Of a DNA stretch of 64,000 bases, positions 1 to 64,000 are shown one piece after another. The notes beneath the pieces were generated by a model, which was not told where the DNA came from, ran no database searches, and was given only the letters and a program-made list of their open reading frames with translations. How positions within the stretch are numbered: the first letter of the stretch is position 1; each line of letters begins with the position of its first letter. The DNA is from Candidatus Poribacteria bacterium (GTDB lineage: Bacteria; Poribacteria; WGA-4E; WGA-3G). Where the stretch lies: contig OZ219750.1 in the NCBI GenBank assembly GCA_964291315.2, positions 480,001 to 544,000 on the forward strand. The letters are read 5' to 3'. Both the position numbers and the translations under genes were made by a program.

Positions 1-288
1 CTGCTTCCTGAGCATTTTGACTCTATTAAACCCGGGGCTCTCAGTCAGGAGCAGCAAGGCCCCCTTGATGCTCAGGTTTACGCGCTGCTCCAAGCGTATG
101 TAGTCCAATACATGGAGTCAGAAGCAGCAACCGGTGAACTTTACGCTGAAATTCGCGCTACCTTTGAGAAACCGCTCTTTAAAATTGTGCTTGAGCACAC
201 CAAGGGAAATCGGAGTAGGGCGGCTGACTTCCTCGGTATTAACCGAAATACGCTCTATACAAAGTTGGTTGAGCATAAATTGGTTTAG
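1..288 (+). CDS. C-terminal part of a sigma54-dependent (NtrC/Fis-HTH) transcriptional activator, 5'-truncated by the window
   Basis: Not in ORF track. Frame 1 reads LLPEHF...FEKPLFKIVLEHTKGNRSRAADFLGINRNTLYTKLVEHKLV* (TAG 286-288), a typical Fis-type HTH. Confidence 0.85.
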   Translation: MLPEHFDSIKPGALSQEQQGPLDAQVYALLQAYVVQYMESEAATGELYAEIRATFEKPLFKIVLEHTKGNRSRAADFLGINRNTLYTKLVEHKLV

Positions 289-398
289 TTGCTTTCGGCA
301 GTTATAGTTCAAGAGTTTTAGCTAATATATAGCTTATAACCAACAACTGATAGCTATGCCGCAAATAAATTGAAGGACAGTAAGGAAAAATAAAACTA

Positions 399-701
399 AT
401 GGATTTAGGGAAAGTTATTGGTACTGTCGTTGCGACGCGAAAAGATCCGAGTTTGGAAGGCACACGTCTGCTGCTTGTGCAACCTTTAGATGAGAAATAT
501 GAGCCTATTTCTGAACCACTTGTGGCAGTCGATACCTTACATGACGCGGGTGTAGATGAAATCGTTTACATTGTTACCGGCGGCGATGCTGTCAGCATTA
601 CGCCAGGGAAACGGATGCCGGTAGATGTTGCCATTGTTGGAATTGTTGATTCGTTTTCTCTGCTTGAGGACACGGACTCGGGCTCAGAAGTGGAAAGTTG
701 A
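399..701 (+). CDS. EutN/CcmL family microcompartment vertex (BMC-P) protein
   Basis: MDLGKVIGTVVATRKDPSLEG.RLLLVQP...VAVD...AGVDEIV...GGDA...PVDVAIVGIVD matches the EutN/CcmL pattern. Confidence 0.93.
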   Translation: MDLGKVIGTVVATRKDPSLEGTRLLLVQPLDEKYEPISEPLVAVDTLHDAGVDEIVYIVTGGDAVSITPGKRMPVDVAIVGIVDSFSLLEDTDSGSEVES

Positions 702-704
702 AAA

Positions 705-992
705 ATGTACCTGGCGAAGGTAATCGGGAAAGTCGTTTCTGTCGTTAAACATCCTGCATATAAGAACCGGACTCTGCTGCTCATTCAGCCTCTGAGTTTG
801 AAGTCTCAACTTGTTCGCGCCCCGACGATTGCTGTTGACTATGTGGGGGCAGGTGAGGGAGACACGGTAATTGTAGGAGCGGGGCCCGGTGTAGCACAAG
901 AAGTTTTCGGTGTCGAAGATGCACCGATTCGTGAACTCATCATGGGCATTGTTGACCATTTTAATATGGCATCTCAGGAGGAAAAACAGTGA
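705..992 (+). CDS. EutN/CcmL family microcompartment vertex (BMC-P) protein, second paralog
   Basis: MYLAKVIGKVVSVVKHP...LLLIQP...AVDYVGAGEGDTV...PI..LIMGIVD. Confidence 0.93.
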   Translation: MYLAKVIGKVVSVVKHPAYKNRTLLLIQPLSLKSQLVRAPTIAVDYVGAGEGDTVIVGAGPGVAQEVFGVEDAPIRELIMGIVDHFNMASQEEKQ

Positions 993-1576
993 AACGTGTT
1001 ATTGCACTTTTGGGTTGTTTTCTATTGAGTTCTTTACTTTTCACTGCTTGCAGAGTAGCGCATGTGTTGTCAACACAATACAGTCAAAATATTGCGCAAG
1101 CCACCTATGGCACAGAGTCGAATCACCCGGGTATGAACGATGGAAATCTCCATACGCGCGCGACGCTTCCGGCGGAAAATGAACGGAACTTTGTTATCCG
1201 GTTTGCTGAGGTTTATCCGGTGCGGAAAATCATCGTTCACAATGGAAACCTCTTCCGTTTTGAAATGCAATACTTAAACGATGCGACTGGACGGTGGAAA
1301 ACTTTTGATACAGTTATCCAACGGCGGAATATTGGCGATGAACGCGCACAATCTGAATTTGTTTTTGATAAATTAAATTTTCAGACCCGGATGATTCGCA
1401 TCGCTGTCACTAGAACCATTGACGATGTGATTGTGAACAAGGTAATCGCTGAACCTGGAGATAGAGTTGTTAACCAGCGGAGAACCCTTGCGGGTCTTTA
1501 CTACCCGCACTACCGCGTCGTACAGCCCGCGATTGCTCAAATTCGGGAGATTGAGGTTTATCATCTTGCGAAGTAA
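989..1576 (+). CDS. Putative lipoprotein with discoidin/galactose-binding-like domain
   Basis: Signal peptide ending LFTAC; N.A...NDG...IRF...VRKIIVH...IREIEVY pattern; GTGA overlap with the upstream gene; paralog of 34129..34740. Confidence 0.6.
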   Translation: MKRVIALLGCFLLSSLLFTACRVAHVLSTQYSQNIAQATYGTESNHPGMNDGNLHTRATLPAENERNFVIRFAEVYPVRKIIVHNGNLFRFEMQYLNDATGRWKTFDTVIQRRNIGDERAQSEFVFDKLNFQTRMIRIAVTRTIDDVIVNKVIAEPGDRVVNQRRTLAGLYYPHYRVVQPAIAQIREIEVYHLAK

Positions 1577-1604
1577 CCATCAACTGGAGAGTCGACTGCT
1601 GAAA

Positions 1605-4600
1605 GTGAAAGAAGCAAACGTTCTGCTGGCTGATCATTGTCCGGTAAAGATTCGCGAGGTTATCTGCTTCGTATTTGTGGCACTCTTTTGCTTTTTTGAC
1701 GTATCCTTTTTTTTCCCTGCCTCTTTCGATCACTTCTATGGTCGTGCGGATGCGGCCCCGGTTTCATCAGATTCTCGGCGTGCTGGGTCTGCTGCCCGTG
1801 GAGGAGAAGTCCGAAGAGAGATTGAATGGGTGCGTACAACCTCGCAAGGCGTAACCATTCAGCTCCTCATTCCTGAGTCCGATTTTGAAGTAGGAATAGA
1901 GACAGATGCCCCTGGACAATCGCAGCTCCGCGCTGTTGAAGGTGAGGGGGTTTCCTTTCCCGGCTGTCGTTTCACCCTGCAACCTCCGTTTGCTTTTCGC
2001 TTCCCGGTTCAATCCACCCTTATCAGTGTACCCGCAGAATCGAATTTTCAGGTCCGGGTTGTTGATCAGGATTTTAGCACACGTAAGCTCCAAAACGTTA
2101 TCTCTGCTTCGACTTCAGCGCCGTACGGAGTGGCCAAATCAGACATCTCAAGATTAAAAACAGACCATTTTTTTCCGAGCGGTCTTGTAGAGACTAAACA
2201 AGCGGGGTGGATCCGTGAAAACCGGGTCCTCCCGATTCAGCTCAACCCTGTCCAATACAATCCTGTGCGCGGAGAAATACGGCTTTATCACAGGCTTGTC
2301 GTTGAGGTCCGTTTTATCCATTCTGTCGATATGATGTCTACACGGCGCGGTCCGCTAACGCTTGAATCTTCTGTTTATGATACAATTTTTGAAAGTCTGT
2401 TGGTTAATCCGCAAGATGTCCAGCAGTGGCGTGCTCCGATTGTCCGAATTGCGAAAGCCCCGAGCATTTCTTCAGTGGGGCCTCGCTGCAAACTCAGCGT
2501 TACGAAGGATGGAATGTATAGCGTTCCCGGACGGGATCTAGAAGCTATCGGCATTAGCATAGGTACTATTGCCCCGCGCACATTGGCGTTGACGAATAGA
2601 GGGAAACGGGTTCCGATCTTTGTCCGGGGCGAAAACGATGGCAGATTCGATGCGACAGATGAAATTATTTTCTACGGCGAGCGGCTCCATGGGGATACTA
2701 GTTATATTAATCCGTTTTCTGATGAGAACGTATATTGGCTTTCGTGGAACGCTGGCCCGGGGAGTCGGATGGGAACACGGGCATCTCTAGACGGAACGGT
2801 CAACGCTCAAGTCCATCAACACTTTCTCACCCGTGCACATTTTGAAAAGGATAACCACTTTAGACGGTTTCCGAATGCTAACTTGACGGCGGAGCAGAGG
2901 TATAGAGAATTTAGCCAGGGGCTACAGGAGCGTTGGTTTGTTTTGAGCCAGTTGCCTCCACTTCCAAGGGATAGTTGGTTCTGGGCGCAATTAACTGCAC
3001 CTACCTCGAAGCCGTTTGGTTTAACGCTTTCCGGTGTTACAGAAACTGCACTCCCGGCAACTATACGGATCGGATTTTACGGCAGATCCGAAACTGACCA
3101 TCAAGCCAGTGTGTGGCTAAACGATGAAGTCAAGCTTGGAGAAGCACTTTGGCGCGGTGAAGCCGAGTATCAACTTCAGGAACAACGTCCCCAATTTTTT
3201 CTCAAGAATGGGCGAAACGTCATTCGGATTATGAATCCAGAGAGTACTGAAGAACTCCTTGACATCATTATGCTCAACTGGATTCAGATTGACTATCGGC
3301 GGGATTTCCGGGCAAAAGCAGATGTGCTGCCGTTTGCGATCACGCCGTTTCCAGATGAGGCGGGGGTTGTAAATCCAAATTTTGAGGTGGTTTTAGATAA
3401 TTTCTCTACGCCTGACATCGAGGTTTATGGGATTGATGGGACGCGGTATGTCGGTTTGGCGCCTATAGTTGACCCGCAACAGCCTGGCACTTACCGGCTT
3501 CCATTCCGTTCAACCCAAATTCGGCCTAAGGACGTAGATGATCCTTCCATTCAGTATATAGCGCTCACGCGTAGCCAGTTCGAAAAGCCGAACATTTCTG
3601 TAGATACGCCGTCCGATTTGCGGAGTAGTCACAATGCTGCAGATTACATTATTATTACACATCGGAGTTTTCTTGAAGACGTTCAGCCGCTTGCTGATTT
3701 TCGCAGTCAACAAGGTATGCGTACTAAGGTCGTTGATATTCAAGATGTTTACGACGAGTTTAGTCACGGAATCCTGGATCCGAGTGCTATCCGTGAATTC
3801 CTCAGTTATGCTTACCATAATTGGCAGCCGCTAGCACCGACCTATGTTTTCCTCGTAGGAGACACACATATTGATCTTAAGAACCAAATTAATTTTGTGC
3901 CAACAACACAGGTGCAAATTCCAGGATATGGTGCCACAGCCAGCGACCATCAATTTGTCACTTTTCGAGGCACGGACAGTTTTCCAGATATGTTAATTGG
4001 GAGGATGCCGGCGAATAATCGTGTGGATGTTCGTATCTTTGTTGAGCGTACAATCAACTATGAAACGACTGCACCTGTCGGTCCGTGGCACAAACGGCTT
4101 CTCATGCTTGCGGGTTCAGATCTCAGGTTTCACTCACAAACCGACCGCCTTATTTCACAGAATCAGCTCAGCAGCAGATATGAAACTGAGCGTATCTATG
4201 CACCCCATACAGACGAACCGGATTTCGATGAACGTATCCGATCTCCTATCGCGAGGCGCGTTATTGACGGATTCAACTCCGGTGTTAGTCTTGTTAATTA
4301 TATCGGACACGGCGGCGGCGGTATTTGGTCGTCTAGTCGAATGCTGGACTTTGAAGATCCTGAACAGAACCTAACTAATATTTCACAGCTCCCGTTGATT
4401 ATCAGTATGACCTGTTTCACAGGTTCGTTTGATAGTGGGAAAAATAGTCTTGCTGAAGAGCTCCTCCGATCTGAGAACGGTGGGGCGATTGCAGTTATCG
4501 GGGCCACGAGTATCGGGTTGTTAGATGGAGATTATCTCCTTAACTTGGAGATTTTCGATGTTATTTTCAGGCAACGGACGCAACACATCGGAGCTATTCT

Positions 4601-6719
4601 CGCGAAAGCTAAAACTCAGTTTCTTATCAATTTCCCGGGGTATCTCGATCTAGCTGAAGTCTTTACACTTTTCGGGGACCCCGCAACCCGACTGAAACTG
4701 CCAAACAAACAGATAGAAGTTACAGTGAAGGTTGGTGCCTTGAGCGCGCAGGGGACCTTGTTGACTGTCTCTGGAACCCTGCCGGATCGCGCCTTTAGTG
4801 GAGATGCCGAAATTACTGTCGTTCCTTCAATAGAGGATGTGCTTGATCTACCGACGGAACACGAAAATGCCGCTGTCACCAACGGACAATTCACCACAGA
4901 AATAGAAGTTCCAGCAGGTATCGAATTTGATGTCGGTGATGTACAGGTTTACGCTTGGAATGCCGATGAAGATTTAATGGGGCATACCTCGTATAATCTT
5001 TTATCTCGATACGTGGATAATGTCCGTATTGCCCCCTATCCGGTTGAACCACATCAGCCTGTTCATCTTTACGCAGAGGTGGTGGATGCAAGCGGAATTG
5101 AAGCGTTGACTCTTTTTTGGAGTTGGGACGGTATCGAGTTTTTCACTATTCCTGTGAGTCGTCAGGTAGGCACGACTTATAGAAGTGAACAACCTATTCC
5201 CGGGTACCCTGAGGGCGACCTTATCGATTATTACTTAGAGGTGAAAGTAAAAGGTGGACGGACATTCCAAACGGAGACTGTGCTTTATGAGTTCGGAGAG
5301 GTTAGATCTGAGGTGGATCTCCTACTTTTGGACCAGACGATCGCCTGGAGCAGCACCCCACCGTTTAAGCTCTTAGCACAAATCCGTAATAGAGGCAGCG
5401 AAACTGCTCGAAATGTCCCTATCCGATTTTTTCTCGAAAGCGTGGTCCCTGGAACTGATACTTCTGTTGTAAATAGTGCTTCTGTTCCTACGCTTGAAAC
5501 CTTACAGAAAGCGACACCACTTGGCGACGTTCAAATCGTCCCCGAAATCTTGCCCGGTAACCAAGCAACTGTGAGCGTGCCGTGGCAACCTGTCCCTGGG
5601 GACTATCTCATCACGGTCTACGTAGATCCGCCCTCTGCTGATCTACCGCGAGGGAGTATCCTCGAACAACAAGAGCAGAATAATAGCGCAGTGCGGCGAT
5701 TCACCGGCAATAGGTTTTTTCTCACACCCGAAACCCTCGACTCACCGATCCACAGTCCAGATGGCAATTTCCGAGTTACTATTCCACCGCGGAACCTTCG
5801 AGGCCCGACTATACTAACATACTCGGAAGAAACTTTATCTGTTACGAAACAACCCGATATTACTATGGTTTCAGCGTCCATGCCACAGGTCGCTTATCGA
5901 CTGGATTTGAATGTGCAGACCGAGTTGATGGCCACCGTTAATTTTTTAAAAACAGCAAGCGACGATGCCTATATCTATAGGCGTGACGATGATACCGGTA
6001 ATTGGATTCGAGCGGGTGGTGAGGCTGCGGGTGGCGAGAATGTCTCTGTGGAGGTCAAACTACCGGGAATGTTCGCGCTGTTATCCCATAGCGATTCGAG
6101 TCCTCCTTCGGTTGAACTCACTTTTGAACATCAGGGTTTCGTTGATGGCGACTATGTTTCCGATACACCTGTTATCTCTGCACGGATTGAGGATGCCAAC
6201 GGTATTGATTCGCGCCCAGAACACATCCTTCTCACTAAAAATGGACAGCGCGTGCCGGAAGATGAATATACAATTGCTGCATCACCGACTAATAATAACC
6301 TATTGTTGGTGACCTATACACCTGTTTTGGAACCTGGTGAATATCGCATTCGGCTGCAGGCACAGGACGCAAACGGCAATGTGTCAGACACCGAGCGAGT
6401 AGGAAAGGTCGCGGGCGAATTTGAGATTGCAAACATCGCTAATTTCCCCAATCCATTTGCTCCGGGAAGCGGCACGCATTTCGCTTACTATCTCACGGAG
6501 AGTGCTGACGAGGTGAGTCTGAATATCTATACGATAACGGGGCGGCGTATCGCAGCGATCGATACCCTTGATGCTTCTGTTTCTTATAACGAATTCCACT
6601 ACGACGGGTATGATGCGGAGGGTGAACCGCTTGCGAACGGTGTTTATCTCTACAAATTTACGGCTCGTAAAGGTGATATCCGTAAACAGATGGTCGGTAA
6701 AATAGCGGTTCGGAAGTAG
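1605..6719 (+). CDS. C25 (gingipain/PorU-like) cysteine peptidase with propeptide, CARDB/Ig-like repeats and C-terminal FlgD-Ig/T9SS-type domain
   Basis: ADYIIITH, VDIQDVYDEFSHG, YVFLVGD, IGRMPA, NYIGHGG (His), SMTCFTGSF (Cys), LFGDPA; C-terminal NFPNPF...GEPLANGVYLY. Start moved from 1467 to in-frame GTG 1605, just after the upstream stop; start uncertain. Confidence 0.88.
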   Translation: MKEANVLLADHCPVKIREVICFVFVALFCFFDVSFFFPASFDHFYGRADAAPVSSDSRRAGSAARGGEVRREIEWVRTTSQGVTIQLLIPESDFEVGIETDAPGQSQLRAVEGEGVSFPGCRFTLQPPFAFRFPVQSTLISVPAESNFQVRVVDQDFSTRKLQNVISASTSAPYGVAKSDISRLKTDHFFPSGLVETKQAGWIRENRVLPIQLNPVQYNPVRGEIRLYHRLVVEVRFIHSVDMMSTRRGPLTLESSVYDTIFESLLVNPQDVQQWRAPIVRIAKAPSISSVGPRCKLSVTKDGMYSVPGRDLEAIGISIGTIAPRTLALTNRGKRVPIFVRGENDGRFDATDEIIFYGERLHGDTSYINPFSDENVYWLSWNAGPGSRMGTRASLDGTVNAQVHQHFLTRAHFEKDNHFRRFPNANLTAEQRYREFSQGLQERWFVLSQLPPLPRDSWFWAQLTAPTSKPFGLTLSGVTETALPATIRIGFYGRSETDHQASVWLNDEVKLGEALWRGEAEYQLQEQRPQFFLKNGRNVIRIMNPESTEELLDIIMLNWIQIDYRRDFRAKADVLPFAITPFPDEAGVVNPNFEVVLDNFSTPDIEVYGIDGTRYVGLAPIVDPQQPGTYRLPFRSTQIRPKDVDDPSIQYIALTRSQFEKPNISVDTPSDLRSSHNAADYIIITHRSFLEDVQPLADFRSQQGMRTKVVDIQDVYDEFSHGILDPSAIREFLSYAYHNWQPLAPTYVFLVGDTHIDLKNQINFVPTTQVQIPGYGATASDHQFVTFRGTDSFPDMLIGRMPANNRVDVRIFVERTINYETTAPVGPWHKRLLMLAGSDLRFHSQTDRLISQNQLSSRYETERIYAPHTDEPDFDERIRSPIARRVIDGFNSGVSLVNYIGHGGGGIWSSSRMLDFEDPEQNLTNISQLPLIISMTCFTGSFDSGKNSLAEELLRSENGGAIAVIGATSIGLLDGDYLLNLEIFDVIFRQRTQHIGAILAKAKTQFLINFPGYLDLAEVFTLFGDPATRLKLPNKQIEVTVKVGALSAQGTLLTVSGTLPDRAFSGDAEITVVPSIEDVLDLPTEHENAAVTNGQFTTEIEVPAGIEFDVGDVQVYAWNADEDLMGHTSYNLLSRYVDNVRIAPYPVEPHQPVHLYAEVVDASGIEALTLFWSWDGIEFFTIPVSRQVGTTYRSEQPIPGYPEGDLIDYYLEVKVKGGRTFQTETVLYEFGEVRSEVDLLLLDQTIAWSSTPPFKLLAQIRNRGSETARNVPIRFFLESVVPGTDTSVVNSASVPTLETLQKATPLGDVQIVPEILPGNQATVSVPWQPVPGDYLITVYVDPPSADLPRGSILEQQEQNNSAVRRFTGNRFFLTPETLDSPIHSPDGNFRVTIPPRNLRGPTILTYSEETLSVTKQPDITMVSASMPQVAYRLDLNVQTELMATVNFLKTASDDAYIYRRDDDTGNWIRAGGEAAGGENVSVEVKLPGMFALLSHSDSSPPSVELTFEHQGFVDGDYVSDTPVISARIEDANGIDSRPEHILLTKNGQRVPEDEYTIAASPTNNNLLLVTYTPVLEPGEYRIRLQAQDANGNVSDTERVGKVAGEFEIANIANFPNPFAPGSGTHFAYYLTESADEVSLNIYTITGRRIAAIDTLDASVSYNEFHYDGYDAEGEPLANGVYLYKFTARKGDIRKQMVGKIAVRK

Positions 6720-6858
6720 TTGTGATTTGAAAATTTGTCCGCGTTCTGTACCGGGCGTTTGGAAATATCACCTGCAGAACGGAGAAGGAAAGTGGTCTGC
6801 CTTTGGAGACGTTTTCAGCAGTGTTGGTGCAATTACAGTCGACATACAAAAAATGGGA

Positions 6859-7848
6859 TCACCCGCGCGCAAATACCAAAACATCGTAATCCTGCCCGTT
6901 GTATGCAAATTGATTTCTGAATCGCCCCTCACAATTAAACCTAGCAGTCTCTAAAATTGATGCCTTCTGATCGGAATTGCTATCAACGTAACATTGTACC
7001 TTCGCTTGAGGGAACTTCAACGCGGAGAGCAAGTCCGGAACGTAGTCTGCAAAATTTGGATGAAAAAAGAGGTCCAACACCGCAGAGGACGGTTTCCAGC
7101 GTTCGTCCCAACTGATAGTCGCCCATCCAACGATGGCACCGTCCCAGGTAACGATACATTTGGCATCGGTATAGATACCTTCAACTTCCAGATCGTGTTT
7201 GAAACTGAGGAAGCCTCCTTCAAGGTTGGTGGGCCCGTAGATGTTCCAGGTAAGACTCCGTAGTGTGTCGCCTCCAACAATTCCTGAGAGTGCAGTGACT
7301 TTTGGCCAGTCGTGCCATTCAACAGGTTTCGGCTCGGCAGCAGCGGGCGCGAAGTAGCATTCTTCAAAGCTTGAATTAACGTGATACTTCATAAATCCGG
7401 ATTCTGGAAACACGCTCTCAAATCCGAAGCTATGGTAGATGTGGTACGGATGGCTATTGTAACCTGTGCCGAGGTAGAGGGCGCGCCCGGTGCGCTGGCG
7501 GAAATCGTCCATCTGATATTCCATCACCGCTTTACATGCACCTTTCCTGCGTTGGTTCGGGAGCGTAAAGACGTGCCCCAAAATGCCGATGCCCTCATGT
7601 TCCACCGTCATAATGTTGGTAATCACATTTCCATTAAGTTTACCGACATAGAAACGGGTTTCTAACGCGTCAAGGACTTCTGTGACACACCGCTCAATAT
7701 GCCACTTATAGTTGCCGAGTTTATGTCCAAGGAATTGTTTCACTTCTTCGGCGTGAGACACATCGGGGGCAGCAATTACACCGATTTCCATCTGTTCTTT
7801 TGTTTTTAGTAGCGTTTCTCCGAGTTTATTGTACATAGTTGTCTCCAC
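6859..7848 (-). CDS. GNAT family N-acetyltransferase
   Basis: GHVFTLPNQRRKGAC acetyl-CoA motif; YHIYHSFGF. Confidence 0.75.
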   Translation of the reverse strand: METTMYNKLGETLLKTKEQMEIGVIAAPDVSHAEEVKQFLGHKLGNYKWHIERCVTEVLDALETRFYVGKLNGNVITNIMTVEHEGIGILGHVFTLPNQRRKGACKAVMEYQMDDFRQRTGRALYLGTGYNSHPYHIYHSFGFESVFPESGFMKYHVNSSFEECYFAPAAAEPKPVEWHDWPKVTALSGIVGGDTLRSLTWNIYGPTNLEGGFLSFKHDLEVEGIYTDAKCIVTWDGAIVGWATISWDERWKPSSAVLDLFFHPNFADYVPDLLSALKFPQAKVQCYVDSNSDQKASILETARFNCEGRFRNQFAYNGQDYDVLVFARG

Positions 7849-7888
7849 TCAATTTATTTTTGCTCATGACTATTTTCCAACTCCAAGT

Positions 7889-7912
7889 GTCGGTATTCGG
7901 AAAGGTGTCTAC
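7889..7912 (-). repeat. GTAG-type REP-like hairpin, family B (consensus ~GTAG-GTCGGCATTTCCnAATRCCGAC)
   Basis: Reverse strand reads gtagacacctttccgaataccgac. Degenerate relatives at 6751-6775(-), 9432-9456(+), 11157-11180(+), ~14625-14653(-), 39977-39995(+), 40150-40174(-). Confidence 0.5.
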
Positions 7913-8080
7913 AAAATGTTGTGAGCTTTAAAAAAATAAAATTGCAAATAATTTGAAAATATGATATACTAAAAAAATCTTGATGTCAAGTCTGAAGAGG
8001 CTTGTATTACATGGAGTAGTCGCTCATGTTTAAGACGGCGGTGCTGTGTTGGCACCCCTAAAGGGTCAGATGGAGGATCC

Positions 8081-8545
8081 ATGGAAACAGAACAGACACT
8101 GGTTCTGATTAAACCGGATGCAGTCCAACGCGGACTTATCGGTGAAGTTATTGCGCGCTATGAACGCAAGGGACTTAAGGTAGTGGGGATGAAGCTTCAG
8201 CAACTGTCCCGTGACACAGTAGAAGCTCTCTATTCTGTTCATCAGGGACGTGCTTTTTACGATGTGCTGGTTGAGTTTATGACTTCGGCTCCGAGCGTTG
8301 CTTTGGTTATTGAAGGACGGTCGGCTATAGAATTGGTACGCGTTATCAACGGAGATACCGATCCCACGACATCGCAACCGGGGACAATCCGAGGTGATTT
8401 CTCAGTGAATATCACGCATAATATTGTACACGCGTCGGATTCTGTAGAGAATGCCCGGCTTGAGCTCGAGATCGTGTTTGGAGCTGAGGCTCTCTGCAAA
8501 TATAAGCGAATGGACGAGTCGATCTTGCATCCTACAGTCGTCTAA
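8081..8545 (+). CDS. ndk: Nucleoside diphosphate kinase
   Basis: TLVLIKPDAVQRGLIGEVI, PGTIRGDF, NIVHASDS. Confidence 0.97.
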   Translation: METEQTLVLIKPDAVQRGLIGEVIARYERKGLKVVGMKLQQLSRDTVEALYSVHQGRAFYDVLVEFMTSAPSVALVIEGRSAIELVRVINGDTDPTTSQPGTIRGDFSVNITHNIVHASDSVENARLELEIVFGAEALCKYKRMDESILHPTVV

Positions 8546-8577
8546 TTTGGGCAAATAGAATGCTTTTTTAATCAATA

Positions 8578-8594
8578 TGCACAATTCCTGTGCA
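8578..8594. promoter_or_regulatory. Palindromic TGCAC-N7-GTGCA site (NtrC-box-like)
   Basis: tgcac aattcct gtgca, about 30 bp upstream of the NPCBM gene start. Confidence 0.35.
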
Positions 8595-8626
8595 AAAATA
8601 CGATAAACAGATGGAGGTTAACAAAA

Positions 8627-9403
8627 GTGAGATTTTTTTATATGTGTGTTTTGATCGCTGTGCTTCTCTTTGGGTTCGGCTTCAGTGTTTATGCCGCTAA
8701 GAGCGACTGCGAAAATTTGGATGGCGATGGCGCGAAACCTGTCAAGGAAGTGAATAAGGAAGGGGACGCTGTCCAGAACGATTATGATGAGGTCGTTGAA
8801 GAGGATGACCGGGAGGGTGTCACGTATCTTGCCTTGATTGGCGGTAGCCAACCCAAGCCAAATAAATGTGGGCTTATTCCTAAGAACGACGAAGGAGAGT
8901 GGACGGGCTGGGGCGGTCCCCTTGACACAGACAACGCTACTATCGGCGAGGGCGTTGGCACGCGTAACGAGATCGTCATCGGCGGGATCTATTTCGAACG
9001 CGGCATCGGTGCACATTCGATTGCTACGTTTGTCTACGATCTCAGCGGCGATAATTACCTTAAATTTGAAGGCTATGTCGGTATGTCAGATGAGAAGGAT
9101 CCTGCGGAATGTGGTCATGGCGGAAGCGGTGATTTCATTTTTAGCGTTGATGGGAAACAAACTTTCAAATCTGATACGCTTCAAGGCACGGACGGTGGAA
9201 AGAATGTTGATGCTGTCAAGGTCGAGTTTGACATTCCTGCAAACGCCAAGGAGCTTGAGATCGTCATGGGTGATGGCGGTGACGGAGCCGGCTGCGATCA
9301 TTCTGCGATTGGCGATGCTAAGCTCCTCAATGCTCAGGCACTTGCTGTTGAACCAGCGAACAAGCTTCCGACAATTTGGGGGCACCTGAAAGCGAGTTAT
9401 TAG
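8627..9403 (+). CDS. Secreted NPCBM/NEW2 carbohydrate-binding domain protein with C-terminal AVEPANKLPTIWGHLK motif
   Basis: Signal peptide; YFERGIGAHS...YDLSG..Y.KFEGYVG.SD...F.VDGK; GGAGG RBS. Confidence 0.82.
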   Translation: MRFFYMCVLIAVLLFGFGFSVYAAKSDCENLDGDGAKPVKEVNKEGDAVQNDYDEVVEEDDREGVTYLALIGGSQPKPNKCGLIPKNDEGEWTGWGGPLDTDNATIGEGVGTRNEIVIGGIYFERGIGAHSIATFVYDLSGDNYLKFEGYVGMSDEKDPAECGHGGSGDFIFSVDGKQTFKSDTLQGTDGGKNVDAVKVEFDIPANAKELEIVMGDGGDGAGCDHSAIGDAKLLNAQALAVEPANKLPTIWGHLKASY

Positions 9404-9511
9404 TATTTGTTTTTGGATCTATCCGTGTTCTGTAGGAGGGCTTTCCGAGTGCTGTTGGCTTTTGGAACTGCTTTTTACGGCTATACTTAAGAAACGAAAC
9501 TTACTATTGTA

Positions 9512-9717
9512 ACGTGATCTTGATAAAAGGGTTAGCGTTCACGGCTGCCCCTCGGTGGCTGCTGAAGTTCAGATCTGTTCAACAAATGCTTATGTCCCAC
9601 AGCTGATACGCTAGCAACGCAGAGTTGATATTCCGTTCGCGTTTCCTAAAGCTCCGAATTATACCAAGGCAGTCCTCTTTAGAGAAAGAAAATACGGATT
9701 ATTTATCAAGCTCGCGT
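9512..9717. mobile_element. MITE-like element 1 (TIR ACGTGATCTTGATAAA...TTTATCAAGCTCGCGT)
   Basis: Imperfect 16-bp TIRs flanked by near-identical 7-mers tattgta / tatcgta (putative TSD). Confidence 0.6.
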
Positions 9718-10143
9718 TATCGTAGGAAATATAGGGCGAAAGTAAAACCGTTTTGATTTGTTAGGCGTATCATTTATAATCTATGAAACCCATGAAAGAT
9801 TTGTCCACTCACACTTCAATCAAAATGTCAGAAGGGCTTGGCAAAGTGCACCGTGTTGGTTGCTCCTCCTCTGATCTAAGCCTTCCTGTTTTGTTGCTTT
9901 TTAGCAATTTTACCCCCCCCCACTACTTTACATTAGTTAGGTTTTTGGTTCATATATTTCTTCACCAAACTGCGTCAGTGTTTACTGCTGTCGCGGTTTT
10001 TTCGCGCCTGCTCGTGCCTTGCACGTTGCAGGCTATTTTTGTTGTCGCGTCGGGATTTTCCCGGTGCATGTTTCGCTGCTATCTTGCCTCTACAGGGCTT
10101 TGCACCTGCCGTGGCGGATGTACATGCGTATCTGTAACTTGTA

Positions 10144-10320
10144 ACGTGGGTTTGCAAAAAGATTTAGGAGAGCTCTCTTGCGGCATAACATGTCAGTCTG
10201 TGCTTTTTCAGCACTTGTAGCAGAGTCTGCTAGACTGTGCATCCGTAGCCTGGTTTCTTATTAGGCTGTGCAAGGATCCTCTTTATTCAAAGATGAGCCA
10301 AATGGTTATCAAGCTTGCGT
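10144..10320. mobile_element. MITE-like element 2 carrying three REP-like hairpins
   Basis: Left end ACGTGGGTTTGCAAAAAGATTTAGGA, right end TTATCAAGCTTGCGT; flanks acttgta / tattgta; internal gtagcagagtctgctagactgtgc and two relatives. Confidence 0.6.
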
Positions 10321-10372
10321 TATTGTAGAGGCGCGTTCTCAGCGCGCTCACAAATATTGAAAGGAAAGCATT

Positions 10373-11140
10373 ATGAAGAAAGTTGTATTAACCCTCGGCG
10401 TTGTCTGTTTCAGCCTCATCGCTGTTCAGATCAGCACCGCCGAGATTGATTTTGATTCTGCAGTCGGTATCTGGCTTTTTGACGAAGGCAAAGGCGGCGT
10501 TGCTGCGGACATGTCGGGTGAAGGGAATGATGGGGAGGTCGTTAAAGCTCCATGGGTAAAAGGCAAATTCGGGATGGCACTCGAATTTGACGGAAAAGCG
10601 GGCTGCGTTAAGACCGAACAAAAACTTCTTGAGGTTCTCGAGGAATTCACGATTCTTGCATGGATACAGAGCACGGACGCTCCGCCGGCACGGACTGGAC
10701 TCGTCGGACAGAACAATGCCCCTGAATTCGGCTTTATTACCACGAATGAACTTAGCCTTTGGACCCCTTCGGCGGGTTTGACGAATAATCCTTGGAAGTT
10801 CAAACATGGCGATGGTGAATGGCATCATGTCGGGTGTGTCGCTACGACAGACTATGTCCATACGTATATCGATGGTGAATATGCCGAGCAGGAAGGGAAG
10901 TGGGCAAACCATGGCGGTTCTCCGTTTAACGTCAATATTGGGGGCTGCGGTGTCTGGGATGATGCGGGGAACTTTTTCCCGGGTCTAATAGACGAAGTCA
11001 TGATTTTCCACTCAGCCTTGGAACAAGAAGATATTCAGGCGCTTATGGACAAAGGCTATCAAGGATATTTGGCTGTTGACCCTGAGGACAAACTGGGGAC
11101 AACTTGGGGGCATATTAAAGCGACACATTATCTCAGGTAA
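10373..11140 (+). CDS. Secreted LamG/concanavalin A-like domain protein with C-terminal AVDPEDKLGTTWGHIK motif
   Basis: Signal peptide; GIWLFDEG.G..AAD.SG.GNDG, GKFG.ALEFDG, FTILAWI, WHHVG, F.GLIDEV.IF..AL. Confidence 0.9.
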   Translation: MKKVVLTLGVVCFSLIAVQISTAEIDFDSAVGIWLFDEGKGGVAADMSGEGNDGEVVKAPWVKGKFGMALEFDGKAGCVKTEQKLLEVLEEFTILAWIQSTDAPPARTGLVGQNNAPEFGFITTNELSLWTPSAGLTNNPWKFKHGDGEWHHVGCVATTDYVHTYIDGEYAEQEGKWANHGGSPFNVNIGGCGVWDDAGNFFPGLIDEVMIFHSALEQEDIQALMDKGYQGYLAVDPEDKLGTTWGHIKATHYLR

Positions 11141-11180
11141 TAACCTTCCGCGTCCTATAGAAGGTTTTCCCAATGCTGGC

Positions 11181-11215
11181 AGTAATTGCCTGTTTTCAGA
11201 AGACAGGCAATTACT
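11181..11215. terminator. Long hairpin between convergent LamG and TPR genes
   Basis: agtaattgcctgttttc-a-gaagacaggcaattact, overlapping the TPR gene stop codon. Confidence 0.6.
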
Positions 11216-12806
11216 TCAATTCGTGCAGTTCCCTAAGTTTGTCTAGCGCAACTTTATTATTTGGCTCTAATTCTAAAATCTTTTCAAAGATGCCAATCGC
11301 GTTTGGGATATTTCCGAGGTGCTGGTAAGCTACCCCTAGCGCGCCATACGCTCGGAGGTGTTTGGCATCAATTTTGATAACCTTTTTAAATTGTGAGATG
11401 GCCTCAAGGTGGTGTTCTTTCATCAGAAAGATGAGGCCGAGTCTATAGAGAGCTTGCGTGTCTGTTTCATCGTAGCGGATAACCTGTGTGTAGTGCGGCT
11501 CGGTTTCGGTATACCGGCGTTTTTTCCAATAAACATTGGCAAGGTTGCGGTGCAGGGTGGGTTTGACTGGCTGCAGTTCGAGTGCTTTCTGATAGTGCGT
11601 GATCGCTTTTTCAAGTTGATTTGTGTTTTCGTACACCATTGCCAGATTCGCGTGTGCATTGGAAAAAAAAGTGTCATAATCCGAGAGGTTGATTTGCCTT
11701 TGATGTTTGTGATTTTCTTTTTTATTCGTTAGAGGTTTCCCTAGTTGAAGTGTCTTTTGACAGGCGAGAATTGCTGCGTCTGTCTGTCCAATTTCATAGT
11801 AGATTTGTCCCATGTAGTTATAGACTTGTGCTTTCAGGTAGGCGATCTCGTCCTTTCTCCGTTGTTTTTGAATCTCTGTGTCGTTGTGGAGTATCCACTG
11901 TGCTCTCTCGAATACAGCTAGAGCTTCTTGATGTCTTTCTGTATGAAGGAGCGAGATGCCGTAGTTTAGCCATATTTTTATATCTTTTTGCGTATCTGAG
12001 ATGAGTGGTTTAAATTCAGCGGCGGCGCGGGCATAATTGCCGTTTAACATATAGTATCTCCCGCGTTCGGCATATAAGGATGCGGTGACCCCGGCTTGTA
12101 AGACTTTCCTCCATATTGGATCTGGTAACTCGCCATATTGGCTCGGCCGGCGTGCCGCTTGTGCGTGCAGTTGCGCGGCTTGTGTATTTCCTGAAACGAT
12201 TTCGATTTGTGCCATCAATGCGTGTGCTTCGCTTTGTCTTGGGTTCAGACGGAGGGCGTGTTCGAAATGCGCCCGGGCGGTTTCTATCTGTTGTTTGGAG
12301 AGTGCAATTTCCCCTAGCCAGAGTTCGGAGAACGGGTTGTTGGGTTGAAGCTGCCTTGCCCGTTCCAGATGATGGCGCGCCTCATCGAGCCGTCCTAAAA
12401 TACGGAGTGCCGATGCCAGATAGAGATGTGCAGGTACGTATTGGGGATCCAAGACAAGTGCGCGTTTCAGCTGTTGAACCGCGGCTTCTGGTTGGTGGTG
12501 CTTGTTGAGTCTTCCTAGTAGATAGTGCCATCGCAATTCATTGGGAGCAAGTTGACTGGCTTGGCGATAGCATGGTATCGCTGGAATTTCCCAGCTGTGA
12601 CTCAAGTAGACATCTCCCAAGTATCCCCAGACCTTCGCAGCATCGGGAGAATTTCGGACGGCTGCTTGGGCGGCTTCGATTGCCGCTAAAAGACGCTTTT
12701 CCTCCACGAGACCGAGATCAGCCGGTTGTGGAATGTCAATTTCACCCTCTACACATGTAAGCGGACTCATCAAGATAAGGCATAGATAGAGCGTTAATTT
12801 CTTCAA
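11211..12806 (-). CDS. Tetratricopeptide repeat protein, secreted
   Basis: Many TPR units (AHANLAMVY...AITHYQKALELQP etc.); N-terminal signal peptide; overlaps the CRTAC1 gene by 4 bp. Confidence 0.9.
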   Translation of the reverse strand: MKKLTLYLCLILMSPLTCVEGEIDIPQPADLGLVEEKRLLAAIEAAQAAVRNSPDAAKVWGYLGDVYLSHSWEIPAIPCYRQASQLAPNELRWHYLLGRLNKHHQPEAAVQQLKRALVLDPQYVPAHLYLASALRILGRLDEARHHLERARQLQPNNPFSELWLGEIALSKQQIETARAHFEHALRLNPRQSEAHALMAQIEIVSGNTQAAQLHAQAARRPSQYGELPDPIWRKVLQAGVTASLYAERGRYYMLNGNYARAAAEFKPLISDTQKDIKIWLNYGISLLHTERHQEALAVFERAQWILHNDTEIQKQRRKDEIAYLKAQVYNYMGQIYYEIGQTDAAILACQKTLQLGKPLTNKKENHKHQRQINLSDYDTFFSNAHANLAMVYENTNQLEKAITHYQKALELQPVKPTLHRNLANVYWKKRRYTETEPHYTQVIRYDETDTQALYRLGLIFLMKEHHLEAISQFKKVIKIDAKHLRAYGALGVAYQHLGNIPNAIGIFEKILELEPNNKVALDKLRELHELK

Positions 12807-14485
12807 AACGGTACCCCTTCTCCCTGATACACCCTTATGCGTCTGTTGGCAGCTGTGCCCTTAAATTTTTCACGATTCCCGTCCGGCCAGTGCACCTCAA
12901 TTGCTTGAACTGCATCAATGCTCCCCAATCCGAAATGTACACTCGGTTCACTGCTGCTGAGGTAACTTGTCCCGCGCAGTACGTAACCCGTCATGTCGCG
13001 TGCTTTTGTGTGTAGCGTTACTTGTGCCCCGAGTGCATGACGATTCTTAGTGATTGCCTGAATAGAAAGCCAGTTATTTTGAGGTGTGCCTGCATCGTTT
13101 CGGAAACAGCGGATTCGATCGTCTAGACTGCTCACGACCATATCGATATCGCCGTCCCGGTCGATGTCTCCAAAAGCGAGTCCGCGACTTACCTCAATCC
13201 GTCTTGTAAAGTCGGGAGCGAGCGAACTCACATCGTTAAATTCGAGAGATCTGCTTGTATTTTCAGTGTCTTTCCCAGAATTTTGGAAGAGTAGATTCGG
13301 CTCGCCGTAAAAGTTCCAAAACGCTTCCATGGTTGCCCCCTCTAAGGGTGCTCCTCGCTTCACTCGCCCGTTGACGAGGGCGATATCCAGGTCTGCATCG
13401 TTATCGAAATCGAAAAATCCGCATCCAAAGCCTGTAAAGGGCAGATCACGCCCTGCGAATCCTGCGGCTTCAGTCATGTCGACAAATACTGTGTGTGAAG
13501 AGGTGATGTAAAGCGTGTTCGTTTCACCTGACAAATGTGTTGCAAATAGGTCTGCTCGCCTATCACGGTTGACATCGCCGACTGCGATGCCCATGCTTCC
13601 TTCGGGTTGCCCGTAGGCGTTAAAGGCGAGACCTCGCACGATCGCCTCTTCGTTGAAAGTGCCGTCTGTCTGATTTACCCACAGTTGATTTGCTTCGCCG
13701 TCGTTTGCGACGTAAAAGTCTACCCACCCGTCTCCTGTCACATCGAGGCAGACAACGCCGAGGCCTCTTCCGGGCACTGAGGCAATCCCTGCTTGTTGTG
13801 TCACATCAGTGAACGTGCCGTCACCCCTGTTTTGGAATAGACGGTCTGGGGCTGGCTCGAAGACTTGTGGGTTGCAGTAATCTAGGGCGCTATGCTTGCC
13901 GCGACACAGGACTTCTGGATCAAATTGAACATAATTGGCAATATAGAGATCGAGGTAGCCGTCTCTGTTGTAATCTCCGAAGGTCGCTGATGTGCCCCAC
14001 GCCTCGTTTGAGATGCCTATTTCTGCGAGGCTAAAAGTACCGTCACCGTTGTTTCGGTAGAATGCATCAGGTCCGTAGTTGGTTACGTGGACATCAGCGT
14101 CTCCATCGTTATCTACGTCTCCGATTGCGACACCTTGTCCGTAGCCTTCGTCGCCGATGCCAGCGCTTGCTGTAACGTCGATGAACGTTCCGTCGGGTTG
14201 CTGTCGAAAGAGGCGATTAGGTGCTGGTGTCTCGGTTCGTCCCGGTGGGGGAAATCGGATGTGCAGGATATCCAATGCAGTATCGTTGTCATAATCAAAT
14301 AGGGCAACGCCGCTGCCGATGATCTCATGCAGAGCGTATGTGCCTGCTGGCCAGGCCTCAGTTGTCTGTGCAACATCTAGTGCTGCAGTTACTTCTGTAA
14401 AGACGGGTGCATCGGTTTCTGATGAGGCTGTGCACACGAGGGTGGTCAGTAGAATAAAAGTTGTGATGTATTGTTTAACAACCAT
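12803..14485 (-). CDS. CRTAC1 family protein (FG-GAP repeats plus ASPIC/UnbV)
   Basis: Repeated DYDNDxxxD/GDVDNDGDAD motifs, SRGLAFGDIDRDGDID, GTSYLSSS...HFGLG...VHWPDG. Confidence 0.92.
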   Translation of the reverse strand: MVVKQYITTFILLTTLVCTASSETDAPVFTEVTAALDVAQTTEAWPAGTYALHEIIGSGVALFDYDNDTALDILHIRFPPPGRTETPAPNRLFRQQPDGTFIDVTASAGIGDEGYGQGVAIGDVDNDGDADVHVTNYGPDAFYRNNGDGTFSLAEIGISNEAWGTSATFGDYNRDGYLDLYIANYVQFDPEVLCRGKHSALDYCNPQVFEPAPDRLFQNRGDGTFTDVTQQAGIASVPGRGLGVVCLDVTGDGWVDFYVANDGEANQLWVNQTDGTFNEEAIVRGLAFNAYGQPEGSMGIAVGDVNRDRRADLFATHLSGETNTLYITSSHTVFVDMTEAAGFAGRDLPFTGFGCGFFDFDNDADLDIALVNGRVKRGAPLEGATMEAFWNFYGEPNLLFQNSGKDTENTSRSLEFNDVSSLAPDFTRRIEVSRGLAFGDIDRDGDIDMVVSSLDDRIRCFRNDAGTPQNNWLSIQAITKNRHALGAQVTLHTKARDMTGYVLRGTSYLSSSEPSVHFGLGSIDAVQAIEVHWPDGNREKFKGTAANRRIRVYQGEGVPF

Positions 14486-14714
14486 ATTTGATATTGGGTT
14501 TATAGATTTCAGGGTCTAAAGTTTCTACGTTTTTAATATCAAGAGAGGTTTGCATTCATATGTTCCTGCCGTATTCTATCAGAATTCTGTTCTTTTTGCT
14601 ATCTATTTTTGAAAGGCTGTCTATAGCAGTTCGGAATCGGAGTTCCTTCCTAAAGTGGCGGGTTGCCAAGTTTGGGTCCAACCCGCGTTCTCTCGTGCTA
14701 TTGTTAAAATAAAT

Positions 14715-14743
14715 TTGACAAATAGTGGGAAATATATTATACT
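14715..14743 (+). promoter_or_regulatory. sigma70 promoter
   Basis: TTGACA-17-TATACT. Confidence 0.7.
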
Positions 14744-14751
14744 CTATTATA

Positions 14752-14886
14752 ATGTGAGTTTGAAAAAGATTTAGAGGTCCAAAAAGCATCGGTAACTCTG
14801 TTGAATGAAAAACATGAAAGGGTCAGACTTGCTTATACCCAAGGTTTCTGTTTGTTCTATGGGCTAAATATTTATCAAACTCATGT
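14752..14886. mobile_element. MITE-like element 3
   Basis: ATGTGAGTTTGAAAAAGATTTAGAGG ... TTTATCAAACTCATGT; same end sequences as elements 2, 4 and 5. Confidence 0.6.
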
Positions 14887-14924
14887 TAGATACAAGGTTG
14901 GAGAAACCTTAACCTTTTTCAAAA

Positions 14925-14959
14925 GAATCCTCCGTGCTTTCGCCGGGGGTATATGTCAA
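14925..14959 (+). mobile_element. IS200/IS605-type right-end remnant (hairpin plus terminal TCAA)
   Basis: gaatcctccgtgctttcgccgggggtatatgtcaa resembles the GAATCCCC...GGGG..ATGTCAA ends of IS605/tnpB elements; no tnpA or tnpB nearby. Confidence 0.5.
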
Positions 14960-14974
14960 TAGAGAGGTGATAGT

Positions 14975-15743
14975 ATGTTAAAGGATTTGCTTTCCAGTCG
15001 ATGGTTTCAAGGCGGGCTTGCGTTCTTTGTGCTGGTTGTCGGAGGGAGTCTGCTGTATTCTTGGAACACCCTCCGCACTACAAAAAGTGATATGGAACGA
15101 CACGCCCGATTTTTACAACGGCTGGAAAAAGAGAACGAGACACCCACTGCAGAAACGCTGAACGTTCAGAATGCGGATGGAACCACAGACATTGTAGAGA
15201 ACCCGATGGAAAACATCACGACACACAGTGAGGTATCTGACGGAACTCTACCCAATGATGCGGTAAGTGCCTCAACAGATGCGTTCTTATTAGAAGATGG
15301 CGCATTAACAGATGCCCTCGCTGAAGAGGTAGCTGTCTCACCCTACGGCTTCGGGCCTTATCCTGAACTGCCAGCAGGTTGGTCTCCTGACACGTTCCCG
15401 ACCCCAACTCCTGAACACGAGTTACTTAAAGCGGGTGCGGATAAAACTGATTTCTCAGGGCATAAACGCTGAAGGTGCCGCATATGGGGAACACAATTTA
15501 ATATACCCTATTGTCAAGGGGACTGTCTATGTAGAATGGACGCTTTATGACGGGCCCGCCGGTCTTACAAAACGGATCGGTATCTTGTATGGTCATCCCG
15601 CAGATGTTCCGCGGATAGAGGCGCTTCAAGAGGAAGCCAGAAGAACAAAGGGAAGTTTTCCTGAGTCGCGAGTCCCATCGGATATAAAACTGATCCCTCT
15701 TAAAGAGGGGGGTATCAACCCTTACGAGTTTCTAAACTTATAG
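14975..15743 (+). pseudogene. Frameshifted membrane-anchored hypothetical protein (ORFs 14975..15472 and 15435..15743)
   Basis: N-terminal TM segment, VSPYGFGPYPELP. Removing one A from cttaaagcgggtg (~15428-15430) gives continuous HELLKRVRIKLISQG...GGINPYEFLNL. Confidence 0.65.
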
Positions 15744-15764
15744 TAAAACTAAAGGAGCAAACTG

Positions 15765-15839
15765 ATGTTAAAACGTTTCTTGTTATCTCTAATTATTCTA
15801 ACACTCCTCGGTGGCGGTGGCGATATTATCCGTCTCTGA
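15765..15839 (+). pseudogene. Signal-peptide-only remnant MLKRFLLSLIILTLLGGGGDIIRL*
   Basis: Strong AAGGAG RBS, signal-peptide-like sequence, stop after 24 codons. Confidence 0.4.
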
Positions 15840-15909
15840 AAACAGACTATGCACAATCGCAGTTGGGAATTAGGAAATCCCTCCTAGAGAAAAAGATTAA
15901 GTTCACGCT

Positions 15910-17031
15910 ATGCAGTCGAATCGTCTGCAACAATATTTGGACCGGTACCTCGGCATTCCACTTAACTTCCTGTTCCGCCCGTTTAGTCCCGGCGCGCCAG
16001 TACCTGACACGCCAGAAAAAATCCTATTTATTCAGCTCTCCGCACTTGGCGACACAATCTTAGCTATTCCTGCTATCCGGGCTGTCCGACACACCTTCCC
16101 TAACGCTGAATTGACAATGTTAGCTTCGGCGACCAACCTGAATTATCTTGCACACTGTCCATATATCGACAAGCGTATCACCTTCCGGATCCCCGAACCT
16201 GGCTTGTGGATGAGACTGCGTCGGGAAGGCTTCGATTGGGCGATTGATCTAGAACATTGGCCCCGATTGAGTGCGTTACTCGCCTATGTGAGTTGGGCTC
16301 CGATGCGGATAGGGTTTCGGACACCAGGACAGCATCGTCATTTTCTTTTTACAGAATCTGTGGCGCATATCGCGGGCCAACATGAAGTTCAGAATTTCTT
16401 GAATATTGCGAGACGGCTGGGGTGTCTGTCCGTTGAATCTGGGCTTGAAGTCTGGTGTAGCGAAGCCGATCGGAGGTGGGTATATCAAACCTTGGAACAA
16501 GAAGAGGTCTCACAGGAGGCACCGGTTTTTGTGCTGCATCCTGAGGCAGGTAGGCGTGGTGAACCGCGAAGACGGTGGCCCCTGGAGCGTTATGTGGCTT
16601 TGGCAAATGCCCTTGTGGCGCGTTACGGGGCGCAGATCGTCCTGACAGGTGCGCGGGGAGAGATAAAGGTTGTTGAAGAAATTGCGAAACGGACGAAACA
16701 TCGGGCGGTCATGCTTGCGGGTCGGACAGATGTTAATCAGCTCGCTGCACTCTTTGCGGAGGCGACACTCGTTGTGAGTGGCAACTGCGGCCCGATGCAC
16801 CTTGCTGCAGCGGCGGGGGCTCGCGTGATTGGGCTGCATGGTCCGACGAATTTTGCCCAGTGGGGGCCTTGGGGTCATAAAGCTGGTGTTGTCTGTGCAT
16901 CCATGCCGTGTAGTCCGTGTCTCAATTTGGGATTTGAATACGGGTGTCAGGCGTTATCGGATGGCACCTCACCGTGTATGCACACGATCCAGGTGGCGCG
17001 GGTGATTCAGGCATGTGAAGCGTTGTTATAG
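15910..17031 (+). CDS. Glycosyltransferase family 9 (ADP-heptose:LPS heptosyltransferase-like)
   Basis: KILFIQLSALGDTIL, RRWPLERY, VSGNCGPMHLAAA.G..VIGLHGPT. Confidence 0.9.
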   Translation: MQSNRLQQYLDRYLGIPLNFLFRPFSPGAPVPDTPEKILFIQLSALGDTILAIPAIRAVRHTFPNAELTMLASATNLNYLAHCPYIDKRITFRIPEPGLWMRLRREGFDWAIDLEHWPRLSALLAYVSWAPMRIGFRTPGQHRHFLFTESVAHIAGQHEVQNFLNIARRLGCLSVESGLEVWCSEADRRWVYQTLEQEEVSQEAPVFVLHPEAGRRGEPRRRWPLERYVALANALVARYGAQIVLTGARGEIKVVEEIAKRTKHRAVMLAGRTDVNQLAALFAEATLVVSGNCGPMHLAAAAGARVIGLHGPTNFAQWGPWGHKAGVVCASMPCSPCLNLGFEYGCQALSDGTSPCMHTIQVARVIQACEALL

Positions 17032-17133
17032 AGCTTGTCAGCTGTCAACAAATACCCGTGTTAGAAGGAGGCAGCATTCAGAGATGCTGTTTACGCAACA
17101 GAGAAAGCGACTCCTTGTCTTAGATATTAAAAG

Positions 17134-17162
17134 AAAAAAGGTGCGGTTCGGAAACCGCACCT
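17134..17162 (-). terminator. Intrinsic terminator of groEL
   Basis: aggtgcggtt-cgga-aaccgcacct stem with an A6 run on + (U run on -). Confidence 0.8.
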
Positions 17163-17172
17163 CTGTATGGTT

Positions 17173-19105
<1,933 letters not shown>

Positions 19106-19368
19106 CTAGGTGAATCCTCCTTGAGTTTGGCAAAATTAAGGGTTGAGGTTGCTACGCCTCAGTACCGCTTCACGTTGTTCTCATATTTAGAGAAACGTTT
19201 TTATAAAATAGCAACATAAGTTCCATAAATGAAGTTTTCAGAAACCCGGAACGTCTATTTGTCAGAACCCGTGGATTTCTTGTAGCACAATATTTTAGAT
19301 TGTCTTTATAAGTTAAGCTGCAAGCTAAAATTTTGCACCACAAATACAGAACTTTATGTTTAAAGATA

Positions 19369-19385
19369 AGCAATTTTCGTGCCAA
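19369..19385 (-). promoter_or_regulatory. sigma54 (-24/-12) promoter of groES-groEL
   Basis: Reverse strand reads TTGGCACGAAAATTGCT, an exact fit to YTGGCACG-N4-TTGCW. Confidence 0.75.
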
Positions 19386-19426
19386 CCCGTAAAAGTGCCA
19401 TATCGGCTTAGATTTGGGGCGATGTG

Positions 19427-19503
19427 TGACAATATGGCATACTTTCAAGGGTGACAATTTGTCTTAAGAAAGGGACAAGCGGACAATATGTGTCATTTTG
19501 TCA
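19427..19503. promoter_or_regulatory. Cluster of GACA-N3-TGTC-like palindromes (candidate enhancer sites)
   Basis: tgacaatatggca 19427, tgacaatttgtct 19452, ggacaatatgtgt 19481, tgtcattttgtca 19491; about 40-120 bp upstream of the -24 box. Confidence 0.5.
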
Positions 19504-19586
19504 CATCAATGGCAAGTAGTTGGTTCTTCGCTAACTGTTCTTTCTTAAGAGTTATCGCTGACGGTTGATGATCGATACCGATGCTG

Positions 19587-20576
19587 CTATCGGGTCGGTG
19601 GGCACGGAACTGTCTGTCCGGTTTGTCTGGAATGATACGCAGCAGCTAAGATTTCGTTGGCTCTTAACCCATCACTACCTGTCGTGAGAGGCGACACTCC
19701 CTGTTGCACACAAGCCGCAAAGTGTTCAAACTGACACTGGTAGAGGTCTTCATATCCGGAGGATATGCGCTGCGGTTCCCCATCAAAATGGGTGCGAATT
19801 TTCCAGCCGTTATCGTTATAAACCCAAACAGTGCCTTCTGTTCCGTAAAGTTCGAGCACAATGTCGCAGTGGGGTACTAAGAAACTGAGGTCTGTGAAAG
19901 CGTGGGCGCCGTTATCAAAGTGCATTACGATACCCCCGGTTTCCTCAACAACGGTGTTTCCGACGGGACTGTTGTGGAAGGCACTGACGGCATTCACTTC
20001 ACCGATGAGATAACGAAACAGATCAACACTGTGGGGTCCGAGGTCCATGAAGCATCCTCCGCCCCCTTCTTTGGGGTTTGCACGCCATTCGTGTGTGGTC
20101 AGCTGGTACTGTTTCAAAAAAGGCATGCGTCCGTGGACGATCTGTCCGAACCGTCCGGCATCCACCCATGCTCTAATTTGTTGGAAGCAGGAGTGGAACC
20201 GAAACAGGAAGCAGACCTGTAGGTGGACACCGTTGGTATCGCAGACAGCAATCATTTCCTGGCACTCTTGTGGCGTGAGTGCCATCGGTTTATCACAGAG
20301 GATGTGTAAGCCGCGTTCGGCAGCTGCGATTACTTGTTCACAGTGCAGATGGACAGGCGTTGATACATAAATTGCGTCGAGTGCGTCATCTATCAAGAGG
20401 GTATCGAGGGTAGTATAAGCGTTTGTCGCACCGTATTCGCGCGCTAATTGCTTTGCACGAGCGGCATCGCGAGAGAGTAAAGCATGGAGCTCGGCAGTTT
20501 TCGCTTTGTTAATAGCTGGCATTGCTCTCCGTTGTGCGACGCTCCCAGCTCCCAACACACCCCATTTTAGTGTCAT
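19587..20576 (-). CDS. Gfo/Idh/MocA family oxidoreductase
   Basis: Start MTLKWGVLGAG (ORF track over-extends to 21029); DAIYVSTP..LH, HILCDKPMA, GGG.FMDLGPHSVD. Confidence 0.92.
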   Translation of the reverse strand: MTLKWGVLGAGSVAQRRAMPAINKAKTAELHALLSRDAARAKQLAREYGATNAYTTLDTLLIDDALDAIYVSTPVHLHCEQVIAAAERGLHILCDKPMALTPQECQEMIAVCDTNGVHLQVCFLFRFHSCFQQIRAWVDAGRFGQIVHGRMPFLKQYQLTTHEWRANPKEGGGGCFMDLGPHSVDLFRYLIGEVNAVSAFHNSPVGNTVVEETGGIVMHFDNGAHAFTDLSFLVPHCDIVLELYGTEGTVWVYNDNGWKIRTHFDGEPQRISSGYEDLYQCQFEHFAACVQQGVSPLTTGSDGLRANEILAAAYHSRQTGQTVPCPPTR

Positions 20577-20665
20577 TATCTTAACCTCATTCTTTTTGTT
20601 GTCAGCATATTTATAGTATATCACACGGTTTCGGACGGTGGCAAAGTTTTTTCGGGTGGCTGCCA

Positions 20666-21421
20666 TTAACTCAAAAGAAGGTGCACGCCGGTTAGGAATA
20701 GAAAGAAAATAACGATTTTTGAGAACGTACGCTCTGGAACACGGTTGTTCAGTGTGATTCCCGTCAAAACCCCTAACACAATAAACGGTAAAAGCGCCAT
20801 AGCTTCGATGAGGATCTCGAAAGAGAAAATCTTGAGTTGATAATAAAACGGAATTTTGATGAAATTCAGTAGAAAGTAAGTCGCTGTTGTAGTCGCCACA
20901 AATGCAGTGTTCCCTAAACGTTGCGGAAGGAGATACATAATGACAACAAGTCCGCCCATGTGTGCAAGCGTTGAAAAAGCTCCAGCGAACATTCCAGCGA
21001 TCAACCCGTGCCACATTCTGAAATTCCACGATGCTTTGCCTTGTTGTTTAGGGTTTCCAAGCCATCCTTGCAAATAGGGTCGCAGGAGTTCGAGGAGGGC
21101 AAAGAGACACGTAACTCCGCCGATGACTTTCTTAAGGTGAAACTCGGAGATTTCCTTTAACATTAAGCTCGCTCCAGTGATACCGAGGAGCGAACCGAGA
21201 ATCAAGCGCGTGACGCTTTGCCGATGCCAGCGTTTCCAATAGTGTCGGAGTGAGAAGACATCTGTGGAGAAAAGCAGCAGGAGCATGAGTCCGATGACGT
21301 GTCGTGCGCTGCGGAAATGTGCGAACATTGGCACAACAATCATACCGATGCCGCCTCCGAAACCGGCTTTACTGACACCGGTAAGCCATGCTCCGAAGCA
21401 GAGAATAATGGTTTCGTAGAT
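20666..21421 (-). CDS. Sulfite exporter TauE/SafE family membrane protein (probable ATC start)
   Basis: In-frame extension above the ORF track's ATG (21343) encodes GAWLTGVSKAGFGGGIG; second repeat STLAHMGG; AAGGAGG 8 nt before ATC at 21421. Confidence 0.8.
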   Translation of the reverse strand: MYETIILCFGAWLTGVSKAGFGGGIGMIVVPMFAHFRSARHVIGLMLLLLFSTDVFSLRHYWKRWHRQSVTRLILGSLLGITGASLMLKEISEFHLKKVIGGVTCLFALLELLRPYLQGWLGNPKQQGKASWNFRMWHGLIAGMFAGAFSTLAHMGGLVVIMYLLPQRLGNTAFVATTTATYFLLNFIKIPFYYQLKIFSFEILIEAMALLPFIVLGVLTGITLNNRVPERTFSKIVIFFLFLTGVHLLLS

Positions 21422-21453
21422 GGGTGCTGCCTCCTTTTTTCGTGAGGAAGGTG

Positions 21454-21482
21454 AGTATACCGAAATCTGGGTAAATTGTCAA
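21454..21482 (-). promoter_or_regulatory. sigma70 promoter of the TauE gene
   Basis: TTGACA-17-TATACT on the minus strand. Confidence 0.7.
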
Positions 21483-21611
21483 GTTATCAATTTTCTGTAG
21501 GCAGTGATATCTTTATTTATTTCGCAGGAGAGAACTCGGATGCCCGAGTATATTAACCAGCATTCGGAGAGGTCTGCTGCAGAAGACAGATAGTATCCAT
21601 AGGAGAAATAT

Positions 21612-21640
21612 TTGACATTTGGCATGAGATGTGATACAAT
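21612..21640 (+). promoter_or_regulatory. sigma70 promoter of rpsU
   Basis: TTGACA-17-TACAAT with extended TG. Confidence 0.7.
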
Positions 21641-21695
21641 TCGTAACTAACATTTTATAATTTTGGAATTTAAATCCCAATGGAGGGTAAAAAAA

Positions 21696-21923
21696 ATGGT
21701 TCAAGTTGAAGTAAATGTCAACCCGAGCGAAACATTTGATCGCGCACTTGCACGGTTCAAGAAGATGTGCGGGAAAGCTGGTATCGTTACGGAAATCAAA
21801 AAGCGGAGTTTCTACGAAAAACCGAGTGAGAAACGTCGCAGGATCGAGATGAAACGTCAGCGGAAAGTTAGACCTCGGAAAACGATGGGCGGCGGTTCAC
21901 GTCCAAGTTATGTGAGATCTTAG
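21696..21923 (+). CDS. rpsU: 30S ribosomal protein bS21
   Basis: E.FDRALARFKK.C.KAGI..EIKKR.FYEKPSEKRRR; GGAGG RBS before ATG 21696. Confidence 0.93.
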   Translation: MVQVEVNVNPSETFDRALARFKKMCGKAGIVTEIKKRSFYEKPSEKRRRIEMKRQRKVRPRKTMGGGSRPSYVRS

Positions 21924-21941
21924 AACATAGAGGGGAGATGA

Positions 21942-22454
21942 ATGGCAGATCTTGTTACTGGTGAGATTTTAGAAAATTACAAAGGACTTTTGATTCAATA
22001 CTGTCAAGAACGTGGGTTAAGTCAGCCGACTTACACGGAAACACGGCACGGCCCAGCGGATGCCCCCCGCTGGCAGGTCAAGGTCGTTTATGGTGATCGG
22101 GTCCACGAGACTCCAGAGCCGATCCCTGGTTCAAAAAAGCTTGCACACCAAATAGCCGCACAACAGGTGTTGGCAGACATCGATTCAAGACGGGACAATT
22201 TTTTGGCGGGCGACCAAGCAACCGCGGTGGTGTCCAACGCTCCTCCTATCGCTACGCCTACTCCACTTGAAGTTCCAATATCTCTTATCTCCAATGCGTT
22301 GACGATTGCAAGCGAGCGGCTGACGGCGTCGCAACCCACGCGGTACCGGACCCTCACAGATCGCGAATTTTCGCAGAAGCTTTCTAAGTTGACAGTGGAG
22401 ATTGTCCGGAACCTATTGGAAACAGCACAAAAGCAGAAAATTACATTTCAATAG
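21942..22454 (+). CDS. Stand-alone double-stranded RNA-binding motif protein with C-terminal helical domain
   Basis: NYKGLLIQYCQ.RG...PTY....GPA.AP.W.V.V...GSKKLA.Q.AA..VL is a dsRBD signature; no RNase III catalytic domain. Confidence 0.75.
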   Translation: MADLVTGEILENYKGLLIQYCQERGLSQPTYTETRHGPADAPRWQVKVVYGDRVHETPEPIPGSKKLAHQIAAQQVLADIDSRRDNFLAGDQATAVVSNAPPIATPTPLEVPISLISNALTIASERLTASQPTRYRTLTDREFSQKLSKLTVEIVRNLLETAQKQKITFQ

Positions 22455-22595
22455 ACTTTTTGCTATACCATCTTTTTCGTTTGATTCACTCCTGGTGAGG
22501 CTTTCCGGCCTCGCCTATTTTATTGTCAGCATTTTTTCGGTTGAGTTGGATGTCGGGATTCGGGGCTATGAGAGAACGGTTCTCGCGCTTTTTCT

Positions 22596-22624
22596 TTGAC
22601 AGCACAGAAACACTAATATATAAT
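22596..22624 (+). promoter_or_regulatory. Perfect consensus sigma70 promoter
   Basis: TTGACA-17-TATAAT. Confidence 0.75.
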
Positions 22625-22693
22625 ATGGAGAGGGTCGAAAAGCCGTGGCTCTCCTACAGTTATCTGTGTGGCACGGAGCCAAGTGGGAGTTGT

Positions 22694-23395
22694 TCACGGC
22701 TTTTTGCCAAAAAAGTAGACCGCAGACGCTAAAATATCAGCATCTTTGTGTAAGAATAACAAAGCATCTAAAATCAAGAAAGGGAACGTTAGCCACCCTA
22801 CAATAAGTGAGATGATTTTCGCAAGGATCAGACTTCCAAAAGAGAAGAGAAGTCCGAGGTACTCCCTGAAAATCCAGTGTAAAGACGCGGTGGGACCCGC
22901 GCACGCCCCACTCTCAATCTCTGAGAAAGCGGCACAAAGTTGGTGGATACCGGAAACAGTCCACCGTTGGTAATCGTGGGGTGAGGCGTGATAGCCTTGT
23001 AAAAACGGTACTGCGACACAGATGTAACCGCCCGGCTTGAGCACCCGGTATATCTCTTGGACAACGCGGTTCGGGGAATGGACGTGCTCGAGGACGGCTT
23101 CGGAAATAACCGCATCAAAGGTGTTGTCCTTGAACGGTAGAAAATGCCCGTCTCCGATGATATCTATTTCTGGTGTCGGTTCAATTTCGAGGTTAATGAC
23201 ATTTGGGGCACGGCGTCGGCTGCCTGCGCCGAGGTCCAAGATTTTTGTGCTATAACTGAGCTGCTGTAACAAACGTTTCACACACCGGTTCCAGCGTGCT
23301 GCAGGATAGGGACACCCGACAAGGTGGGACAGCAGTCGGTTCTGCCTGAGTGCGCGCTTCAAGCGTGAAATCAGGTCTGTTTTCGGATCTGTCAT
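22694..23395 (-). CDS. Class I SAM-dependent methyltransferase (type 11)
   Basis: ILDLGAG, GDGHFLPFKDNTFDAVISEAVLEHV, RVLKPGG, YHASPHDYQRWT; start at 23395 or 23407 uncertain. Confidence 0.88.
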   Translation of the reverse strand: MTDPKTDLISRLKRALRQNRLLSHLVGCPYPAARWNRCVKRLLQQLSYSTKILDLGAGSRRRAPNVINLEIEPTPEIDIIGDGHFLPFKDNTFDAVISEAVLEHVHSPNRVVQEIYRVLKPGGYICVAVPFLQGYHASPHDYQRWTVSGIHQLCAAFSEIESGACAGPTASLHWIFREYLGLLFSFGSLILAKIISLIVGWLTFPFLILDALLFLHKDADILASAVYFFGKKP

Positions 23396-23399
23396 AGAT

Positions 23400-24635
23400 A
23401 TGGCCATACACAACCTTTCGAGAAAATACGCAGGATATGCCACACATTTCTGCAAGTCAACTTGGCAACTCGCTACGATAGTGTGGCTTCAGTTCATCAG
23501 GCATAAATGTTTGCAGCAAGCCTCTTCGCTGGCGTTTAACACCTTGTTGTGTCTTGTGCCGTTATCGGCGGTCGCGCTGTTCCTGCTAAAAACGTTTGGG
23601 ATTGTAGAGGATGACAATTCGCCTTTGATTGTTGCTCTCCGTGATAACTTTTTGCCTCGCTATGCTGCAGAGGAAATTGTATCAGAACTTTCGGGATTTG
23701 CCAACAGAAATTTGGGTGGGCTCGGTGTCGGCGGTTTTCTGTTGTTCCTTGTGGTATCAACGATGCTCTTTATGTCAGTAGAGCAGCACTTCAACGACAT
23801 TTGGGGGGCGCGTCGGCGATTGCCGATCGTGCAAGCCTTCCAGAAATACGCGGTCTTCTATACACTGCTATCGGTGGGGCCCCTGCTCATCTGGCTGTTT
23901 TTCTCAACTGCGACAAATTGGGTCTTTGGACATGTGTTTCCATGGGTGCTGGTCTATTGCCTCTTTTTTCTGATGTACATGGCGATGCCCAACACATACG
24001 TGCAATGGGGTGCGGCATCACTGGGGACGCTCGTTGCTGGAACGTTGTTCCAAATTGTGAAACTTGCCTTTGGACGTTATCTTGAGCTGGTCTGGCAAAA
24101 TTATAATGACATCTACGGTGCGCTGGCAATGCTTGTGGTTTTTGCAATTTGGACATATATGACGTGGGTGGTGATCCTCCTCGGTGCGGAGGTTTCACGT
24201 TCAGTACAACATTTTCATTCTGCTTCCCTGACGAGCGAACGGAGTGGCGATACCCGTATCAATTATGTTGATGCTTCAGATGTAATTTTAGTGTATCTGA
24301 TTATTGCGGAGCATTTCTGTAAAGGACAAGGTACTTGTCCAAAGGATCAAATTGTCTCTATTTCGATGTTCCCTGAAGAGGTTGTGTTGCAGTGCTTGGA
24401 CAGGTTTAAGGTGGCGCGACTTATCTACAAGGTAGAAGGTGAGACGGACGGCTATCTCCCAGCCCGTGAGTTGACCTCTATTACACTCCAACAGGTTGTG
24501 GATGCAGTGGCGGTTAGGACAATGGTGCGGTCTGCAGACGGTATTTTGTCTGCAGATGGGTTGCAGGTATTGGCGAATTTGCGCGACCAGCAGCGCACAC
24601 GTTTGGAGAAGATTACAGTGGCTTCTTTGTTGTGA
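23400..24635 (+). CDS. YihY/BrkB family membrane protein with C-terminal winged-helix (Rrf2-like) extension
   Basis: ASSLAFNTLLCLVP, FNDIW, Y..MPN, IYGALA, W.Y.TW..ILLGAE; GYLPAR...ITL..VV.AV tail. Confidence 0.9.
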   Translation: MAIHNLSRKYAGYATHFCKSTWQLATIVWLQFIRHKCLQQASSLAFNTLLCLVPLSAVALFLLKTFGIVEDDNSPLIVALRDNFLPRYAAEEIVSELSGFANRNLGGLGVGGFLLFLVVSTMLFMSVEQHFNDIWGARRRLPIVQAFQKYAVFYTLLSVGPLLIWLFFSTATNWVFGHVFPWVLVYCLFFLMYMAMPNTYVQWGAASLGTLVAGTLFQIVKLAFGRYLELVWQNYNDIYGALAMLVVFAIWTYMTWVVILLGAEVSRSVQHFHSASLTSERSGDTRINYVDASDVILVYLIIAEHFCKGQGTCPKDQIVSISMFPEEVVLQCLDRFKVARLIYKVEGETDGYLPARELTSITLQQVVDAVAVRTMVRSADGILSADGLQVLANLRDQQRTRLEKITVASLL

Positions 24636-24642
24636 AAACCTG

Positions 24643-26466
24643 CTACTCCGGCGAAAACTCATTGGCCTTTACGTAATACAAAAACCCGATACACATCTCA
24701 TCTGTGGTTTTCTCACCCCACCCGACAGGGATAGGTGGATCATGTGGGTTTGCAGGGTTGCCCGCGGAATTATCGAAATGCGCCACTAATTCCACGCGCG
24801 TTCCCTCCGGTAAAAACAACGGTTCCCGGTAGTGATAGATGTCCTGCCAATTGAAATCCCAATCCTGGATCCAGATGAGCTCATGCCGAATACCGTTCGG
24901 GGTCACCGCAGCGAGTCGCATATCGCGCCCAATGAGATGCATGTGGGGCATGGTTGCAAGGAGGTAGACATCTGTCTTGAAATTCTTGTGTGCCGTGACA
25001 GCGTATCGCTCTGCTCCTGCCGGGACCACAAAATCGCTGTTGATTGCCTCCTTGATGTGGAGTTTTGCAGTATTTTCTGTTTGAGAGAAATAGAGTCCTA
25101 GACGGGTTCGGTCATGTTCGAGGTGTCCTGTGCGGTAGTAATGCACTTGCATAACGATGTCAGCACCTTTGGGTAAAAGGTAACCGACTCCTTCGGGTAA
25201 TACAACTGGTGTAACGCCTGGTGCCCAACCGCCTACTGTCCCTGCGGTGTCAAACCCAGGTCCCGTGCCTTCTGTGGCATAACCGGGTTTGGGGTCCTGC
25301 GCGTCGAGTTTGCGCGCCTCCCCGTTCACGTCGAGGTAAGCGATGACGTGGTGTACGGTCTTGCGGTTCCCGGGTTGTACATCCACGGCTTGAACGTACA
25401 CATCTGTGTCAAAGTGAGTGGGGATGATAAACTGGCGATATTCATCTTCGCCTTCAGGTTCTATTTCATATTCAACGGGCATCTCGGCGATCCAGTCAGG
25501 TTCCCCGAGTGCCCAGCCATCGTGGAATTCTGGGGCAGATGGTACAGTCTCGAGATCCCCGGCAGGTGCACCGGATTCCGCCCAATGTGCAATCATCTCA
25601 ATTTCGGTATCGGGGAGGCGGCGTTCGTTTTTGAAGTTCCCGTAGCCAGGCGCGGGTTTCCAAGGGGGCATGAGACGTGCCTGCGTGTATTCAGCAATCT
25701 CGGTTGCCCACGCCTTTGCATCGCTATAGTCAGTGAGCGTAAATGGAGCCACCTCACCTTGGCGGTGGCAGGTTTGGCACTGCTTTTGAAGGATCTGCGC
25801 GATGTGTTCACTATAGGTTATCTTTTCAGGGAGACTTGTTTCGGGAAAGTGGATCGTGCAGCCGAACGCTGAAGTTGTTTGGACAGGAACGGGGCTATTA
25901 TCGCGGGTCGCGATGAGCGCGTCGCGGAGATAGTGACGTTTGACGCGGGTTTCGTAACGGTTATCGTCAATCGCTCCGCGGTATTGCAAGGTGCTTTCTG
26001 TATCGATGAGAAACGCTTGTGGGGTCATCGTGGCATCAAAGAGGTGCGCGAGTCTGCCTGTTTCATCTTTGACGACATGGAATGGATATTCGGCTTTGGC
26101 GACGTACGCTTTTACCTCGTCTACAGCATCATTTTCGTTGGCGTAGACTGCCACGAAGGTGTGTGTCGGGAATTCTGCGCTGAGCCGTTTCAGACGCGTG
26201 GTATAACGTTGTGCAACCGGACACTCTGTGGCAAGAAATGTGAAGACGATGGGACCTTGTTTGGTGAGTATATCTAAATTGTGGGTTTTGCCGTCGAGTG
26301 TTGTGAAGTTAAAACTGGGCAGTTTTGTGCCGACAAGAACGCTACTCTGGTTCAGAGGTGTCTCTTCTATGACGCGGTGTTTATTTGTGATGGTGTACTC
26401 AGAGGCACCGTCCGTTGCAGATGAGATCATGAGTGTCAGTAAAAGTATTAGCAGATAAGGTTTCAT
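24643..26466 (-). CDS. Secreted redoxin + CxxCH + copper type II monooxygenase-like fusion protein
   Basis: ECPVAQRY / YRGAIDD / GC redoxin; CQTCH; VHHV, PHMHLIG, WDFNWQ, DEMC. Confidence 0.85.
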   Translation of the reverse strand: MKPYLLILLLTLMISSATDGASEYTITNKHRVIEETPLNQSSVLVGTKLPSFNFTTLDGKTHNLDILTKQGPIVFTFLATECPVAQRYTTRLKRLSAEFPTHTFVAVYANENDAVDEVKAYVAKAEYPFHVVKDETGRLAHLFDATMTPQAFLIDTESTLQYRGAIDDNRYETRVKRHYLRDALIATRDNSPVPVQTTSAFGCTIHFPETSLPEKITYSEHIAQILQKQCQTCHRQGEVAPFTLTDYSDAKAWATEIAEYTQARLMPPWKPAPGYGNFKNERRLPDTEIEMIAHWAESGAPAGDLETVPSAPEFHDGWALGEPDWIAEMPVEYEIEPEGEDEYRQFIIPTHFDTDVYVQAVDVQPGNRKTVHHVIAYLDVNGEARKLDAQDPKPGYATEGTGPGFDTAGTVGGWAPGVTPVVLPEGVGYLLPKGADIVMQVHYYRTGHLEHDRTRLGLYFSQTENTAKLHIKEAINSDFVVPAGAERYAVTAHKNFKTDVYLLATMPHMHLIGRDMRLAAVTPNGIRHELIWIQDWDFNWQDIYHYREPLFLPEGTRVELVAHFDNSAGNPANPHDPPIPVGWGEKTTDEMCIGFLYYVKANEFSPE

Positions 26467-26547
26467 AGGGTTCTCCTATTGTTGATATTTTTAGGTATAA
26501 GTATAACATGAAAATGAAGTAAGTAAAACTAATTCTATTGAACATAC

Positions 26548-26832
26548 CAGGGCCATTCAATTGTCGCTGATTACATTGATTGGCTAGACCTCACGCAAGT
26601 GTATCAATACCGATGCCACCGCATCCATAAACGCACCGGCAGAGAAGTGACTTCCCTTTCGGAGAGGGTGCCTCTACGTGCGATGTGACAGTAGTCCGCA
26701 AGTGATGGCAGCCTTACGCAATACCACCCTTACGCTGCTACGGGGCTTTCGTTATATGCACATCACAAAAACGCAAATCCATGGAACGCTGCAAAATCAT
26801 GAAAAACTATAACTGAAAGTTGAATGGTTCTG
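26548..26832 (+). mobile_element. Internally deleted ISAs1-family element
   Basis: IRs CAGGGCCATTCAA / TTGAATGGTTCTG. Internal fragments translate to DYIDWLDLTQVYQY...KRTGREV and FGE.AS / VRCDSSPQVMAALRNTTLTLLR, matching the ISAs1 transposase C-terminus. Confidence 0.75.
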
Positions 26833-27031
26833 TGCAATATAGAATGCTCTGTTGAGATGAGTTTTGTGTGTTGAGGCAGAAAAGCTGCGCGTATGTCTAG
26901 TGACACTGCTCAAAAGTGGGTTAAAACGGATGAAATTTCCTGATCACGACCTGTCTTGATAAAAAAATTGAATGATTTTTGAGAAAATTGGGGGTCACAG
27001 GCAGAATTATGCGCTTTTTTGACAAATTAAT

Positions 27032-27060
27032 TTGACAAGCGCTTTAATTAATAGTACCTT
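27032..27060 (+). promoter_or_regulatory. Putative sigma70 promoter
   Basis: TTGACA-17-TACCTT. Confidence 0.45.
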
Positions 27061-27339
27061 TCACAATAGGGAAGTTAGTTTTGTTATCTGAAAGTTAAAT
27101 AGTGAACGTGACGTGCCTATTAAGCTGCAGTCGAGCATATTTCCCAATGAGGGAAACCCTTCCTCCGGGAGTAATTTCTCTGGAAACGAAAAATATGGCC
27201 CACCGGATCCACCACCGAGAGATACATCTAACCTCGTTTAATGCATAGATCAGACGCAGATTTCCTGCGTCTGATCTCAATCAGAAACATGGTGATCTTT
27301 CAGGCAGCTTTCTAGACGCAGGTAAGCAAAAGGAGAACA

Positions 27340-27852
27340 ATGTCTATCAAGTTCTTTGGAATCATCGGTGCCACGATGTTCTTTCTCGGTTGCCTCGGCA
27401 CAAAAACGATGAATGTATCAGAAAAAAGCAATCCTCAGAAACGCGTATCGACACACACAGACACAACAAACGACCACATGCATGAAGATACAGATGCGGA
27501 AGTGAAACATCTCCTCGAGTTTCAAAGACTGGTGAATACGGACCCCGAAGCTGCTCGAACCGCACTCTCCAAATCCTCCGAAATCAAGTTTGGTAAGCAC
27601 CCGCTTGTCAAAGAATGGGAGCAACTCTTCTTTCGTCTTTTGCGTGACAAAAAAGGCACGATTCTGGATCTAAAACGATTTAATGAACTACACCTTCAAA
27701 TGCTTAAGGACATTGACCCAGAGAAAAATGCTAAAGAAATTGAATACCTTCAAAATGCTCTAAAGAAGCAGGAGTTTCTCATTGAATCGATCAGAAAACA
27801 GGGGGACTCTCCTGAAACGTTTGAATCTGAATTCTCCCTGTCCATTGAGTGA
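27340..27852 (+). CDS. Hypothetical lipoprotein-like helical protein
   Basis: AAGGAG RBS, short signal with FLGC, helical charged body. Confidence 0.6.
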   Translation: MSIKFFGIIGATMFFLGCLGTKTMNVSEKSNPQKRVSTHTDTTNDHMHEDTDAEVKHLLEFQRLVNTDPEAARTALSKSSEIKFGKHPLVKEWEQLFFRLLRDKKGTILDLKRFNELHLQMLKDIDPEKNAKEIEYLQNALKKQEFLIESIRKQGDSPETFESEFSLSIE

Positions 27853-27950
27853 AACACGCCAAGGTCTTTTGCCTGTAAGACGCACATGCCCCTATAGCCT
27901 CCGCTCTACAGACAGTGACGAGAGAAATCTAATGCAAGGAGATAGATAAC

Positions 27951-28688
27951 ATGAAGAGATTTTTGACACTCCGAAACTTATTAGCGGTATGCCTTCTCAC
28001 CGTCCTCGGTAGCGCTGGAATTTATGTCTATCTAGAATCAGAGCTAAGAAAGTTCGAGTCAGAAATCGCCGGCCAGCTACAACTCGACTTTTCCCCAAAC
28101 ACAAGCCCTGAAAGAGGTCTGATCCGGCAAAAAACCGTGTCGGAGAACTTTTTGACAGAAGACCTGCCTCCTGAACATTTAAATGCCCCACCGATAGAAA
28201 CGATTACTCAGGGGTTGGAGACAGAAGAACCAGAATTGGAGATCCTTGATGACCCCTTTGAAGATTTTGACTTGGAAAGGAATTCCCCTGAGTTTTTTCC
28301 CAGGGCAACTGATGAGCTATCTGCCGCGCCTGTTGAGGTTGAAATACCGGAGTGGATCGTCAATGCTTGGAATTACAGCGAGTATCGCGACACAGATCCG
28401 GAACACGCCTATGAACAACTGCGGGGCTCCTTTAGTGGGCGTTACGGTGATTCTTCCGAAGTCGACACCATCGTAAAAAACGTAGAACGGATTGACACCG
28501 GCACAGCCACAATAGACAACCTGATCGAACTTACGGAGGCGTGGCTAAACATTCTTCCGCCTGAGGCGGCAGAAGATTATGAGGCCCTGGTTGAAGGTCT
28601 TGAAAGCATGCATACTTTTAAGGACTTAAAAGCATTAGGAGAGAACGTAACTTTCTCCGTGACTTTCTCTGTCGAAGAAGAACATTAA
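27951..28688 (+). CDS. Hypothetical membrane-anchored acidic protein
   Basis: AAGGAG RBS, N-terminal TM; C-terminal part (TDPEHAY..L...F..RYG) loosely resembles 27340 (TDPEAAR..L...KFG). Confidence 0.65.
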   Translation: MKRFLTLRNLLAVCLLTVLGSAGIYVYLESELRKFESEIAGQLQLDFSPNTSPERGLIRQKTVSENFLTEDLPPEHLNAPPIETITQGLETEEPELEILDDPFEDFDLERNSPEFFPRATDELSAAPVEVEIPEWIVNAWNYSEYRDTDPEHAYEQLRGSFSGRYGDSSEVDTIVKNVERIDTGTATIDNLIELTEAWLNILPPEAAEDYEALVEGLESMHTFKDLKALGENVTFSVTFSVEEEH

Positions 28689-28912
28689 TGCGTCTGCCTG
28701 CATTCTTAAAGCGTCCTCACGTCGGAACAATTTTTCTTGGGGTGCTCGTTCTATTTTTTTCAACTTTCATCCGTATACAGGGTGTTGAGTCCTTTCCATC
28801 CGGCCAGTTTACTGAGCACGGTGCCTATCTTTATTTTTGGCAGGCAAGCATTATCTCCGAACACGGGCACCTGCTCGAACGCGATATGTCTCGATGGTTA
28901 CCAACCCGTTGA
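28688..28912 (+). pseudogene. N-terminal fragment of an STT3/oligosaccharyl-transferase-like membrane protein
   Basis: TM then FIRIQG...FTEHGAYLYFWQA..I...G.L.ERD..RWLP; truncated at 74 aa. Confidence 0.5.
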
Positions 28913-29576
28913 AACCTCAAAGCATCCACGTTTCTGTCGTGATGCCCTGCCTCAATGAGCAAGAAACTATCGGTATCTGCATTGAAAAGGTGCAGCGAAC
29001 CCTTATATCACTCGGAATTAAAGGGGAGGTGATCATCGCAGATAACCATTCTACCGACGACTCTGTCGCGATAGCCGAACGGTTCGGTACGCGTGTGGTT
29101 CATCAAAAACGACGAGGGTATGGTGCCGCGTATCTTGCAGGCTTTAGTGCTGCACAAGGAGAATATATCATAATGGGAGACGCTGATGACACTTACGATT
29201 TCACAGACTTAGAACGCTTCACTACGCCTTTACATGACGGATATGACATGGTGATCGACAACCGATTCAAAGAGGGATACGCTCCGAAGCAATGCCGTGG
29301 GCAAATCGCTATATTGGAAACCCTATCCTGTCAGGGCTACTGCAGTTGCTTTTCTGTACTGACATCGTGGATTGTCATTGCGGGATGCGTTCCTTCACTA
29401 AGAAGGCATATACGCGCATGGCGTTACAAACTACCGGTATGGAGTTTGCTTCTGAAATGGTTGTGCGTGCAGTCGAAGAAACCTTGAAAATCCTTGACAT
29501 ACCGATAGACTACGCACCCCGTATCGGTGAATCAAAGCTCAAGCCTGTGCGGGACGCTTGGCGGCATATTTGCTAA
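28910..29576 (+). pseudogene. Frameshifted glycosyltransferase family 2 (DPM1-like)
   Basis: VSVVMPCLNE, IIADNHSTD, GYGAA, MGDADDTYD in one frame; MPWANRYIGNP...DCHCGMR...GMEFASE...R.GESKL..RDAWRH in another; shift near 29270-29290. Confidence 0.85.
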
Positions 29577-29785
29577 CTGCTCAAACATCGACTCAAACAC
29601 AAATAATAAAAAACAGAAAGACATCCCAAAAAAATTTGTTTGCTGATGATTCAAAATGCATCTGTTACAGAGAAAAGTGCTGCATCTTGACGATCAGGAA
29701 ATGCACTATTAAAAACTAGGTGCCGAAGATATATTCGGGAGTGACAATTTTATAGCGACCGTTCCGAGGAAAATTCGAACAGAAA

Positions 29786-30034
29786 GAAATTTGGATTCCG
29801 TACGATCTCGCAGCTGCGGCTGAGGTCAAGGTCTCTATCTATTCTGCGGATGGCGGTCTTGTCCGGACGCTCTCTTTAGGGTATTAGGCTGCAGGTATGT
29901 ACCAGAGCAAGTCTCGGGGGGCGTATTGGGATGGTCGCAACGAAGCTGGGGAAACTGTTGCAAGCGGTCTCTATTTCTATACGCTTGAAGCAGGTTCTTT
30001 CACTGCAACCCGTAAAAAGTTGATAATGAAGTAA
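29786..30034 (+). pseudogene. Orphan FlgD-Ig/T9SS-type C-terminal domain remnant with internal TAG
   Basis: Not in ORF track: EIWIPYDLA..AEVKVSIY..DG.LVRTLSLGY*AAGMYQSKSRGAYWDGRNEAGETVASGLYFYTLEAGSFTATRKKLIMK* (TAG 29885-29887). Confidence 0.8.
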
Positions 30035-30037
30035 TTA

Positions 30038-30222
30038 AACAGAGGGTTTTCAATAGTTAAAGCAAAATCCTCATAAAGAATAAAGAGGCACGTTTGACAG
30101 TTTATGCTACAAGCCCCTTGCGTTGCAAAGGAAGCTAACAGTTTATGCCGCGGGCACCGAAGAGGCACAGCCTAGCAGTCTCTGCTACAAGAGAGTGCCT
30201 CTAAATCTTTTCAAACTCACGT
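30038..30222. mobile_element. MITE-like element 5 with three REP-like hairpins
   Basis: Right end CCTCTAAATCTTTTCAAACTCACGT; TAATTA on both sides (30032-30037 and 30223-30228); left TIR degenerate. Confidence 0.5.
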
Positions 30223-30295
30223 TAATTAGATAACCCCGCAACTTGGATTGCCGGGTTATTTCATAGAGTAACACGATTTTGATAATTATTTATTT
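30223..30295 (+). repeat. 73-bp direct repeat copy 1 (terminator-like module)
   Basis: taattagataaccccgcaacttggattgccgggttatttcatagagtaaca...gataattatttattt, near-identical to 33770-33842. Confidence 0.85.
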
Positions 30296-30380
30296 CAGCT
30301 TTTAAAGGCTGTGGTGCGTCTGTGAGTTGTGTGTAGGTTGAACTCGGTGTTTTTGTGCCGTGATGAAAACAAAGAATTAT

Positions 30381-30409
30381 TTGATAAACGCTCTGAGATG
30401 TGTTATATT
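30381..30409 (+). promoter_or_regulatory. Putative sigma70 promoter
   Basis: TTGATA-17-TATATT with extended TG. Confidence 0.45.
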
Positions 30410-30417
30410 TTATTATA

Positions 30418-30560
30418 ATGTGAGCTGGATGATTGTTTGGTTCATTTTTTGTTGCGGATGCCCAGATTGACAGTCTCTGCTACAAGAGATGTTTGCGGAT
30501 GTAGAGTCTAACTGTCTCTGCTACAAAAGAGTGCCTCTAAATCTTTTTTCAAACTCACGT
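30418..30560. mobile_element. MITE-like element 4 with two REP-like hairpins
   Basis: ATGTGAGCTGGAT ... CCTCTAAATCTTTTTTCAAACTCACGT; internal gcggatg...gtctctgctacaa twice. Confidence 0.55.
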
Positions 30561-30590
30561 TAGAGCTATTTTAAGTATTGAGGACAACAG

Positions 30591-30761
30591 ATGATGATGG
30601 ACAACCGAGTTGTTAATTTACCGAGTAAAGAAGGACGGCTGGAGGTGCTACGATGCAGTTGCTTTGTTGTGTGGAGCGTTGCCTTCTCTCTGTCTTTTAT
30701 CTGGGTCTCTATTTTAACTTCTTGTTATCAACCTACGCTTGAAAAACTGACGAATGGTTAA
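30591..30761 (+). CDS. Possible 56-aa single-TM small protein
   Basis: GAGGA RBS; hydrophobic FVVWSVAFSLSFIWVSILT; below ORF-track cutoff. Confidence 0.3.
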   Translation: MMMDNRVVNLPSKEGRLEVLRCSCFVVWSVAFSLSFIWVSILTSCYQPTLEKLTNG

Positions 30762-30997
30762 ATATTCGTTCTTGTTTCATTAGTCCTTGTTCTGTATCTG
30801 TTGCCCGTTTTCCAAATCTATGGTTTTGGTGCGGGTGTTTTTTTGCATCCCGTTGGTGGAGATCAGAGGTATCTATCGTTGAAGCGATGTCGAACGATAT
30901 CACATTTTTAAGATAAATATCCTCCTGCTTTTAGGAGGAGCAACATTTGGGACTATTAAACATTCTGTGTATCTTCACAGAGAAAAGGAGAGACAAC

Positions 30998-33772
30998 ATG
31001 CGAAGAACAATAGTGGCTTTATCGATGCTCGCCGTGTTTATGTTTGCGAGCGCCCCGTTTGCAGGGGCGGAATGGCAAGAGAACCTGGTAACCAACAACA
31101 CGCTTGAAGAAATCTATGTGATCAAGAGCACCTGGCGGGCAGCGGATGATAACAAAGGTATCCCCGCAGGGTTCTGGACCCGCGGCTCATACCGCATCCC
31201 GCCCGGGATGTCCAGGATTTTCCATTCCTGGGACACCAACAGCATCTATTTCCGTATTTCAAACGCTGCGGGTGCGATAAAAGCGAACAGCGGCACCACC
31301 GCTTTTGCGTTCTGGGCTCATCCGAAGCGCTCCTTCCGCGTTGTCTCACAGACGCTCGATGCCTCTGTGACAACGGATCAGCTGCTTTACTCTGATCGTT
31401 CGCCGGGTCAGTTGGCTCAATTGGAGGGATTTGTCGGCTATACGGGCGGCTCGGCAGTGGTTGTCACTCCGGGGTGGGTGTTGCTAGATGGACAGCCGAC
31501 TGCGCCGCCAAATGACGAGCTCGGAGACGATGGCGGGTCGCCCGGTGGCGATGTTGCTCCGCCTGCGTGGGTAGAGAACGTTGTAAGGAATGATCGGGAA
31601 GAAGAGATATACGTGGTCTTTGCCACTTGGAAGGTTGAGAATCCGAGGAAGGGGTGGCCTGAAGGGTTTCGGACGCGTGGCAGCTATCGTATCTCTCCGG
31701 GTAAAGGTAGAGTGTTTCATTCGTGGGCGGACAACGAGTCTTTTTTCCACATATCAAACGCGGATGGTGCGTTAAAACCGGAGAGCAGCAGTGGCACATT
31801 CGAGTTCTGGGTTCATCCGAAGCGGAAGTTTCGTATTGTGTCGGGTCAGTTGGAGAATGGTGTAACGCAGGAGGAGTTGCTGTATTCGGATCGTGCCAAG
31901 GAGGAGTTAGAGCACTCGGATGGTTTTATGGTATATGAGACTGGGTCTGGTGGTGCTGAAGTGGTCGTTACTTCTGATTGGGTGCCGGTGTCTACTGCCC
32001 CTCCCCTTCCACCTCCACCTCCACCAGCCGTTCCTGTAAGTATGGCCTTGATCCCTGCGGGCACCTTCCAGATGGGCAGCAGCAGTGGTGATACGGATGA
32101 ACGCCCGGTTCACACTGTCTCTGTAGATGCGTTTCATATGGATACGCGTGAAGTGACGAACGCGGAATATGCGGCGTTTCTCAATGCGAAGGGGAAACAT
32201 GCGGATGCGGGTCATACGTGGCTGTCTCTCGGTAGCAGTGATGTGCACATTGAGCTTATAGCGGGAGCGTATCGTGTGAAGTCGGGGTATGCGAATCATC
32301 CTGTTGTTCGGGTGAGTTGGTATGGTGCGATGGCGTATGCTGCGTGGGTAGGCAAGCGCCTGCCGACCGAGGCGGAGTGGGAATATGCTGCTCGCGGCGG
32401 ATTAGCAGGAAAACTTTATCCCTGGGGCGACACGGTAGACTCCAGTCGTGCGAACTATGGTGGGAACGTCGGTAGGACAACGGCGGGCGGTGCGTATGCG
32501 GCGAACGGTTATGGTCTGTATGATATGGCGGGTAATGTCTGGGAGTGGTGTCTGGATGCGTATGATATGGAGTTCTATGCGGGGTCTGCCACTCAGAACC
32601 CGTTATCGGGTGCGAGCAGTATCGAGTCGTTAGTAGCTGGTTATGTCTCGGTTGATTCGTATCGTGTGTTGCGGGGTGGTTCCTATATCTACTCGGCGCA
32701 AGTTGTTCGGGTGTCGAATCGTGATCTTACTTTACCGATGAGTACGGGCGGTGATCTCGGTTTTCGGTGTGTGAAGTCAGTGCAGGCTGTGTCGGTTGCG
32801 CCAACTCCGGTTTTAGCAGACCGATCGGGCGATACTGACGATAACGATAGGTCACACCCGTCTTTCAAAGGCTATGTTTATACCCCAGCGCCGTATCGAG
32901 ACATGGGAAGTCCTGTTGCGGGTGTAACCGTCACGATCATATCAGGTGGTAGATCTGGGGAGTCGACTACGACCGACAAAACTGGTATGTACACGTTTCC
33001 TAATGTTGAAGGAAATTCCCTGCAGCTTCGTGTTGAAAAGGAAGGTTATGAGCCTAAAGAGGTGACCGTGTACCGATCCGGGCCTACCCGGCTTGCAAAC
33101 GGCGGGGTGCCAAACTTTGGTGTACCGAGAGGCTATCCTACGCACACAATGCAAAGAACGCCTGGTGTCATACTCATTGGGTTTAAGTGGTTAGAAGATG
33201 CTCGAAAGGTCTTGGCGAGAACTGAGGTGGTGTATGATCTGCTGTTGGTTAAAGACCCTGAATTTTCTAAGCCGAGTGGATGGACCGGATACTATTCAGG
33301 AGGGGTGGTAGCGGTCCCTGATGTCAGCAGAAAAGATGGTTTTTTCTTGTGGACCCTTGTGCATGAGATTGCTCATGCTAATCAGCATGGTCTGGTTGGG
33401 CTTGATGGTAGGGATAATTCTGCTGGGATAGGTTCCGTCTCAATTGAAAAGTACGAGCGGACTCCTCAAGGGCGAGAGTTTGTGCAAGCTTGGAAAACAG
33501 ATCTTAGGGAGTTTGGCAAGACAGCGTTGGATGCTAGATCGTACTATGCGAAAAGTTCAAAAGAGAATGCAGCGGAGATCTTCGCGTATTGGTGGAGTCT
33601 GGGGACGTGGTGGGAAGGCGGTGGTAGAAGGTACGGAGACCTTCAAGCGGGAGCTCCGAACAGGATGAAGTGGGCGAGAAAGTGGTTTCCTAGACCAGAC
33701 GCGCCGGAGCCTCCGGTGAAACCGAATATATCCATAGAGCATGTAGATCCTGTTCCTAGTACTACTTTGTAA
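30998..33772 (+). CDS. Secreted multidomain protein: two tandem unknown beta domains, FGE-sulfatase (CLec-fold) domain, carboxypeptidase-regulatory-like Ig domain, HExxH metallopeptidase-like domain
   Basis: AAGGAG RBS before ATG 30998; signal peptide; RLPTEAEWEYAARGG, GLYDMAGNVWEW, RVLRGGS, GFRC; TLVHEIAH...ENAAE. Confidence 0.88.
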   Translation: MRRTIVALSMLAVFMFASAPFAGAEWQENLVTNNTLEEIYVIKSTWRAADDNKGIPAGFWTRGSYRIPPGMSRIFHSWDTNSIYFRISNAAGAIKANSGTTAFAFWAHPKRSFRVVSQTLDASVTTDQLLYSDRSPGQLAQLEGFVGYTGGSAVVVTPGWVLLDGQPTAPPNDELGDDGGSPGGDVAPPAWVENVVRNDREEEIYVVFATWKVENPRKGWPEGFRTRGSYRISPGKGRVFHSWADNESFFHISNADGALKPESSSGTFEFWVHPKRKFRIVSGQLENGVTQEELLYSDRAKEELEHSDGFMVYETGSGGAEVVVTSDWVPVSTAPPLPPPPPPAVPVSMALIPAGTFQMGSSSGDTDERPVHTVSVDAFHMDTREVTNAEYAAFLNAKGKHADAGHTWLSLGSSDVHIELIAGAYRVKSGYANHPVVRVSWYGAMAYAAWVGKRLPTEAEWEYAARGGLAGKLYPWGDTVDSSRANYGGNVGRTTAGGAYAANGYGLYDMAGNVWEWCLDAYDMEFYAGSATQNPLSGASSIESLVAGYVSVDSYRVLRGGSYIYSAQVVRVSNRDLTLPMSTGGDLGFRCVKSVQAVSVAPTPVLADRSGDTDDNDRSHPSFKGYVYTPAPYRDMGSPVAGVTVTIISGGRSGESTTTDKTGMYTFPNVEGNSLQLRVEKEGYEPKEVTVYRSGPTRLANGGVPNFGVPRGYPTHTMQRTPGVILIGFKWLEDARKVLARTEVVYDLLLVKDPEFSKPSGWTGYYSGGVVAVPDVSRKDGFFLWTLVHEIAHANQHGLVGLDGRDNSAGIGSVSIEKYERTPQGREFVQAWKTDLREFGKTALDARSYYAKSSKENAAEIFAYWWSLGTWWEGGGRRYGDLQAGAPNRMKWARKWFPRPDAPEPPVKPNISIEHVDPVPSTTL

Positions 33773-33842
33773 TTAGATAACCCGGCAACTTGGATTGCTG
33801 GGTTATTTCATAGAGTAACATGGGCTTGATAATTATTTATTT
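33770..33842 (+). repeat. 73-bp direct repeat copy 2, beginning at the stop codon; contains terminator-like hairpin
   Basis: ataacccggcaa-cttgga-ttgctgggttat followed by T-rich sequence. Confidence 0.85.
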
Positions 33843-34128
33843 TGTTTTTGAATGAAGAGAGAGCTTGTAGCCCCTAATGGTTGATGCTTACAAGCGTTGG
33901 AGGTGCACAGCCTGAGAGTCTAGGGACAAATCCCGTGCACACCGTAACAGGTTCTGCCACAAGTCCTTTGCAAAGGAAGCGAATAGGGTCTGCTTTCAAA
34001 AGACTCCTATTCACTTTTTTTATCATGTTCTCTACAGAGCCAAACGTGTCCCGGTATCGGTGCTGGATGTTTTCCCGGATGTGCCTGTTTCGGTTATGTT
34101 GAGACCATGCGAGTGCGGGCGTTGGAAG

Positions 34129-34740
34129 TTAAGGCGATGTTGGGGCGTACCCGTAGAGCTCAATCTCCGAAATCTTAGCGAGTGCTGTTGTTGCCCCGGT
34201 TATGAAATAATGGTAGCGTCCGCGTTGAATATTGCCGTCGGAGGTTTGCACATTTTTTCGCCTGAGTTGTACATTTTGACGTTTACGTGCCGCGTCCTCC
34301 GTCGTCCGGCGAACGACCACTTTAATACCAGACGTTATAACGGCTGTTTTCAGGCGGATGTCAATAGTTGGCTTGCTATTGCTGCGTTGGTCGTAAATTT
34401 TGTCCCATTTTCCGCGGGAATTGAAGGCGTGTATTTGGAATGTTTGGAGGTTCGTTGAGTGGATCACAATACGGTAGAGAGTTTTCTTTTCTGGCAGGTA
34501 AATGATTGCTTCGGATGGAAGATCGAGGTATACTCCTTTTGTGTCTGGGCTTTCTTGGCGGTGGGATAGCCCGATGGTTTCGGGTTTATTGTCAATGAAC
34601 GCGGGATCAGTTGCTGTTACCCCGGGCAGGAGGGCGTAATTTTCGCTCCACTTCTGCCCGAAGGTACATCCGCAACAGAAGCACAACAGTCCTAAAAGCG
34701 CGTATCCGCAAATGCTCATTCCGTTTAAATTTTTGCTCAT
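34129..34740 (-). CDS. Putative lipoprotein with discoidin/galactose-binding-like domain
   Basis: CCGC lipobox-like, SENYAL...D.K.ET...RIVIHSTNL...ISEIELYG; paralog of 989..1576. Confidence 0.6.
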   Translation of the reverse strand: MSKNLNGMSICGYALLGLLCFCCGCTFGQKWSENYALLPGVTATDPAFIDNKPETIGLSHRQESPDTKGVYLDLPSEAIIYLPEKKTLYRIVIHSTNLQTFQIHAFNSRGKWDKIYDQRSNSKPTIDIRLKTAVITSGIKVVVRRTTEDAARKRQNVQLRRKNVQTSDGNIQRGRYHYFITGATTALAKISEIELYGYAPTSP

Positions 34741-35795
34741 GGTTGCCTCCGAGTCTGGCTGTTCATCTCATTGATCTGTTTCAGAATGTCCGCTTTTGTG
34801 AGTGGCCGTATCTTAAACTGCAATTCCTTAAAAAAGGGTACGAGGTTTTCGCCTGCTGCCTTGCTGAGGTAGTAGACGAGGAAGCTTGTGCGCATTTTCC
34901 CTTCGAGTTTTTGATGTAGGGCATCGGCTTCCATCAATTCAAAGACTTTTATATAGAAGTTGTTTCCGTAACGTTCACGCAATTCAGACACAAGAGTATA
35001 AGCGTATCTATAGCGCCACTGTGTGAGGGGGCCGCCATCGAGATGCCCTTCCCAGTTTTCTAGTTGGTTCACACCGTCAAGATCAAACCGTAGCCATTCT
35101 TTAAGGTTGTCAAATTTCGGATGTGAACCGCCCTTTGCGTATTCTGTCTGAATGAGTACAGCGATACCTTCCGAAAACCATACTGGCAGGAAGTAGATGT
35201 TTGTAAAGGCATGTGTCAACTCGTGTGCTCGGACTCCGTGTTTCTCATACATTGCCAGCGGGAAATCCATCTTAATCCCGTTGATGAATTTCAGGTACTG
35301 CCCATTCTGGAATCCATACCGGTAGCTTGTCGTAGTGGTTGCGGCTAGTCTGCTGCCTTGATAGCGGTCGTGCAACGTCACGTGGATTTTATGCTGCGGT
35401 CGGAAACCGAAGAGGCGGTTCATTGCATCATAGAGGCTCTCCATATAACCGAGCGCGCTTCGAGCAAATGACTCTCGCTCCTCAGCGGAGTCAAGTGTGG
35501 GGTATTCGTATAAATCTTTGGCGAAAGTGAGAGTGTAGTGGTCACTCACACCGTATAGAGCATCGGGTTGCCTGATTTCAATTGTTGCCTTCGAGGGTCT
35601 GAGCATGAGCGAATCGGTGTTCCGATCTTTAAGTATGCGTTTCTCACGACGCTGCTGTGCCTCCTTTAATGCTGCACAACCGCTGAAAATAAGAGCTATG
35701 ATGAGCAACATGACTGTGATTCGGAACCACATTGCATTACAAAGCACACGTTGGGAACTTGCATCTGCGAGGGAGGATCTGTGTCTAGGTTTCAC
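34737..35795 (-). CDS. Gluzincin (peptidase MA-like) lipoprotein
   Basis: IFSGC lipobox; AHELTH...PVWFSEGIA; real start may be MWFRIT at ~35732. Confidence 0.75.
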   Translation of the reverse strand: MKPRHRSSLADASSQRVLCNAMWFRITVMLLIIALIFSGCAALKEAQQRREKRILKDRNTDSLMLRPSKATIEIRQPDALYGVSDHYTLTFAKDLYEYPTLDSAEERESFARSALGYMESLYDAMNRLFGFRPQHKIHVTLHDRYQGSRLAATTTTSYRYGFQNGQYLKFINGIKMDFPLAMYEKHGVRAHELTHAFTNIYFLPVWFSEGIAVLIQTEYAKGGSHPKFDNLKEWLRFDLDGVNQLENWEGHLDGGPLTQWRYRYAYTLVSELRERYGNNFYIKVFELMEADALHQKLEGKMRTSFLVYYLSKAAGENLVPFFKELQFKIRPLTKADILKQINEMNSQTRRQP

Positions 35796-35805
35796 TTTTT
35801 GCCTT

Positions 35806-37197
35806 TCAAAGCGGTACTGCTCTCGATGTATCGCCGATGCGCCGCATCGTAATGTCCTGCGTAAGGGTTGGGTCAGGTAGGTTTGTTTCAGCGAGGCGGC
35901 GTTGCAAAAAAGCCTCCATGTCGGTTTTCAGGCGTGCAACAATCACATCGGCCTCCTCAGCGAGATTGTAGACCTCATCGGGGTCCTCTTCAAGGTCGTA
36001 GAGTTCCAAATCCGGGGTGTTATAGACAGCGGGTGTGCCGCCCGTCTCAACAATTAGTTTCCATTTTTCTGTCTGCCAACCTCGTTTTTTCATCCAGCTG
36101 CATTCCGTAAGGTAGATAGCCTCTGTTGTTCCGTCGTTGCTACCGTTCTCTATTAGCGTGCGGAGGCTTACGCCTTCCATTTTTTCCCGTTCCATGAGTG
36201 TTGTTAATCCAGCGTAATCGAGGATCGTCGGGGCGATATCTGTGAGGCGCACTAGCCCTTTAAGCCGTTGCCCCTGGGCAATAAGCGCGGGGCAGTGAAC
36301 GATTAGTGGAACGTGGCAGTTTGTTTCGTAGAGTCCGTGGTGATCATACCAGAGTTCATGCTCGTCAAGCTCTTCTCCGTGGTCTGCTGTGATGATGAGA
36401 AGTGTCTCCTCAAAATGTCCACAGTCTTGTAGGTATTGGAAAAGCTGCGCTAGGCATGCATCCATGTAAGCGATCGAGGCATCGTACTGGGCATTTACGT
36501 ACCGCCGGTCTCTCCAGAGCCGTTTTTTCGCCATGTTTTCTGGGTCAGTTGGATCTGGGGTGCACATCCATTCTCGAAAGTAATCTGCAAATGGATCACA
36601 TGCATAGACAGGATCCATACTCCGATTGTTCGGATCACATTCATTCCCGCTATAGAACATCCGTTCAAATGGTAGCGGTGGCAGGTAGGGCGTATGTGGA
36701 TCCCAATAGTGCAGAAAAGCGAACCAGGGGTTATCCTGCGCTTGCGCGAGGTCTAGGAGTTCCATCGCGGTCTGGTTAACCGCTTCTGCTTTTCGGGCAT
36801 TGCGGTGTCTGTTATCCCATCGATAGCCTCGATATTGTGTCTCTGAGAAACCTCGTTGAAACCACCTTCCCAAATTGTCCGCAGCCACAGTGAAGTATCC
36901 GGCCTCACTCATTAACTCTGGAACCGTTTTTATATTGTTGGACAAGTCCAACGTTCCGCCTTGTGTAATGATTTGGTGGGATAAGACATCCTTGCCGGTG
37001 AATATTGTGGTATGTGCCGGGTGTGTTGGAATATGCGGACTGATGCACTTCTCAAAGAGCGTCGCTCGTTCTGAAAGTCTATCAAGGTGTGGTGTAGTCA
37101 GGTTATGATGCCCGTAGCAACTCATACTTGATGCCCGCAGCGTGTCTAATGAAATAAGGATGATGTTGCGCAAAAATTTTGTTCCTTTCTTTTTCAT
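35806..37197 (-). CDS. Sulfatase-like (alkaline phosphatase superfamily) hydrolase
   Basis: NIILISLDTLRA, HYWDPHTPY, ITADHGE, DHHGLYE, ELYDL..DP.E..NL; active-site motif is THPAH. Confidence 0.9.
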   Translation of the reverse strand: MKKKGTKFLRNIILISLDTLRASSMSCYGHHNLTTPHLDRLSERATLFEKCISPHIPTHPAHTTIFTGKDVLSHQIITQGGTLDLSNNIKTVPELMSEAGYFTVAADNLGRWFQRGFSETQYRGYRWDNRHRNARKAEAVNQTAMELLDLAQAQDNPWFAFLHYWDPHTPYLPPLPFERMFYSGNECDPNNRSMDPVYACDPFADYFREWMCTPDPTDPENMAKKRLWRDRRYVNAQYDASIAYMDACLAQLFQYLQDCGHFEETLLIITADHGEELDEHELWYDHHGLYETNCHVPLIVHCPALIAQGQRLKGLVRLTDIAPTILDYAGLTTLMEREKMEGVSLRTLIENGSNDGTTEAIYLTECSWMKKRGWQTEKWKLIVETGGTPAVYNTPDLELYDLEEDPDEVYNLAEEADVIVARLKTDMEAFLQRRLAETNLPDPTLTQDITMRRIGDTSRAVPL

Positions 37198-37230
37198 TGG
37201 CGCGGTAGGGGTTGACCACTAATCAGCGCC

Positions 37231-38376
37231 TTAATCACTTGCGGTGCTCTGTGCAGTTGAAGTCTGTGCATCACGGATTGCTTTACACAGATAGGTAATC
37301 CCTTCAGGAATATCATCTACGTGACAGTAAGCATACGCGAGTCGAATCGCTTTCACAGGTGCGCTCGCGTAATGGAAGGCACCACCGTTGGTGAAACCTA
37401 CGCCCTTTTCTGCGGCGAGTTCACGGAGTTTGTCTAGGTCTGTAGTCTCCGGTAAATCTATCCATAGGAAGAGTCCCCCCCGCGGACGGGTCCATGTGCA
37501 AATGTCGCTGACATGTTTGTTGAGGGTTTCTAGGACAGCGCGGCATTTCGCGCCAACGGCAGCGTTGGTCTTTACAAGATGTGTTTCGAGATGCTCCATG
37601 AAGAATTCCGCGACTATTGCGCTTGCCAGTGCACTCGTCCCGCCGTCCCAGCGGTTCTGATGGATTCGTCCGTAATACGGTTCCCGTGCCACGAAGTAGC
37701 CTTGTCGGATGCCTGCGCCTAATATCTTCGAGAAAGTGGCGATAAAAATTACACGGTTTGCTGTATCCAGCTTAAAAAGCGATGCCGGTGTCGGAGTAGA
37801 TGTAAAGTCAATATCACCGTAGCAGTCATCTTCAACAATGAGCGTATCGTATTCCTCTGCTAATTCCAACATCCGTTTTCGGCGTTCAAGCGAGAGGACT
37901 GCGCCCGTCGGGTTCTGGTGGTTCGAAGTTGTATAGATAAAAGAAGGGTGGATATTTTTCCGCTTGAGTACCTGTAGTTTTAATTCCAGATCATTCATAT
38001 CCATACCGTCGATATAGTCCATCGCTACGCCCTCGATGTTTGCTTTGAAATGCCGCATGATACCGAGGGTGCCGCTGTAGGTGTATTCTTCTGTTAGCAC
38101 GGTATCCCCAGGATCGATGAGCGTTCCGAGCACCAATTCTAATGCTTGCATAGAACCCGAGGTGATTGAAATGTTATCTATCGGCAGCGGGATTCCTTCA
38201 CGGCGTTCAAACCGCATAGATGCTAGCTCCCGTAAACCTCGATAGCCGGATTCGCCCGGATAATTAACCAGATTGCCTCCCAACTTACGGAGTGCCTTTT
38301 CGCTAGCCTCAATTAAATCTTTCGTTGGAAACGTGTACGGGTCCGGGCGCCCCCCGGTGAAAGCAAAGTCTTTCAT
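37231..38376 (-). CDS. PLP-dependent aminotransferase class I (LysN/ARO8-like)
   Basis: HQNPTG, IVEDDCY, TFSKILGAGIRQG, P.GGLFLW. Confidence 0.92.
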   Translation of the reverse strand: MKDFAFTGGRPDPYTFPTKDLIEASEKALRKLGGNLVNYPGESGYRGLRELASMRFERREGIPLPIDNISITSGSMQALELVLGTLIDPGDTVLTEEYTYSGTLGIMRHFKANIEGVAMDYIDGMDMNDLELKLQVLKRKNIHPSFIYTTSNHQNPTGAVLSLERRKRMLELAEEYDTLIVEDDCYGDIDFTSTPTPASLFKLDTANRVIFIATFSKILGAGIRQGYFVAREPYYGRIHQNRWDGGTSALASAIVAEFFMEHLETHLVKTNAAVGAKCRAVLETLNKHVSDICTWTRPRGGLFLWIDLPETTDLDKLRELAAEKGVGFTNGGAFHYASAPVKAIRLAYAYCHVDDIPEGITYLCKAIRDAQTSTAQSTASD

Positions 38377-38702
38377 AGTATGCTGTTCCTTTGAACCTGA
38401 GTATTTCTATAAAAATCTCGGTTTGCATCTACCCAAATAGATGGAAAAATCTCAAGGTACAGGCGACACTCTTTATGAATATTCCACGCGCTGTTCAAGT
38501 CCTTGTCCATAAATTTAGGTACTGCTCCTTTTTTCAGCAGATACCAATGTATTGGACATAATTATAGCAGATTTATAAAAAAAAAACAATAAGGGAGATA
38601 CTCTATTTCTATGCTTCTATAGGACGCGAACGTTTCTTTTTTTTGACGCGGATTTTCATATTGTGTTATACTTAAGACACTTTTAATGCACTTTTATGAC
38701 AA

Positions 38703-39185
38703 ATGACAGCCCAAAAACCGCAGCCAAACCTCATGTTTGAACCTATGTGCTTATCTGACCTGCCACAGGTACTCAAGATCGAAAACGAGTGCTTTGAGGA
38801 CCCGTGGAGCGCGACTCATTTCACACTGTCCTTGAAGAGACCGAGATCGCATGATTTTTTTTATGTTGTGCGCTCCGAAAACACCGTCATGGGTTACATT
38901 GTGTTCGCGGTTCTCTATGAAGAAGCTCATATCTTGAATATTGCGGTGCCGGCTGCTCATCGAGGGCAGGGCATCGGTAAGTATCTTCTTGCTTCGGCCT
39001 TAGAGGCAATAGAGGCGCGGGATGGACGCGATGTCTTCTTGGAAGTCGCTGTCAGCAACTTACCGGCACAATACCTCTACCGACAGTTTGGATTTCGCAT
39101 CTGTGGTATCCGAAAAAACTACTACGGGTGTCATAAAGACGCTTACGTTTTCCGTAAAGGAGCTCTAGAAACCGATGCTACTTAA
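38703..39185 (+). CDS. rimI: Ribosomal protein S18 alanine N-acetyltransferase
   Basis: IE..CF.DPWS, EAHILNIAV...RGQGIG, FLEV..SN..A..LY..FGF...G.RKNYY. Confidence 0.88.
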   Translation: MTAQKPQPNLMFEPMCLSDLPQVLKIENECFEDPWSATHFTLSLKRPRSHDFFYVVRSENTVMGYIVFAVLYEEAHILNIAVPAAHRGQGIGKYLLASALEAIEARDGRDVFLEVAVSNLPAQYLYRQFGFRICGIRKNYYGCHKDAYVFRKGALETDAT

Positions 39186-39954
39186 CCTCTTAAACTACAC
39201 CTTTTTAGCAACCGAGGCACTGTCACTCGTAACTCGTCGACAGGAAGCGCGCACTGTCGGCAGGAATGGCTGGCGCGTTATAGAACAAGAAGTCCACTGG
39301 AACCCTTCTGAGACCGCTATTCTTGTCGTGGATATGTGGAACGAACATTGGTCTTGGGGTGCCACGGAGCGCGTGAACGTGATAGCACCTCGGATGAACA
39401 TTGTCCTCGGGCGCGCGAGGGAACGAGGTATACAAATTATTCATGCTCCTTCCGACACGATGGATTTCTACAAGGTACACCCAGCACGCCGCTCAATCTT
39501 AGAACTTCCGCACGCTGATCCGCCCGTTGAGCTGGAACTGCCGGATCCGCCTTTACCGGTTGATGCTTCCGACGGCGGATCGGACACCGGTGAGGCTAGT
39601 TTTTACAAAGCGTGGCATCGTCAGCATCCAGACATCGAGATCTTTGACACAGATGCTATCAGTGACAATGGACAGGAGGTTTATAATTTTCTCCACCACA
39701 AAGGAATCAAGAATGTCATCTTTATGGGGGTTCACACCAATATGTGTGTCCTCGCCCGCTCTTTCGCGATTAAACAGATGGTTCGTTGGGGTTTCAATGC
39801 TGTGCTAGCGCGGGATCTCACGGATGCGATGTATAATCCTTTCAAACCGCCTTATGTGAGTCATGAAGCCGGCACACAGCTCATCATTGAATATATAGAG
39901 AAATTCTGGTGTCCCACAATCCTCAGCGGTGATTTAACAGCCCGAAAAGCCTGA
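39175..39954 (+). CDS. Isochorismatase-like cysteine hydrolase
   Basis: TAILVVDMW, IIHAPS, MGVHTNMCV, RDLTDAMY. Confidence 0.82.
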   Translation: MLLNLLNYTFLATEALSLVTRRQEARTVGRNGWRVIEQEVHWNPSETAILVVDMWNEHWSWGATERVNVIAPRMNIVLGRARERGIQIIHAPSDTMDFYKVHPARRSILELPHADPPVELELPDPPLPVDASDGGSDTGEASFYKAWHRQHPDIEIFDTDAISDNGQEVYNFLHHKGIKNVIFMGVHTNMCVLARSFAIKQMVRWGFNAVLARDLTDAMYNPFKPPYVSHEAGTQLIIEYIEKFWCPTILSGDLTARKA

Positions 39955-40213
39955 TATTCCTTATCGGCCAGGGAAAATAGGTCGGCATTTCCAAATTCTA
40001 CAAATTCTAACAGACACAAGAACATTTTCTGTGTATGCGGCATTTTCCAATGCAGTCCTTTTATATCTCGGTGTTTTTTCTCCTTGCGGGCGTGATAGGC
40101 CCTCCCTATCAAGAAAATCGCGAGTGAAACTTGTTACTTACACGTAGAAGTCGGTATTTGGAAATGTCTTCTACAGAAGGCAGCGAGAAGTTGGCTTTTA
40201 TAGATGCCTCCTA

Positions 40214-40253
40214 AGAGAGAGCCCACGGTAACAAGACCACGGGCTCTCTTTTT
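40214..40253. terminator. Hairpin terminator between convergent genes
   Basis: agagagccc...gggctctct followed by T run. Confidence 0.6.
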
Positions 40254-40277
40254 CAAATTCAATCCGTAGTTTACGGA

Positions 40278-40925
40278 TTACTGACGGCTACCTTTCAACG
40301 CCGCCCATGTAGTTGTGAGTTTCGCTATTGGGTCTACCGTAGTACTTGCAGCAGGCACAACTTCTAGGGCACTAAACATCGCGTTTAGATCGCCAGCACC
40401 CGTCTCTGCGTTCCCTGCAAAATCAAAATCGAGTGTACCATCGCTCACTTGGATACTCGGGTACATCTTGATGTCAATTTCATCTTTACCGGGTGTCACG
40501 TAGAGCGGTTCGACGTTTTCCTTTTCAATGAAAATATCAAAGCCGCGGTTGTTTGGCGACCAATGTTCACCGACAAGATAGGTAACATCGAAAACACCAT
40601 CACCTGTCTTGATCTGATATTTAACTGTGTCCGGGAACTGTGCCCAGCTAACTGCGTAAAAAAGCTCTACATCATAGCCAGCAGCTTCGGCTTGTGCTTT
40701 TGCATCCGCTGTTAAAGTTTCGACTTGAGCTGTCCGAGGTGCCTTTTCAATCCAACCGCCCCAGGCTTGGTTTTCTTGTTGTGCTCCGTGCCAGATGCGT
40801 CCTTGTGAATCGGTAAAGTCGTCTGCTGTGCCACCTTTTACCCGGAATTCTTCTGCTGGAAGCAGTGTCGGCACTGTGAGGCCTATAAGAAAAACCACTG
40901 CCATTAAAACATACAATTTTATCAC
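40278..40925 (-). CDS. Secreted malectin-like domain protein with C-terminal TVDPIAKLTTTWAALK motif
   Basis: Signal peptide, GG..FTDSQGRIW, V.Y..GEHW...R.FDIFI, V.DG.L.F.F, SALEV; GTG start after GGAGG. Confidence 0.78.
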   Translation of the reverse strand: MIKLYVLMAVVFLIGLTVPTLLPAEEFRVKGGTADDFTDSQGRIWHGAQQENQAWGGWIEKAPRTAQVETLTADAKAQAEAAGYDVELFYAVSWAQFPDTVKYQIKTGDGVFDVTYLVGEHWSPNNRGFDIFIEKENVEPLYVTPGKDEIDIKMYPSIQVSDGTLDFDFAGNAETGAGDLNAMFSALEVVPAASTTVDPIAKLTTTWAALKGSRQ

Positions 40926-40937
40926 AATTACCTCCAT

Positions 40938-41590
40938 TTATTCGTTTTGATGTTGCCTTTTCAGTGCGCTCCATGTCGTTGCGAGCTTTTGTTTTAGGTC
41001 AACGGTTAATGCGGGGATTACTTCTATCCGGCTAAACATTGCATTGAGATCGCCTGCACCGGTCTTCGGGTTGCCAGCAAACTCAAAGGACATTACCTTG
41101 TCTTTAACCTCAATACCTTCATAGTACTTAATGTCGATTTCGTTTTGGCCGGGGGTGAGATACTCTGTCTCAACGATTTTGCCTTCAATGAGGATGTCGA
41201 AGCTTCGGTTGTTTGGCGACCAATGTTCACCGACAAGATAAGTAACAATTAAATGTACCTTTGCCGGTTTTCAATCCATTTTAACGACGCCTGGAAATTG
41301 TGCCCAGCTAACTGGATAAAAAAGTTCTTTGTCGCATCCTTCGGATTTTGCGAGTTTTTCTGCTTCTTTCGTGAGGTTTTGGACTTCCGCGGTGCGCGCA
41401 AGTTTCTCAATCCAGCCGCCCCACTCTTTTTTTCATTTTGTCCGCCGTGCCAGATACGTCCCTTGGAATCTTTAAAATCTTCCAGCTTACCGCCCCATAC
41501 CCGAATTTCTGCGGCAGGTTGCACATTGCAGACGATCGTTATCGCAACAAATGCGGCAAGCAAAACGGCGAAAAGTAAGTTTCTTTCCGT
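40938..41590 (-). pseudogene. Decayed tandem paralog of the malectin-like gene
   Basis: AAGGAGG then ACG in the start position; frameshifts near 41430, 41275 and 41248; fragments FKDSKGRIWHGGQ, WGGWIEK, VSWAQFP, YLVGEHWSPNNRSFDI, GAGDLNAMFS, TVDLKQKLATTWSALK align with the neighbour. Confidence 0.85.
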
Positions 41591-41783
41591 GTTTTCCTCC
41601 TTAAATCGTGCTTGTGAAAAACATGTATATAAAAAATAGCACATTTGCTTTAAAATTTTCAATTCTTTTTTTAGTATTCTGCTTCTTCGACTAGAACAAG
41701 CCGTTGATTTACCGGCACGTTTGTCAATGTTTGCACAACCCCTAACTAACCACTGACTGTAGATCACTATTTACTGATTTTAG

Positions 41784-41812
41784 TTGCAATTTCACGGGAA
41801 ATGTGGTATTAT
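41784..41812 (+). promoter_or_regulatory. sigma70 promoter of the HNH-rnpA-yidD-yidC-jag-mnmE cluster
   Basis: TTGCAA-17-TATTAT with extended TG. Confidence 0.55.
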
Positions 41813-41859
41813 ACATAAAGGGTTGATGTGGTTAGAACCAACCATTCAAGTTAGGGGAG

Positions 41860-42378
41860 ATGCAAGTGGAAATATCTGTCTTAGTGCTTAATGCGAGTTA
41901 TGAAGCCATCAACGTTTGCAACCTCCGGCGTGCGATGAAAATGGTTTTCAAGGGCACCGCACAAACGGAAGAAGTTTCTGGCCTTAAGATTCATTCACCA
42001 AGTGCTGCGATGAGAGTACCGCATGTAATTCGTTTGGTGAACTATGTTCATGTTCCGCGTAGTGTCGTCAAATTCTCACGTAGGAATGTCCTTGTTCGAG
42101 ACCGCTACACGTGCCAATACTGTTGCCGGGAATTTCCAACAGCACAGCTCACGCTTGATCATGTGGTACCGATCTCACGAGGGGGTCAGACGACTTGGGA
42201 AAATGTCGTGACTGCGTGCAAGAAATGTAATAACAAAAAAGGAAGTAAGATGCTCTATGAAACACAGCTCAAGCTCGTACGCCAGCCGAAAACGCCTTCA
42301 ATATTAACCTATTTACAACTCAACCGTCATTTTCGAGGCTGCCATCCGTCGTGGAGGAAATATCTCTATATCAACTGA
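41860..42378 (+). CDS. HNH endonuclease (McrA-like, CxxC..H..N..CxxCN)
   Basis: LVLNASYE, SRRNVLVRDRYTCQYC, LTLDHVVP.SRGG...WENVVTACKKCNNKKG. Confidence 0.92.
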   Translation: MQVEISVLVLNASYEAINVCNLRRAMKMVFKGTAQTEEVSGLKIHSPSAAMRVPHVIRLVNYVHVPRSVVKFSRRNVLVRDRYTCQYCCREFPTAQLTLDHVVPISRGGQTTWENVVTACKKCNNKKGSKMLYETQLKLVRQPKTPSILTYLQLNRHFRGCHPSWRKYLYIN

Positions 42379-42381
42379 ATC

Positions 42382-42756
42382 ATGCAAGATCCGAAAAAAC
42401 TGAAGAAACGTTCGGGCTTCCAGCATGCCTATCGGACTGGTAGGAAGTATTGGAATCGTTACTTTGTAATATACGTACGGCAGACGAACTTTGAGCATTC
42501 TCGGTTGGGGATAACTGTGAGTAAAAAAGTCGGAAAGAGTGTCCAAAGGAATCGTGTTAAAAGATTAATTCGTGAGTCATTTCGGCACTTACGTCCTCAC
42601 ATACAGTTAGCTTATGACATCGTAGTTGTTGGTAGAGGTCCTGCGTCTCATCTTAAATGTCAGGATGCCCGACGCGCGCTCTATAGTTTGTTCCAGAGAG
42701 CTGCTATCTTCAATAACGATAGTAGAGTTAACCACAACGGAGTCGCACACAAATAG
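42382..42756 (+). CDS. rnpA: Ribonuclease P protein component
   Basis: [27 protein letters not shown]. Confidence 0.95.
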
Positions 42757-42767
42757 AGGAGTACCCG

Positions 42768-43067
42768 ATGAGGAATATAGGCGTGCCACACTGCTGCAAG
42801 CAATATCAAAAAGTTGGACAGCGAATCGGGAACGAGCCGACAGATTGTAAAACATATAGGGCAACGGTACTTGTACAGCTAATCCGCTTTTACCGCCGTT
42901 TTATTTCACCGCTGCTTCCGCGTTCGTGCCGCTTCTATCCCACATGCTCACAATATGCTGTTCAAGCGTTAGGGCGCTACGGGACTCTCAAAGGGATATG
43001 GCTAACTCTTAAACGACTTTCAAAATGTCACCCGTATCATCCTGGTGGCTTTGACCCGCTGAAATAG
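42768..43067 (+). CDS. yidD: Membrane protein insertion efficiency factor
   Basis: [10 protein letters not shown]...[11 protein letters not shown]...[12 protein letters not shown]. Confidence 0.95.
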
Positions 43068-43124
43068 CGGTTTAGAACGTCACGTTAGAAACGGTTCGTA
43101 ATTAATGAGGAGCACCTAATTTCA

Positions 43125-44960
43125 ATGGGAGTACGTTACATTCTTGCACTCATCCTAATGATCGTTGTGATGATTGCATGGAGTCTGTTTTTTGGGAATC
43201 GCTTTGCACCGCAGCCCGATGAAGCCGCAAAGACTGAAACACCTGGAGCATCTGAAACGCGCCAAGTGGAACCCGATGGCACAACGCAGACGGCACCTGA
43301 CGGCGCAGAGGCATCCGTCGACAGCGCTTTCCCGGATATTACCCAAGAAAGTCCTGACGACGCAAAAATTAACGTCCAAACGGATAACTATAATATCGTT
43401 TTTAATGAGAAACTTGCAATCGCCAAACTGTGGGAACTAAAGCGGTTTCCAGACAGAACTTTTGATAGAGATATACCGCTAAATTTGATTCCTGAGGATG
43501 CTCTCAACTGCCTTGCCCTACGGTTCGGGAATTCACAGCTCCAGCTAGATTCGCTCCGCGCATCCTGGAAGGCGGACAAATCTGAAATTAGTCTTGCAAA
43601 TGGGAAAGATACAGAGACGCTCACATTCTCGACAATAATAGGAGAAAAGCTGCAAGTTACAAAGCAATTTACTTTCATTTCGGGTGCCTATTTTCTTGAC
43701 ATGATGCTAACTTTCCAAAATATCTCCGATGAGCCGTTGCTTATGGCTGGGAATGAGCCTGCTAATGGATATCAGCTTCAATGGGGGCGCGGTATCAACG
43801 CAGATCTCCTGCCTCACGAAAAGAAAAGTGGAAAACGTGGAAGACGCGGCAAAGAGGGGGCTAAGGTTTACACTGGTGAGGGGAACCCTGTACGTGAACT
43901 GAAAGAAGAACAGGCTTTAGCAACTGCCCTTTGGGCGGGGCTTGATAGTCAATATTTTAGTGCTCTCATGATCCCAGACCCGCAACTTGCAGCAACATAT
44001 AAACTCATAGAAGCACCGAAGGTAAATGCTGGATCTGATGTGACTGTTGTTGCACCGACAGAAACGGTTGCACTCGTGGTCCCTGCTTTTTATCTCTCAA
44101 GTCAGGAGAAAGAAAGTCATACCTTTCGCGTCTATGTCGGGCCGAAAGATGACAAAATTTTGAAGTCCATTGAGGCCCCGAATGCACCAGAAATATCACT
44201 CTATCTCTCTAAGGTCATCGACTTCGGATTCTTCGCCCCGCTCGTATGGGGGATGCTCTGGCTCTTTAAAGGGTTTCAGCGGATATTTGGAAACTATGGG
44301 TTCTCTATTATTTTGCTAACCGCTTTAGTGAAGATAATCACGTATCCGTTTACTCGTAAGGCGCATGCATCCATGAAGAAGATGCAGAAGCTGCAGCCTG
44401 AACTCTTAGAGTTGAAGGAGAAATATAGAGACGATCCGCAGAAACTCAATCGCGCCACGATGCGCCTCTATAAAGAAAATGGGGTCAACCCGCTTGGTGG
44501 TTGTATTCCGTGGCTTCCACAAATCCCGCTGTTCTTTGCACTTTTCGCACTCCTTGGAAGTGCAGTGGAGCTCCGTGGTGCCACTTTTTTCCTCTGGATA
44601 AATGATCTTTCTGCTCCGGATACGCTCGTCGAATTGCCCTTTACTATTCCGCTAATTGTCACCCAGATAGATGCCATTCGGTTACTGCCCATAATCAACG
44701 GGTTAACAACTTGGCTCCAACAGAAATTTGTCGGCAATATGACGCCCACCACCGATAGCACGCAAATGAAATTGATGCAGTTTATGCCAATCATCTTTAT
44801 TTTTATTTTCTACAATTGGGCATCAGGGTTTGTGTTGTATTGGTTGTGCAATAATGTGTTCACTATAGCACAACAATATATACAGAACCGGACCGCGACT
44901 GATGAAGATCAACTTGCACCTACAACGGCCCGGGGACGGAATACTTCCAAACGGAAATAG
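43125..44960 (+). CDS. yidC: Membrane protein insertase YidC
   Basis: YVGPK, GNYGFSIILLT, NPLGGC.P...Q.P, ELRGA.F.WI.DLS.PD, LYW...N. Confidence 0.97.
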   Translation: MGVRYILALILMIVVMIAWSLFFGNRFAPQPDEAAKTETPGASETRQVEPDGTTQTAPDGAEASVDSAFPDITQESPDDAKINVQTDNYNIVFNEKLAIAKLWELKRFPDRTFDRDIPLNLIPEDALNCLALRFGNSQLQLDSLRASWKADKSEISLANGKDTETLTFSTIIGEKLQVTKQFTFISGAYFLDMMLTFQNISDEPLLMAGNEPANGYQLQWGRGINADLLPHEKKSGKRGRRGKEGAKVYTGEGNPVRELKEEQALATALWAGLDSQYFSALMIPDPQLAATYKLIEAPKVNAGSDVTVVAPTETVALVVPAFYLSSQEKESHTFRVYVGPKDDKILKSIEAPNAPEISLYLSKVIDFGFFAPLVWGMLWLFKGFQRIFGNYGFSIILLTALVKIITYPFTRKAHASMKKMQKLQPELLELKEKYRDDPQKLNRATMRLYKENGVNPLGGCIPWLPQIPLFFALFALLGSAVELRGATFFLWINDLSAPDTLVELPFTIPLIVTQIDAIRLLPIINGLTTWLQQKFVGNMTPTTDSTQMKLMQFMPIIFIFIFYNWASGFVLYWLCNNVFTIAQQYIQNRTATDEDQLAPTTARGRNTSKRK

Positions 44961-45032
44961 ACTTCATTTATCGTTATCTGCCACATCAACAACTTCACTC
45001 CCGGAAACGTTTATACGTGGAGGATTCAACCT

Positions 45033-45647
45033 ATGCAACATTATATTGAAACAGAGGGTGATACAGTAGAGGAAGCAATTAAGCACGCGCTCGACGAGCT
45101 TGGGGCAACTCGAGAAGAGGTTACGATTGACATCATCCGTGAACCCACCAAAGGTATTCTAAATTTTGGTGCGAAACCGGCGAAAGTTCGGTTGAACCTT
45201 AAGCAAGATGTTTCTTCTGCACCTGAGACAATTCTCAAGGAGATGCTCAAGCGGATGGGGATAGATGCCCAAGTCGAGGCACGGTTCGTTGAAGGCAGCA
45301 CGCGTTTGAACATCCTCACAGACAGTCCTGCTCTACTTATCGGGAAACATGGACAGACCCTTGATGCAATTGAACGGATCCTCAATTGTATCGTCAATAA
45401 AGCGTCCGTTGTGAAGAAACGAGTTTTTGTTGATACCGAGGGCTATCGAAGACGTAGAGAAGAACGGCTTGTCGAACTGGCGCGCCAAATGGCAGAGCAG
45501 GTCAAATATAGCAAACGTGAAATCGTCTTGGCACCGATGTCATCGCGCGACCGGCGCATCGTCCATGTTGCCTTAAAAGAGGATGATATTGTATCGACCT
45601 ACAGCAAAGGTGAGGGGGATATGCGCCGAGTCGTCATCACGACCTAG
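45033..45647 (+). CDS. jag: Jag/EloR/KhpB RNA-binding protein (Jag-N, KH, R3H)
   Basis: G.TVEEAI..AL..L, LLIGKHGQTLDAI, PM..RDRRIVH, S.GEG..RRVVI. Confidence 0.93.
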   Translation: MQHYIETEGDTVEEAIKHALDELGATREEVTIDIIREPTKGILNFGAKPAKVRLNLKQDVSSAPETILKEMLKRMGIDAQVEARFVEGSTRLNILTDSPALLIGKHGQTLDAIERILNCIVNKASVVKKRVFVDTEGYRRRREERLVELARQMAEQVKYSKREIVLAPMSSRDRRIVHVALKEDDIVSTYSKGEGDMRRVVITT

Positions 45648-45714
45648 GAGGCGTGGCCCCGTAGTTACGCTTCCCTCTTGTCTTCCTATTGCTTACTTCG
45701 TCGGGTTTGGTTAG

Positions 45715-47103
45715 ATGAAATTCCAGGATACGATCGCGGCCATCGCGACAGCACGCGGCGAAGCCGGGATCGGCATTGTCCGAGTCAGTGGATCGCTTGC
45801 TTTCCGGATTGCTGCTGATTTATTTCGATCTCCACGTGATCTATCTCTCGCACAGCTGCCGACACATACGCTTACTTACGGATATGTCGTGGATACTGAT
45901 GCCTCCGAGGCGGTTGTTGATGAAGTCTTACTTGGGGTCATGCATGCACCAAGAACGTACACTGGGGAGGATATTGTGGAATTTAATTGCCACGGTGGGA
46001 TCCTGCCCCTCACAGCTGTCTTGGACTTGGTCGTCAGGCATGGGGCGCGATTGGCAGAACCCGGTGAGTTCACAAAGCGCGCGTTCCTGAACGGTAAGCT
46101 CGACTTAGCGCAAGCAGAAGCCGTCGCGGAACTCATCGCTTCGAAAACGGATTTGAGCCGGAAAATCGCAGTAGATGCACTTGCCGGAAAACTCTCTGAT
46201 ACCGTAAATCGACTTAATGATCAGATCGCGGGGTTACTTGCGGAAATTGAAACGTCTGTCGATTTTCCGGAGGAAGACCTCGATTTCATGAAGGTGGAGA
46301 CGCAACTCGAATCTGCCCGCGCAGTTCAGACAGGCTTAATCACCCTTCTAGAAACTGCTACTGAAGGTAGACTCATTTCCGAAGGGGTTAATGTCGCTAT
46401 ATTAGGGAAGCCGAATGTCGGAAAATCCAGTCTACTTAATGCGCTCATCGGGAGTGCGCGCGCTATCGTCACGAATGTTCCCGGCACGACGCGCGACACG
46501 GTTGAGGAAACAATTAACATCAGTGGTGTTCCTGTGAAACTCTTTGACACTGCGGGTATCCGGCAGACGGATGATATTGTCGAGCAACAAGGCGTTGAAC
46601 GGAGCAGAACCGTTTTAGACAAAGCGGAGTTGCTTCTCCTGATGTTCGATGCGTCGCAACCTTTAAACGATACTGATGCAGACCTCTTACAGACAGCACA
46701 AGGGCGTAGAGCAGTTCTTATTTTAAATAAGATAGACTTACCAGTTCTGACACCAAAGGCGGCACTGCTGGTGCGCTGCCCGAAAAAACGGATCGTTGAG
46801 ACGGTGCTCCCTCAAGGCGAAGGCCTTGATATACTTAAAACCTCCATCCGTGACGAGCTGCTTGGGGGCGAATTCATTGTCGGCGAGTCTCCAATTGTGA
46901 CCAATGCTCGTCATCGAGAGGCCCTGCGCCGTGCACACGACGGCCTCAATTATGCAATAGAGAGCCTTGCAAAGCGGATGCCTCCTGAACTAGTGGCTGT
47001 AGATGTACGGATAAGCCTTGATGCCCTCGGCGAAATCGTCGGTAAAACGACAACAGAAGATATTTTGGATAGAATTTTCTCTCAGTTTTGTGTAGGGAAG
47101 TAA
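45715..47103 (+). CDS. mnmE: tRNA modification GTPase MnmE
   Basis: DTIAAIAT, GEFTKRAFLNGKLDL, GKPNVGKSS, PGTTRD, DTAG, FSQFCVGK. Confidence 0.98.
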   Translation: MKFQDTIAAIATARGEAGIGIVRVSGSLAFRIAADLFRSPRDLSLAQLPTHTLTYGYVVDTDASEAVVDEVLLGVMHAPRTYTGEDIVEFNCHGGILPLTAVLDLVVRHGARLAEPGEFTKRAFLNGKLDLAQAEAVAELIASKTDLSRKIAVDALAGKLSDTVNRLNDQIAGLLAEIETSVDFPEEDLDFMKVETQLESARAVQTGLITLLETATEGRLISEGVNVAILGKPNVGKSSLLNALIGSARAIVTNVPGTTRDTVEETINISGVPVKLFDTAGIRQTDDIVEQQGVERSRTVLDKAELLLLMFDASQPLNDTDADLLQTAQGRRAVLILNKIDLPVLTPKAALLVRCPKKRIVETVLPQGEGLDILKTSIRDELLGGEFIVGESPIVTNARHREALRRAHDGLNYAIESLAKRMPPELVAVDVRISLDALGEIVGKTTTEDILDRIFSQFCVGK

Positions 47104-47214
47104 TATTTGTCGAGAAAAATAAAAAAATGAACTTTTAACGTGATACGGTGTGTCTATTCTCAATGACGAGGAGAGAACATCAGTTCTGGTCGCAATATCA
47201 CAAAGGAGTGATTT

Positions 47215-47412
47215 ATGTTAGGCGCAAAACAACAATGGTGTCCTCGCTGCCAAAGGCATATACAGACGGAGCAGAAGCGATCTAATATTGGTAGACAGAA
47301 GGAACTCGTCAGAATTACTGTTACTTGTGGCAAGTGTCGGATAACCTTGTCTAGCAGAACAACGAGCGCAGCTGTGCTTGAACAAAGTGAAGACGCTCCA
47401 ACGGAACAGTAG
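47215..47412 (+). CDS. Small zinc-ribbon-like hypothetical protein
   Basis: AAGGAG RBS; CPRC...CGKC. Confidence 0.6.
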   Translation: MLGAKQQWCPRCQRHIQTEQKRSNIGRQKELVRITVTCGKCRITLSSRTTSAAVLEQSEDAPTEQ

Positions 47413-47461
47413 TGGTGAAATTTTGAATTAACGTTTTGTTTAATACAAAAGGAGGGAAGTT

Positions 47462-48379
47462 ATGTTTAAGCCCGTTTTTCACTCCACTGCCGCATATCTA
47501 ACAGGATTCATTGTCTTGTTGATGATTGGCACAATCCCCGTGCTCGGCGCGCGTGATGAAATTCAGTGGAAAGAGACAGTAGAAGACACCATGAAGGAAG
47601 CCGAGAAAACCGGTAAGCCTATCATGATGGACTTCTATACCGATTGGTGAGGATGGTGTAAGCGGCTGGATGCCGAAACGTTTACAGACGCAAATATCAT
47701 TACACTCACTGAGAAATTTATTTCTGTCAAAGTAAATCCAGAAGATACAGAGCGTCCGATCAATGAAGCCATGCGAAGTCGATACGGGGTCGCTGGTTAC
47801 CCTGCCATTTTGTTTGTCAGTCCAGACGGCGGACTCATCAAATCTCACACTGGTTATCTTACCCCTGATCAGCTTGCGCCGATTATGGAAAATGCCTTGA
47901 CAGTGGAGGCCGAGTTCCAAGAAAAATTGGAAAAATTGGCAGCTAAACCAGATGATGCTAAGCACAACGCTGAGGTTGCACTCATCTATTTGGAACGGAA
48001 GCAGGTAGAAAAAGCAGTCCCCCTCAGCGAAAAAGCGTTTAAATACGATCCGAATAACGGATCGAAACTGATCCCCAAATTGCACAACCAGCTTGGACTC
48101 GCTTATAGTGCGCTCCTTGAAACTGCTGATGCTGAGAAGTCAGAGGTATATTTTGAAAAGGCAATATCTCACTTCAAAACGCTCGTGGACAAGTATCCGA
48201 AGAGCGATCTCTATGAGCCTGCACAATATTACCTTGGTGTGACCTATGCCATCAAAGAGCATTTTGAAAACTCAATTGCTGTGCTTGAGAAACTCACACA
48301 TCACGCCAAGGATGAAAACATTAGGCAGAGTGCTGAGGCGATGCTGGAACGGGTTAAAAGTTTGGCCGATGCCGATTAA
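47462..48379 (+). CDS. Secreted thioredoxin-fold plus TPR protein, probable selenoprotein (UGA at 47648-47650 = Sec; 305 aa)
   Basis: ORFs 47462..47650 and 47771..48379 are in the same frame with only one TGA between them: KPIMMDFYTDW*GWCKRLDAETF...F.SVKVN...YGVAGYPAILF; TPR-like C-terminus. Confidence 0.85.
47657..47686 (+). promoter_or_regulatory. Putative bacterial SECIS hairpin
   Basis: tgtaag-cggc-tggat-gccg-(aaacg)-tttaca stem-loop starting 6 nt after the TGA, with G-containing apical loop. Confidence 0.55.
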
Positions 48380-48388
48380 CAATCATTA

Positions 48389-48415
48389 ATAGGCGCGGTC
48401 TGAAGCTGCGCCTAT
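48389..48415. terminator. Hairpin between convergent genes
   Basis: ataggcgcgg-tctgaag-ctgcgcctat. Confidence 0.55.
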
Positions 48416-49125
48416 AGCATTAGCAATGCTGATACCTCTGCTGAAGTCAAAAAACGGTGCTTCCCCTGTGTGAGATTTCCTAAATTCAGCGTCCCAATCT
48501 GGATACGTTTCAAACGGATTACCTGATACCCCACGGCTTTAAACATCAGGCGCACCTGTCGTTTTTTCCCTTCATGAATGGTTATCTCAAACTGTGTCAT
48601 CCGGTTGTCTTTGCTGATTTTCAACTGTCTGACTTTCGCTGGTGCCGTTGTTCCGCTCGGGATCTCGACACCCCGACACAACCTCTGCATAGCGTCTTCG
48701 CGCGGTCTACCTTTCACGCAAGCGATATAAGTTTTTTCTATTTCGTGGCTCGGGTGTAGCAGTCGGTAGGCGAAGTTTCCATCGTTTGTGAAGAGGAGAA
48801 GTCCTTCAGTTTCTAAATCCAATCGTCCGACAGGATAAATGGTACCCGGAATATCCGCAACGAGATCCATGACGGTCCTACGCCCGCGTTCATCGCTGCG
48901 GGTTGTTATATAGCCTGCCGGTTTGTTCAGCATTAGGTAGATGTGTTCTGTGAGTGGTTCGACTCGTTTCCCTTCAAACTCAACGGAATCGGTTTCTACA
49001 TCAATCGGATGCCCCGGCACCCAAATAGTTTCTCCATTAACAGTAACAACCCCGGCGCGGATACTTTTTTTTACCGCCCGCCGAGAGGCGATGCCTGAGG
49101 TAGCGATATATTTTTCAAGCCGCAT
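48412..49125 (-). CDS. rRNA pseudouridine synthase (RsuA/RluB family)
   Basis: Start MRLEKYIA..G.ASRR (S4 domain); NKPAG, PVGRLD..TEGLLL.TNDG, EGKKRQVR. Confidence 0.93.
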   Translation of the reverse strand: MRLEKYIATSGIASRRAVKKSIRAGVVTVNGETIWVPGHPIDVETDSVEFEGKRVEPLTEHIYLMLNKPAGYITTRSDERGRRTVMDLVADIPGTIYPVGRLDLETEGLLLFTNDGNFAYRLLHPSHEIEKTYIACVKGRPREDAMQRLCRGVEIPSGTTAPAKVRQLKISKDNRMTQFEITIHEGKKRQVRLMFKAVGYQVIRLKRIQIGTLNLGNLTQGKHRFLTSAEVSALLML

Positions 49126-49451
49126 TGCGTCTCTCACGGATCCTGTCACTGAGGGTTTGCTGATTCGGAGTTTTCGCTTTCTGTATGTCTGCATTCGATT
49201 GCATATATTCGATCTGGATGCGTATATCTGTTGAACATAACGTTTTTTCGTAATACATGCAGGGTTTTTCTGTGCCACCGATTGATGGAATATTAGAAGT
49301 ATTCTATGATTGCAAGCAACCGCGGCAAACGTAACGTGTTAAATGTGTAAGTAAGCACGGCAGGTGAGGCTTCGGTTCACCTCTTTATTGTTTTTTTTAA
49401 CGACTGCCCACAGTCCGATGCCTTGCTGTTGCCGATAATTTTCAAGGCAAT

Positions 49452-49613
49452 TTAGAAGTCAACGTGAATCCATTCACGGGTCTGGATATCGTTCCTGAAA
49501 TGCATGACCTCTGCCCCTTCAGCAAAACGGTTCATTGCTTCCGCGTCCGAGGCTTGGAACAACGTGGAGATCAAACGATCCATGTCAATAATCGTCTTGG
49601 TGGAGTGCATCAT
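49452..49613 (-). CDS. Possible 53-aa small protein coupled to the HAD gene
   Basis: ATGA overlap with HAD stop; MMHSTKTIIDMDRLIST...EWIHVDF*. Confidence 0.3.
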   Translation of the reverse strand: MMHSTKTIIDMDRLISTLFQASDAEAMNRFAEGAEVMHFRNDIQTREWIHVDF

Positions 49614-50251
49614 TCTTCTATCTGCCAGCCGTTATCTGTGGCGATGCGCAGTAACGCTCGGTCAGGGTTAACCGCGACCGGGTGGCCAAACAGCCTCAAC
49701 TTGTGTGCATCGGTGTGGTGGTTGCCATAGGCGTAAGAACGACTCAGGTCAAATCCGTGTTCAGTTGCGAGTTGTTGGGCGAGTTTCGCTTTGTTTTCAG
49801 CAAAAGGGTGGAGCCCGATGCGTTCTCCGGTAAACTTTCCATTGACCACTTCCAGTTGATGTGCCACCATCAGGTCGGTTTCAAAGTGGTCATGGAAAGA
49901 CTGAACGAGGAAGGATAACGACCCCGACATCAGAATAACCGGCCGGCCTTCGGTGCGGTGGCGATATATCAATTCGGAGATGTGAGGTGCGATGCTGCAA
50001 CGAAGCGTCTCAACGAAACAGCGTTGTGCAATTTCATGCAGGCGTGCCTGCTCCAGGCCGCGCAAATGAACCTTATTAGATTTCGCCCCCGGAAGCGATT
50101 TTACCTTCAGAAAATTGGAGGTCCACGCGAGTAGGTTCGCTATCGGAATTTCACCACGGATCAAGAGGTCTCGCAGAAAGACCTGTTCTGAGGAGAGGCG
50201 GATAATTGTGCCGTCTAAATCGAAGATAGCACACGTCTTAGATTGTTTCAT
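49610..50251 (-). CDS. HAD-IB family hydrolase (SerB-like)
   Basis: FDLDGT, LMSGS, K, SYAYGNHHTD, P.AVNPD..L. Confidence 0.9.
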   Translation of the reverse strand: MKQSKTCAIFDLDGTIIRLSSEQVFLRDLLIRGEIPIANLLAWTSNFLKVKSLPGAKSNKVHLRGLEQARLHEIAQRCFVETLRCSIAPHISELIYRHRTEGRPVILMSGSLSFLVQSFHDHFETDLMVAHQLEVVNGKFTGERIGLHPFAENKAKLAQQLATEHGFDLSRSYAYGNHHTDAHKLRLFGHPVAVNPDRALLRIATDNGWQIEE

Positions 50252-51000
50252 GTTACCTGCTGTCCTAATGCGCGTCGATATGCTTTGACAGCGGCCTCCA
50301 TCCCGATGTAGAGTGCATCTGATATGAGATGATGACCGATGGAGACTTCGAGAAGTCCGGGTAATTTCTGCATCAATGGTAGGTTGTCGAGATTCAGATC
50401 ATGCCCTGCGTTAATTCCAAGTCCTAAATCTTTTGCCTTGCCTGCTGCACTTTCTATCAACGTGAATTCGCGTTCCACCTCCGATTGGGTTTGTGCCATG
50501 GCGTAAGGAGCCGTATAGAGTTCGATTCTATCTGTCCCAATATTGCGCGTCATCCGTATTTGCTCAATATCCGTTCCACTAAACAAACTAACACGTATCC
50601 CTATATCTTTCAGGGCTGCGATAATCGGCTTTAACATGTCCCCGTCTTTATAGAGGTCCCAGACGGTGTGGCTTGTTATCTCTCCGGATACAACCGGAAC
50701 GAGCGTGCATTGTGTAGGTTTTGTACGAAGTACCATATCGATGAAATCCGGCCTCGGATCGCCTTCAATGTTATATTCGATGGTGGGTGATTGTTGAGTA
50801 TTGATTTTTATTAATCTTTCATTGATGTGCTGTACATCCATAGGTGTGATATGGCGTTGGTCTTCGCGTGGATGCACCGTGATACCTTGTGCGCCAGCTT
50901 CGGCACAAGTATCGACAGCAGTGAGCAAATCTGGAATGTCACCGCCTCGGGAGTTTCGCAAAGTTGCAATTTTGTTTACATTAACACTGAGCGAGATCAT
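50248..51000 (-). CDS. pdxJ: Pyridoxine 5'-phosphate synthase
   Basis: LSVNVNKIATLRNSRG, GITVHPREDQRHI, NAGHDLN, EVSIGH. Confidence 0.96.
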   Translation of the reverse strand: MISLSVNVNKIATLRNSRGGDIPDLLTAVDTCAEAGAQGITVHPREDQRHITPMDVQHINERLIKINTQQSPTIEYNIEGDPRPDFIDMVLRTKPTQCTLVPVVSGEITSHTVWDLYKDGDMLKPIIAALKDIGIRVSLFSGTDIEQIRMTRNIGTDRIELYTAPYAMAQTQSEVEREFTLIESAAGKAKDLGLGINAGHDLNLDNLPLMQKLPGLLEVSIGHHLISDALYIGMEAAVKAYRRALGQQVT

Positions 51001-51049
51001 TTTTTTCCTTTGTTGTGTTTTTTATTTTTTTTCTCATCACGGTTAGAAA

Positions 51050-52471
51050 TTACGGGAAAATACCTAACTGCATATAAGACCTTGCGATCCTGTGAATGGC
51101 ATTGATAAACGCTGCTGTCCGATAATCTATGTCTTTTTTGTTGTTTCTATATTGCATGCGGGTCTCTCGTGTTTCTTGATAAGCGGTTATCATAGTATCC
51201 TGAAGTCCAGAGTTTACGAGGTCCTTTTCGTCGGCACCGTGTATCAGTGCAAGTTCATCTTCCGAGAATTTATAGCTAGTTGCCTTTTCAACGGCCTGAC
51301 GCATGATATATTGTGTGCGGTCCTCAAAGCGTTTACCGAGTCTTCCAAACCGCACATGCGACAAATTCCGAAGCCACTCGAAATAAGAGACTGCCACCCC
51401 GCCGGCGTTGAGGAAGGTATCCGGTATAATGAGGATTCCCCGTTTTTGAAGGATTTCATCTGCGTCGGGTGCCGTGGGGCCGTTCGCAGCTTCTGCAATA
51501 ATAGAAGCTTTAATGTGAGGGGCGTTTGCTGCTGTAAGTTGGTTTTCAAGTGCAGCTGGCATGAGGATATCACATTCTAACTCTAAACCGTCGTTCGGAT
51601 TTTCAATAAGTTCAGCCCCCGGATACCCTCGGATTGAGCCTGTTTCTGCACGATACGTCGCAACTTTTTCGACATCAAACCCTCGTGGGTCATGGATACC
51701 ACCGTCTCGCTCAATAATCCCGATAACACGCGCATCCGCCTCCATGAGGAACTTGGCAGCATGATATCCGACGTTACCGAAACCTTGAACAACGACGCTT
51801 TTACCATGTAAACCTGTGGATAGCCCGAGCGGCTTCATATCCTCTGCAAAACTGCATGCCTCTTCCAAGCCGAAGGCAACACCGCGTCCGGTAGCCTCTT
51901 TGCGCCCGTGAATTCCGTTTTGTTCAATTGGCTTGCCTGTGACACAAGCGATCGCGTTAAGTTTGTCAGGGGCCATTGTGATATAGGTATCCAGAATCCA
52001 CGCCATCTCCGTCTCCCCCGTTCCGAAATCCGGTGCTGGCACGTCTACTCCGGGCCCGATATAATTCTTCTGGATTAGTTCATAGGTATAACGGCGGGTG
52101 ATACGCTCCAATTCGCTTTCTGAGTATTCGCGCCTGTCTACCTGGATGCCGCCCTTGGCCCCGCCGAACGGGACATCAACAAGTGCACACTTGTACGTCA
52201 TCAAGGCAGCGAGTGCCATTGTCTCGTCTTCATTGACTAGCGTGCTATAGCGAATGCCCCCTTTCGTAGGGAGTTTATGGTGGCTGTGTTCTGCTCGCCA
52301 CCCGTGAATGGTTTGGATGGTTCCATCGTCCCGTTCGATGGGAAACGTGAAGTGGCAGGAGCTGTTGCAAATCTTTATCTGTTCCAAAAGCCCATGCGGA
52401 TATTCGGTGAATTGGGCAGCTTTGTCAAAATCCCTATTCACTTTCTGGAAAAATGAGAAACTTTCTGCCAT
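51050..52471 (-). CDS. gdhA: Glu/Leu/Phe/Val dehydrogenase (glutamate dehydrogenase)
   Basis: [55 protein letters not shown]. Confidence 0.93.
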
Positions 52472-52570
52472 AATGTATTAAGGGGCGATGCAGGAGCTCG
52501 CCAGTAAATTATAGTAAATAATGTAGGCCCGCGCGAGAAGGCGCGGGGCCCCTAATTCTATAAACCGGTA

Positions 52571-53437
52571 CTATGTTCTATGGTGTCGAATGAATTTCTG
52601 GAGTCTGGCATCCGCTTGAACCTCACCGACATACATATCGCCTTGTGAATCCAGCCAGATCCCGTGCGGGCATGCGAAAAACTCGCCGGGGACGGTACTA
52701 CCGCGTTTGTTACCCCATTGTGAGACGACTTCACCGTCGAGGGTCATGATAGTGATACGTTGACCTAACTCGGCTATGTACACGATATTCTCTTTGTCTA
52801 TATAGATAGTGTCCGGCTGCAGCAAGTTTCCCCACTCTTCAATGTATTCTCCGTCCAATGTGAAGAATTGGATTCGATTGTTCTCGCGATCAGCGACCAT
52901 AAGTCTATTGCGCGGGTCGATTCTGACACAATGTGGGAGATCGAACTCTCCGGGTCCCGTCCCGGGCTGTCCCCATGACTTAATCAACTCACCGTCGGGT
53001 GAGTATTTATGGACGCGGGCATTGCCGTAGCCGTCGGTGATGTACATTTCGCCCTCAGGACCGAGTGCCAAATCTGTGGGTTTATTAAAGGGTTCTCCGT
53101 CTGCCCCGGGTTTATCTGGTGTGCCGAGTGTCATCAATAACTCGCCTTCGGATGTAAACTTTCGCATGAGGTGTGTGTCCCGCTCTGTACAATAGATATT
53201 GTCGTCGGCATCGATGAAAATGCCGTGGGCGTCCTTGAGAATGTCGTCACCCCAGGCAGTAAGAAAATTGCCATCTCGGTCAAAGACAACCATCGGATGT
53301 TCACTCCGACTATAGACGTAAATCCGGTCCTGGGAGTCAACAGCGACAGCGGGAATCCAGCCAAATTGCCAACCCTCTGGGAGTGTCCACCAATTCTCTT
53401 GCACAGTATATTGATGTGTGCCTTGTCCAAAAACCAT
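52571..53437 (-). CDS. NHL repeat beta-propeller protein (peptidyl-alpha-hydroxyglycine lyase-like)
   Basis: FNKPTDLA, DGYGNARVHKY, GEFDLPH, VADRENNRIQ.F, PHGI..D. Confidence 0.88.
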   Translation of the reverse strand: MVFGQGTHQYTVQENWWTLPEGWQFGWIPAVAVDSQDRIYVYSRSEHPMVVFDRDGNFLTAWGDDILKDAHGIFIDADDNIYCTERDTHLMRKFTSEGELLMTLGTPDKPGADGEPFNKPTDLALGPEGEMYITDGYGNARVHKYSPDGELIKSWGQPGTGPGEFDLPHCVRIDPRNRLMVADRENNRIQFFTLDGEYIEEWGNLLQPDTIYIDKENIVYIAELGQRITIMTLDGEVVSQWGNKRGSTVPGEFFACPHGIWLDSQGDMYVGEVQADARLQKFIRHHRT

Positions 53438-53546
53438 AAATTTCCCCTATTCTAAAAGGAATTGGCTTCTATTTTAGCAGGTTTGCTGTAATTTCTCAAA
53501 AGGAATTTAGTTTCGTTTATCGTCTGTCGACCTCCTGCAGGTTGGT

Positions 53547-56500
53547 TTAATCGACAAGAATTTGATTAAAAAGTGTACGAGTTGTCTCTGTCCATTTTCC
53601 GTAATCTTGCAAAAAAGCCTCGGAGGTAGCTGTGTCTTTGGTTTCTATGTATCCGAGTCGTCGTGCAAGTTGCGCTAATTCCGTGCGATTTCTGGGAAGT
53701 GCATCCGAGGCTCGGTCATGAACAATTCGTAGTGCGTTTTCGACACGTCTCAGGAATTGATATGCTTTGGTTAAATCGTCGCGTTGTGCTTCTGTTAGGA
53801 CACCGATTTTGTGCAATCTTTCAATTGCGCAGGGCGTATTTTGCACCCGGATAGAAGGGGCTTTACCGCCGTGCACCAGTTGGAGGGTTTGTACTGCGAA
53901 TTCAATATCTACAAGTCCACCGTATCCTGATTTAACATCCGCAATTGGTGTTTGCGTTTTGCCCCGTCTTCTACGTCGAGTGGCGGGTTTCTGAGTCGCT
54001 TGTGCTTCCTTCCGCTGGCGTGTGTGCACAATCTCTGCGATTTCTTTAGGCGTTAGTGCTGTTCCGTAACAGAAGGCGTGGGCGATGCCCAAAAATTGAT
54101 TTCCGAGTTGTTCTGTGTCGCCTGCAACAACACGTGCTCGCGTTAGTGCCTGCCGTTCCCAGACTGCTGCAGTGTTATCATAGTAATTCTGATATCCTGT
54201 TAATGATAGGGCAATCGCGCCTCCTGTCCCGTATGGACGCAGTCGCAGATCAATTTCATAGATACCCATTCCCTGGTCCCCAGCAAGCCGTTTTACGAAC
54301 TCTAAACCGACAGCTGAAAAATAGTCTGCATTTGGCATGCCGCGCGTCGTTTCGCCATCCTCCGAATAGACGAACATGACATCTAAATCTGAGCTGAAAT
54401 TCAATTCGCGTCCTCCAAATTTACCCATTCCAACGATTGCGAATGTCGCTGGGGTGCCATCTGGGGTAAGCGGGGTGCCGTGTATTTCTTGCATTTCTGA
54501 TTCAGTCTCTGAGTAGACAGCTTGCAAGATCGCTTCCGCTAAATCAGAAAGTTCTTGCGTTGTATCTGGCAATGTAGCGTTACCGAGAATATTCCGCAAA
54601 GCGATACGCCAAATCTCATCGTTTTTGTAACACCGCAACATAGACAGTATCGGTTCCTTGGGTGTCCTTTTGACGATTTGCAGTGCTTCTGTCTGTTTCT
54701 CAACGATTGTCTTAGAACGTTCTACTAATGTTGGTATCGTCAACAGATCAAAGAGTTCAGGACTTGTGATGAGCATATCCGCGAGATAGAGGCTGCTGCC
54801 ACAAACGCGAGTCAGCACTTCAAGCGTTGAAGGTTTTTCCACGAACATAGTGTAGTAGCTGCTCCGTGCCCCGACTTTATCTGTGAATGCTGACAGATAA
54901 CGGAGGGCCATGTCCGGATTAGGGGAATCTCGTAAAACATTTAGGAGCGTTGGAGCGAGTTTGAAAAAAGTACGCCGCACATTTGGTGAGAATTGGATGC
55001 CGTCGCCACCGTTGGCAAGTTGTCTTAAAAGGCGCTGGGCTTCCCGCACATTTTCAAAACGGAACGCACTCAAAAAGTTCTCTAGCTGCTGTGGATCCTC
55101 TTCGGAAAGCAGGACGGCGATGTCGACCTGCCCTTCGGATTCAATCGAGGTTGTGGTGATTTTCTGAAAGATATTGCGCACCCGTTCAGTATGTAATCGG
55201 TAATCTGTGCGGAATGTTCCCAGGGCGTCTATTTCTACAGTATGCTGATAGCCGACCCGGCGGGCGAGTTCGCGTTCTTCGGTTTCTCTGTCGGGAATAG
55301 TATACCGCTGCTGATCGGCCTCAATTTGGATGGAATTCTCAACGGTACGTAAGAACCGATAAGCATCAGCGAGCATCTCCGCATCTTCTGGGTTAAGAAA
55401 CGTGTTTTCCTTTAACGCAGCAATTGCTTCGAGTGTGTTATGTGAGCATAACGATTTACGTTTGGCACCGTGAATCATTTGTAAGCACTGAACGGTGAAT
55501 TCGATGTCGCGAATACCGCCGGGGCCTAGTTTCACATGCTTTTCGAGATTTGTCCCGTCATTAACGAGTCGTTCCTCTATCCGTGCTTTGGTGCGTCGAA
55601 TATCCGCCTTTATCTCGCTGAGCGTTACACCGTCTAAGTACCGTTGATATACAAATGGCTGGATCATACGAATGAACGCGTCGCCGAATGCCATATCTCC
55701 AGCAACAGGGCGGGCTTTAATTAAAGCTTGACGTTCCCACAGATCGCCCCACCCCTCATAGTAGCTTTCATAACTTTCCATAGAACGTATGATAACCCCG
55801 GAGCTGCTTTCAGGACGTAAACGGATGTCAACCCGAAAGACGTAACCGGCTGCAGTTATCTCACTCATCGCCTTGATGATAAATTCGCAGAGCCTCGAAA
55901 AGTACTCGCTGTTTTCGTACCCCATATCTGTGTGCGCGTCATCTGAATAGACGAAGATGAGGTCGATGTCGGAGCTGAAGTTAAGCTCATATCCTCCTAA
56001 CTTTCCCATTCCAATCACAGCAAAACGGCATGGAGCATTGCTGTCTTCGTTGAGTGGTGTACCGAACCTCTCTTTCATTACCTGATCGTGTCCAATCTCG
56101 TAACAATGTTGCAACGCAGCTTCTGCTAGATTGCTTAATTCTAGTGTTGTAGTTTCGACATCCGTTATTTTCAATAGGTCGCGTAACCCGATACGGAGCG
56201 TTTCTCGCCGCTTGTATCGGCGGAGGATGCTGAGCTTCTGCTCGACCGAGGCGAAACGCGAAATTGATTGCTTCAGTTCCTGGTACATGATCGCGGAAGT
56301 TTTCTCGGTGTCCATTACGTCTGCATCAATAATGTCGTAGAAATATTCGGGTGTGCGAATCAAGGTTTCAGACAAGTAGGGGGATGCCCCGAAACTTAAA
56401 ACGAGCGGATGGGTGAAAAATGGAGCGTCTCGCAGCAGTCTATAGAGCGATTTTCGATTAAACGCAACCTGTGCGAAACGTGAAAAATGATTTAAAGCGG

Positions 56501-56714
56501 ATTCAGGGTTCGGAGTGTCTATAGCGGCTTCCAATACGTGGATGACAATGTCTGAAAAGTAGTCCTGAATGTCTGCATCATCGGTGGCGAGTTCTCGGAG
56601 GCTGCGCAGTATAGACTCGCTATCTATCTCACCGGCACGGTTGGATCCATCGGATAAAATCCGATGAATTTCTGTGCTCTGACGTTCTGGCAGCGGTAAT
56701 TCGGTGTAATTCAT
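53547..56714 (-). CDS. glnE: Bifunctional glutamine synthetase adenylyltransferase/adenylyl-removing enzyme
   Basis: Two nucleotidyltransferase halves: GMGKLGGYELNFSSDIDL and GMGKFGGRELNFSSDLDV, WERQAL twice, GGIRDIEF / GGLVDIEF; start taken as MNYTELP. Confidence 0.95.
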   Translation of the reverse strand: MNYTELPLPERQSTEIHRILSDGSNRAGEIDSESILRSLRELATDDADIQDYFSDIVIHVLEAAIDTPNPESALNHFSRFAQVAFNRKSLYRLLRDAPFFTHPLVLSFGASPYLSETLIRTPEYFYDIIDADVMDTEKTSAIMYQELKQSISRFASVEQKLSILRRYKRRETLRIGLRDLLKITDVETTTLELSNLAEAALQHCYEIGHDQVMKERFGTPLNEDSNAPCRFAVIGMGKLGGYELNFSSDIDLIFVYSDDAHTDMGYENSEYFSRLCEFIIKAMSEITAAGYVFRVDIRLRPESSSGVIIRSMESYESYYEGWGDLWERQALIKARPVAGDMAFGDAFIRMIQPFVYQRYLDGVTLSEIKADIRRTKARIEERLVNDGTNLEKHVKLGPGGIRDIEFTVQCLQMIHGAKRKSLCSHNTLEAIAALKENTFLNPEDAEMLADAYRFLRTVENSIQIEADQQRYTIPDRETEERELARRVGYQHTVEIDALGTFRTDYRLHTERVRNIFQKITTTSIESEGQVDIAVLLSEEDPQQLENFLSAFRFENVREAQRLLRQLANGGDGIQFSPNVRRTFFKLAPTLLNVLRDSPNPDMALRYLSAFTDKVGARSSYYTMFVEKPSTLEVLTRVCGSSLYLADMLITSPELFDLLTIPTLVERSKTIVEKQTEALQIVKRTPKEPILSMLRCYKNDEIWRIALRNILGNATLPDTTQELSDLAEAILQAVYSETESEMQEIHGTPLTPDGTPATFAIVGMGKFGGRELNFSSDLDVMFVYSEDGETTRGMPNADYFSAVGLEFVKRLAGDQGMGIYEIDLRLRPYGTGGAIALSLTGYQNYYDNTAAVWERQALTRARVVAGDTEQLGNQFLGIAHAFCYGTALTPKEIAEIVHTRQRKEAQATQKPATRRRRRGKTQTPIADVKSGYGGLVDIEFAVQTLQLVHGGKAPSIRVQNTPCAIERLHKIGVLTEAQRDDLTKAYQFLRRVENALRIVHDRASDALPRNRTELAQLARRLGYIETKDTATSEAFLQDYGKWTETTRTLFNQILVD

Positions 56715-57062
56715 CGCTGTCTCCTCTGCAGCATGGAACACTACAATTAATTGTATTTTAACACGTTTTGGCCTTCGTTGCAAACCAATTTTCCGTACTT
56801 ATACCATTTCTTGCTCTGCCATTTCTCACTCCTATATTAGCATTTCCTAGTGCAGTCTATGGACTAATCCGATCTCATCGATGCGGAAAATGGTGGTTTT
56901 AAAGAAAGTAGGAGGCATGAGCTCCGTGCCGTAATTTTGGTGATCAAGGTTTTTGCGCTTCGCCCGGTCCGTTTTAATCTATAGATAAAAAACAGAATCC
57001 TGCTTGTTATTAACGTTGCTATGTGCTAACATAATCAAAAAATCTTCTAAGGAGACACGACT

Positions 57063-57932
57063 ATGTTTAAAATCGGTGTTATCGGTGATGAAGTCTCTCA
57101 GGACTTTGCCACTGTTGTCAATTTTGTAAAAGAATTCAGTCTACACTCCATCGAAATTCGTTCGGTTTGGAATAAACTTCCGCACGAGCTCACCGGGGCC
57201 GACATAGACGAAATAAAACGCTTGCTCGACGGTACCGATATAGAGATTATCGGTATTGCCTCCCCATTCTTTAAGTGTGATATGGACAATGCTGAGGAGC
57301 GGAAAGAGCACCTTGATATATTGAGAGGGTGTATCCGCACAGTAAGAGCGTTTGATACCAACCTCATCCGTACCTTCGTCTTTTGGGACACCGGGGAAAC
57401 CGAGAGGCGTTGGGACGAGATTATCGCTTCCTACGATGAACCGCGCAGAATAATAGACGGTGAGGGCATTGTGCTCGGTATGGAAAACGAATCCACCACC
57501 TCGCTCCGTACTGCTAAGCTCACAGCAAAATTCATTGAACAGATTGATTCACCAAATATCCGCGGTATCTGGGATCCTGCCAACGAGGCACACGCAAAAG
57601 GTGGTGAAACTCCGTATCCTGATGCCTATAACCGCATGAAATCGACGATGATCCATGCCCACCTCAAGGACGCGGGACCAAATCCAGATACCTGCGAAAT
57701 GGAGTCTGTGCCCGTCGGCACCGGTATTATCGATTGGCAAGGCCAGCTGCAAGCTTTGATTGATGACGGCTATGAAGGTCATCTCTCCCTCGAAACGCAT
57801 TGGCGGCCCTCATTGAAAATTGACGACGCAATTCTCAACCGTCCCGCAGGACAAGCCTTCTCTGAAGCTGGTGAGGAAGCTTCGCGCATTTGTATCCAAA
57901 ATCTGTTGGCGATGATCGATAACTTAAAATAA
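57063..57932 (+). CDS. Sugar phosphate isomerase/epimerase (AP endonuclease 2 TIM barrel)
   Basis: GMENE, WDPAN, HAHLKD, PVGTG.IDW, SLETH. Confidence 0.88.
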   Translation: MFKIGVIGDEVSQDFATVVNFVKEFSLHSIEIRSVWNKLPHELTGADIDEIKRLLDGTDIEIIGIASPFFKCDMDNAEERKEHLDILRGCIRTVRAFDTNLIRTFVFWDTGETERRWDEIIASYDEPRRIIDGEGIVLGMENESTTSLRTAKLTAKFIEQIDSPNIRGIWDPANEAHAKGGETPYPDAYNRMKSTMIHAHLKDAGPNPDTCEMESVPVGTGIIDWQGQLQALIDDGYEGHLSLETHWRPSLKIDDAILNRPAGQAFSEAGEEASRICIQNLLAMIDNLK

Positions 57933-57951
57933 CAGGCAAATTCGAATCAAG

Positions 57952-58610
57952 ATGAAAGCGACTTGTTCATCTCTTTATAATGTTCTGTCTGATATTGAGG
58001 TTGAAAACGCAGATGGGTTTGTCGTGACTAGTTTTCCCACACTATCGGCAAAAGGGCGAGGTGATAAAATAGATTATGGATGCTTATTCGGACGCTGTAA
58101 TCTTCACGAAGAGGTGGCCCTAATCTCTGCTATTAGAAAGGCGGTCGGGGGGGATGTCCGCGAAGCTATTCAACTCGTCTGTCGTATTGAGTGGAAGGAC
58201 TTTTCTGGTTTGAGGAGCCAATTGAGAGAGACAATGTGGGGAATTGCGCTGCGCCAGAGAATAGCCATTCGAATTGCTGTAGGTGAAGCAACTTACGAAT
58301 AAATATGTCTTTTAAGGAATACATTGCACAAGGCGCAGTGGACATTCTACAATCTGATGTTGTCTATGTGGGCGGTATTTCTGAATGGATGAAGATTTCA
58401 CATGCAGCGGGATACTTCGGATTTGCGCATCTCCGGACTTCTTGATGGATTTGCACGTACGTTTCTCGGCGGCAGGTGCCCGTTCATTCTCTATTTGTTG
58501 AGTATACCTTCGTGCTCATGAATGGACACTTTTCACTGCTAGATCGTCCCGGGCACGACATTTTTTCGACAAACAGAAGCTCGCTCAGTACCAAATATTG
58601 TAGAAGCAAT
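57952..58610 (+). pseudogene. Heavily decayed mandelate racemase/muconate lactonizing enzyme family gene
   Basis: Fragments in several frames: AIRKAVG.D, IAVGE, FKEYIAQGAVDILQSDV..VGGISEWMKI, LFVEY, DRPGH. Confidence 0.72.
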
Positions 58611-58674
58611 AACATATTACGGGAGAAAACCGCGTATGGGCTTTCCAAAGGTCCTGCTATTTTGAGGAGAACTC

Positions 58675-59385
58675 GTGAAACTTGAAAACCGTATTGCAAT
58701 TATCACAGGCGGCGGACGCGGCATCGGCCGCTCAACTGCTTTAGCATTCGCTAGAGAGGGTGCCGATATTGTGCTTGCCGCGCGGACAAATACCGAGATC
58801 AACGCTGTCGCTCAAGAAGTAGAGCGACTCGGCAGACGTGCACTCGCCATAAAAACCGATGTCCAGCTGAAAATAGATGTTGATGACATGGTTACCCAGA
58901 CTCTCAACACTTTTGGCAAGGTGGATATTCTGGTTAATAATGCCGGTGTAGCGATCCACAACCCGATTCCAAAAATTCGGGAAGAAGATTGGGATCTGAC
59001 GCTAGCAGTTAACCTTAAAGGGGTGTTTCTCGGTACACAAGCTGTTTTCGGTCACATGTGTGATCAGAAATACGGGCATATTGTCAATGTTTCCTCAGTT
59101 TCTGGCAAGTTCGGGCACGTCAACGGCGGAGCGTATTGTGCATCTAAGTTTGCTGTTGTTGGTTTCACCGAGACAACAAACAATGAGGGCAGATTGCACG
59201 GTGTGAAGGCCTCGGTTGTTTGTCCTGGTCCCGTGGATACCAAGATGCGTCGTGATAACCATCCGGACGATGTAATCGAGCATCTCACACTTCCGGAGGA
59301 TGTGGCGGATCTGATCCTATTTCTCGTGACACAACCCCAGCGTGCTCATACGCTTGAGACCGTTATTCGAACCCCTTTGATCTGA
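58675..59385 (+). CDS. SDR family oxidoreductase
   Basis: TGGGRGIG, NNAG, YCASK, CPG.V.T. Confidence 0.93.
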   Translation: MKLENRIAIITGGGRGIGRSTALAFAREGADIVLAARTNTEINAVAQEVERLGRRALAIKTDVQLKIDVDDMVTQTLNTFGKVDILVNNAGVAIHNPIPKIREEDWDLTLAVNLKGVFLGTQAVFGHMCDQKYGHIVNVSSVSGKFGHVNGGAYCASKFAVVGFTETTNNEGRLHGVKASVVCPGPVDTKMRRDNHPDDVIEHLTLPEDVADLILFLVTQPQRAHTLETVIRTPLI

Positions 59386-59421
59386 CTTTCAAAGCATGCG
59401 TTTAAATGCGTATTGACTGAA

Positions 59422-60186
59422 ATGTTTATTGATTCACACGCTCACATTCAGCTTCCTCAATTTAATCGGGATCGGGATGCCGTCCTAAGACGTGCAGACA
59501 GTGCTGCAGTCTCGGCTATCCTTGTCATCGGATTTGATATGGAGACTAGTCTCGGCGCAATAGAATTGGCAAAAAGACATCCGCGGATTTATGCCACTGC
59601 CGGGATGCACCCACACGACGCAAAAGACTTAACGCCTTGTGTACTTAAGACTTTTCGCGAACTCGCTGCACATCCGAAGGTGATCGCCCTCGGCGAAATG
59701 GGATTGGATTACTACCGGAACCTCTCACCGCGTCCAATCCAGAAAGATGTGTTTGAAAAACAGTTGGACCTGGCTGAGGTACTGCAGATGCCTGTGATCA
59801 TACACAACCGTGATGCATATATGGACATCTTACCTATCTTGGAAGCACGCCAAGGTAAGATTCAAGGCGTATTGCACTGCTTTACTGGCGATGTAAAATT
59901 AATGCGTAGAAGTCTTGACCTCGGTTTTCATATTGGTATCGGTGGAATTGTGACATATCCGAACGCAAAAGATATTCAAGTGGTTGTGAAGGAAGTGCCT
60001 GAAGATCGACTGCTCATAGAAACGGATTGTCCTTGGTTGGCACCGCAGTTTCGCCGCGGCAAACGGAATGAGCCTGCTTATGTTCTTGCCGTTGCGGAAA
60101 AGATTGCTGAACTTCGCGGGGTTTCCATAGAGATGATCGGAAAAATAACAACACAGAATTTCCATACCTTGTTTACACAAGTATGA
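59422..60186 (+). CDS. tatD: TatD family hydrolase
   Basis: MFIDSHAH, GMHPH, GEMGLDY, IIHNRDA, HCF, ETDCP.LAP, NEP. Confidence 0.92.
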   Translation: MFIDSHAHIQLPQFNRDRDAVLRRADSAAVSAILVIGFDMETSLGAIELAKRHPRIYATAGMHPHDAKDLTPCVLKTFRELAAHPKVIALGEMGLDYYRNLSPRPIQKDVFEKQLDLAEVLQMPVIIHNRDAYMDILPILEARQGKIQGVLHCFTGDVKLMRRSLDLGFHIGIGGIVTYPNAKDIQVVVKEVPEDRLLIETDCPWLAPQFRRGKRNEPAYVLAVAEKIAELRGVSIEMIGKITTQNFHTLFTQV

Positions 60187-61298
60187 AGCACCTGCATTTG
60201 CGCATGTATGCGATGGTGGTTGCCCTCGTTTGTGTTTGGGTGATCTTTACACTGCTAACCGGCGGCACCTTCCTCAGCGCACGTAACCTTTCTAACCTCT
60301 CCCGCCAGGCCGCTGTCACAGCTATCCTTTCTGTTGGCATGACACTAGTTATTGTTTCCGCTAACATCGATTTGTCTGTCGGCTACGGTGCCGGATTGCT
60401 CGGCGCCATTGCGGCAATCATGCACGTCTGGTGGGGGAAACCGATTGTCGTAACGCTCTTCGTTGTCATTTGCGTCGGGGTTCTGATGGGTTTGATGCAA
60501 GGCTATCTTGTGGCGTATCAACGAATTCCAGCATTTATTGTTACATTAGGGGGATTTTTGGCGTATCGCGGCTTGATGTTAGCCTTTACTAAAGGCGAAA
60601 CGATCCTATTGCCAGATAATTGGCTCAAAGCGATTGGTAATGCTTACCTTTCAACGACGCTCGGGTGGAGTCTCTTAATTGTTGGACTCGTTATTAGCGG
60701 ATATCGCTTTTATCGGCAGCGCACCGTGCAGTTGCAATACGGTACTGAAAAAAAAGTCCTGCATACCTTTGTATTAAAAGTAGTCGGAGTGTCGGTGCTC
60801 ATGTTGGGATTCGTCACCGTGATGAACGCCCACAAAGGCGTTCCATTCCCCGTGTGTATCCTGTTAGGATTGGCATTCGTATTTCATTTCGTCGCCAACC
60901 ACACCCGTTTTGGTCGTTATGTTTATGCGGTCGGCGGTAATGCAGAAGCTGCATATCTTTCCGGTGTCAATGTCCGCAGTATTACGCTGCGAGTGTTTGC
61001 GGGGATGGGGGCATTGATGGCGGTCGCTGGTGTTGTTCTTACCGCACGCGTCGGAAGTGCGAGTCCGGAAGCCGGACGGTTGCTGGAGCTAGATACTATC
61101 GCTGCCTGTGTCATCGGTGGTGCAAGTTTAATGGGTGGACGTGGGAGTGTCTTCGGTGCGATTTTAGGCGCATTCGTCATGGAGAGTCTTAACAACGGGA
61201 TGAGTATGGCGAATATGGATACTTCATGGCAGGACATCATCAAAGGCGTGGTACTCGTCACAGCAGTGGGTTTTGACATCGCATCACGACGGCGGTGA
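60183..61298 (+). CDS. Sugar ABC transporter permease (XylH-like)
   Basis: IDLSVG, IPAFIVTLG, T.FGRYVYAVGGN.EAA.LSG, ELD.IAA.VIGG.SL.GG.G. Confidence 0.92.
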   Translation: MKHLHLRMYAMVVALVCVWVIFTLLTGGTFLSARNLSNLSRQAAVTAILSVGMTLVIVSANIDLSVGYGAGLLGAIAAIMHVWWGKPIVVTLFVVICVGVLMGLMQGYLVAYQRIPAFIVTLGGFLAYRGLMLAFTKGETILLPDNWLKAIGNAYLSTTLGWSLLIVGLVISGYRFYRQRTVQLQYGTEKKVLHTFVLKVVGVSVLMLGFVTVMNAHKGVPFPVCILLGLAFVFHFVANHTRFGRYVYAVGGNAEAAYLSGVNVRSITLRVFAGMGALMAVAGVVLTARVGSASPEAGRLLELDTIAACVIGGASLMGGRGSVFGAILGAFVMESLNNGMSMANMDTSWQDIIKGVVLVTAVGFDIASRRR

Positions 61299-61441
61299 GG
61301 TGTCTGCATTTTTCTACTCAGATTTTTGTTAATGATGCAGTTGGCAATTTTATCAATTGGATGATTATATCTGGTTTGAGAGACGTTGAATTTCATGCTG
61401 TGAGACAGATTGCACACGTCCCGAGTCTTGTGTGAACGAGA

Positions 61442-62800
61442 CTATTTTGCCAAATTCCGTGCCTCTTTGAATTTTTGTTTAGCGAATTGTCCCCATTCTT
61501 TGATTTTTTCGTTACGGATACTCGGATCTTTCCAGTCAGTAGTTGCCATCTGCATTGCCTCTTCTTCAGTTATAGGCATTTTCGTGAGCACAGTAATCGC
61601 TCTGCTTTGTTTTGTCGTATCTTTACACTTCTGAATGGTTTTCCATGCATTGATGAGATCTTTATGCGAATCAATAATCAGGACTCCAAAGAGGTCATTG
61701 ATAATACTCCACCGCGCACCGCCTTTGTCCGAATTATATTGAAATGGTGGTGTCTCTAAGGTGAACGGGTTCGGGACGACTCCTCTTTCTCCGAGTTTAT
61801 CATAGAGGGCGGGTAATACGCTTGCGCGGTTCAAACCACCTTTCCATTTAGGTCCCTCCGGATCGGTGTCCCGGAGCATCCACAGCTTCTGCGCGTCTTC
61901 AGATAAAACGAATTCGAGAAACTTCTGTGCGACTGTCATATTGGGTGCGCCTTTAAGGATCGCAATCGGGTCAGCAGTGACGACTCTACCGTTAGTTGGT
62001 ACGATGTATTTAATCTTATCTGCACCGATGGACACAATGTGCCAGTAGGCATAAAAGTCTATAGCGAGTCCGTAGATGACTTGTCCTGCGACGACATCTG
62101 TTGGAATGGCGTTAGCGCCCGCGGAGAAAATTCTGACATTACCCGCCATTTTTGTTAAAAGCGCGAATCCTTCCTCCCATCCGAGGGTTTGAAGGATAAT
62201 CTCGTACATCATGTGTGCAGATCCGCTTTCTCTTGGGTCGGCTGCGCCGATTCTACCAATAAGGGCGGGGTCGCCTAAATCTTGCCATGCTTTAGCTGCG
62301 GGGAGTTGGAGCATTGCGCGGAGTTCCTCATTGTACATGATACCGAAACTAGATAAAGCCGCGCCGTACCATCGGTATTCGGCATCGTAGAGAGGAACGC
62401 CTTGAAAGGATTGCATCATCTGCGTGAGTTGGGCCTCAGGCAGTTTATAGGCGTGTAGCCAGCCCATTTTTGAGAGGCGGAGGTAGTTGTCAGTGCCGCC
62501 ACCAAAGAAGATATCAATGCCGATACTTTCTGGTACCCGATTAAACTCTGATTCAATAAATCGGTAATTGGAGGAGGTTCCGCCCACATCTCGCCAATCG
62601 GTTTTCACTGTCCTACCGGTCTGTTTTTCATACCATTTCTCAAAATTTGTGCCGAATTCTGTCTCGATGCCTTCTGGGTGTGGAGAAATGATGATGAGTT
62701 CATCTTGGGCCGGCGAGAGAACTGGAAGCAGGAGAAAACATAATACTGTGATCCAAAGTATTGACTTAAAATATTGCATTTTTCGATACGCCTTTTTCAT
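61442..62800 (-). CDS. ABC transporter substrate-binding protein (Fe3+/AfuA-like family)
   Basis: Signal peptide, IISPH, DIFFGGG, ADPRESGS, IDFY, DPIAILKG..N...A..F..FVLS..AQ; start uncertain. Confidence 0.82.
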   Translation of the reverse strand: MKKAYRKMQYFKSILWITVLCFLLLPVLSPAQDELIIISPHPEGIETEFGTNFEKWYEKQTGRTVKTDWRDVGGTSSNYRFIESEFNRVPESIGIDIFFGGGTDNYLRLSKMGWLHAYKLPEAQLTQMMQSFQGVPLYDAEYRWYGAALSSFGIMYNEELRAMLQLPAAKAWQDLGDPALIGRIGAADPRESGSAHMMYEIILQTLGWEEGFALLTKMAGNVRIFSAGANAIPTDVVAGQVIYGLAIDFYAYWHIVSIGADKIKYIVPTNGRVVTADPIAILKGAPNMTVAQKFLEFVLSEDAQKLWMLRDTDPEGPKWKGGLNRASVLPALYDKLGERGVVPNPFTLETPPFQYNSDKGGARWSIINDLFGVLIIDSHKDLINAWKTIQKCKDTTKQSRAITVLTKMPITEEEAMQMATTDWKDPSIRNEKIKEWGQFAKQKFKEARNLAK

Positions 62801-62889
62801 ATGTAATAATATCTAATTGCTACTGATTCATCGTGTTTTTGCGAAAGATTCATGGGCAGTACGTGTGTGGTTCAAATCGACGGATCCAA

Positions 62890-63861
62890 TTAACGTGAAA
62901 ACACTGATTGCTGATCGAAAATGTACTCTAGCGGATTCACCCACTTTTTTTGTTTTATGTCATAAACGCCGTAGTGTAGATGGGCCCCGGTGCTGCGTCC
63001 TGTGTTCCCGACGTAGCCAATAACCTGGCCTCGTTCCACCTTTTGTCCGACTTTGAGTCCCTCTGGGTACCCTTTCAAATGTGCGTACAACGTTTTGAAG
63101 AGAAAACCATCATGTGTGATTTCAACGACTTTTCCGAGATAGCCGGCCCTTTTAGCCTTCACGATTGTTCCGTTAGCAGCGGCAATGACAGGAACTCCGG
63201 CGCGGGTTTTAATATCCAATCCTTGGTGGAATTCTCGTTTTTTTGTGAATGGATGGATACGCGACCCAAACTGAGAAGAGTACCAAAACCCATATTTCTC
63301 TCCATCTGCCTTTTCGAGTTTGACAGGGAGGATCGAAGGATGACCATCGATCTGTTTTTGATATTCACTGACATGGTCATAGAGAGGTTGCATTTCCTTT
63401 TTGAGGATACTCGGTGTTAGTGGATTCTGTTTTTCGTCTGCCTCGGTCGCAGTATTGATGATTGCATAAGTATGTTCTTGCTGGAGGTTTGTATGTTTTT
63501 CGCTTTCTTCCGAAGTCCAAGTCATATTAACGTTCATACCGCCTTGCCCGAAGATTCCCAGAATCTCCTGAATCTGTCTAGTCATTTGACGGATGCCGTT
63601 CATTTCCTCATCGATAGTATTGAGCTGCGATTCGACTTGGTATTTCGCATGCCCTAATTCCTCTAATTTTTCTATACTTATCTGCAAACTTTTTTCAGAT
63701 GTGACTCTTTGCTGTTTTTGAAAGAGTCCGTAGCCTAATCCACCGATCCCTGCTGAGATTAAAGCAGAGAAAACAATAAAGAAAAGCAACACCTGTTTTT
63801 GGTTTATTGTTTTCTGATGGACTGAATCTCCGCGGGATGACATAAAAATAAGTGTGTACAT
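62890..63861 (-). CDS. M23 family metallopeptidase with N-terminal TM/coiled coil
   Basis: HQGLDI, YAHL, GNTGRSTGAHLHY. Confidence 0.92.
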   Translation of the reverse strand: MYTLIFMSSRGDSVHQKTINQKQVLLFFIVFSALISAGIGGLGYGLFQKQQRVTSEKSLQISIEKLEELGHAKYQVESQLNTIDEEMNGIRQMTRQIQEILGIFGQGGMNVNMTWTSEESEKHTNLQQEHTYAIINTATEADEKQNPLTPSILKKEMQPLYDHVSEYQKQIDGHPSILPVKLEKADGEKYGFWYSSQFGSRIHPFTKKREFHQGLDIKTRAGVPVIAAANGTIVKAKRAGYLGKVVEITHDGFLFKTLYAHLKGYPEGLKVGQKVERGQVIGYVGNTGRSTGAHLHYGVYDIKQKKWVNPLEYIFDQQSVFSR

Positions 63862-64000
63862 TCAAATGTTTCTCCTTTGTAATTTGTTGTGAATTTATAA
63901 AGTTTTTAGCGTGTAAAACCTTTAATATCGAAATTAACGGGGGTATTATTGTTCTTTGTGGTGCCGACGCACCTGCTCTGTTTGGTATGTCCGAGATTTG

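Follow-up and report, generated by a model that had tools for sequence, protein, structure and literature searches.

A short C-terminal tag on exported proteins of Poribacteria matches a junction box found upstream of type IX secretion C-terminal domains

Type IX secretion (T9SS) is usually treated as a trait of Bacteroidota and the FCB group, and its signals are generally taken to depend on a folded C-terminal domain (CTD), which known T9SS export requires. PMC11969387 states that 'short' CTDs of 40-55 aa function in Prevotella intermedia, reports that the last 22 residues of Hbp35 are sufficient for the secretion of GFP, and places the T9SS cleavage site in the coil that immediately precedes the folded CTD. 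PMC12618676 describes secretion and targeting signals that are separable within CTDs.

The window considered here is a 64-kb stretch of DNA that encodes four copies of a short tail, one of them in a pseudogene. The source is a sponge-associated Poribacteria genome that is 95% complete. The relevant features of the window are the following:

8627..9403, + strand: NPCBM-domain secreted protein, 258 aa (PF08305, E 1.9e-23); tag at 9344-9400
10373..11140, + strand: LamG (Laminin_G_3) secreted protein, 255 aa (PF13385, E 7.5e-19); tag at 11072-11137
40278..40937, - strand: 219-aa secreted protein with no Pfam family and a weak malectin-like lead; tag at 40281-40340
about 40938..41575, - strand: pseudogene paralogue of the 219-aa protein; tag still encoded, at 40941-41006
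1467..6719, + strand: PorU-like C25 peptidase, 1750 aa, with Propeptide_C25, Peptidase_C25, CARDB and its own type A CTD (FlgD_ig / TIGR04183)
11211..12806, - strand: secreted TPR protein, of a family enriched beside tag genes in other Poribacteria genomes
12803..14485, - strand: secreted FG-GAP / UnbV_ASPIC propeller, overlapping the TPR gene by 4 nt, of the non-carrier family most enriched beside tag genes
29807..29992, + strand: remnant of a canonical type A CTD (FlgD_ig match, in-frame TAG), a box-less type of C-terminal signal

A first-pass annotation of this DNA had pointed to a C-terminal motif shared by the four tails, and all of them were located where it had placed them. The three intact carriers have no CTD match in Pfam or NCBIfam at E values up to 1. 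For the 219-aa protein, which had been called malectin-like, the tail stood and the fold label is reduced to a weak lead from the Atlas (0.85-0.86, under the tool's 0.9 mark). Its pseudogene paralogue, which lies upstream of the intact gene and is 59% identical to it over residues 56-219, has suffered one frameshift and one in-frame stop and retains the tail. The AF2 model of the LamG carrier, the one carrier to which our statements on fold and disorder refer, has a mean pLDDT of 87 (101-sequence alignment) with the domain above 90, and its tail (residues 236-255) falls below 50 and is drawn as a low-confidence helix. According to this model, the tag is not part of the carrier fold and is predicted to be disordered.

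Genome-wide, a tail HMM identified 96 open reading frames (ORFs) with the motif no more than 10 residues from the end, whose C-terminus consists of V-[EDS]-[AP]-x-x-K-L-x-T-x-W-[GAS]-x-[LIV]-K followed by 1-9 residues. These ORFs form 28 unrelated sequence clusters; the carrier classes are LamG, NPCBM, CBM4_9, CBM9, 3-keto-disaccharide hydrolase, GH43_C2, metallopeptidase, PD40 and Kelch propellers, a 27-member LTD family, and several clusters without any family. A signal-peptide-like N-terminus, called heuristically from a 10-residue window with a Kyte-Doolittle value of at least 2.0 within the first 45 residues, is present in 90 of the 96 carriers. The expectation that such an HMM would return many matches, nearly all with signal peptides and at the extreme C-terminus, was borne out almost without exception as to position. 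It had also been remarked that the tail lacks a transmembrane (TM) helix, and indeed none of the 96 carriers has a C-terminal one: among the last 30 residues, the highest-scoring 15-residue Kyte-Doolittle window has a mean of 0.10 over the tails and reaches 1.65 at most. With the Trp taken as position 0, both this residue and a small residue after it occur in 96/96 tails, and V(-10), K(-5), L(-4) and K(+4) occur in 93, 90, 86 and 94, respectively, while T, V and I are interchangeable at position -2. From V(-10) to K(+4) the tag spans about 15 residues; a further 1-9 follow, and the stretch past the last Lys has a mean net charge of +0.6.

Six-frame translation of the 4.4-Mb genome yields 68 occurrences of the strict pattern K-L-x-[TS]-x-W-x-x-[LIVM]-K, of which 65 are no more than 9 residues from a stop. 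The DNA version of this pattern gives 68 matches in the source genome versus 0+2 for the reversed control, and 9-130 matches per genome versus 0-3 in the control among 40 relatives. A chance origin of the shared tail is excluded. In the best 150 matches among 1.84 billion representative proteins, the motif lies within 10 residues of the C-terminus 141 times, and across collected loci it does so in 220 of 227 matches. The data support a tag that is portable between unrelated folds and sits at the C-terminus of signal-peptide proteins. The tag matches no Pfam or NCBIfam model and no PDB chain, and a literature search found no published description of the tail-only tag; the earlier statement that no characterised machinery is known for it holds for this tail-only form. 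The DNA pattern is present in 151/151 sampled Poribacteria genomes and stands well above the control in 149, and the two genomes that score low by this pattern contain 61 and 65 profile matches. C25 peptidases were found in 61/61 genomes, a PorV orthologue in 45/46, and all four PorV/PorQ clades in every genome tested. Because the tag, C25 and PorV occur in essentially every genome, phylogenetic profiling cannot discriminate inside the phylum.

What is new here is that the same box precedes the canonical T9SS type A CTD at a fixed 6-residue distance. We use the term pre-CTD junction box for it, which is defined in this analysis and is not a curated family. Metagenomes were scanned for W-G-x-[LIVMF]-K followed by 2-12 residues and then N-[YF]-P-N-P, with the upstream positions left unconstrained, and the scan yielded at least 119 loci with 72 distinct junctions. 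The unconstrained positions reproduce the tail, with V/I(-10) in 61/72, P(-8) in 44/72, K/R(-5) in 59/72 and T(-1) in 53/72 junctions. The junction consensus V-[ED]-P-x-G-K-x-x-[TV]-T-W-G-x-[VIL]-K, located at a fixed distance upstream of the CTD start N-Y-P-N-P-F, equals the tail consensus (n = 72 and n = 96) at -10, -8, -6, -5, -1, 0, +1, +3 and +4. The linker from box to CTD measures 6 residues in 60 of the 72 junctions, and the Trp lies 101 residues from the stop in 47. Among 10 box+CTD proteins inspected for domains, FlgD_ig (8/10) and Por_Secre_tail (6/10) begin right after the box. The tails lack only the part downstream of the box and the tail-only proteins end within the linker, of which one metagenomic tail-only example retains the first residues.

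The 6-residue spacing between box and type A CTD is thus seen both in FCB-group T9SS cargo and in a small number of poribacterial proteins. The box+CTD pattern occurs in 97 of 151 Poribacteria genomes versus 0 control matches, most Poribacteria have one or a few such proteins, and tail-only and box+CTD ORFs share contigs. The source genome contains about 34 CTD proteins (34-41 of type A), none of them with the box; with no box+CTD protein in this genome, the tail must work there without a box+CTD partner in cis or in trans. Seven carriers share a body domain with CTD proteins of the same genome, the domain adjoining the tail in one and the CTD in the other.

As judged from family models, the genome encodes candidate outer-membrane and attachment components of a T9SS-like system, among which the SprA and PorU matches are sub-cut-off. 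The SprA-like candidate is a TIGR04189 match of 134.9 bits in a 2242-aa ORF (NCBIfam cut-off 200), and four barrels score above the PorV/PorQ family cut-off (122-210 bits versus 90). Three PorU-like C25 peptidases are encoded, of which the window copy scores 381 bits, below the NCBIfam cut-off of 420. CTD models PF18962 or PF13860 match 24-41 other ORFs of the genome. A GldM/PorM motor protein was not found in a search run without a positive control, and in five other genomes there are no tail genes within 1.5 kb of PorV-like genes.

We favour, at somewhat better than even odds, the reading that the tail is a stand-alone pre-CTD junction box that serves as a T9SS-linked sorting or attachment tag. 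The carriers would first be exported by Sec, and the box would then be read by a component of the T9SS-like apparatus, probably a PorU-like C25 sortase working with a PorV/PorQ-family shuttle, which would make it a minimal determinant of sorting or attachment. The 1-9 residues past the last Lys would mark the place where a CTD would be cut off, and tail-only proteins may either mimic the end of processed cargo or present a leaving group of only a few residues to a sortase-type reaction. Against this reading counts the length of the tail, 15-25 residues versus 70-100 for a folded CTD, together with its lack of motifs B, D and E. A stronger version, which we consider less likely than not, is that the box acts autonomously, without a CTD, as a signal of a type-IX-like system. 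By itself it would be sufficient for recognition and transpeptidation by a PorU-like C25 sortase, as a minimal 'Gram-negative sortase tag', or for transfer to the translocon. In that case T9SS signals would be modular, with a box and a beta-sandwich able to function separately, and about 100 proteins per genome would take a box-only route.

The first-pass annotation had already read the tail as a sorting or anchoring signal. The portable terminal tag and the link to T9SS, namely the box before type A CTDs and the PorU-, PorV- and SprA-like genes, were supported; the cleavage site and the named C25 gene were not. Cleavage had been placed at the AV(E/D) junction. Since the Pfam CTD model (Por_Secre_tail) begins after the box and tail-only proteins stop in the 6-residue linker, any PorU-like cut would, by analogy, be expected to fall after the box and not before it. 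The C25 gene of the window, given earlier as 1605-6719 (ORF 1467-6719), is not supported as the particular processing enzyme because its size class of about 1650-1800 aa is limited to family f1 among the matches listed while the tag occurs throughout the phylum. The protein is nonetheless truly PorU-like, it also has ordinary substrates in the approximately 34 CTD proteins, and it stays a candidate processing enzyme as one of three paralogues.

Among the rival explanations, the box could be a docking handle for a partner outside T9SS, a ligand that plugs lectin-like modules onto a common secreted scaffold in a cohesin-dockerin-like manner, which we consider unlikely. The best data-driven partner candidates are the secreted FG-GAP/UnbV_ASPIC propellers with their TPR partners, the only families enriched beside tail genes, where T9SS parts are not. 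TPR domains are classic readers of C-terminal peptides. In the source genome 6 of 11 ASPIC genes (binomial p 0.004) and 4 of 10 TPR genes (p 0.06) lie within 4 genes of a carrier. In 120 loci of 8 kb around tails of other Poribacteria genomes, ASPIC (17 loci, spread over 8 different paralogue groups) and TPR (14 loci) are the top non-carrier families, with naive p values of about 1e-8 and 7e-7 from loci that, coming from related genomes, are not independent. To this are added the ASPIC/TPR gene overlap, two ASPIC-family members that, by their size and N-terminal sequence alone, look like fusions to a TPR-like N-terminus, and two relatives in which an ASPIC gene directly follows tail-only genes, apparently as part of the same operon. 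However, an ASPIC or TPR gene lies within 4 genes of just 11 of the 95 carriers, the window TPR protein has an orthologue in only 18 of 61 genomes of the order, and TPR paralogues are 18-22% identical with only structural repeat residues conserved, which hardly suits a protein that would read a tag as invariant as this one. The reverse test, which found the tail in 3 of the 30 best ASPIC loci versus 1 of 30 PorV control loci, was not significant, and deep-branching genomes have 1-2 ASPIC genes versus 30-46 strict tail matches.

The complementary distribution in the source genome, with about 96 box-only and 34 CTD-only proteins and the two parts fused elsewhere by a fixed linker, would suit a split signal in which the tail-only box docks onto the box-less CTD of another protein and thereby gains passage through the T9SS translocon or retention at the surface. 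Where box and CTD are joined in one cargo protein, the box would pair in cis as a beta-strand or hairpin with the first CTD strand. The interchange at -2 and the alternating hydrophobics at -4, -2 and 0 fit a beta-strand, and eight small proteins of 203-236 aa are little more than a CTD. This is nevertheless quite improbable in our judgement: AF2 draws the free tail as a low-confidence helix, CTDs are normally cleaved after export, which would release the passenger, and the separation of box and CTD is not absolute across Poribacteria. That helix, which would bring L(-4), W(0) and [LIV](+3) onto a single face flanked by two Lys, and the positive charge after the last Lys would point instead to a T9SS-independent physicochemical tail, either an amphipathic peptide with affinity for the membrane, LPS or peptidoglycan or a C-terminal degron recognised by a tail-specific protease of the periplasm. 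We assign this a low probability, as seven near-invariant positions, including a Thr and the small residue after the Trp, are kept phylum-wide, which is more than membrane helices or degrons need, and the fixed register before T9SS CTDs is left unexplained. That the tails are functionless relics of lost CTDs would agree with their ending where a CTD would start and with the one retained linker start, but relics would decay. Each genome carries about 100 of these tails on proteins unrelated to one another, and conservation extends across all 151 genomes, diverged variants included, which makes this reading very hard to believe and disfavoured.

On the favoured reading, a phylum of sponge symbionts retains only the short pre-CTD box on about 100 exported lectin-like, propeller and peptidase proteins per genome, and these box-only proteins coexist with conventional CTD cargo and several PorU-like sortases. 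Should the box be read alone, it would constitute a new and very small sorting or attachment tag, T9SS signals would be modular, and a handle would be gained on how uncultivated symbionts decorate their surface with glycan-binding proteins.

Among known systems, the tail resembles LPXTG/sortase, PEP-CTERM/exosortase and GlyGly-CTERM/rhombosortase signals in being a short C-terminal motif on many unrelated exported proteins that is followed by a few mostly basic residues, and its V-E-P start is faintly PEP-like. Unlike these tripartite sortase-type signals, it has no hydrophobic TM segment. Membership of PEP-CTERM/exosortase was rejected, as the tails have no TM-like window and neither exosortase (PF09721) nor PEP-CTERM (PF07589) has a match in the 95%-complete genome; LPXTG/sortase was rejected as the tail has neither LPXTG nor a hydrophobic segment. 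An outer-membrane-protein beta-signal was likewise set aside, with an aromatic Tyr/Phe end in only 15 of 96 tails and Lys/Arg as the last residue in 53.

C-terminal signals read by TPR proteins, such as PTS1/PEX5, EEVD/Hop and the OMP beta-signal/BamD, offer an analogy only. Like them, the tag is a short C-terminal peptide on many clients, and secreted TPR genes are enriched beside tail genes; unlike them, the TPR family is too divergent and patchy, and the free carboxylate is not the anchor because the distance from tag to C-terminus varies from 1 to 9 residues. The minimal-signal experiments kept the last strands of the CTD, whereas the tail corresponds to the segment before the modelled CTD. 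Membership of the tail in the T9SS type A CTDs (TIGR04183 / PF18962) was rejected, as there is no folded domain (pLDDT below 50) and no family-model match; a Sec-type signal peptide is present (90/96). The tail differs from these CTDs in its 15-25 residues, without a beta-sandwich or motifs B, D and E, and in its predicted disorder. It is like them in being a C-terminal signal on unrelated Sec-exported proteins in the same architectural slot, and in that the box is contiguous with such CTDs in many proteins; the genome also has PorV/Q-family genes and candidate PorU- and SprA-like ones with sub-cut-off scores.

Three genes and one pseudogene in the window end in the tail, a C-terminal peptide of about 15 residues (V-[EDS]-[AP]-x-x-K-L-x-T-x-W-[GAS]-x-[LIV]-K) followed by a short run of further residues. 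The four tails had been located by the first-pass annotation, and each was confirmed at its exact site. The tail-carrying genes are the following:

8627-9403, forward strand: tail-carrying NPCBM protein (Pfam PF08305, E 1.9e-23)
10373-11140, forward strand: tail-carrying LamG protein (Pfam PF13385, E 7.5e-19)
40278-40937, reverse strand: tail-carrying protein of 219 aa without a Pfam family

The 219-aa protein has a sub-threshold Atlas lead to malectin clusters (0.85-0.86), and its upstream paralogue, 59% identical over residues 56-219, is a pseudogene with one frameshift and one in-frame stop in which the tail can still be read. The window covers C1:480001-544000 of a genome of 4.4 Mb on 4 contigs. 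In the whole genome, a strict peptide pattern occurs 68 times in six-frame translation, 65 of these no more than nine residues from a stop, and a tail HMM identifies 96 ORFs, here called carriers, whose motif lies no more than 10 residues from the C-terminus. When the carriers were compared by BLAST with their last 30 residues cut off beforehand, they fell into 28 clusters, namely 30 LamG proteins, a 27-member Lamin Tail Domain (LTD) family, eight clusters of 2-5 members, and 18 singletons. Their Pfam domains include NPCBM, Laminin_G_3, LTD, CBM_4_9, CBM9_1, 3-keto-disaccharide hydrolase, GH43_C2, metallopeptidase, PD40, and Kelch, and several carriers are without any Pfam match. A signal-peptide-like hydrophobic N-terminal stretch was recognized heuristically in 90 of the 96, and the remainder look like wrongly called starts or gene fragments.

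Counted from the invariant tryptophan as position 0, the upstream consensus is V(-10) in 93 of 96 carriers, [E/S/D](-9), [A/P](-8), K(-5) in 90, L(-4) in 86, and T(-2) in 83, and it continues with W(0) and [G/A/S](+1) in all 96, [L/I/V/M](+3) in 95, and K(+4) in 94, after which 1-9 residues (mostly 3-4) remain. No TM-like segment is present in any of the 96 tails. In an AF2 model of a LamG carrier (101-sequence alignment), the LamG domain has pLDDT >90 while residues 236-255, drawn as a helix, are below 50, and the tail is thus predicted to lie outside the carrier fold. Position -2 varies between T, V, I, and L from one orthologue to another, and the alternation of L(-4), position -2, and W(0) fits a beta-strand as well as a helix, so that the conformation of the tail is probably partner-dependent.

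The LTD family consists of 27 secreted proteins of about 950 aa (~910-1007) with two Lamin Tail Domains, often encoded as tandem pairs, at C1:545053-550765 just beyond the window end and at about 25 more sites such as C4:1158289-1163974. The tag is near-identical in all members and is preceded by L-R-G-D, the RGD of which is not conserved (RGE, RGN, and HGD occur). A small unannotated ORF lies just upstream of LTD-family genes in five of five copies.

The tail is a phylum-wide feature of the Poribacteria. A core DNA pattern has matches in 41 of 41 genomes of the order (9-130 each, against 0-3 for the reversed control) and in 151 of 151 phylum genomes sampled. Two genomes, G045 and G048, are at control level with the DNA pattern, yet they contain 61 and 65 tails by profile search, spelled K-A-A-T-A-W and K-M-A-T-A-W, which rules them out as tail-less genomes and leaves no negative genome among those sampled; both also possess all four PorV/Q clades. 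A search of 1.84 billion representative proteins with the tail profile gave 419 matches at E <=0.001. The motif is within 10 residues of the end in 141 of the 150 best, and the other nine comprise seven with 11-32 additional residues suggestive of read-through, one terminal variant, and one unrelated repeat protein. Among the 80 matches listed in a scan of species-representative genomes, 77 are Poribacteria by title and three are 'uncultured bacterium'. A protein search with the last 40 residues returned six close orthologues only, and a full-length LamG search found the CTD family (the T9SS type A C-terminal sorting domain) in none of 120 relatives among the matches listed. The tail has no counterpart among Pfam and NCBIfam models, the best PDB match to its profile (E 0.21) is at chance level, and neither the motif nor a poribacterial C-terminal tag was found in the open-access papers searched. 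P0255 and P0258, both LamG proteins that end in a perfect tag, carry the source labels Planctomycetes and Candidatus Doudnabacteria; either these are mis-assigned bins or the tail-only form is present beyond Poribacteria. The tag is also genuine and terminal in two signal-peptide proteins, one LamG-like, encoded on two IMG/VR contigs classed as viral (L185 and L187), which may be phages, prophages, or misclassified poribacterial DNA; the remaining two viral-contig pattern matches are chance.

We interpret the tail as a free-standing version of a conserved box that in T9SS type A cargo normally makes up the junction between passenger and CTD. This arrangement came from a scan of metagenome contigs for W-G-x-[LIVMF]-K and N-[YF]-P-N-P, in that order and 2-12 residues apart. 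The scan gave at least 119 loci with the box directly upstream of a CTD (box+CTD), with 72 distinct junctions among the matches listed. In these 72, the positions that the pattern left unconstrained reproduce the tail, with V/I(-10) in 61, P(-8) in 44, G(-6) in 35, K/R(-5) in 59, and T(-1) in 53; the linker from K(+4) to the asparagine is six residues long in 60, and the distance from tryptophan to stop is 101 residues in 47. In ten complete box+CTD proteins, Pfam places FlgD_ig (eight) and Por_Secre_tail (six) right behind the box, and in the two WD40 proteins the C-terminal domain is not among the families listed, which are the best 25 of 50-61. The passengers of the ten are FG-GAP/ASPIC, WD40, NHL, esterase, and cohesin domains, and the nearest Atlas clusters, which serve as a lead only, are Eiseniibacteriota, Cloacimonadota, Zixiibacteriota, Ignavibacteriota, and Fidelibacterota.

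A box+CTD DNA pattern is present in 97 of 151 Poribacteria genomes, usually once (control 0), and is absent from this genome, where the CTD proteins all lack the box ahead of the CTD; likewise, none of the 227 motif matches in the loci examined has a CTD behind it. Seven carriers share a body domain with CTD proteins of this genome, and this domain immediately precedes the tail in the one protein and the CTD in the other. In two relatives, the sole box+CTD protein is an FG-GAP/ASPIC protein whose gene is directly downstream of tail-only genes, and four metagenome box+CTD contigs bear tail-only ORFs as well. A split signal or a hitch-hiking mechanism is given little probability. At the loci L407 (G018:C1:914500-922500) and L408 (G061:C1:5265000-5273000), one or two tail-only ConA-like genes are followed within 10 nt by the box+CTD FG-GAP/ASPIC gene. 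At C4:172592-176353 of the present genome the tail-only gene is retained (84% identical), the ASPIC gene is missing, and of the neighbouring gene no more than a short remnant is left.

The genome encodes candidate T9SS-like machinery and 34-41 canonical type A CTD proteins. There are three PorU-like C25 proteins, and the one in the window (ORF 1467-6719) contains Propeptide_C25, a full Peptidase_C25 (E 1.8e-87), CARDB, and a FlgD_ig-type CTD and scores 381 bits on the NCBIfam PorU sortase model (cut-off 420). Of four PorV/PorQ-family barrels above cut-off, one is like PorV and one like PorQ, a third comes closest to the 'PorV2' model, and the fourth is less specific. A 2242-aa ORF matches SprA/Sov with 134.9 bits, short of the cut-off (200), and GldM had no match in the genome in a search without positive control. 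The NCBIfam PorU2 and PorV2 models gave partial matches only, under their cut-offs, and a literature search on PorU2/PorV2 gave no relevant paper among those listed. C25 genes occur in 61 of 61 phylum genomes, usually in 2-3 copies, and a PorV orthologue in 45 of 46. Neither exosortase nor PEP-CTERM was found in this genome. In the region C4:559954-570747, the SprA-like gene comes after the gene of a 1203-aa protein in which three stretches are FGE-sulfatase, and before an LTD-family gene fragment with a decayed tag; PorK/GldK are FGE-sulfatase-like. Eight small proteins (203-236 aa; e.g., C4:559170-563565 and C4:2045496-2046134) contain little beyond a signal peptide and a type A CTD, and in at least three cases a very large protein follows, one with an FGE-sulfatase domain by Pfam and the others by sequence only, which may represent an adaptor encoded next to its passenger. 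In the window, at 29807-29992 on the forward strand, a CTD of this small-protein kind is present in decayed form with an in-frame TAG. For the phylum, a 2014 single-cell study reported TIGR04183-like domains and no Por structural genes, and its supplementary tables list poribacterial TIGR04183 genes (PMC3909097).

Phylogenetic profiling was uninformative as to the reader of the tail because each candidate occurs in every genome. A complex prediction of the PorV orthologue (26-row alignment) with the tail (21-row) scored 0.00 where the mark is 0.32, a 'no answer' verdict that speaks neither for nor against binding. Three carriers adjoin one PorV/Q gene in this genome, and this is treated as coincidence, given that in five other genomes none of 18 PorV-like loci has a tail within 1.5 kb. 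Neighbouring epimerases, beta-lactamase-like proteins, dehydrogenases, and the small ORF upstream of LTD genes bear no resemblance to a sorting enzyme. Enrichment beside tail genes is confined to secreted FG-GAP/ASPIC propellers and the TPR proteins that partner them, and one such pair adjoins the LamG gene of the window:

11211-12806, reverse strand: TPR protein gene
12803-14485, reverse strand: FG-GAP/ASPIC propeller gene

In this genome, 6 of the 11 ASPIC genes lie close to a carrier (p 0.004), as do 4 of the 10 TPR genes (p 0.06), and at 120 loci from other genomes ASPIC is found in 17, representing eight paralogue groups, and TPR in 14 (naive p ~1e-8 and 7e-7, the related genomes not being independent). 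Two genes (C4:2539939-2542287 and C4:1246339-1249830) appear, from size and N-terminal sequence, to be fusions of a TPR-like N-terminus with FG-GAP/ASPIC, one with a lipoprotein-like signal, which suggests that the separately encoded proteins may act together. This enrichment is what favours a docking handle outside the T9SS, a reading that we consider unlikely, since as universal readers the two families fall short: only 11 of 95 carriers have either gene nearby, the reverse ASPIC test is not significant, and TPR, with an orthologue in 18 of 61 genomes and paralogues mutually 18-22% identical, is too patchy and too divergent.

We lean towards reading the tail as a sorting or attachment tag linked to the T9SS. 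What speaks most strongly for a function of the box itself is its retention on about 100 proteins per genome throughout the phylum, here without any box+CTD protein; that it is a relic is hardly credible, and that it serves as a physicochemical tail or a degron is improbable. The first-pass annotation had proposed a minimal signal for export or anchoring, possibly cut at AV(E/D) by a PorU-like C25 enzyme such as that of the window. The general idea, a short sorting or anchoring signal with a link to a PorU-type system, is supported in part, and the specific site and enzyme are not. Among the matches listed, proteins of that enzyme's size class (~1650-1800 aa) occur only in family f1, and a tag that spans the phylum cannot have this enzyme as its reader; other C25 paralogues could serve.

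In characterized systems, PorU cuts in the coil just ahead of the folded CTD (PMC11969387). As the Pfam CTD model begins behind the box, a PorU-type cut would by analogy fall after the box and leave it on the mature cargo, which argues against cleavage at AV(E/D). Tail-only proteins end within the six-residue linker and may resemble processed cargo or present a minimal leaving group. Elsewhere in this genome, at C1:113475-120735, an Ig-repeat protein of 2068 aa whose end resembles a CTD stands directly ahead of a PorV/PorQ-family barrel, an arrangement reminiscent of the pairs of type B CTD cargo and dedicated shuttle described in PMC12618676. The fold and motifs that define the CTD family were tested and are lacking in the tail, and for this reason the tag is kept out of that family and is filed as a new variant of T9SS-type sorting signal.

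Follow-up and report, generated by a model that had tools for sequence, protein, structure and literature searches.

The open reading frame at positions 47462 to 48379 of the forward strand very probably represents one intact gene, which encodes a thioredoxin-TPR (Trx-TPR) oxidoreductase and in which an in-frame UGA is recoded as selenocysteine (Sec). The window, i.e. the whole stretch of DNA that was analysed, comprised 64,000 nucleotides of a Candidatus Poribacteria bacterium (GenBank assembly GCA_964291315.2, contig OZ219750.1, positions 480,001 to 544,000). Recoding at UGA63 as such is proposed with high confidence, and, as judged from the sequence, Sec would be the residue inserted. The gene and its product comprise the following features.

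47450..47455, forward strand: Shine-Dalgarno-like AGGAGG, 6 nt upstream of ATG 47462, as read from the sequence
47462..48379, forward strand: complete CDS (305 codons and the stop TAA) of the putative Trx-TPR selenoprotein, in which UGA63 is probably read as Sec
47462..47551, forward strand: predicted N-terminal export signal, residues 1-30, which begins with basic residues, continues with a hydrophobic stretch of about 19 residues and a helix breaker and ends in ...PVLGA before RDE
47567..47863, forward strand: thioredoxin-fold domain, DsbD-gamma-like, residues 36-134 (Pfam, PDB profile and Foldseek)
47648..47650, forward strand: UGA codon 63, probably read as selenocysteine, the leading, nucleophilic residue of U-G-W-C
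47657..47659, forward strand: TGT codon of Cys66, the putative resolving residue of U-x-x-C, present without exception in the 37 aligned orthologs
47771..48379, forward strand: truncated ORF of gene callers, 202 aa from an internal ATG; an annotation artefact and no separate gene
47801..47803, forward strand: Pro114 of the cis-Pro loop (GVAGYP), an invariant column whose cis-Pro role is presumed from the thioredoxin fold
47864..48373, forward strand: all-helical TPR-like tail, residues 135-304, with a linker helix (135-161) followed by seven helices (AF2)

The frame starts with ATG at 47462 and is closed by TAA at 48377-48379. The first-pass annotation had described a lone stop, a TGA placed exactly at the first Cys of a thioredoxin WCxxC motif, and the frame shows just that: its sole internal stop is the TGA at codon 63, in the context DFYTDW-U-GWC-KRL. 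Downstream of this codon the same frame continues with VKVN and with YGVAGYP, which includes Pro114, and orthologs of equal length carry one TGA. In the neighbourhood of the frame lie mnmE, a small ORF with a zinc ribbon (orf65), an rluB-like gene and a HAD gene; they are syntenic within the genus and offer no hint of function.

ORF calling with translation table 11 gave two pieces in place of the frame, one of 62 aa (47462-47650) and one of 202 aa (47771-48379). That standard annotation cuts the gene in two, as had been anticipated, was also evident from public protein sets. These contain P0002 and more than 100 similar C-terminal fragments of 200 to 227 aa, while database fragments as a whole range from 185 to 244 aa. 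The C-terminal fragments are labelled 'hypothetical' or 'TPR repeat' by their sources, and one relative is listed as 'hypothetical protein [Candidatus Poribacteria bacterium]'. Full-length database entries of the Sec clade print W at the Sec site (WWGWC), as a gene caller with TGA=W would.

The thioredoxin domain was recognised by four Pfam models (Thioredoxin_7, Thioredox_DsbH, Thioredoxin_2 and Thioredoxin), each above its gathering score; the scores were 52.4 bits for PF13899 and 51.8 bits for PF13098, the cut-off being 27 for each. The matches cover residues 30-159 and therefore span the TGA at codon 63. Profile matches in the PDB included 2kuc (4.5e-20) and DsbD-gamma (1e-15), and Foldseek returned 1uc7, 2fwg and 1vrs with TM scores of 0.73-0.79 and an rmsd of about 2.5 A. 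The AF2 model, calculated with an alignment of 37 orthologs, reached a mean pLDDT of 90.5 and a pTM of 0.83 and contained a thioredoxin fold continuous across the TGA; residues 1-29 were disordered (pLDDT <50). The proposal that the fold runs on uninterrupted past the TGA, made on the strength of VKVN and YGVAGYP, is thus borne out by Pfam matches and a modelled fold that both cross codon 63. The proposed TPR tail was recovered as well, by a TPR_2 match at residues 173-199 together with the all-helical AF2 tail; TPR_8, TPR_1 and TPR_19 also matched in this region. Weak matches of the tail were obtained to YbgF, BamD and PilW.

An equivalent hydrophobic N-terminus was present in 39 of 39 orthologs. 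It probably acts as a Sec-type cleavable signal peptide or as a signal anchor. The signal contains no Cys, so the protein is not a lipoprotein.

The genome examined (4.40 Mb in 4 contigs) was searched for the Sec machinery, and selA, selB, selD and tRNA-Sec, the four components that the first-pass annotation had proposed to look for, were all found with scores above the curated cut-offs. The tRNA-Sec gene scored 78.1 bits (gathering score 47) and lies 45 nt from selB. The scores of selB, selA and selD were 328.8, 588.9 and 357.3 bits, respectively, and selD itself has a single in-frame TGA, in KCAG-U-ASK. In the phylum selA was detected in 163 of 176 genomes (130 of 133 among the high-quality genomes), and Sec use is therefore a trait of the lineage. 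TGA ends 426 of the 1,960 ORFs of at least 300 codons in the genome; it is thus an ordinary stop codon, which disfavours a reassigned code.

The TGA is conserved throughout one order. In 60 relatives and in the genome itself each ortholog-level match that spanned the active site had exactly one in-frame TGA. A search of the phylum gave matches at E<=1e-25 in 157 of 176 genomes, this genome included, all of them in four families of one order. With this genome left out, matches were found in 110 of 111, 11 of 11, 29 of 29 and 6 of 7 genomes of these families (f1 to f4) and in 0 of 17 genomes of seven other families. Among the matches listed, all those that extend across residue 63 contain exactly one TGA, with an additional TAG in two of them; the single match devoid of TGA lies at a contig end and covers the protein only from residue 68 on. 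From 40 loci 39 orthologs were extracted, the truncated locus L038 being left out. The TGA occurred at the identical codon in 39 of 39, including orthologs only about 37% identical to the window protein. The surrounding motif was [DE]-[WY]-U-[GS]-x-C, and in the 37 aligned orthologs U63, C66 and P114 were invariant. Contigs from four DNA runs of one study, one of which is possibly the source of this genome, all carried the TGA. Strain variants were seen in these runs at 19 positions of the interval 47400-48400, and the part from 47618 to 47715 was free of them.

Outside the order the same position is held by Cys. When the ortholog profile was compared with 1.84 billion cluster representatives, 425 proteins were obtained at E<=1e-30. 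Among the best 150 of these representatives there were 90 matched stretches of at least 200 aa comprising the thioredoxin domain and the tail; 89 of the 90 had CxxC and one had WxxC. The Cys homologs are single proteins, and their sources name them 'thioredoxin-related protein', 'thioredoxin-like negative regulator of GroEL' or 'BamD'. One of them, P0167 (288 aa, 30% identity over 270 aa, E 1e-47), aligns its C to U as follows:

DFYTDWCGWCKRLD

The alternation of TGA and TGY suggested as a check was found at the DNA level. In 80 loci from GTDB genomes of other phyla (Planctomycetota, Armatimonadota, Brachyspira, Omnitrophota, Ignavibacteria, Acidobacteriota and others) the aligned codon was TGC in 46 and TGT in 34 and in no case TGA. 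TGA within one order as opposed to TGC or TGT elsewhere is the pattern by which Sec codons are classically recognised. The Cys or Ser forms P0124 and P0129 were considered as possible paralogs beside the Sec gene. In 5 of 5 genomes of genus g13 searched with P0124, the gene with the TGA was itself the top match, at 40-46% identity, and these genomes yielded no paralog of that kind.

Directly downstream of the TGA the coding sequence can form a hairpin with the following parts.

47657..47686, forward strand: SECIS-like hairpin within the CDS, with a lower and an upper stem, a 5-nt 3' bulge and an apical loop
47657-47662 with 47681-47686, forward strand: lower stem UGUAAG/UUUACA, which begins 6 nt after the TGA
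47663-47666 with 47672-47675, forward strand: upper stem CGGC/GCCG, 4 bp
47667-47671, forward strand: apical loop UGGAU, which begins 16 nt after the UGA

A stem-loop 6 nt downstream of the TGA had been noted on first reading, and it is the lower stem that starts there. According to the legend of Fig. 2 in PMC13188914, the bacterial SECIS model has a loop of 3-9 nt with G within the first two positions, an upper stem of 4-16 bp, a spacing of 16-37 nt and an MFE of <= -7.5 kcal/mol. The hairpin of the window fits this model with a loop of 5 nt with G at position 2, an upper stem of 4 bp, a spacing of 16 nt and a local MFE of -9.0 kcal/mol. It is a minimal hairpin, stem length and spacing both lying at the lower limit. 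The strict stem rule was passed by 27 of 39 orthologs; the other 12 had a C.A mismatch as the fourth pair of the upper stem, and in these another register of the lower stem (AUGUA/UACAU) compensates. The energy rule was likewise passed by 27 of 39, the local MFE being weaker than -7.5 kcal/mol in 12. In RNAfold the window's own sequence folded preferably into another, competing stem of 8 bp that closes a larger loop.

Columns C16, C19-A23 and G25-C27 of the hairpin alignment were invariant in the 39 sequences. Codon use was compared over 67 columns in which one amino acid was common to at least 85% of the orthologs. R68 was encoded by CGG in 37 of 38, L69 by CTG in 39 of 39, D70 by GAT in 38 of 39 and A71 by GCC in 39 of 39. 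The corresponding codon entropies were 0.18, 0, 0.17 and 0 bits, compared with 0.4-2.2 bits in most other columns. Other Leu, Arg and Ala columns had 1-2.2 bits, and only L275 was equally low. The frozen codons R68 to A71 are the strongest evidence for what appears to be a constraint at the RNA level. As L69, D70 and A71, which are specified by three of these codons, are themselves invariant in the protein, the conservation of the codons is partly a matter of the protein. Base-pair covariation gave no support in this alignment: the upper stem never varies, and the two lower-stem registers scored no better than shuffles. Paired cells nevertheless made up 78% and 85% in the two registers versus 20-58% in slid controls. 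An Rfam scan of 47400-47900 at E<=10 returned no SECIS family and gave snoRNA and sRNA matches at chance level only. The Cys-form gene L072 carries the identical hairpin sequence, so the hairpin alone is no proof of recoding. As a side reading, K-R-L-D-A written in common codons, as in L072, would fold into a SECIS-like hairpin unaided, and this could have been a pre-adaptation to a switch from Cys to Sec.

The genome was also scanned for similar hairpins after in-frame TGAs, as the first-pass annotation had advised, and selenoprotein genes with similar loops were recovered. The genome has 18,502 in-frame TGAs, and only after 353 of them was a hairpin with an NGGNN loop found, even by relaxed criteria; this rarity, together with the fixed place of the TGA in the orthologs, means that the observation goes beyond chance. 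The best coding-like candidates among the 353 were recognisable selenoprotein genes. Three genes with HMA domains and the motif GMT-U-xxC have the hairpin AAGUGC-AGGAU-GCACUU and relatives of it 22 nt after the UGA, and a redoxin gene with W-U-G-C has CUGCC-AGGCU-GGCAG 20 nt after the UGA. The selD hairpin, GCUCC-AGG-GGAGC, can be added to these, selD having been found separately, outside the hairpin screen. Loops of the form NGGNU follow the Sec codons of these genes, and the loop UGGAU of the Trx-TPR gene, closed by C-G, fits this style of the genome's own predicted hairpins. An earlier screen of the genome for selenoprotein genes by codon usage only had yielded 495 candidates, mostly false, and was replaced by the hairpin-filtered list.

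Three other readings of the TGA were weighed against recoding. The TGA might have arisen in a Cys-type thioredoxin-TPR gene by nonsense mutation or through an error of sequencing, the frame then being a pseudogene or an artefact; in favour of this are the Cys forms of the family that are common elsewhere and the practice of annotators, who treat the TGA as a stop. An accident of this kind is hard to reconcile with the recurrence of the TGA, at one and the same codon, throughout the 39 orthologs and its presence in each of the listed matches that cross the site, from a search that hit 157 of 176 genomes, with conservation at the protein level on both halves and with the agreement of contigs from four DNA runs; its chance was considered practically negligible. 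Synthesis of two products, a 62-aa exported peptide that ends at the TGA and a 202-aa TPR protein from the internal ATG at 47771, is the outcome of table-11 gene calling. It was judged highly improbable, given that residues before and after the TGA are both required for the thioredoxin fold (Pfam 30-159; AF2 36-134), that there is no AGGAGG-like site within 20 nt before 47771, that internal starts vary among the orthologs, with database fragments of 185 to 244 aa, and that the Cys homologs are single proteins. Lastly, the UGA might be read through, but not as Sec, either by a reassigned code (Trp or Gly) or by near-cognate suppression (Trp or Cys), and the database entries with W at this position would agree with that. 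The use of TGA as the stop codon of more than four hundred long ORFs, the complete Sec machinery, the alignment of the codon with a catalytic Cys, where Trp would destroy the redox motif, and the synonymous constraint just downstream, which fits a SECIS, all count against such a read-through, and it was rated as very unlikely.

As a Sec-recoded gene the frame would be expressed and used as follows. Translation would start at 47462, and the hairpin after UGA63 would recruit SelB with Sec-tRNA(Sec), so that Sec is inserted and termination does not occur. The N-terminal signal would then take the protein across the inner membrane. There Sec63 may be the nucleophile that attacks disulfides or sulfenates of client proteins, and Cys66 would resolve the selenenyl-sulfide. 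The genome encodes a complete DsbD (DsbD_N, DsbD_TM and thioredoxin domain), which is a possible electron donor and could re-reduce the Sec63/Cys66 pair, while the TPR tail would bind a client protein or a partner. A periplasmic Sec oxidoreductase with a TPR module for docking had been put forward on first reading. In this proposal the recoding was upheld by the machinery, the conserved TGA, the exchange of Sec and Cys and the hairpin; Sec insertion, export and client docking were carried forward as predictions.

By analogy with related folds, a role as reductase or isomerase recycled by the genome's DsbD appears to be the most likely direction, and it is favoured with slightly better than even confidence. 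The protein might instead be a genuine selenoprotein with another task, such as a DsbA-like oxidase, a scavenger of peroxide or sulfenic acid or a metal- or selenium-binding envelope protein, its TPR tail serving as an anchor to a complex. The direction of electron flow is not readable from sequence, further exported Sec proteins, whose HMA domains bind metal, are encoded in the genome, and the weak matches of the tail to YbgF, BamD and PilW are in line with such an anchor. The nearest solved folds are nevertheless the reductive DsbD-gamma and DsbH, and DsbD is present and can supply electrons. The U-G-aromatic-C dipeptide of the Trx-TPR protein, which we take to resemble those of isomerases and reductases, was counted on the same side. 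A task other than reduction of client disulfides was rated as less likely than the reductase/isomerase role.

The texts of PMC13188914 and PMC2398784 already list selenoproteins with a UxxC thioredoxin fold, among them a DsbD-gamma-like 'thiol:disulfide interchange' type, and such proteins are the commonest kind of predicted selenoprotein. The Trx-TPR protein resembles this type (PF13098/cd02953), as the texts describe it, in the position of Sec as the first residue of a CxxC-type motif, in the DsbD-gamma-like domain, in the SECIS hairpin directly 3' of the UGA and in its many Cys homologs. It differs in that the tables of these texts give neither a TPR tail nor Poribacteria, a comparison drawn by Pfam domain and UxxC motif alone. 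The words 'TPR', 'tetratricopeptide' and 'Poribacteria' had 0 mentions in the article texts of PMC13188914, PMC13326102, PMC12013277 and PMC2398784. A literature search on selenoproteins of Poribacteria and on bacterial thioredoxin-like or tetratricopeptide selenoproteins gave no description of a Trx-TPR selenoprotein. None of the curated NCBIfam selenoprotein models reached its cut-off with the Trx-TPR protein. TsoB (NF045694; 78.7 bits, cut-off 805), the Trx7/PDZ (seleno)protein (NF041199; 28.8 bits, cut-off 300) and VPGUxxT type 2 (NF041383; 18.4 bits, cut-off 275) share with it a Sec-capable domain of the Thioredoxin_7 type, and the thioredoxin domain alone matches.

The Trx-TPR gene is the unannotated, order-wide Sec form of a widespread and uncharacterised family of exported thioredoxin-TPR proteins. 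Its recognition mends a systematic error of annotation, by which the gene is halved or W is printed at the Sec position, and adds to the thioredoxin-fold selenoproteins a member that is predicted to be exported and strictly retains Sec throughout an order. It also points to the size of the uncharacterised family, whose 425 cluster representatives (E<=1e-30) include proteins with multiple thioredoxin domains. The mechanism is not new and is ordinary for the field. One Sec form and many Cys forms of the same architecture constitute a natural pair for asking what selenium gives to an enzyme in the oxidising envelope.

Over residues of about 30-145 the best matches in both structure and sequence were DsbD-gamma and DsbH (1uc7, 2fwg, 1vrs and 2ju5), which are periplasmic reductive folds. 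In contrast to these, the Trx-TPR protein stands alone without the membrane domain of DsbD, has U-G-W-C in place of the Cys pair and possesses a TPR tail. With CnoX/YbbN (3qou from E. coli and 3qdn from Salmonella) it shares the order of an N-terminal thioredoxin domain and a TPR domain. The Foldseek alignments to 3qou and 3qdn covered 290-293 columns at 12% identity (E about 1e-5), with a global TM of 0.26-0.28 and an rmsd of 21 A; the two domains are therefore arranged differently. No CnoX entry was present among the best 60 of 214 sequence matches in the PDB, and a homology to CnoX over the whole length is not demonstrable from the modelled structure. CnoX is cytoplasmic and works with GroEL/DnaK, whereas the Trx-TPR protein has a predicted export signal and, unlike CnoX, carries Sec in a domain of the DsbD-gamma (Thioredoxin_7) type.

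CnoX combines a redox function with holdase activity, according to PMC6282202, PMC8129009 and PMC10998233. A CnoX-like holdase role of the TPR tail would be suggested by resemblance only. The protein could then be an envelope counterpart of the CnoX chaperedoxin, in which the tail holds exported proteins that are unfolded or damaged by oxidation and the selenol reduces aberrant disulfides or sulfenates; this was regarded as unlikely. In such a counterpart the selenol would be kept because it is resistant to irreversible over-oxidation, and this resistance would explain why no reversion to Cys occurs among the listed spanning matches, with 157 matching genomes, despite the dominance of Cys elsewhere. 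Some of the Cys homologs bear the label 'thioredoxin-like negative regulator of GroEL' from their source, which may be compared with CnoX/YbbN.

The genome of the window (G000) carried further selenoprotein genes, each given here with its extracted locus or contig position:

L069 1112-2251, contig C1, outside the window: second thioredoxin-fold selenoprotein, predicted to be exported, 379 aa
L070 877-1272 and 1282-1731, contig C4: tandem pair of genes, both encoding small HMA-domain proteins that carry the motif GMT-U-GSC
C3:363107, near the end of contig C3: third GMT-U site, GMT-U-QAC

The second thioredoxin-fold protein contained a W-U-G-C motif and an AhpC-TSA/Redoxin domain, had a C-terminal TPR repeat of its own, and seems to be of the 'UGC-containing TlpA' type described in the literature. 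In its gene, the UGA was followed at a distance of 20 nt by the hairpin CUGCC-AGGCU-GGCAG. Near-identical hairpins of the form AAGUGC-NGGNU-GCACUU were present downstream of all three GMT-U sites. The first of the tandem HMA genes started with a lipoprotein-like signal, and several of the selenoproteins of this genome seem to be placed in the envelope.

The hairpin of the selenoprotein gene in the window was also found in a Cys-form gene from another phylum:

L072 238-1068, Fimbriimonadales MAG, Armatimonadota: Cys-form homolog of the window protein

The encoded protein was 35% identical to the window protein, with TGT at the Sec position, and the two genes had 23 consecutive nucleotides in common, including the whole CGGC-UGGAU-GCCG hairpin. 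Among the 80 Cys-form loci, no other had a hairpin of this kind. The hairpin could be left over from a Sec ancestor, could represent a pre-adapted sequence or could have arisen by chance through codon choice for K-R-L-D-A. Two metagenome proteins with Poribacteria-like N-termini had Cys (P0124, W-C-D-T-C) or Ser (P0129, W-S-R-W-C) at the Sec position. P0250, a metagenome protein from outside the clade, had Trp there; it may be a further Sec form with its Sec codon read as Trp.

The orthologs of one sister genus, g13 (e.g. L062-L066), had longer open frames of 346 to 433 aa (for comparison, P0045 has 390 aa) and matched in two pieces, which is consistent with an insertion of additional TPR-like repeats that separates the thioredoxin domain from the conserved tail. 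Among the relatives, the cluster representatives P0122, P0123, P0134, P0147 and P0193 contained three to nine tandem Thioredoxin_7 domains, each with W-C-x-x-C, and some of them ended in a TPR tail.

Two features flanked the selenoprotein gene in the window:

48390-48414: inverted repeat TAGGCGC ... GCGCCTA, 7 bp with an 11-nt loop, a short way 3' of the selenoprotein TAA and overlapping the stop of a convergent pseudouridine-synthase-like gene
47215-47412, + strand: ORF of 65 aa between mnmE and the selenoprotein gene

No T-run was noticed at the inverted repeat, which may be a terminator common to both genes. The ORF encoded two CxxC pairs, resembling a zinc ribbon, and its Pfam matches (ZPR1, DUF7351) were weak and under the cut-offs. 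Of the 19 other loci of the genus examined, one of which is truncated before the position of the ORF, 17 had it at 72 to 83% identity, so the ORF probably represents a genuine small gene.
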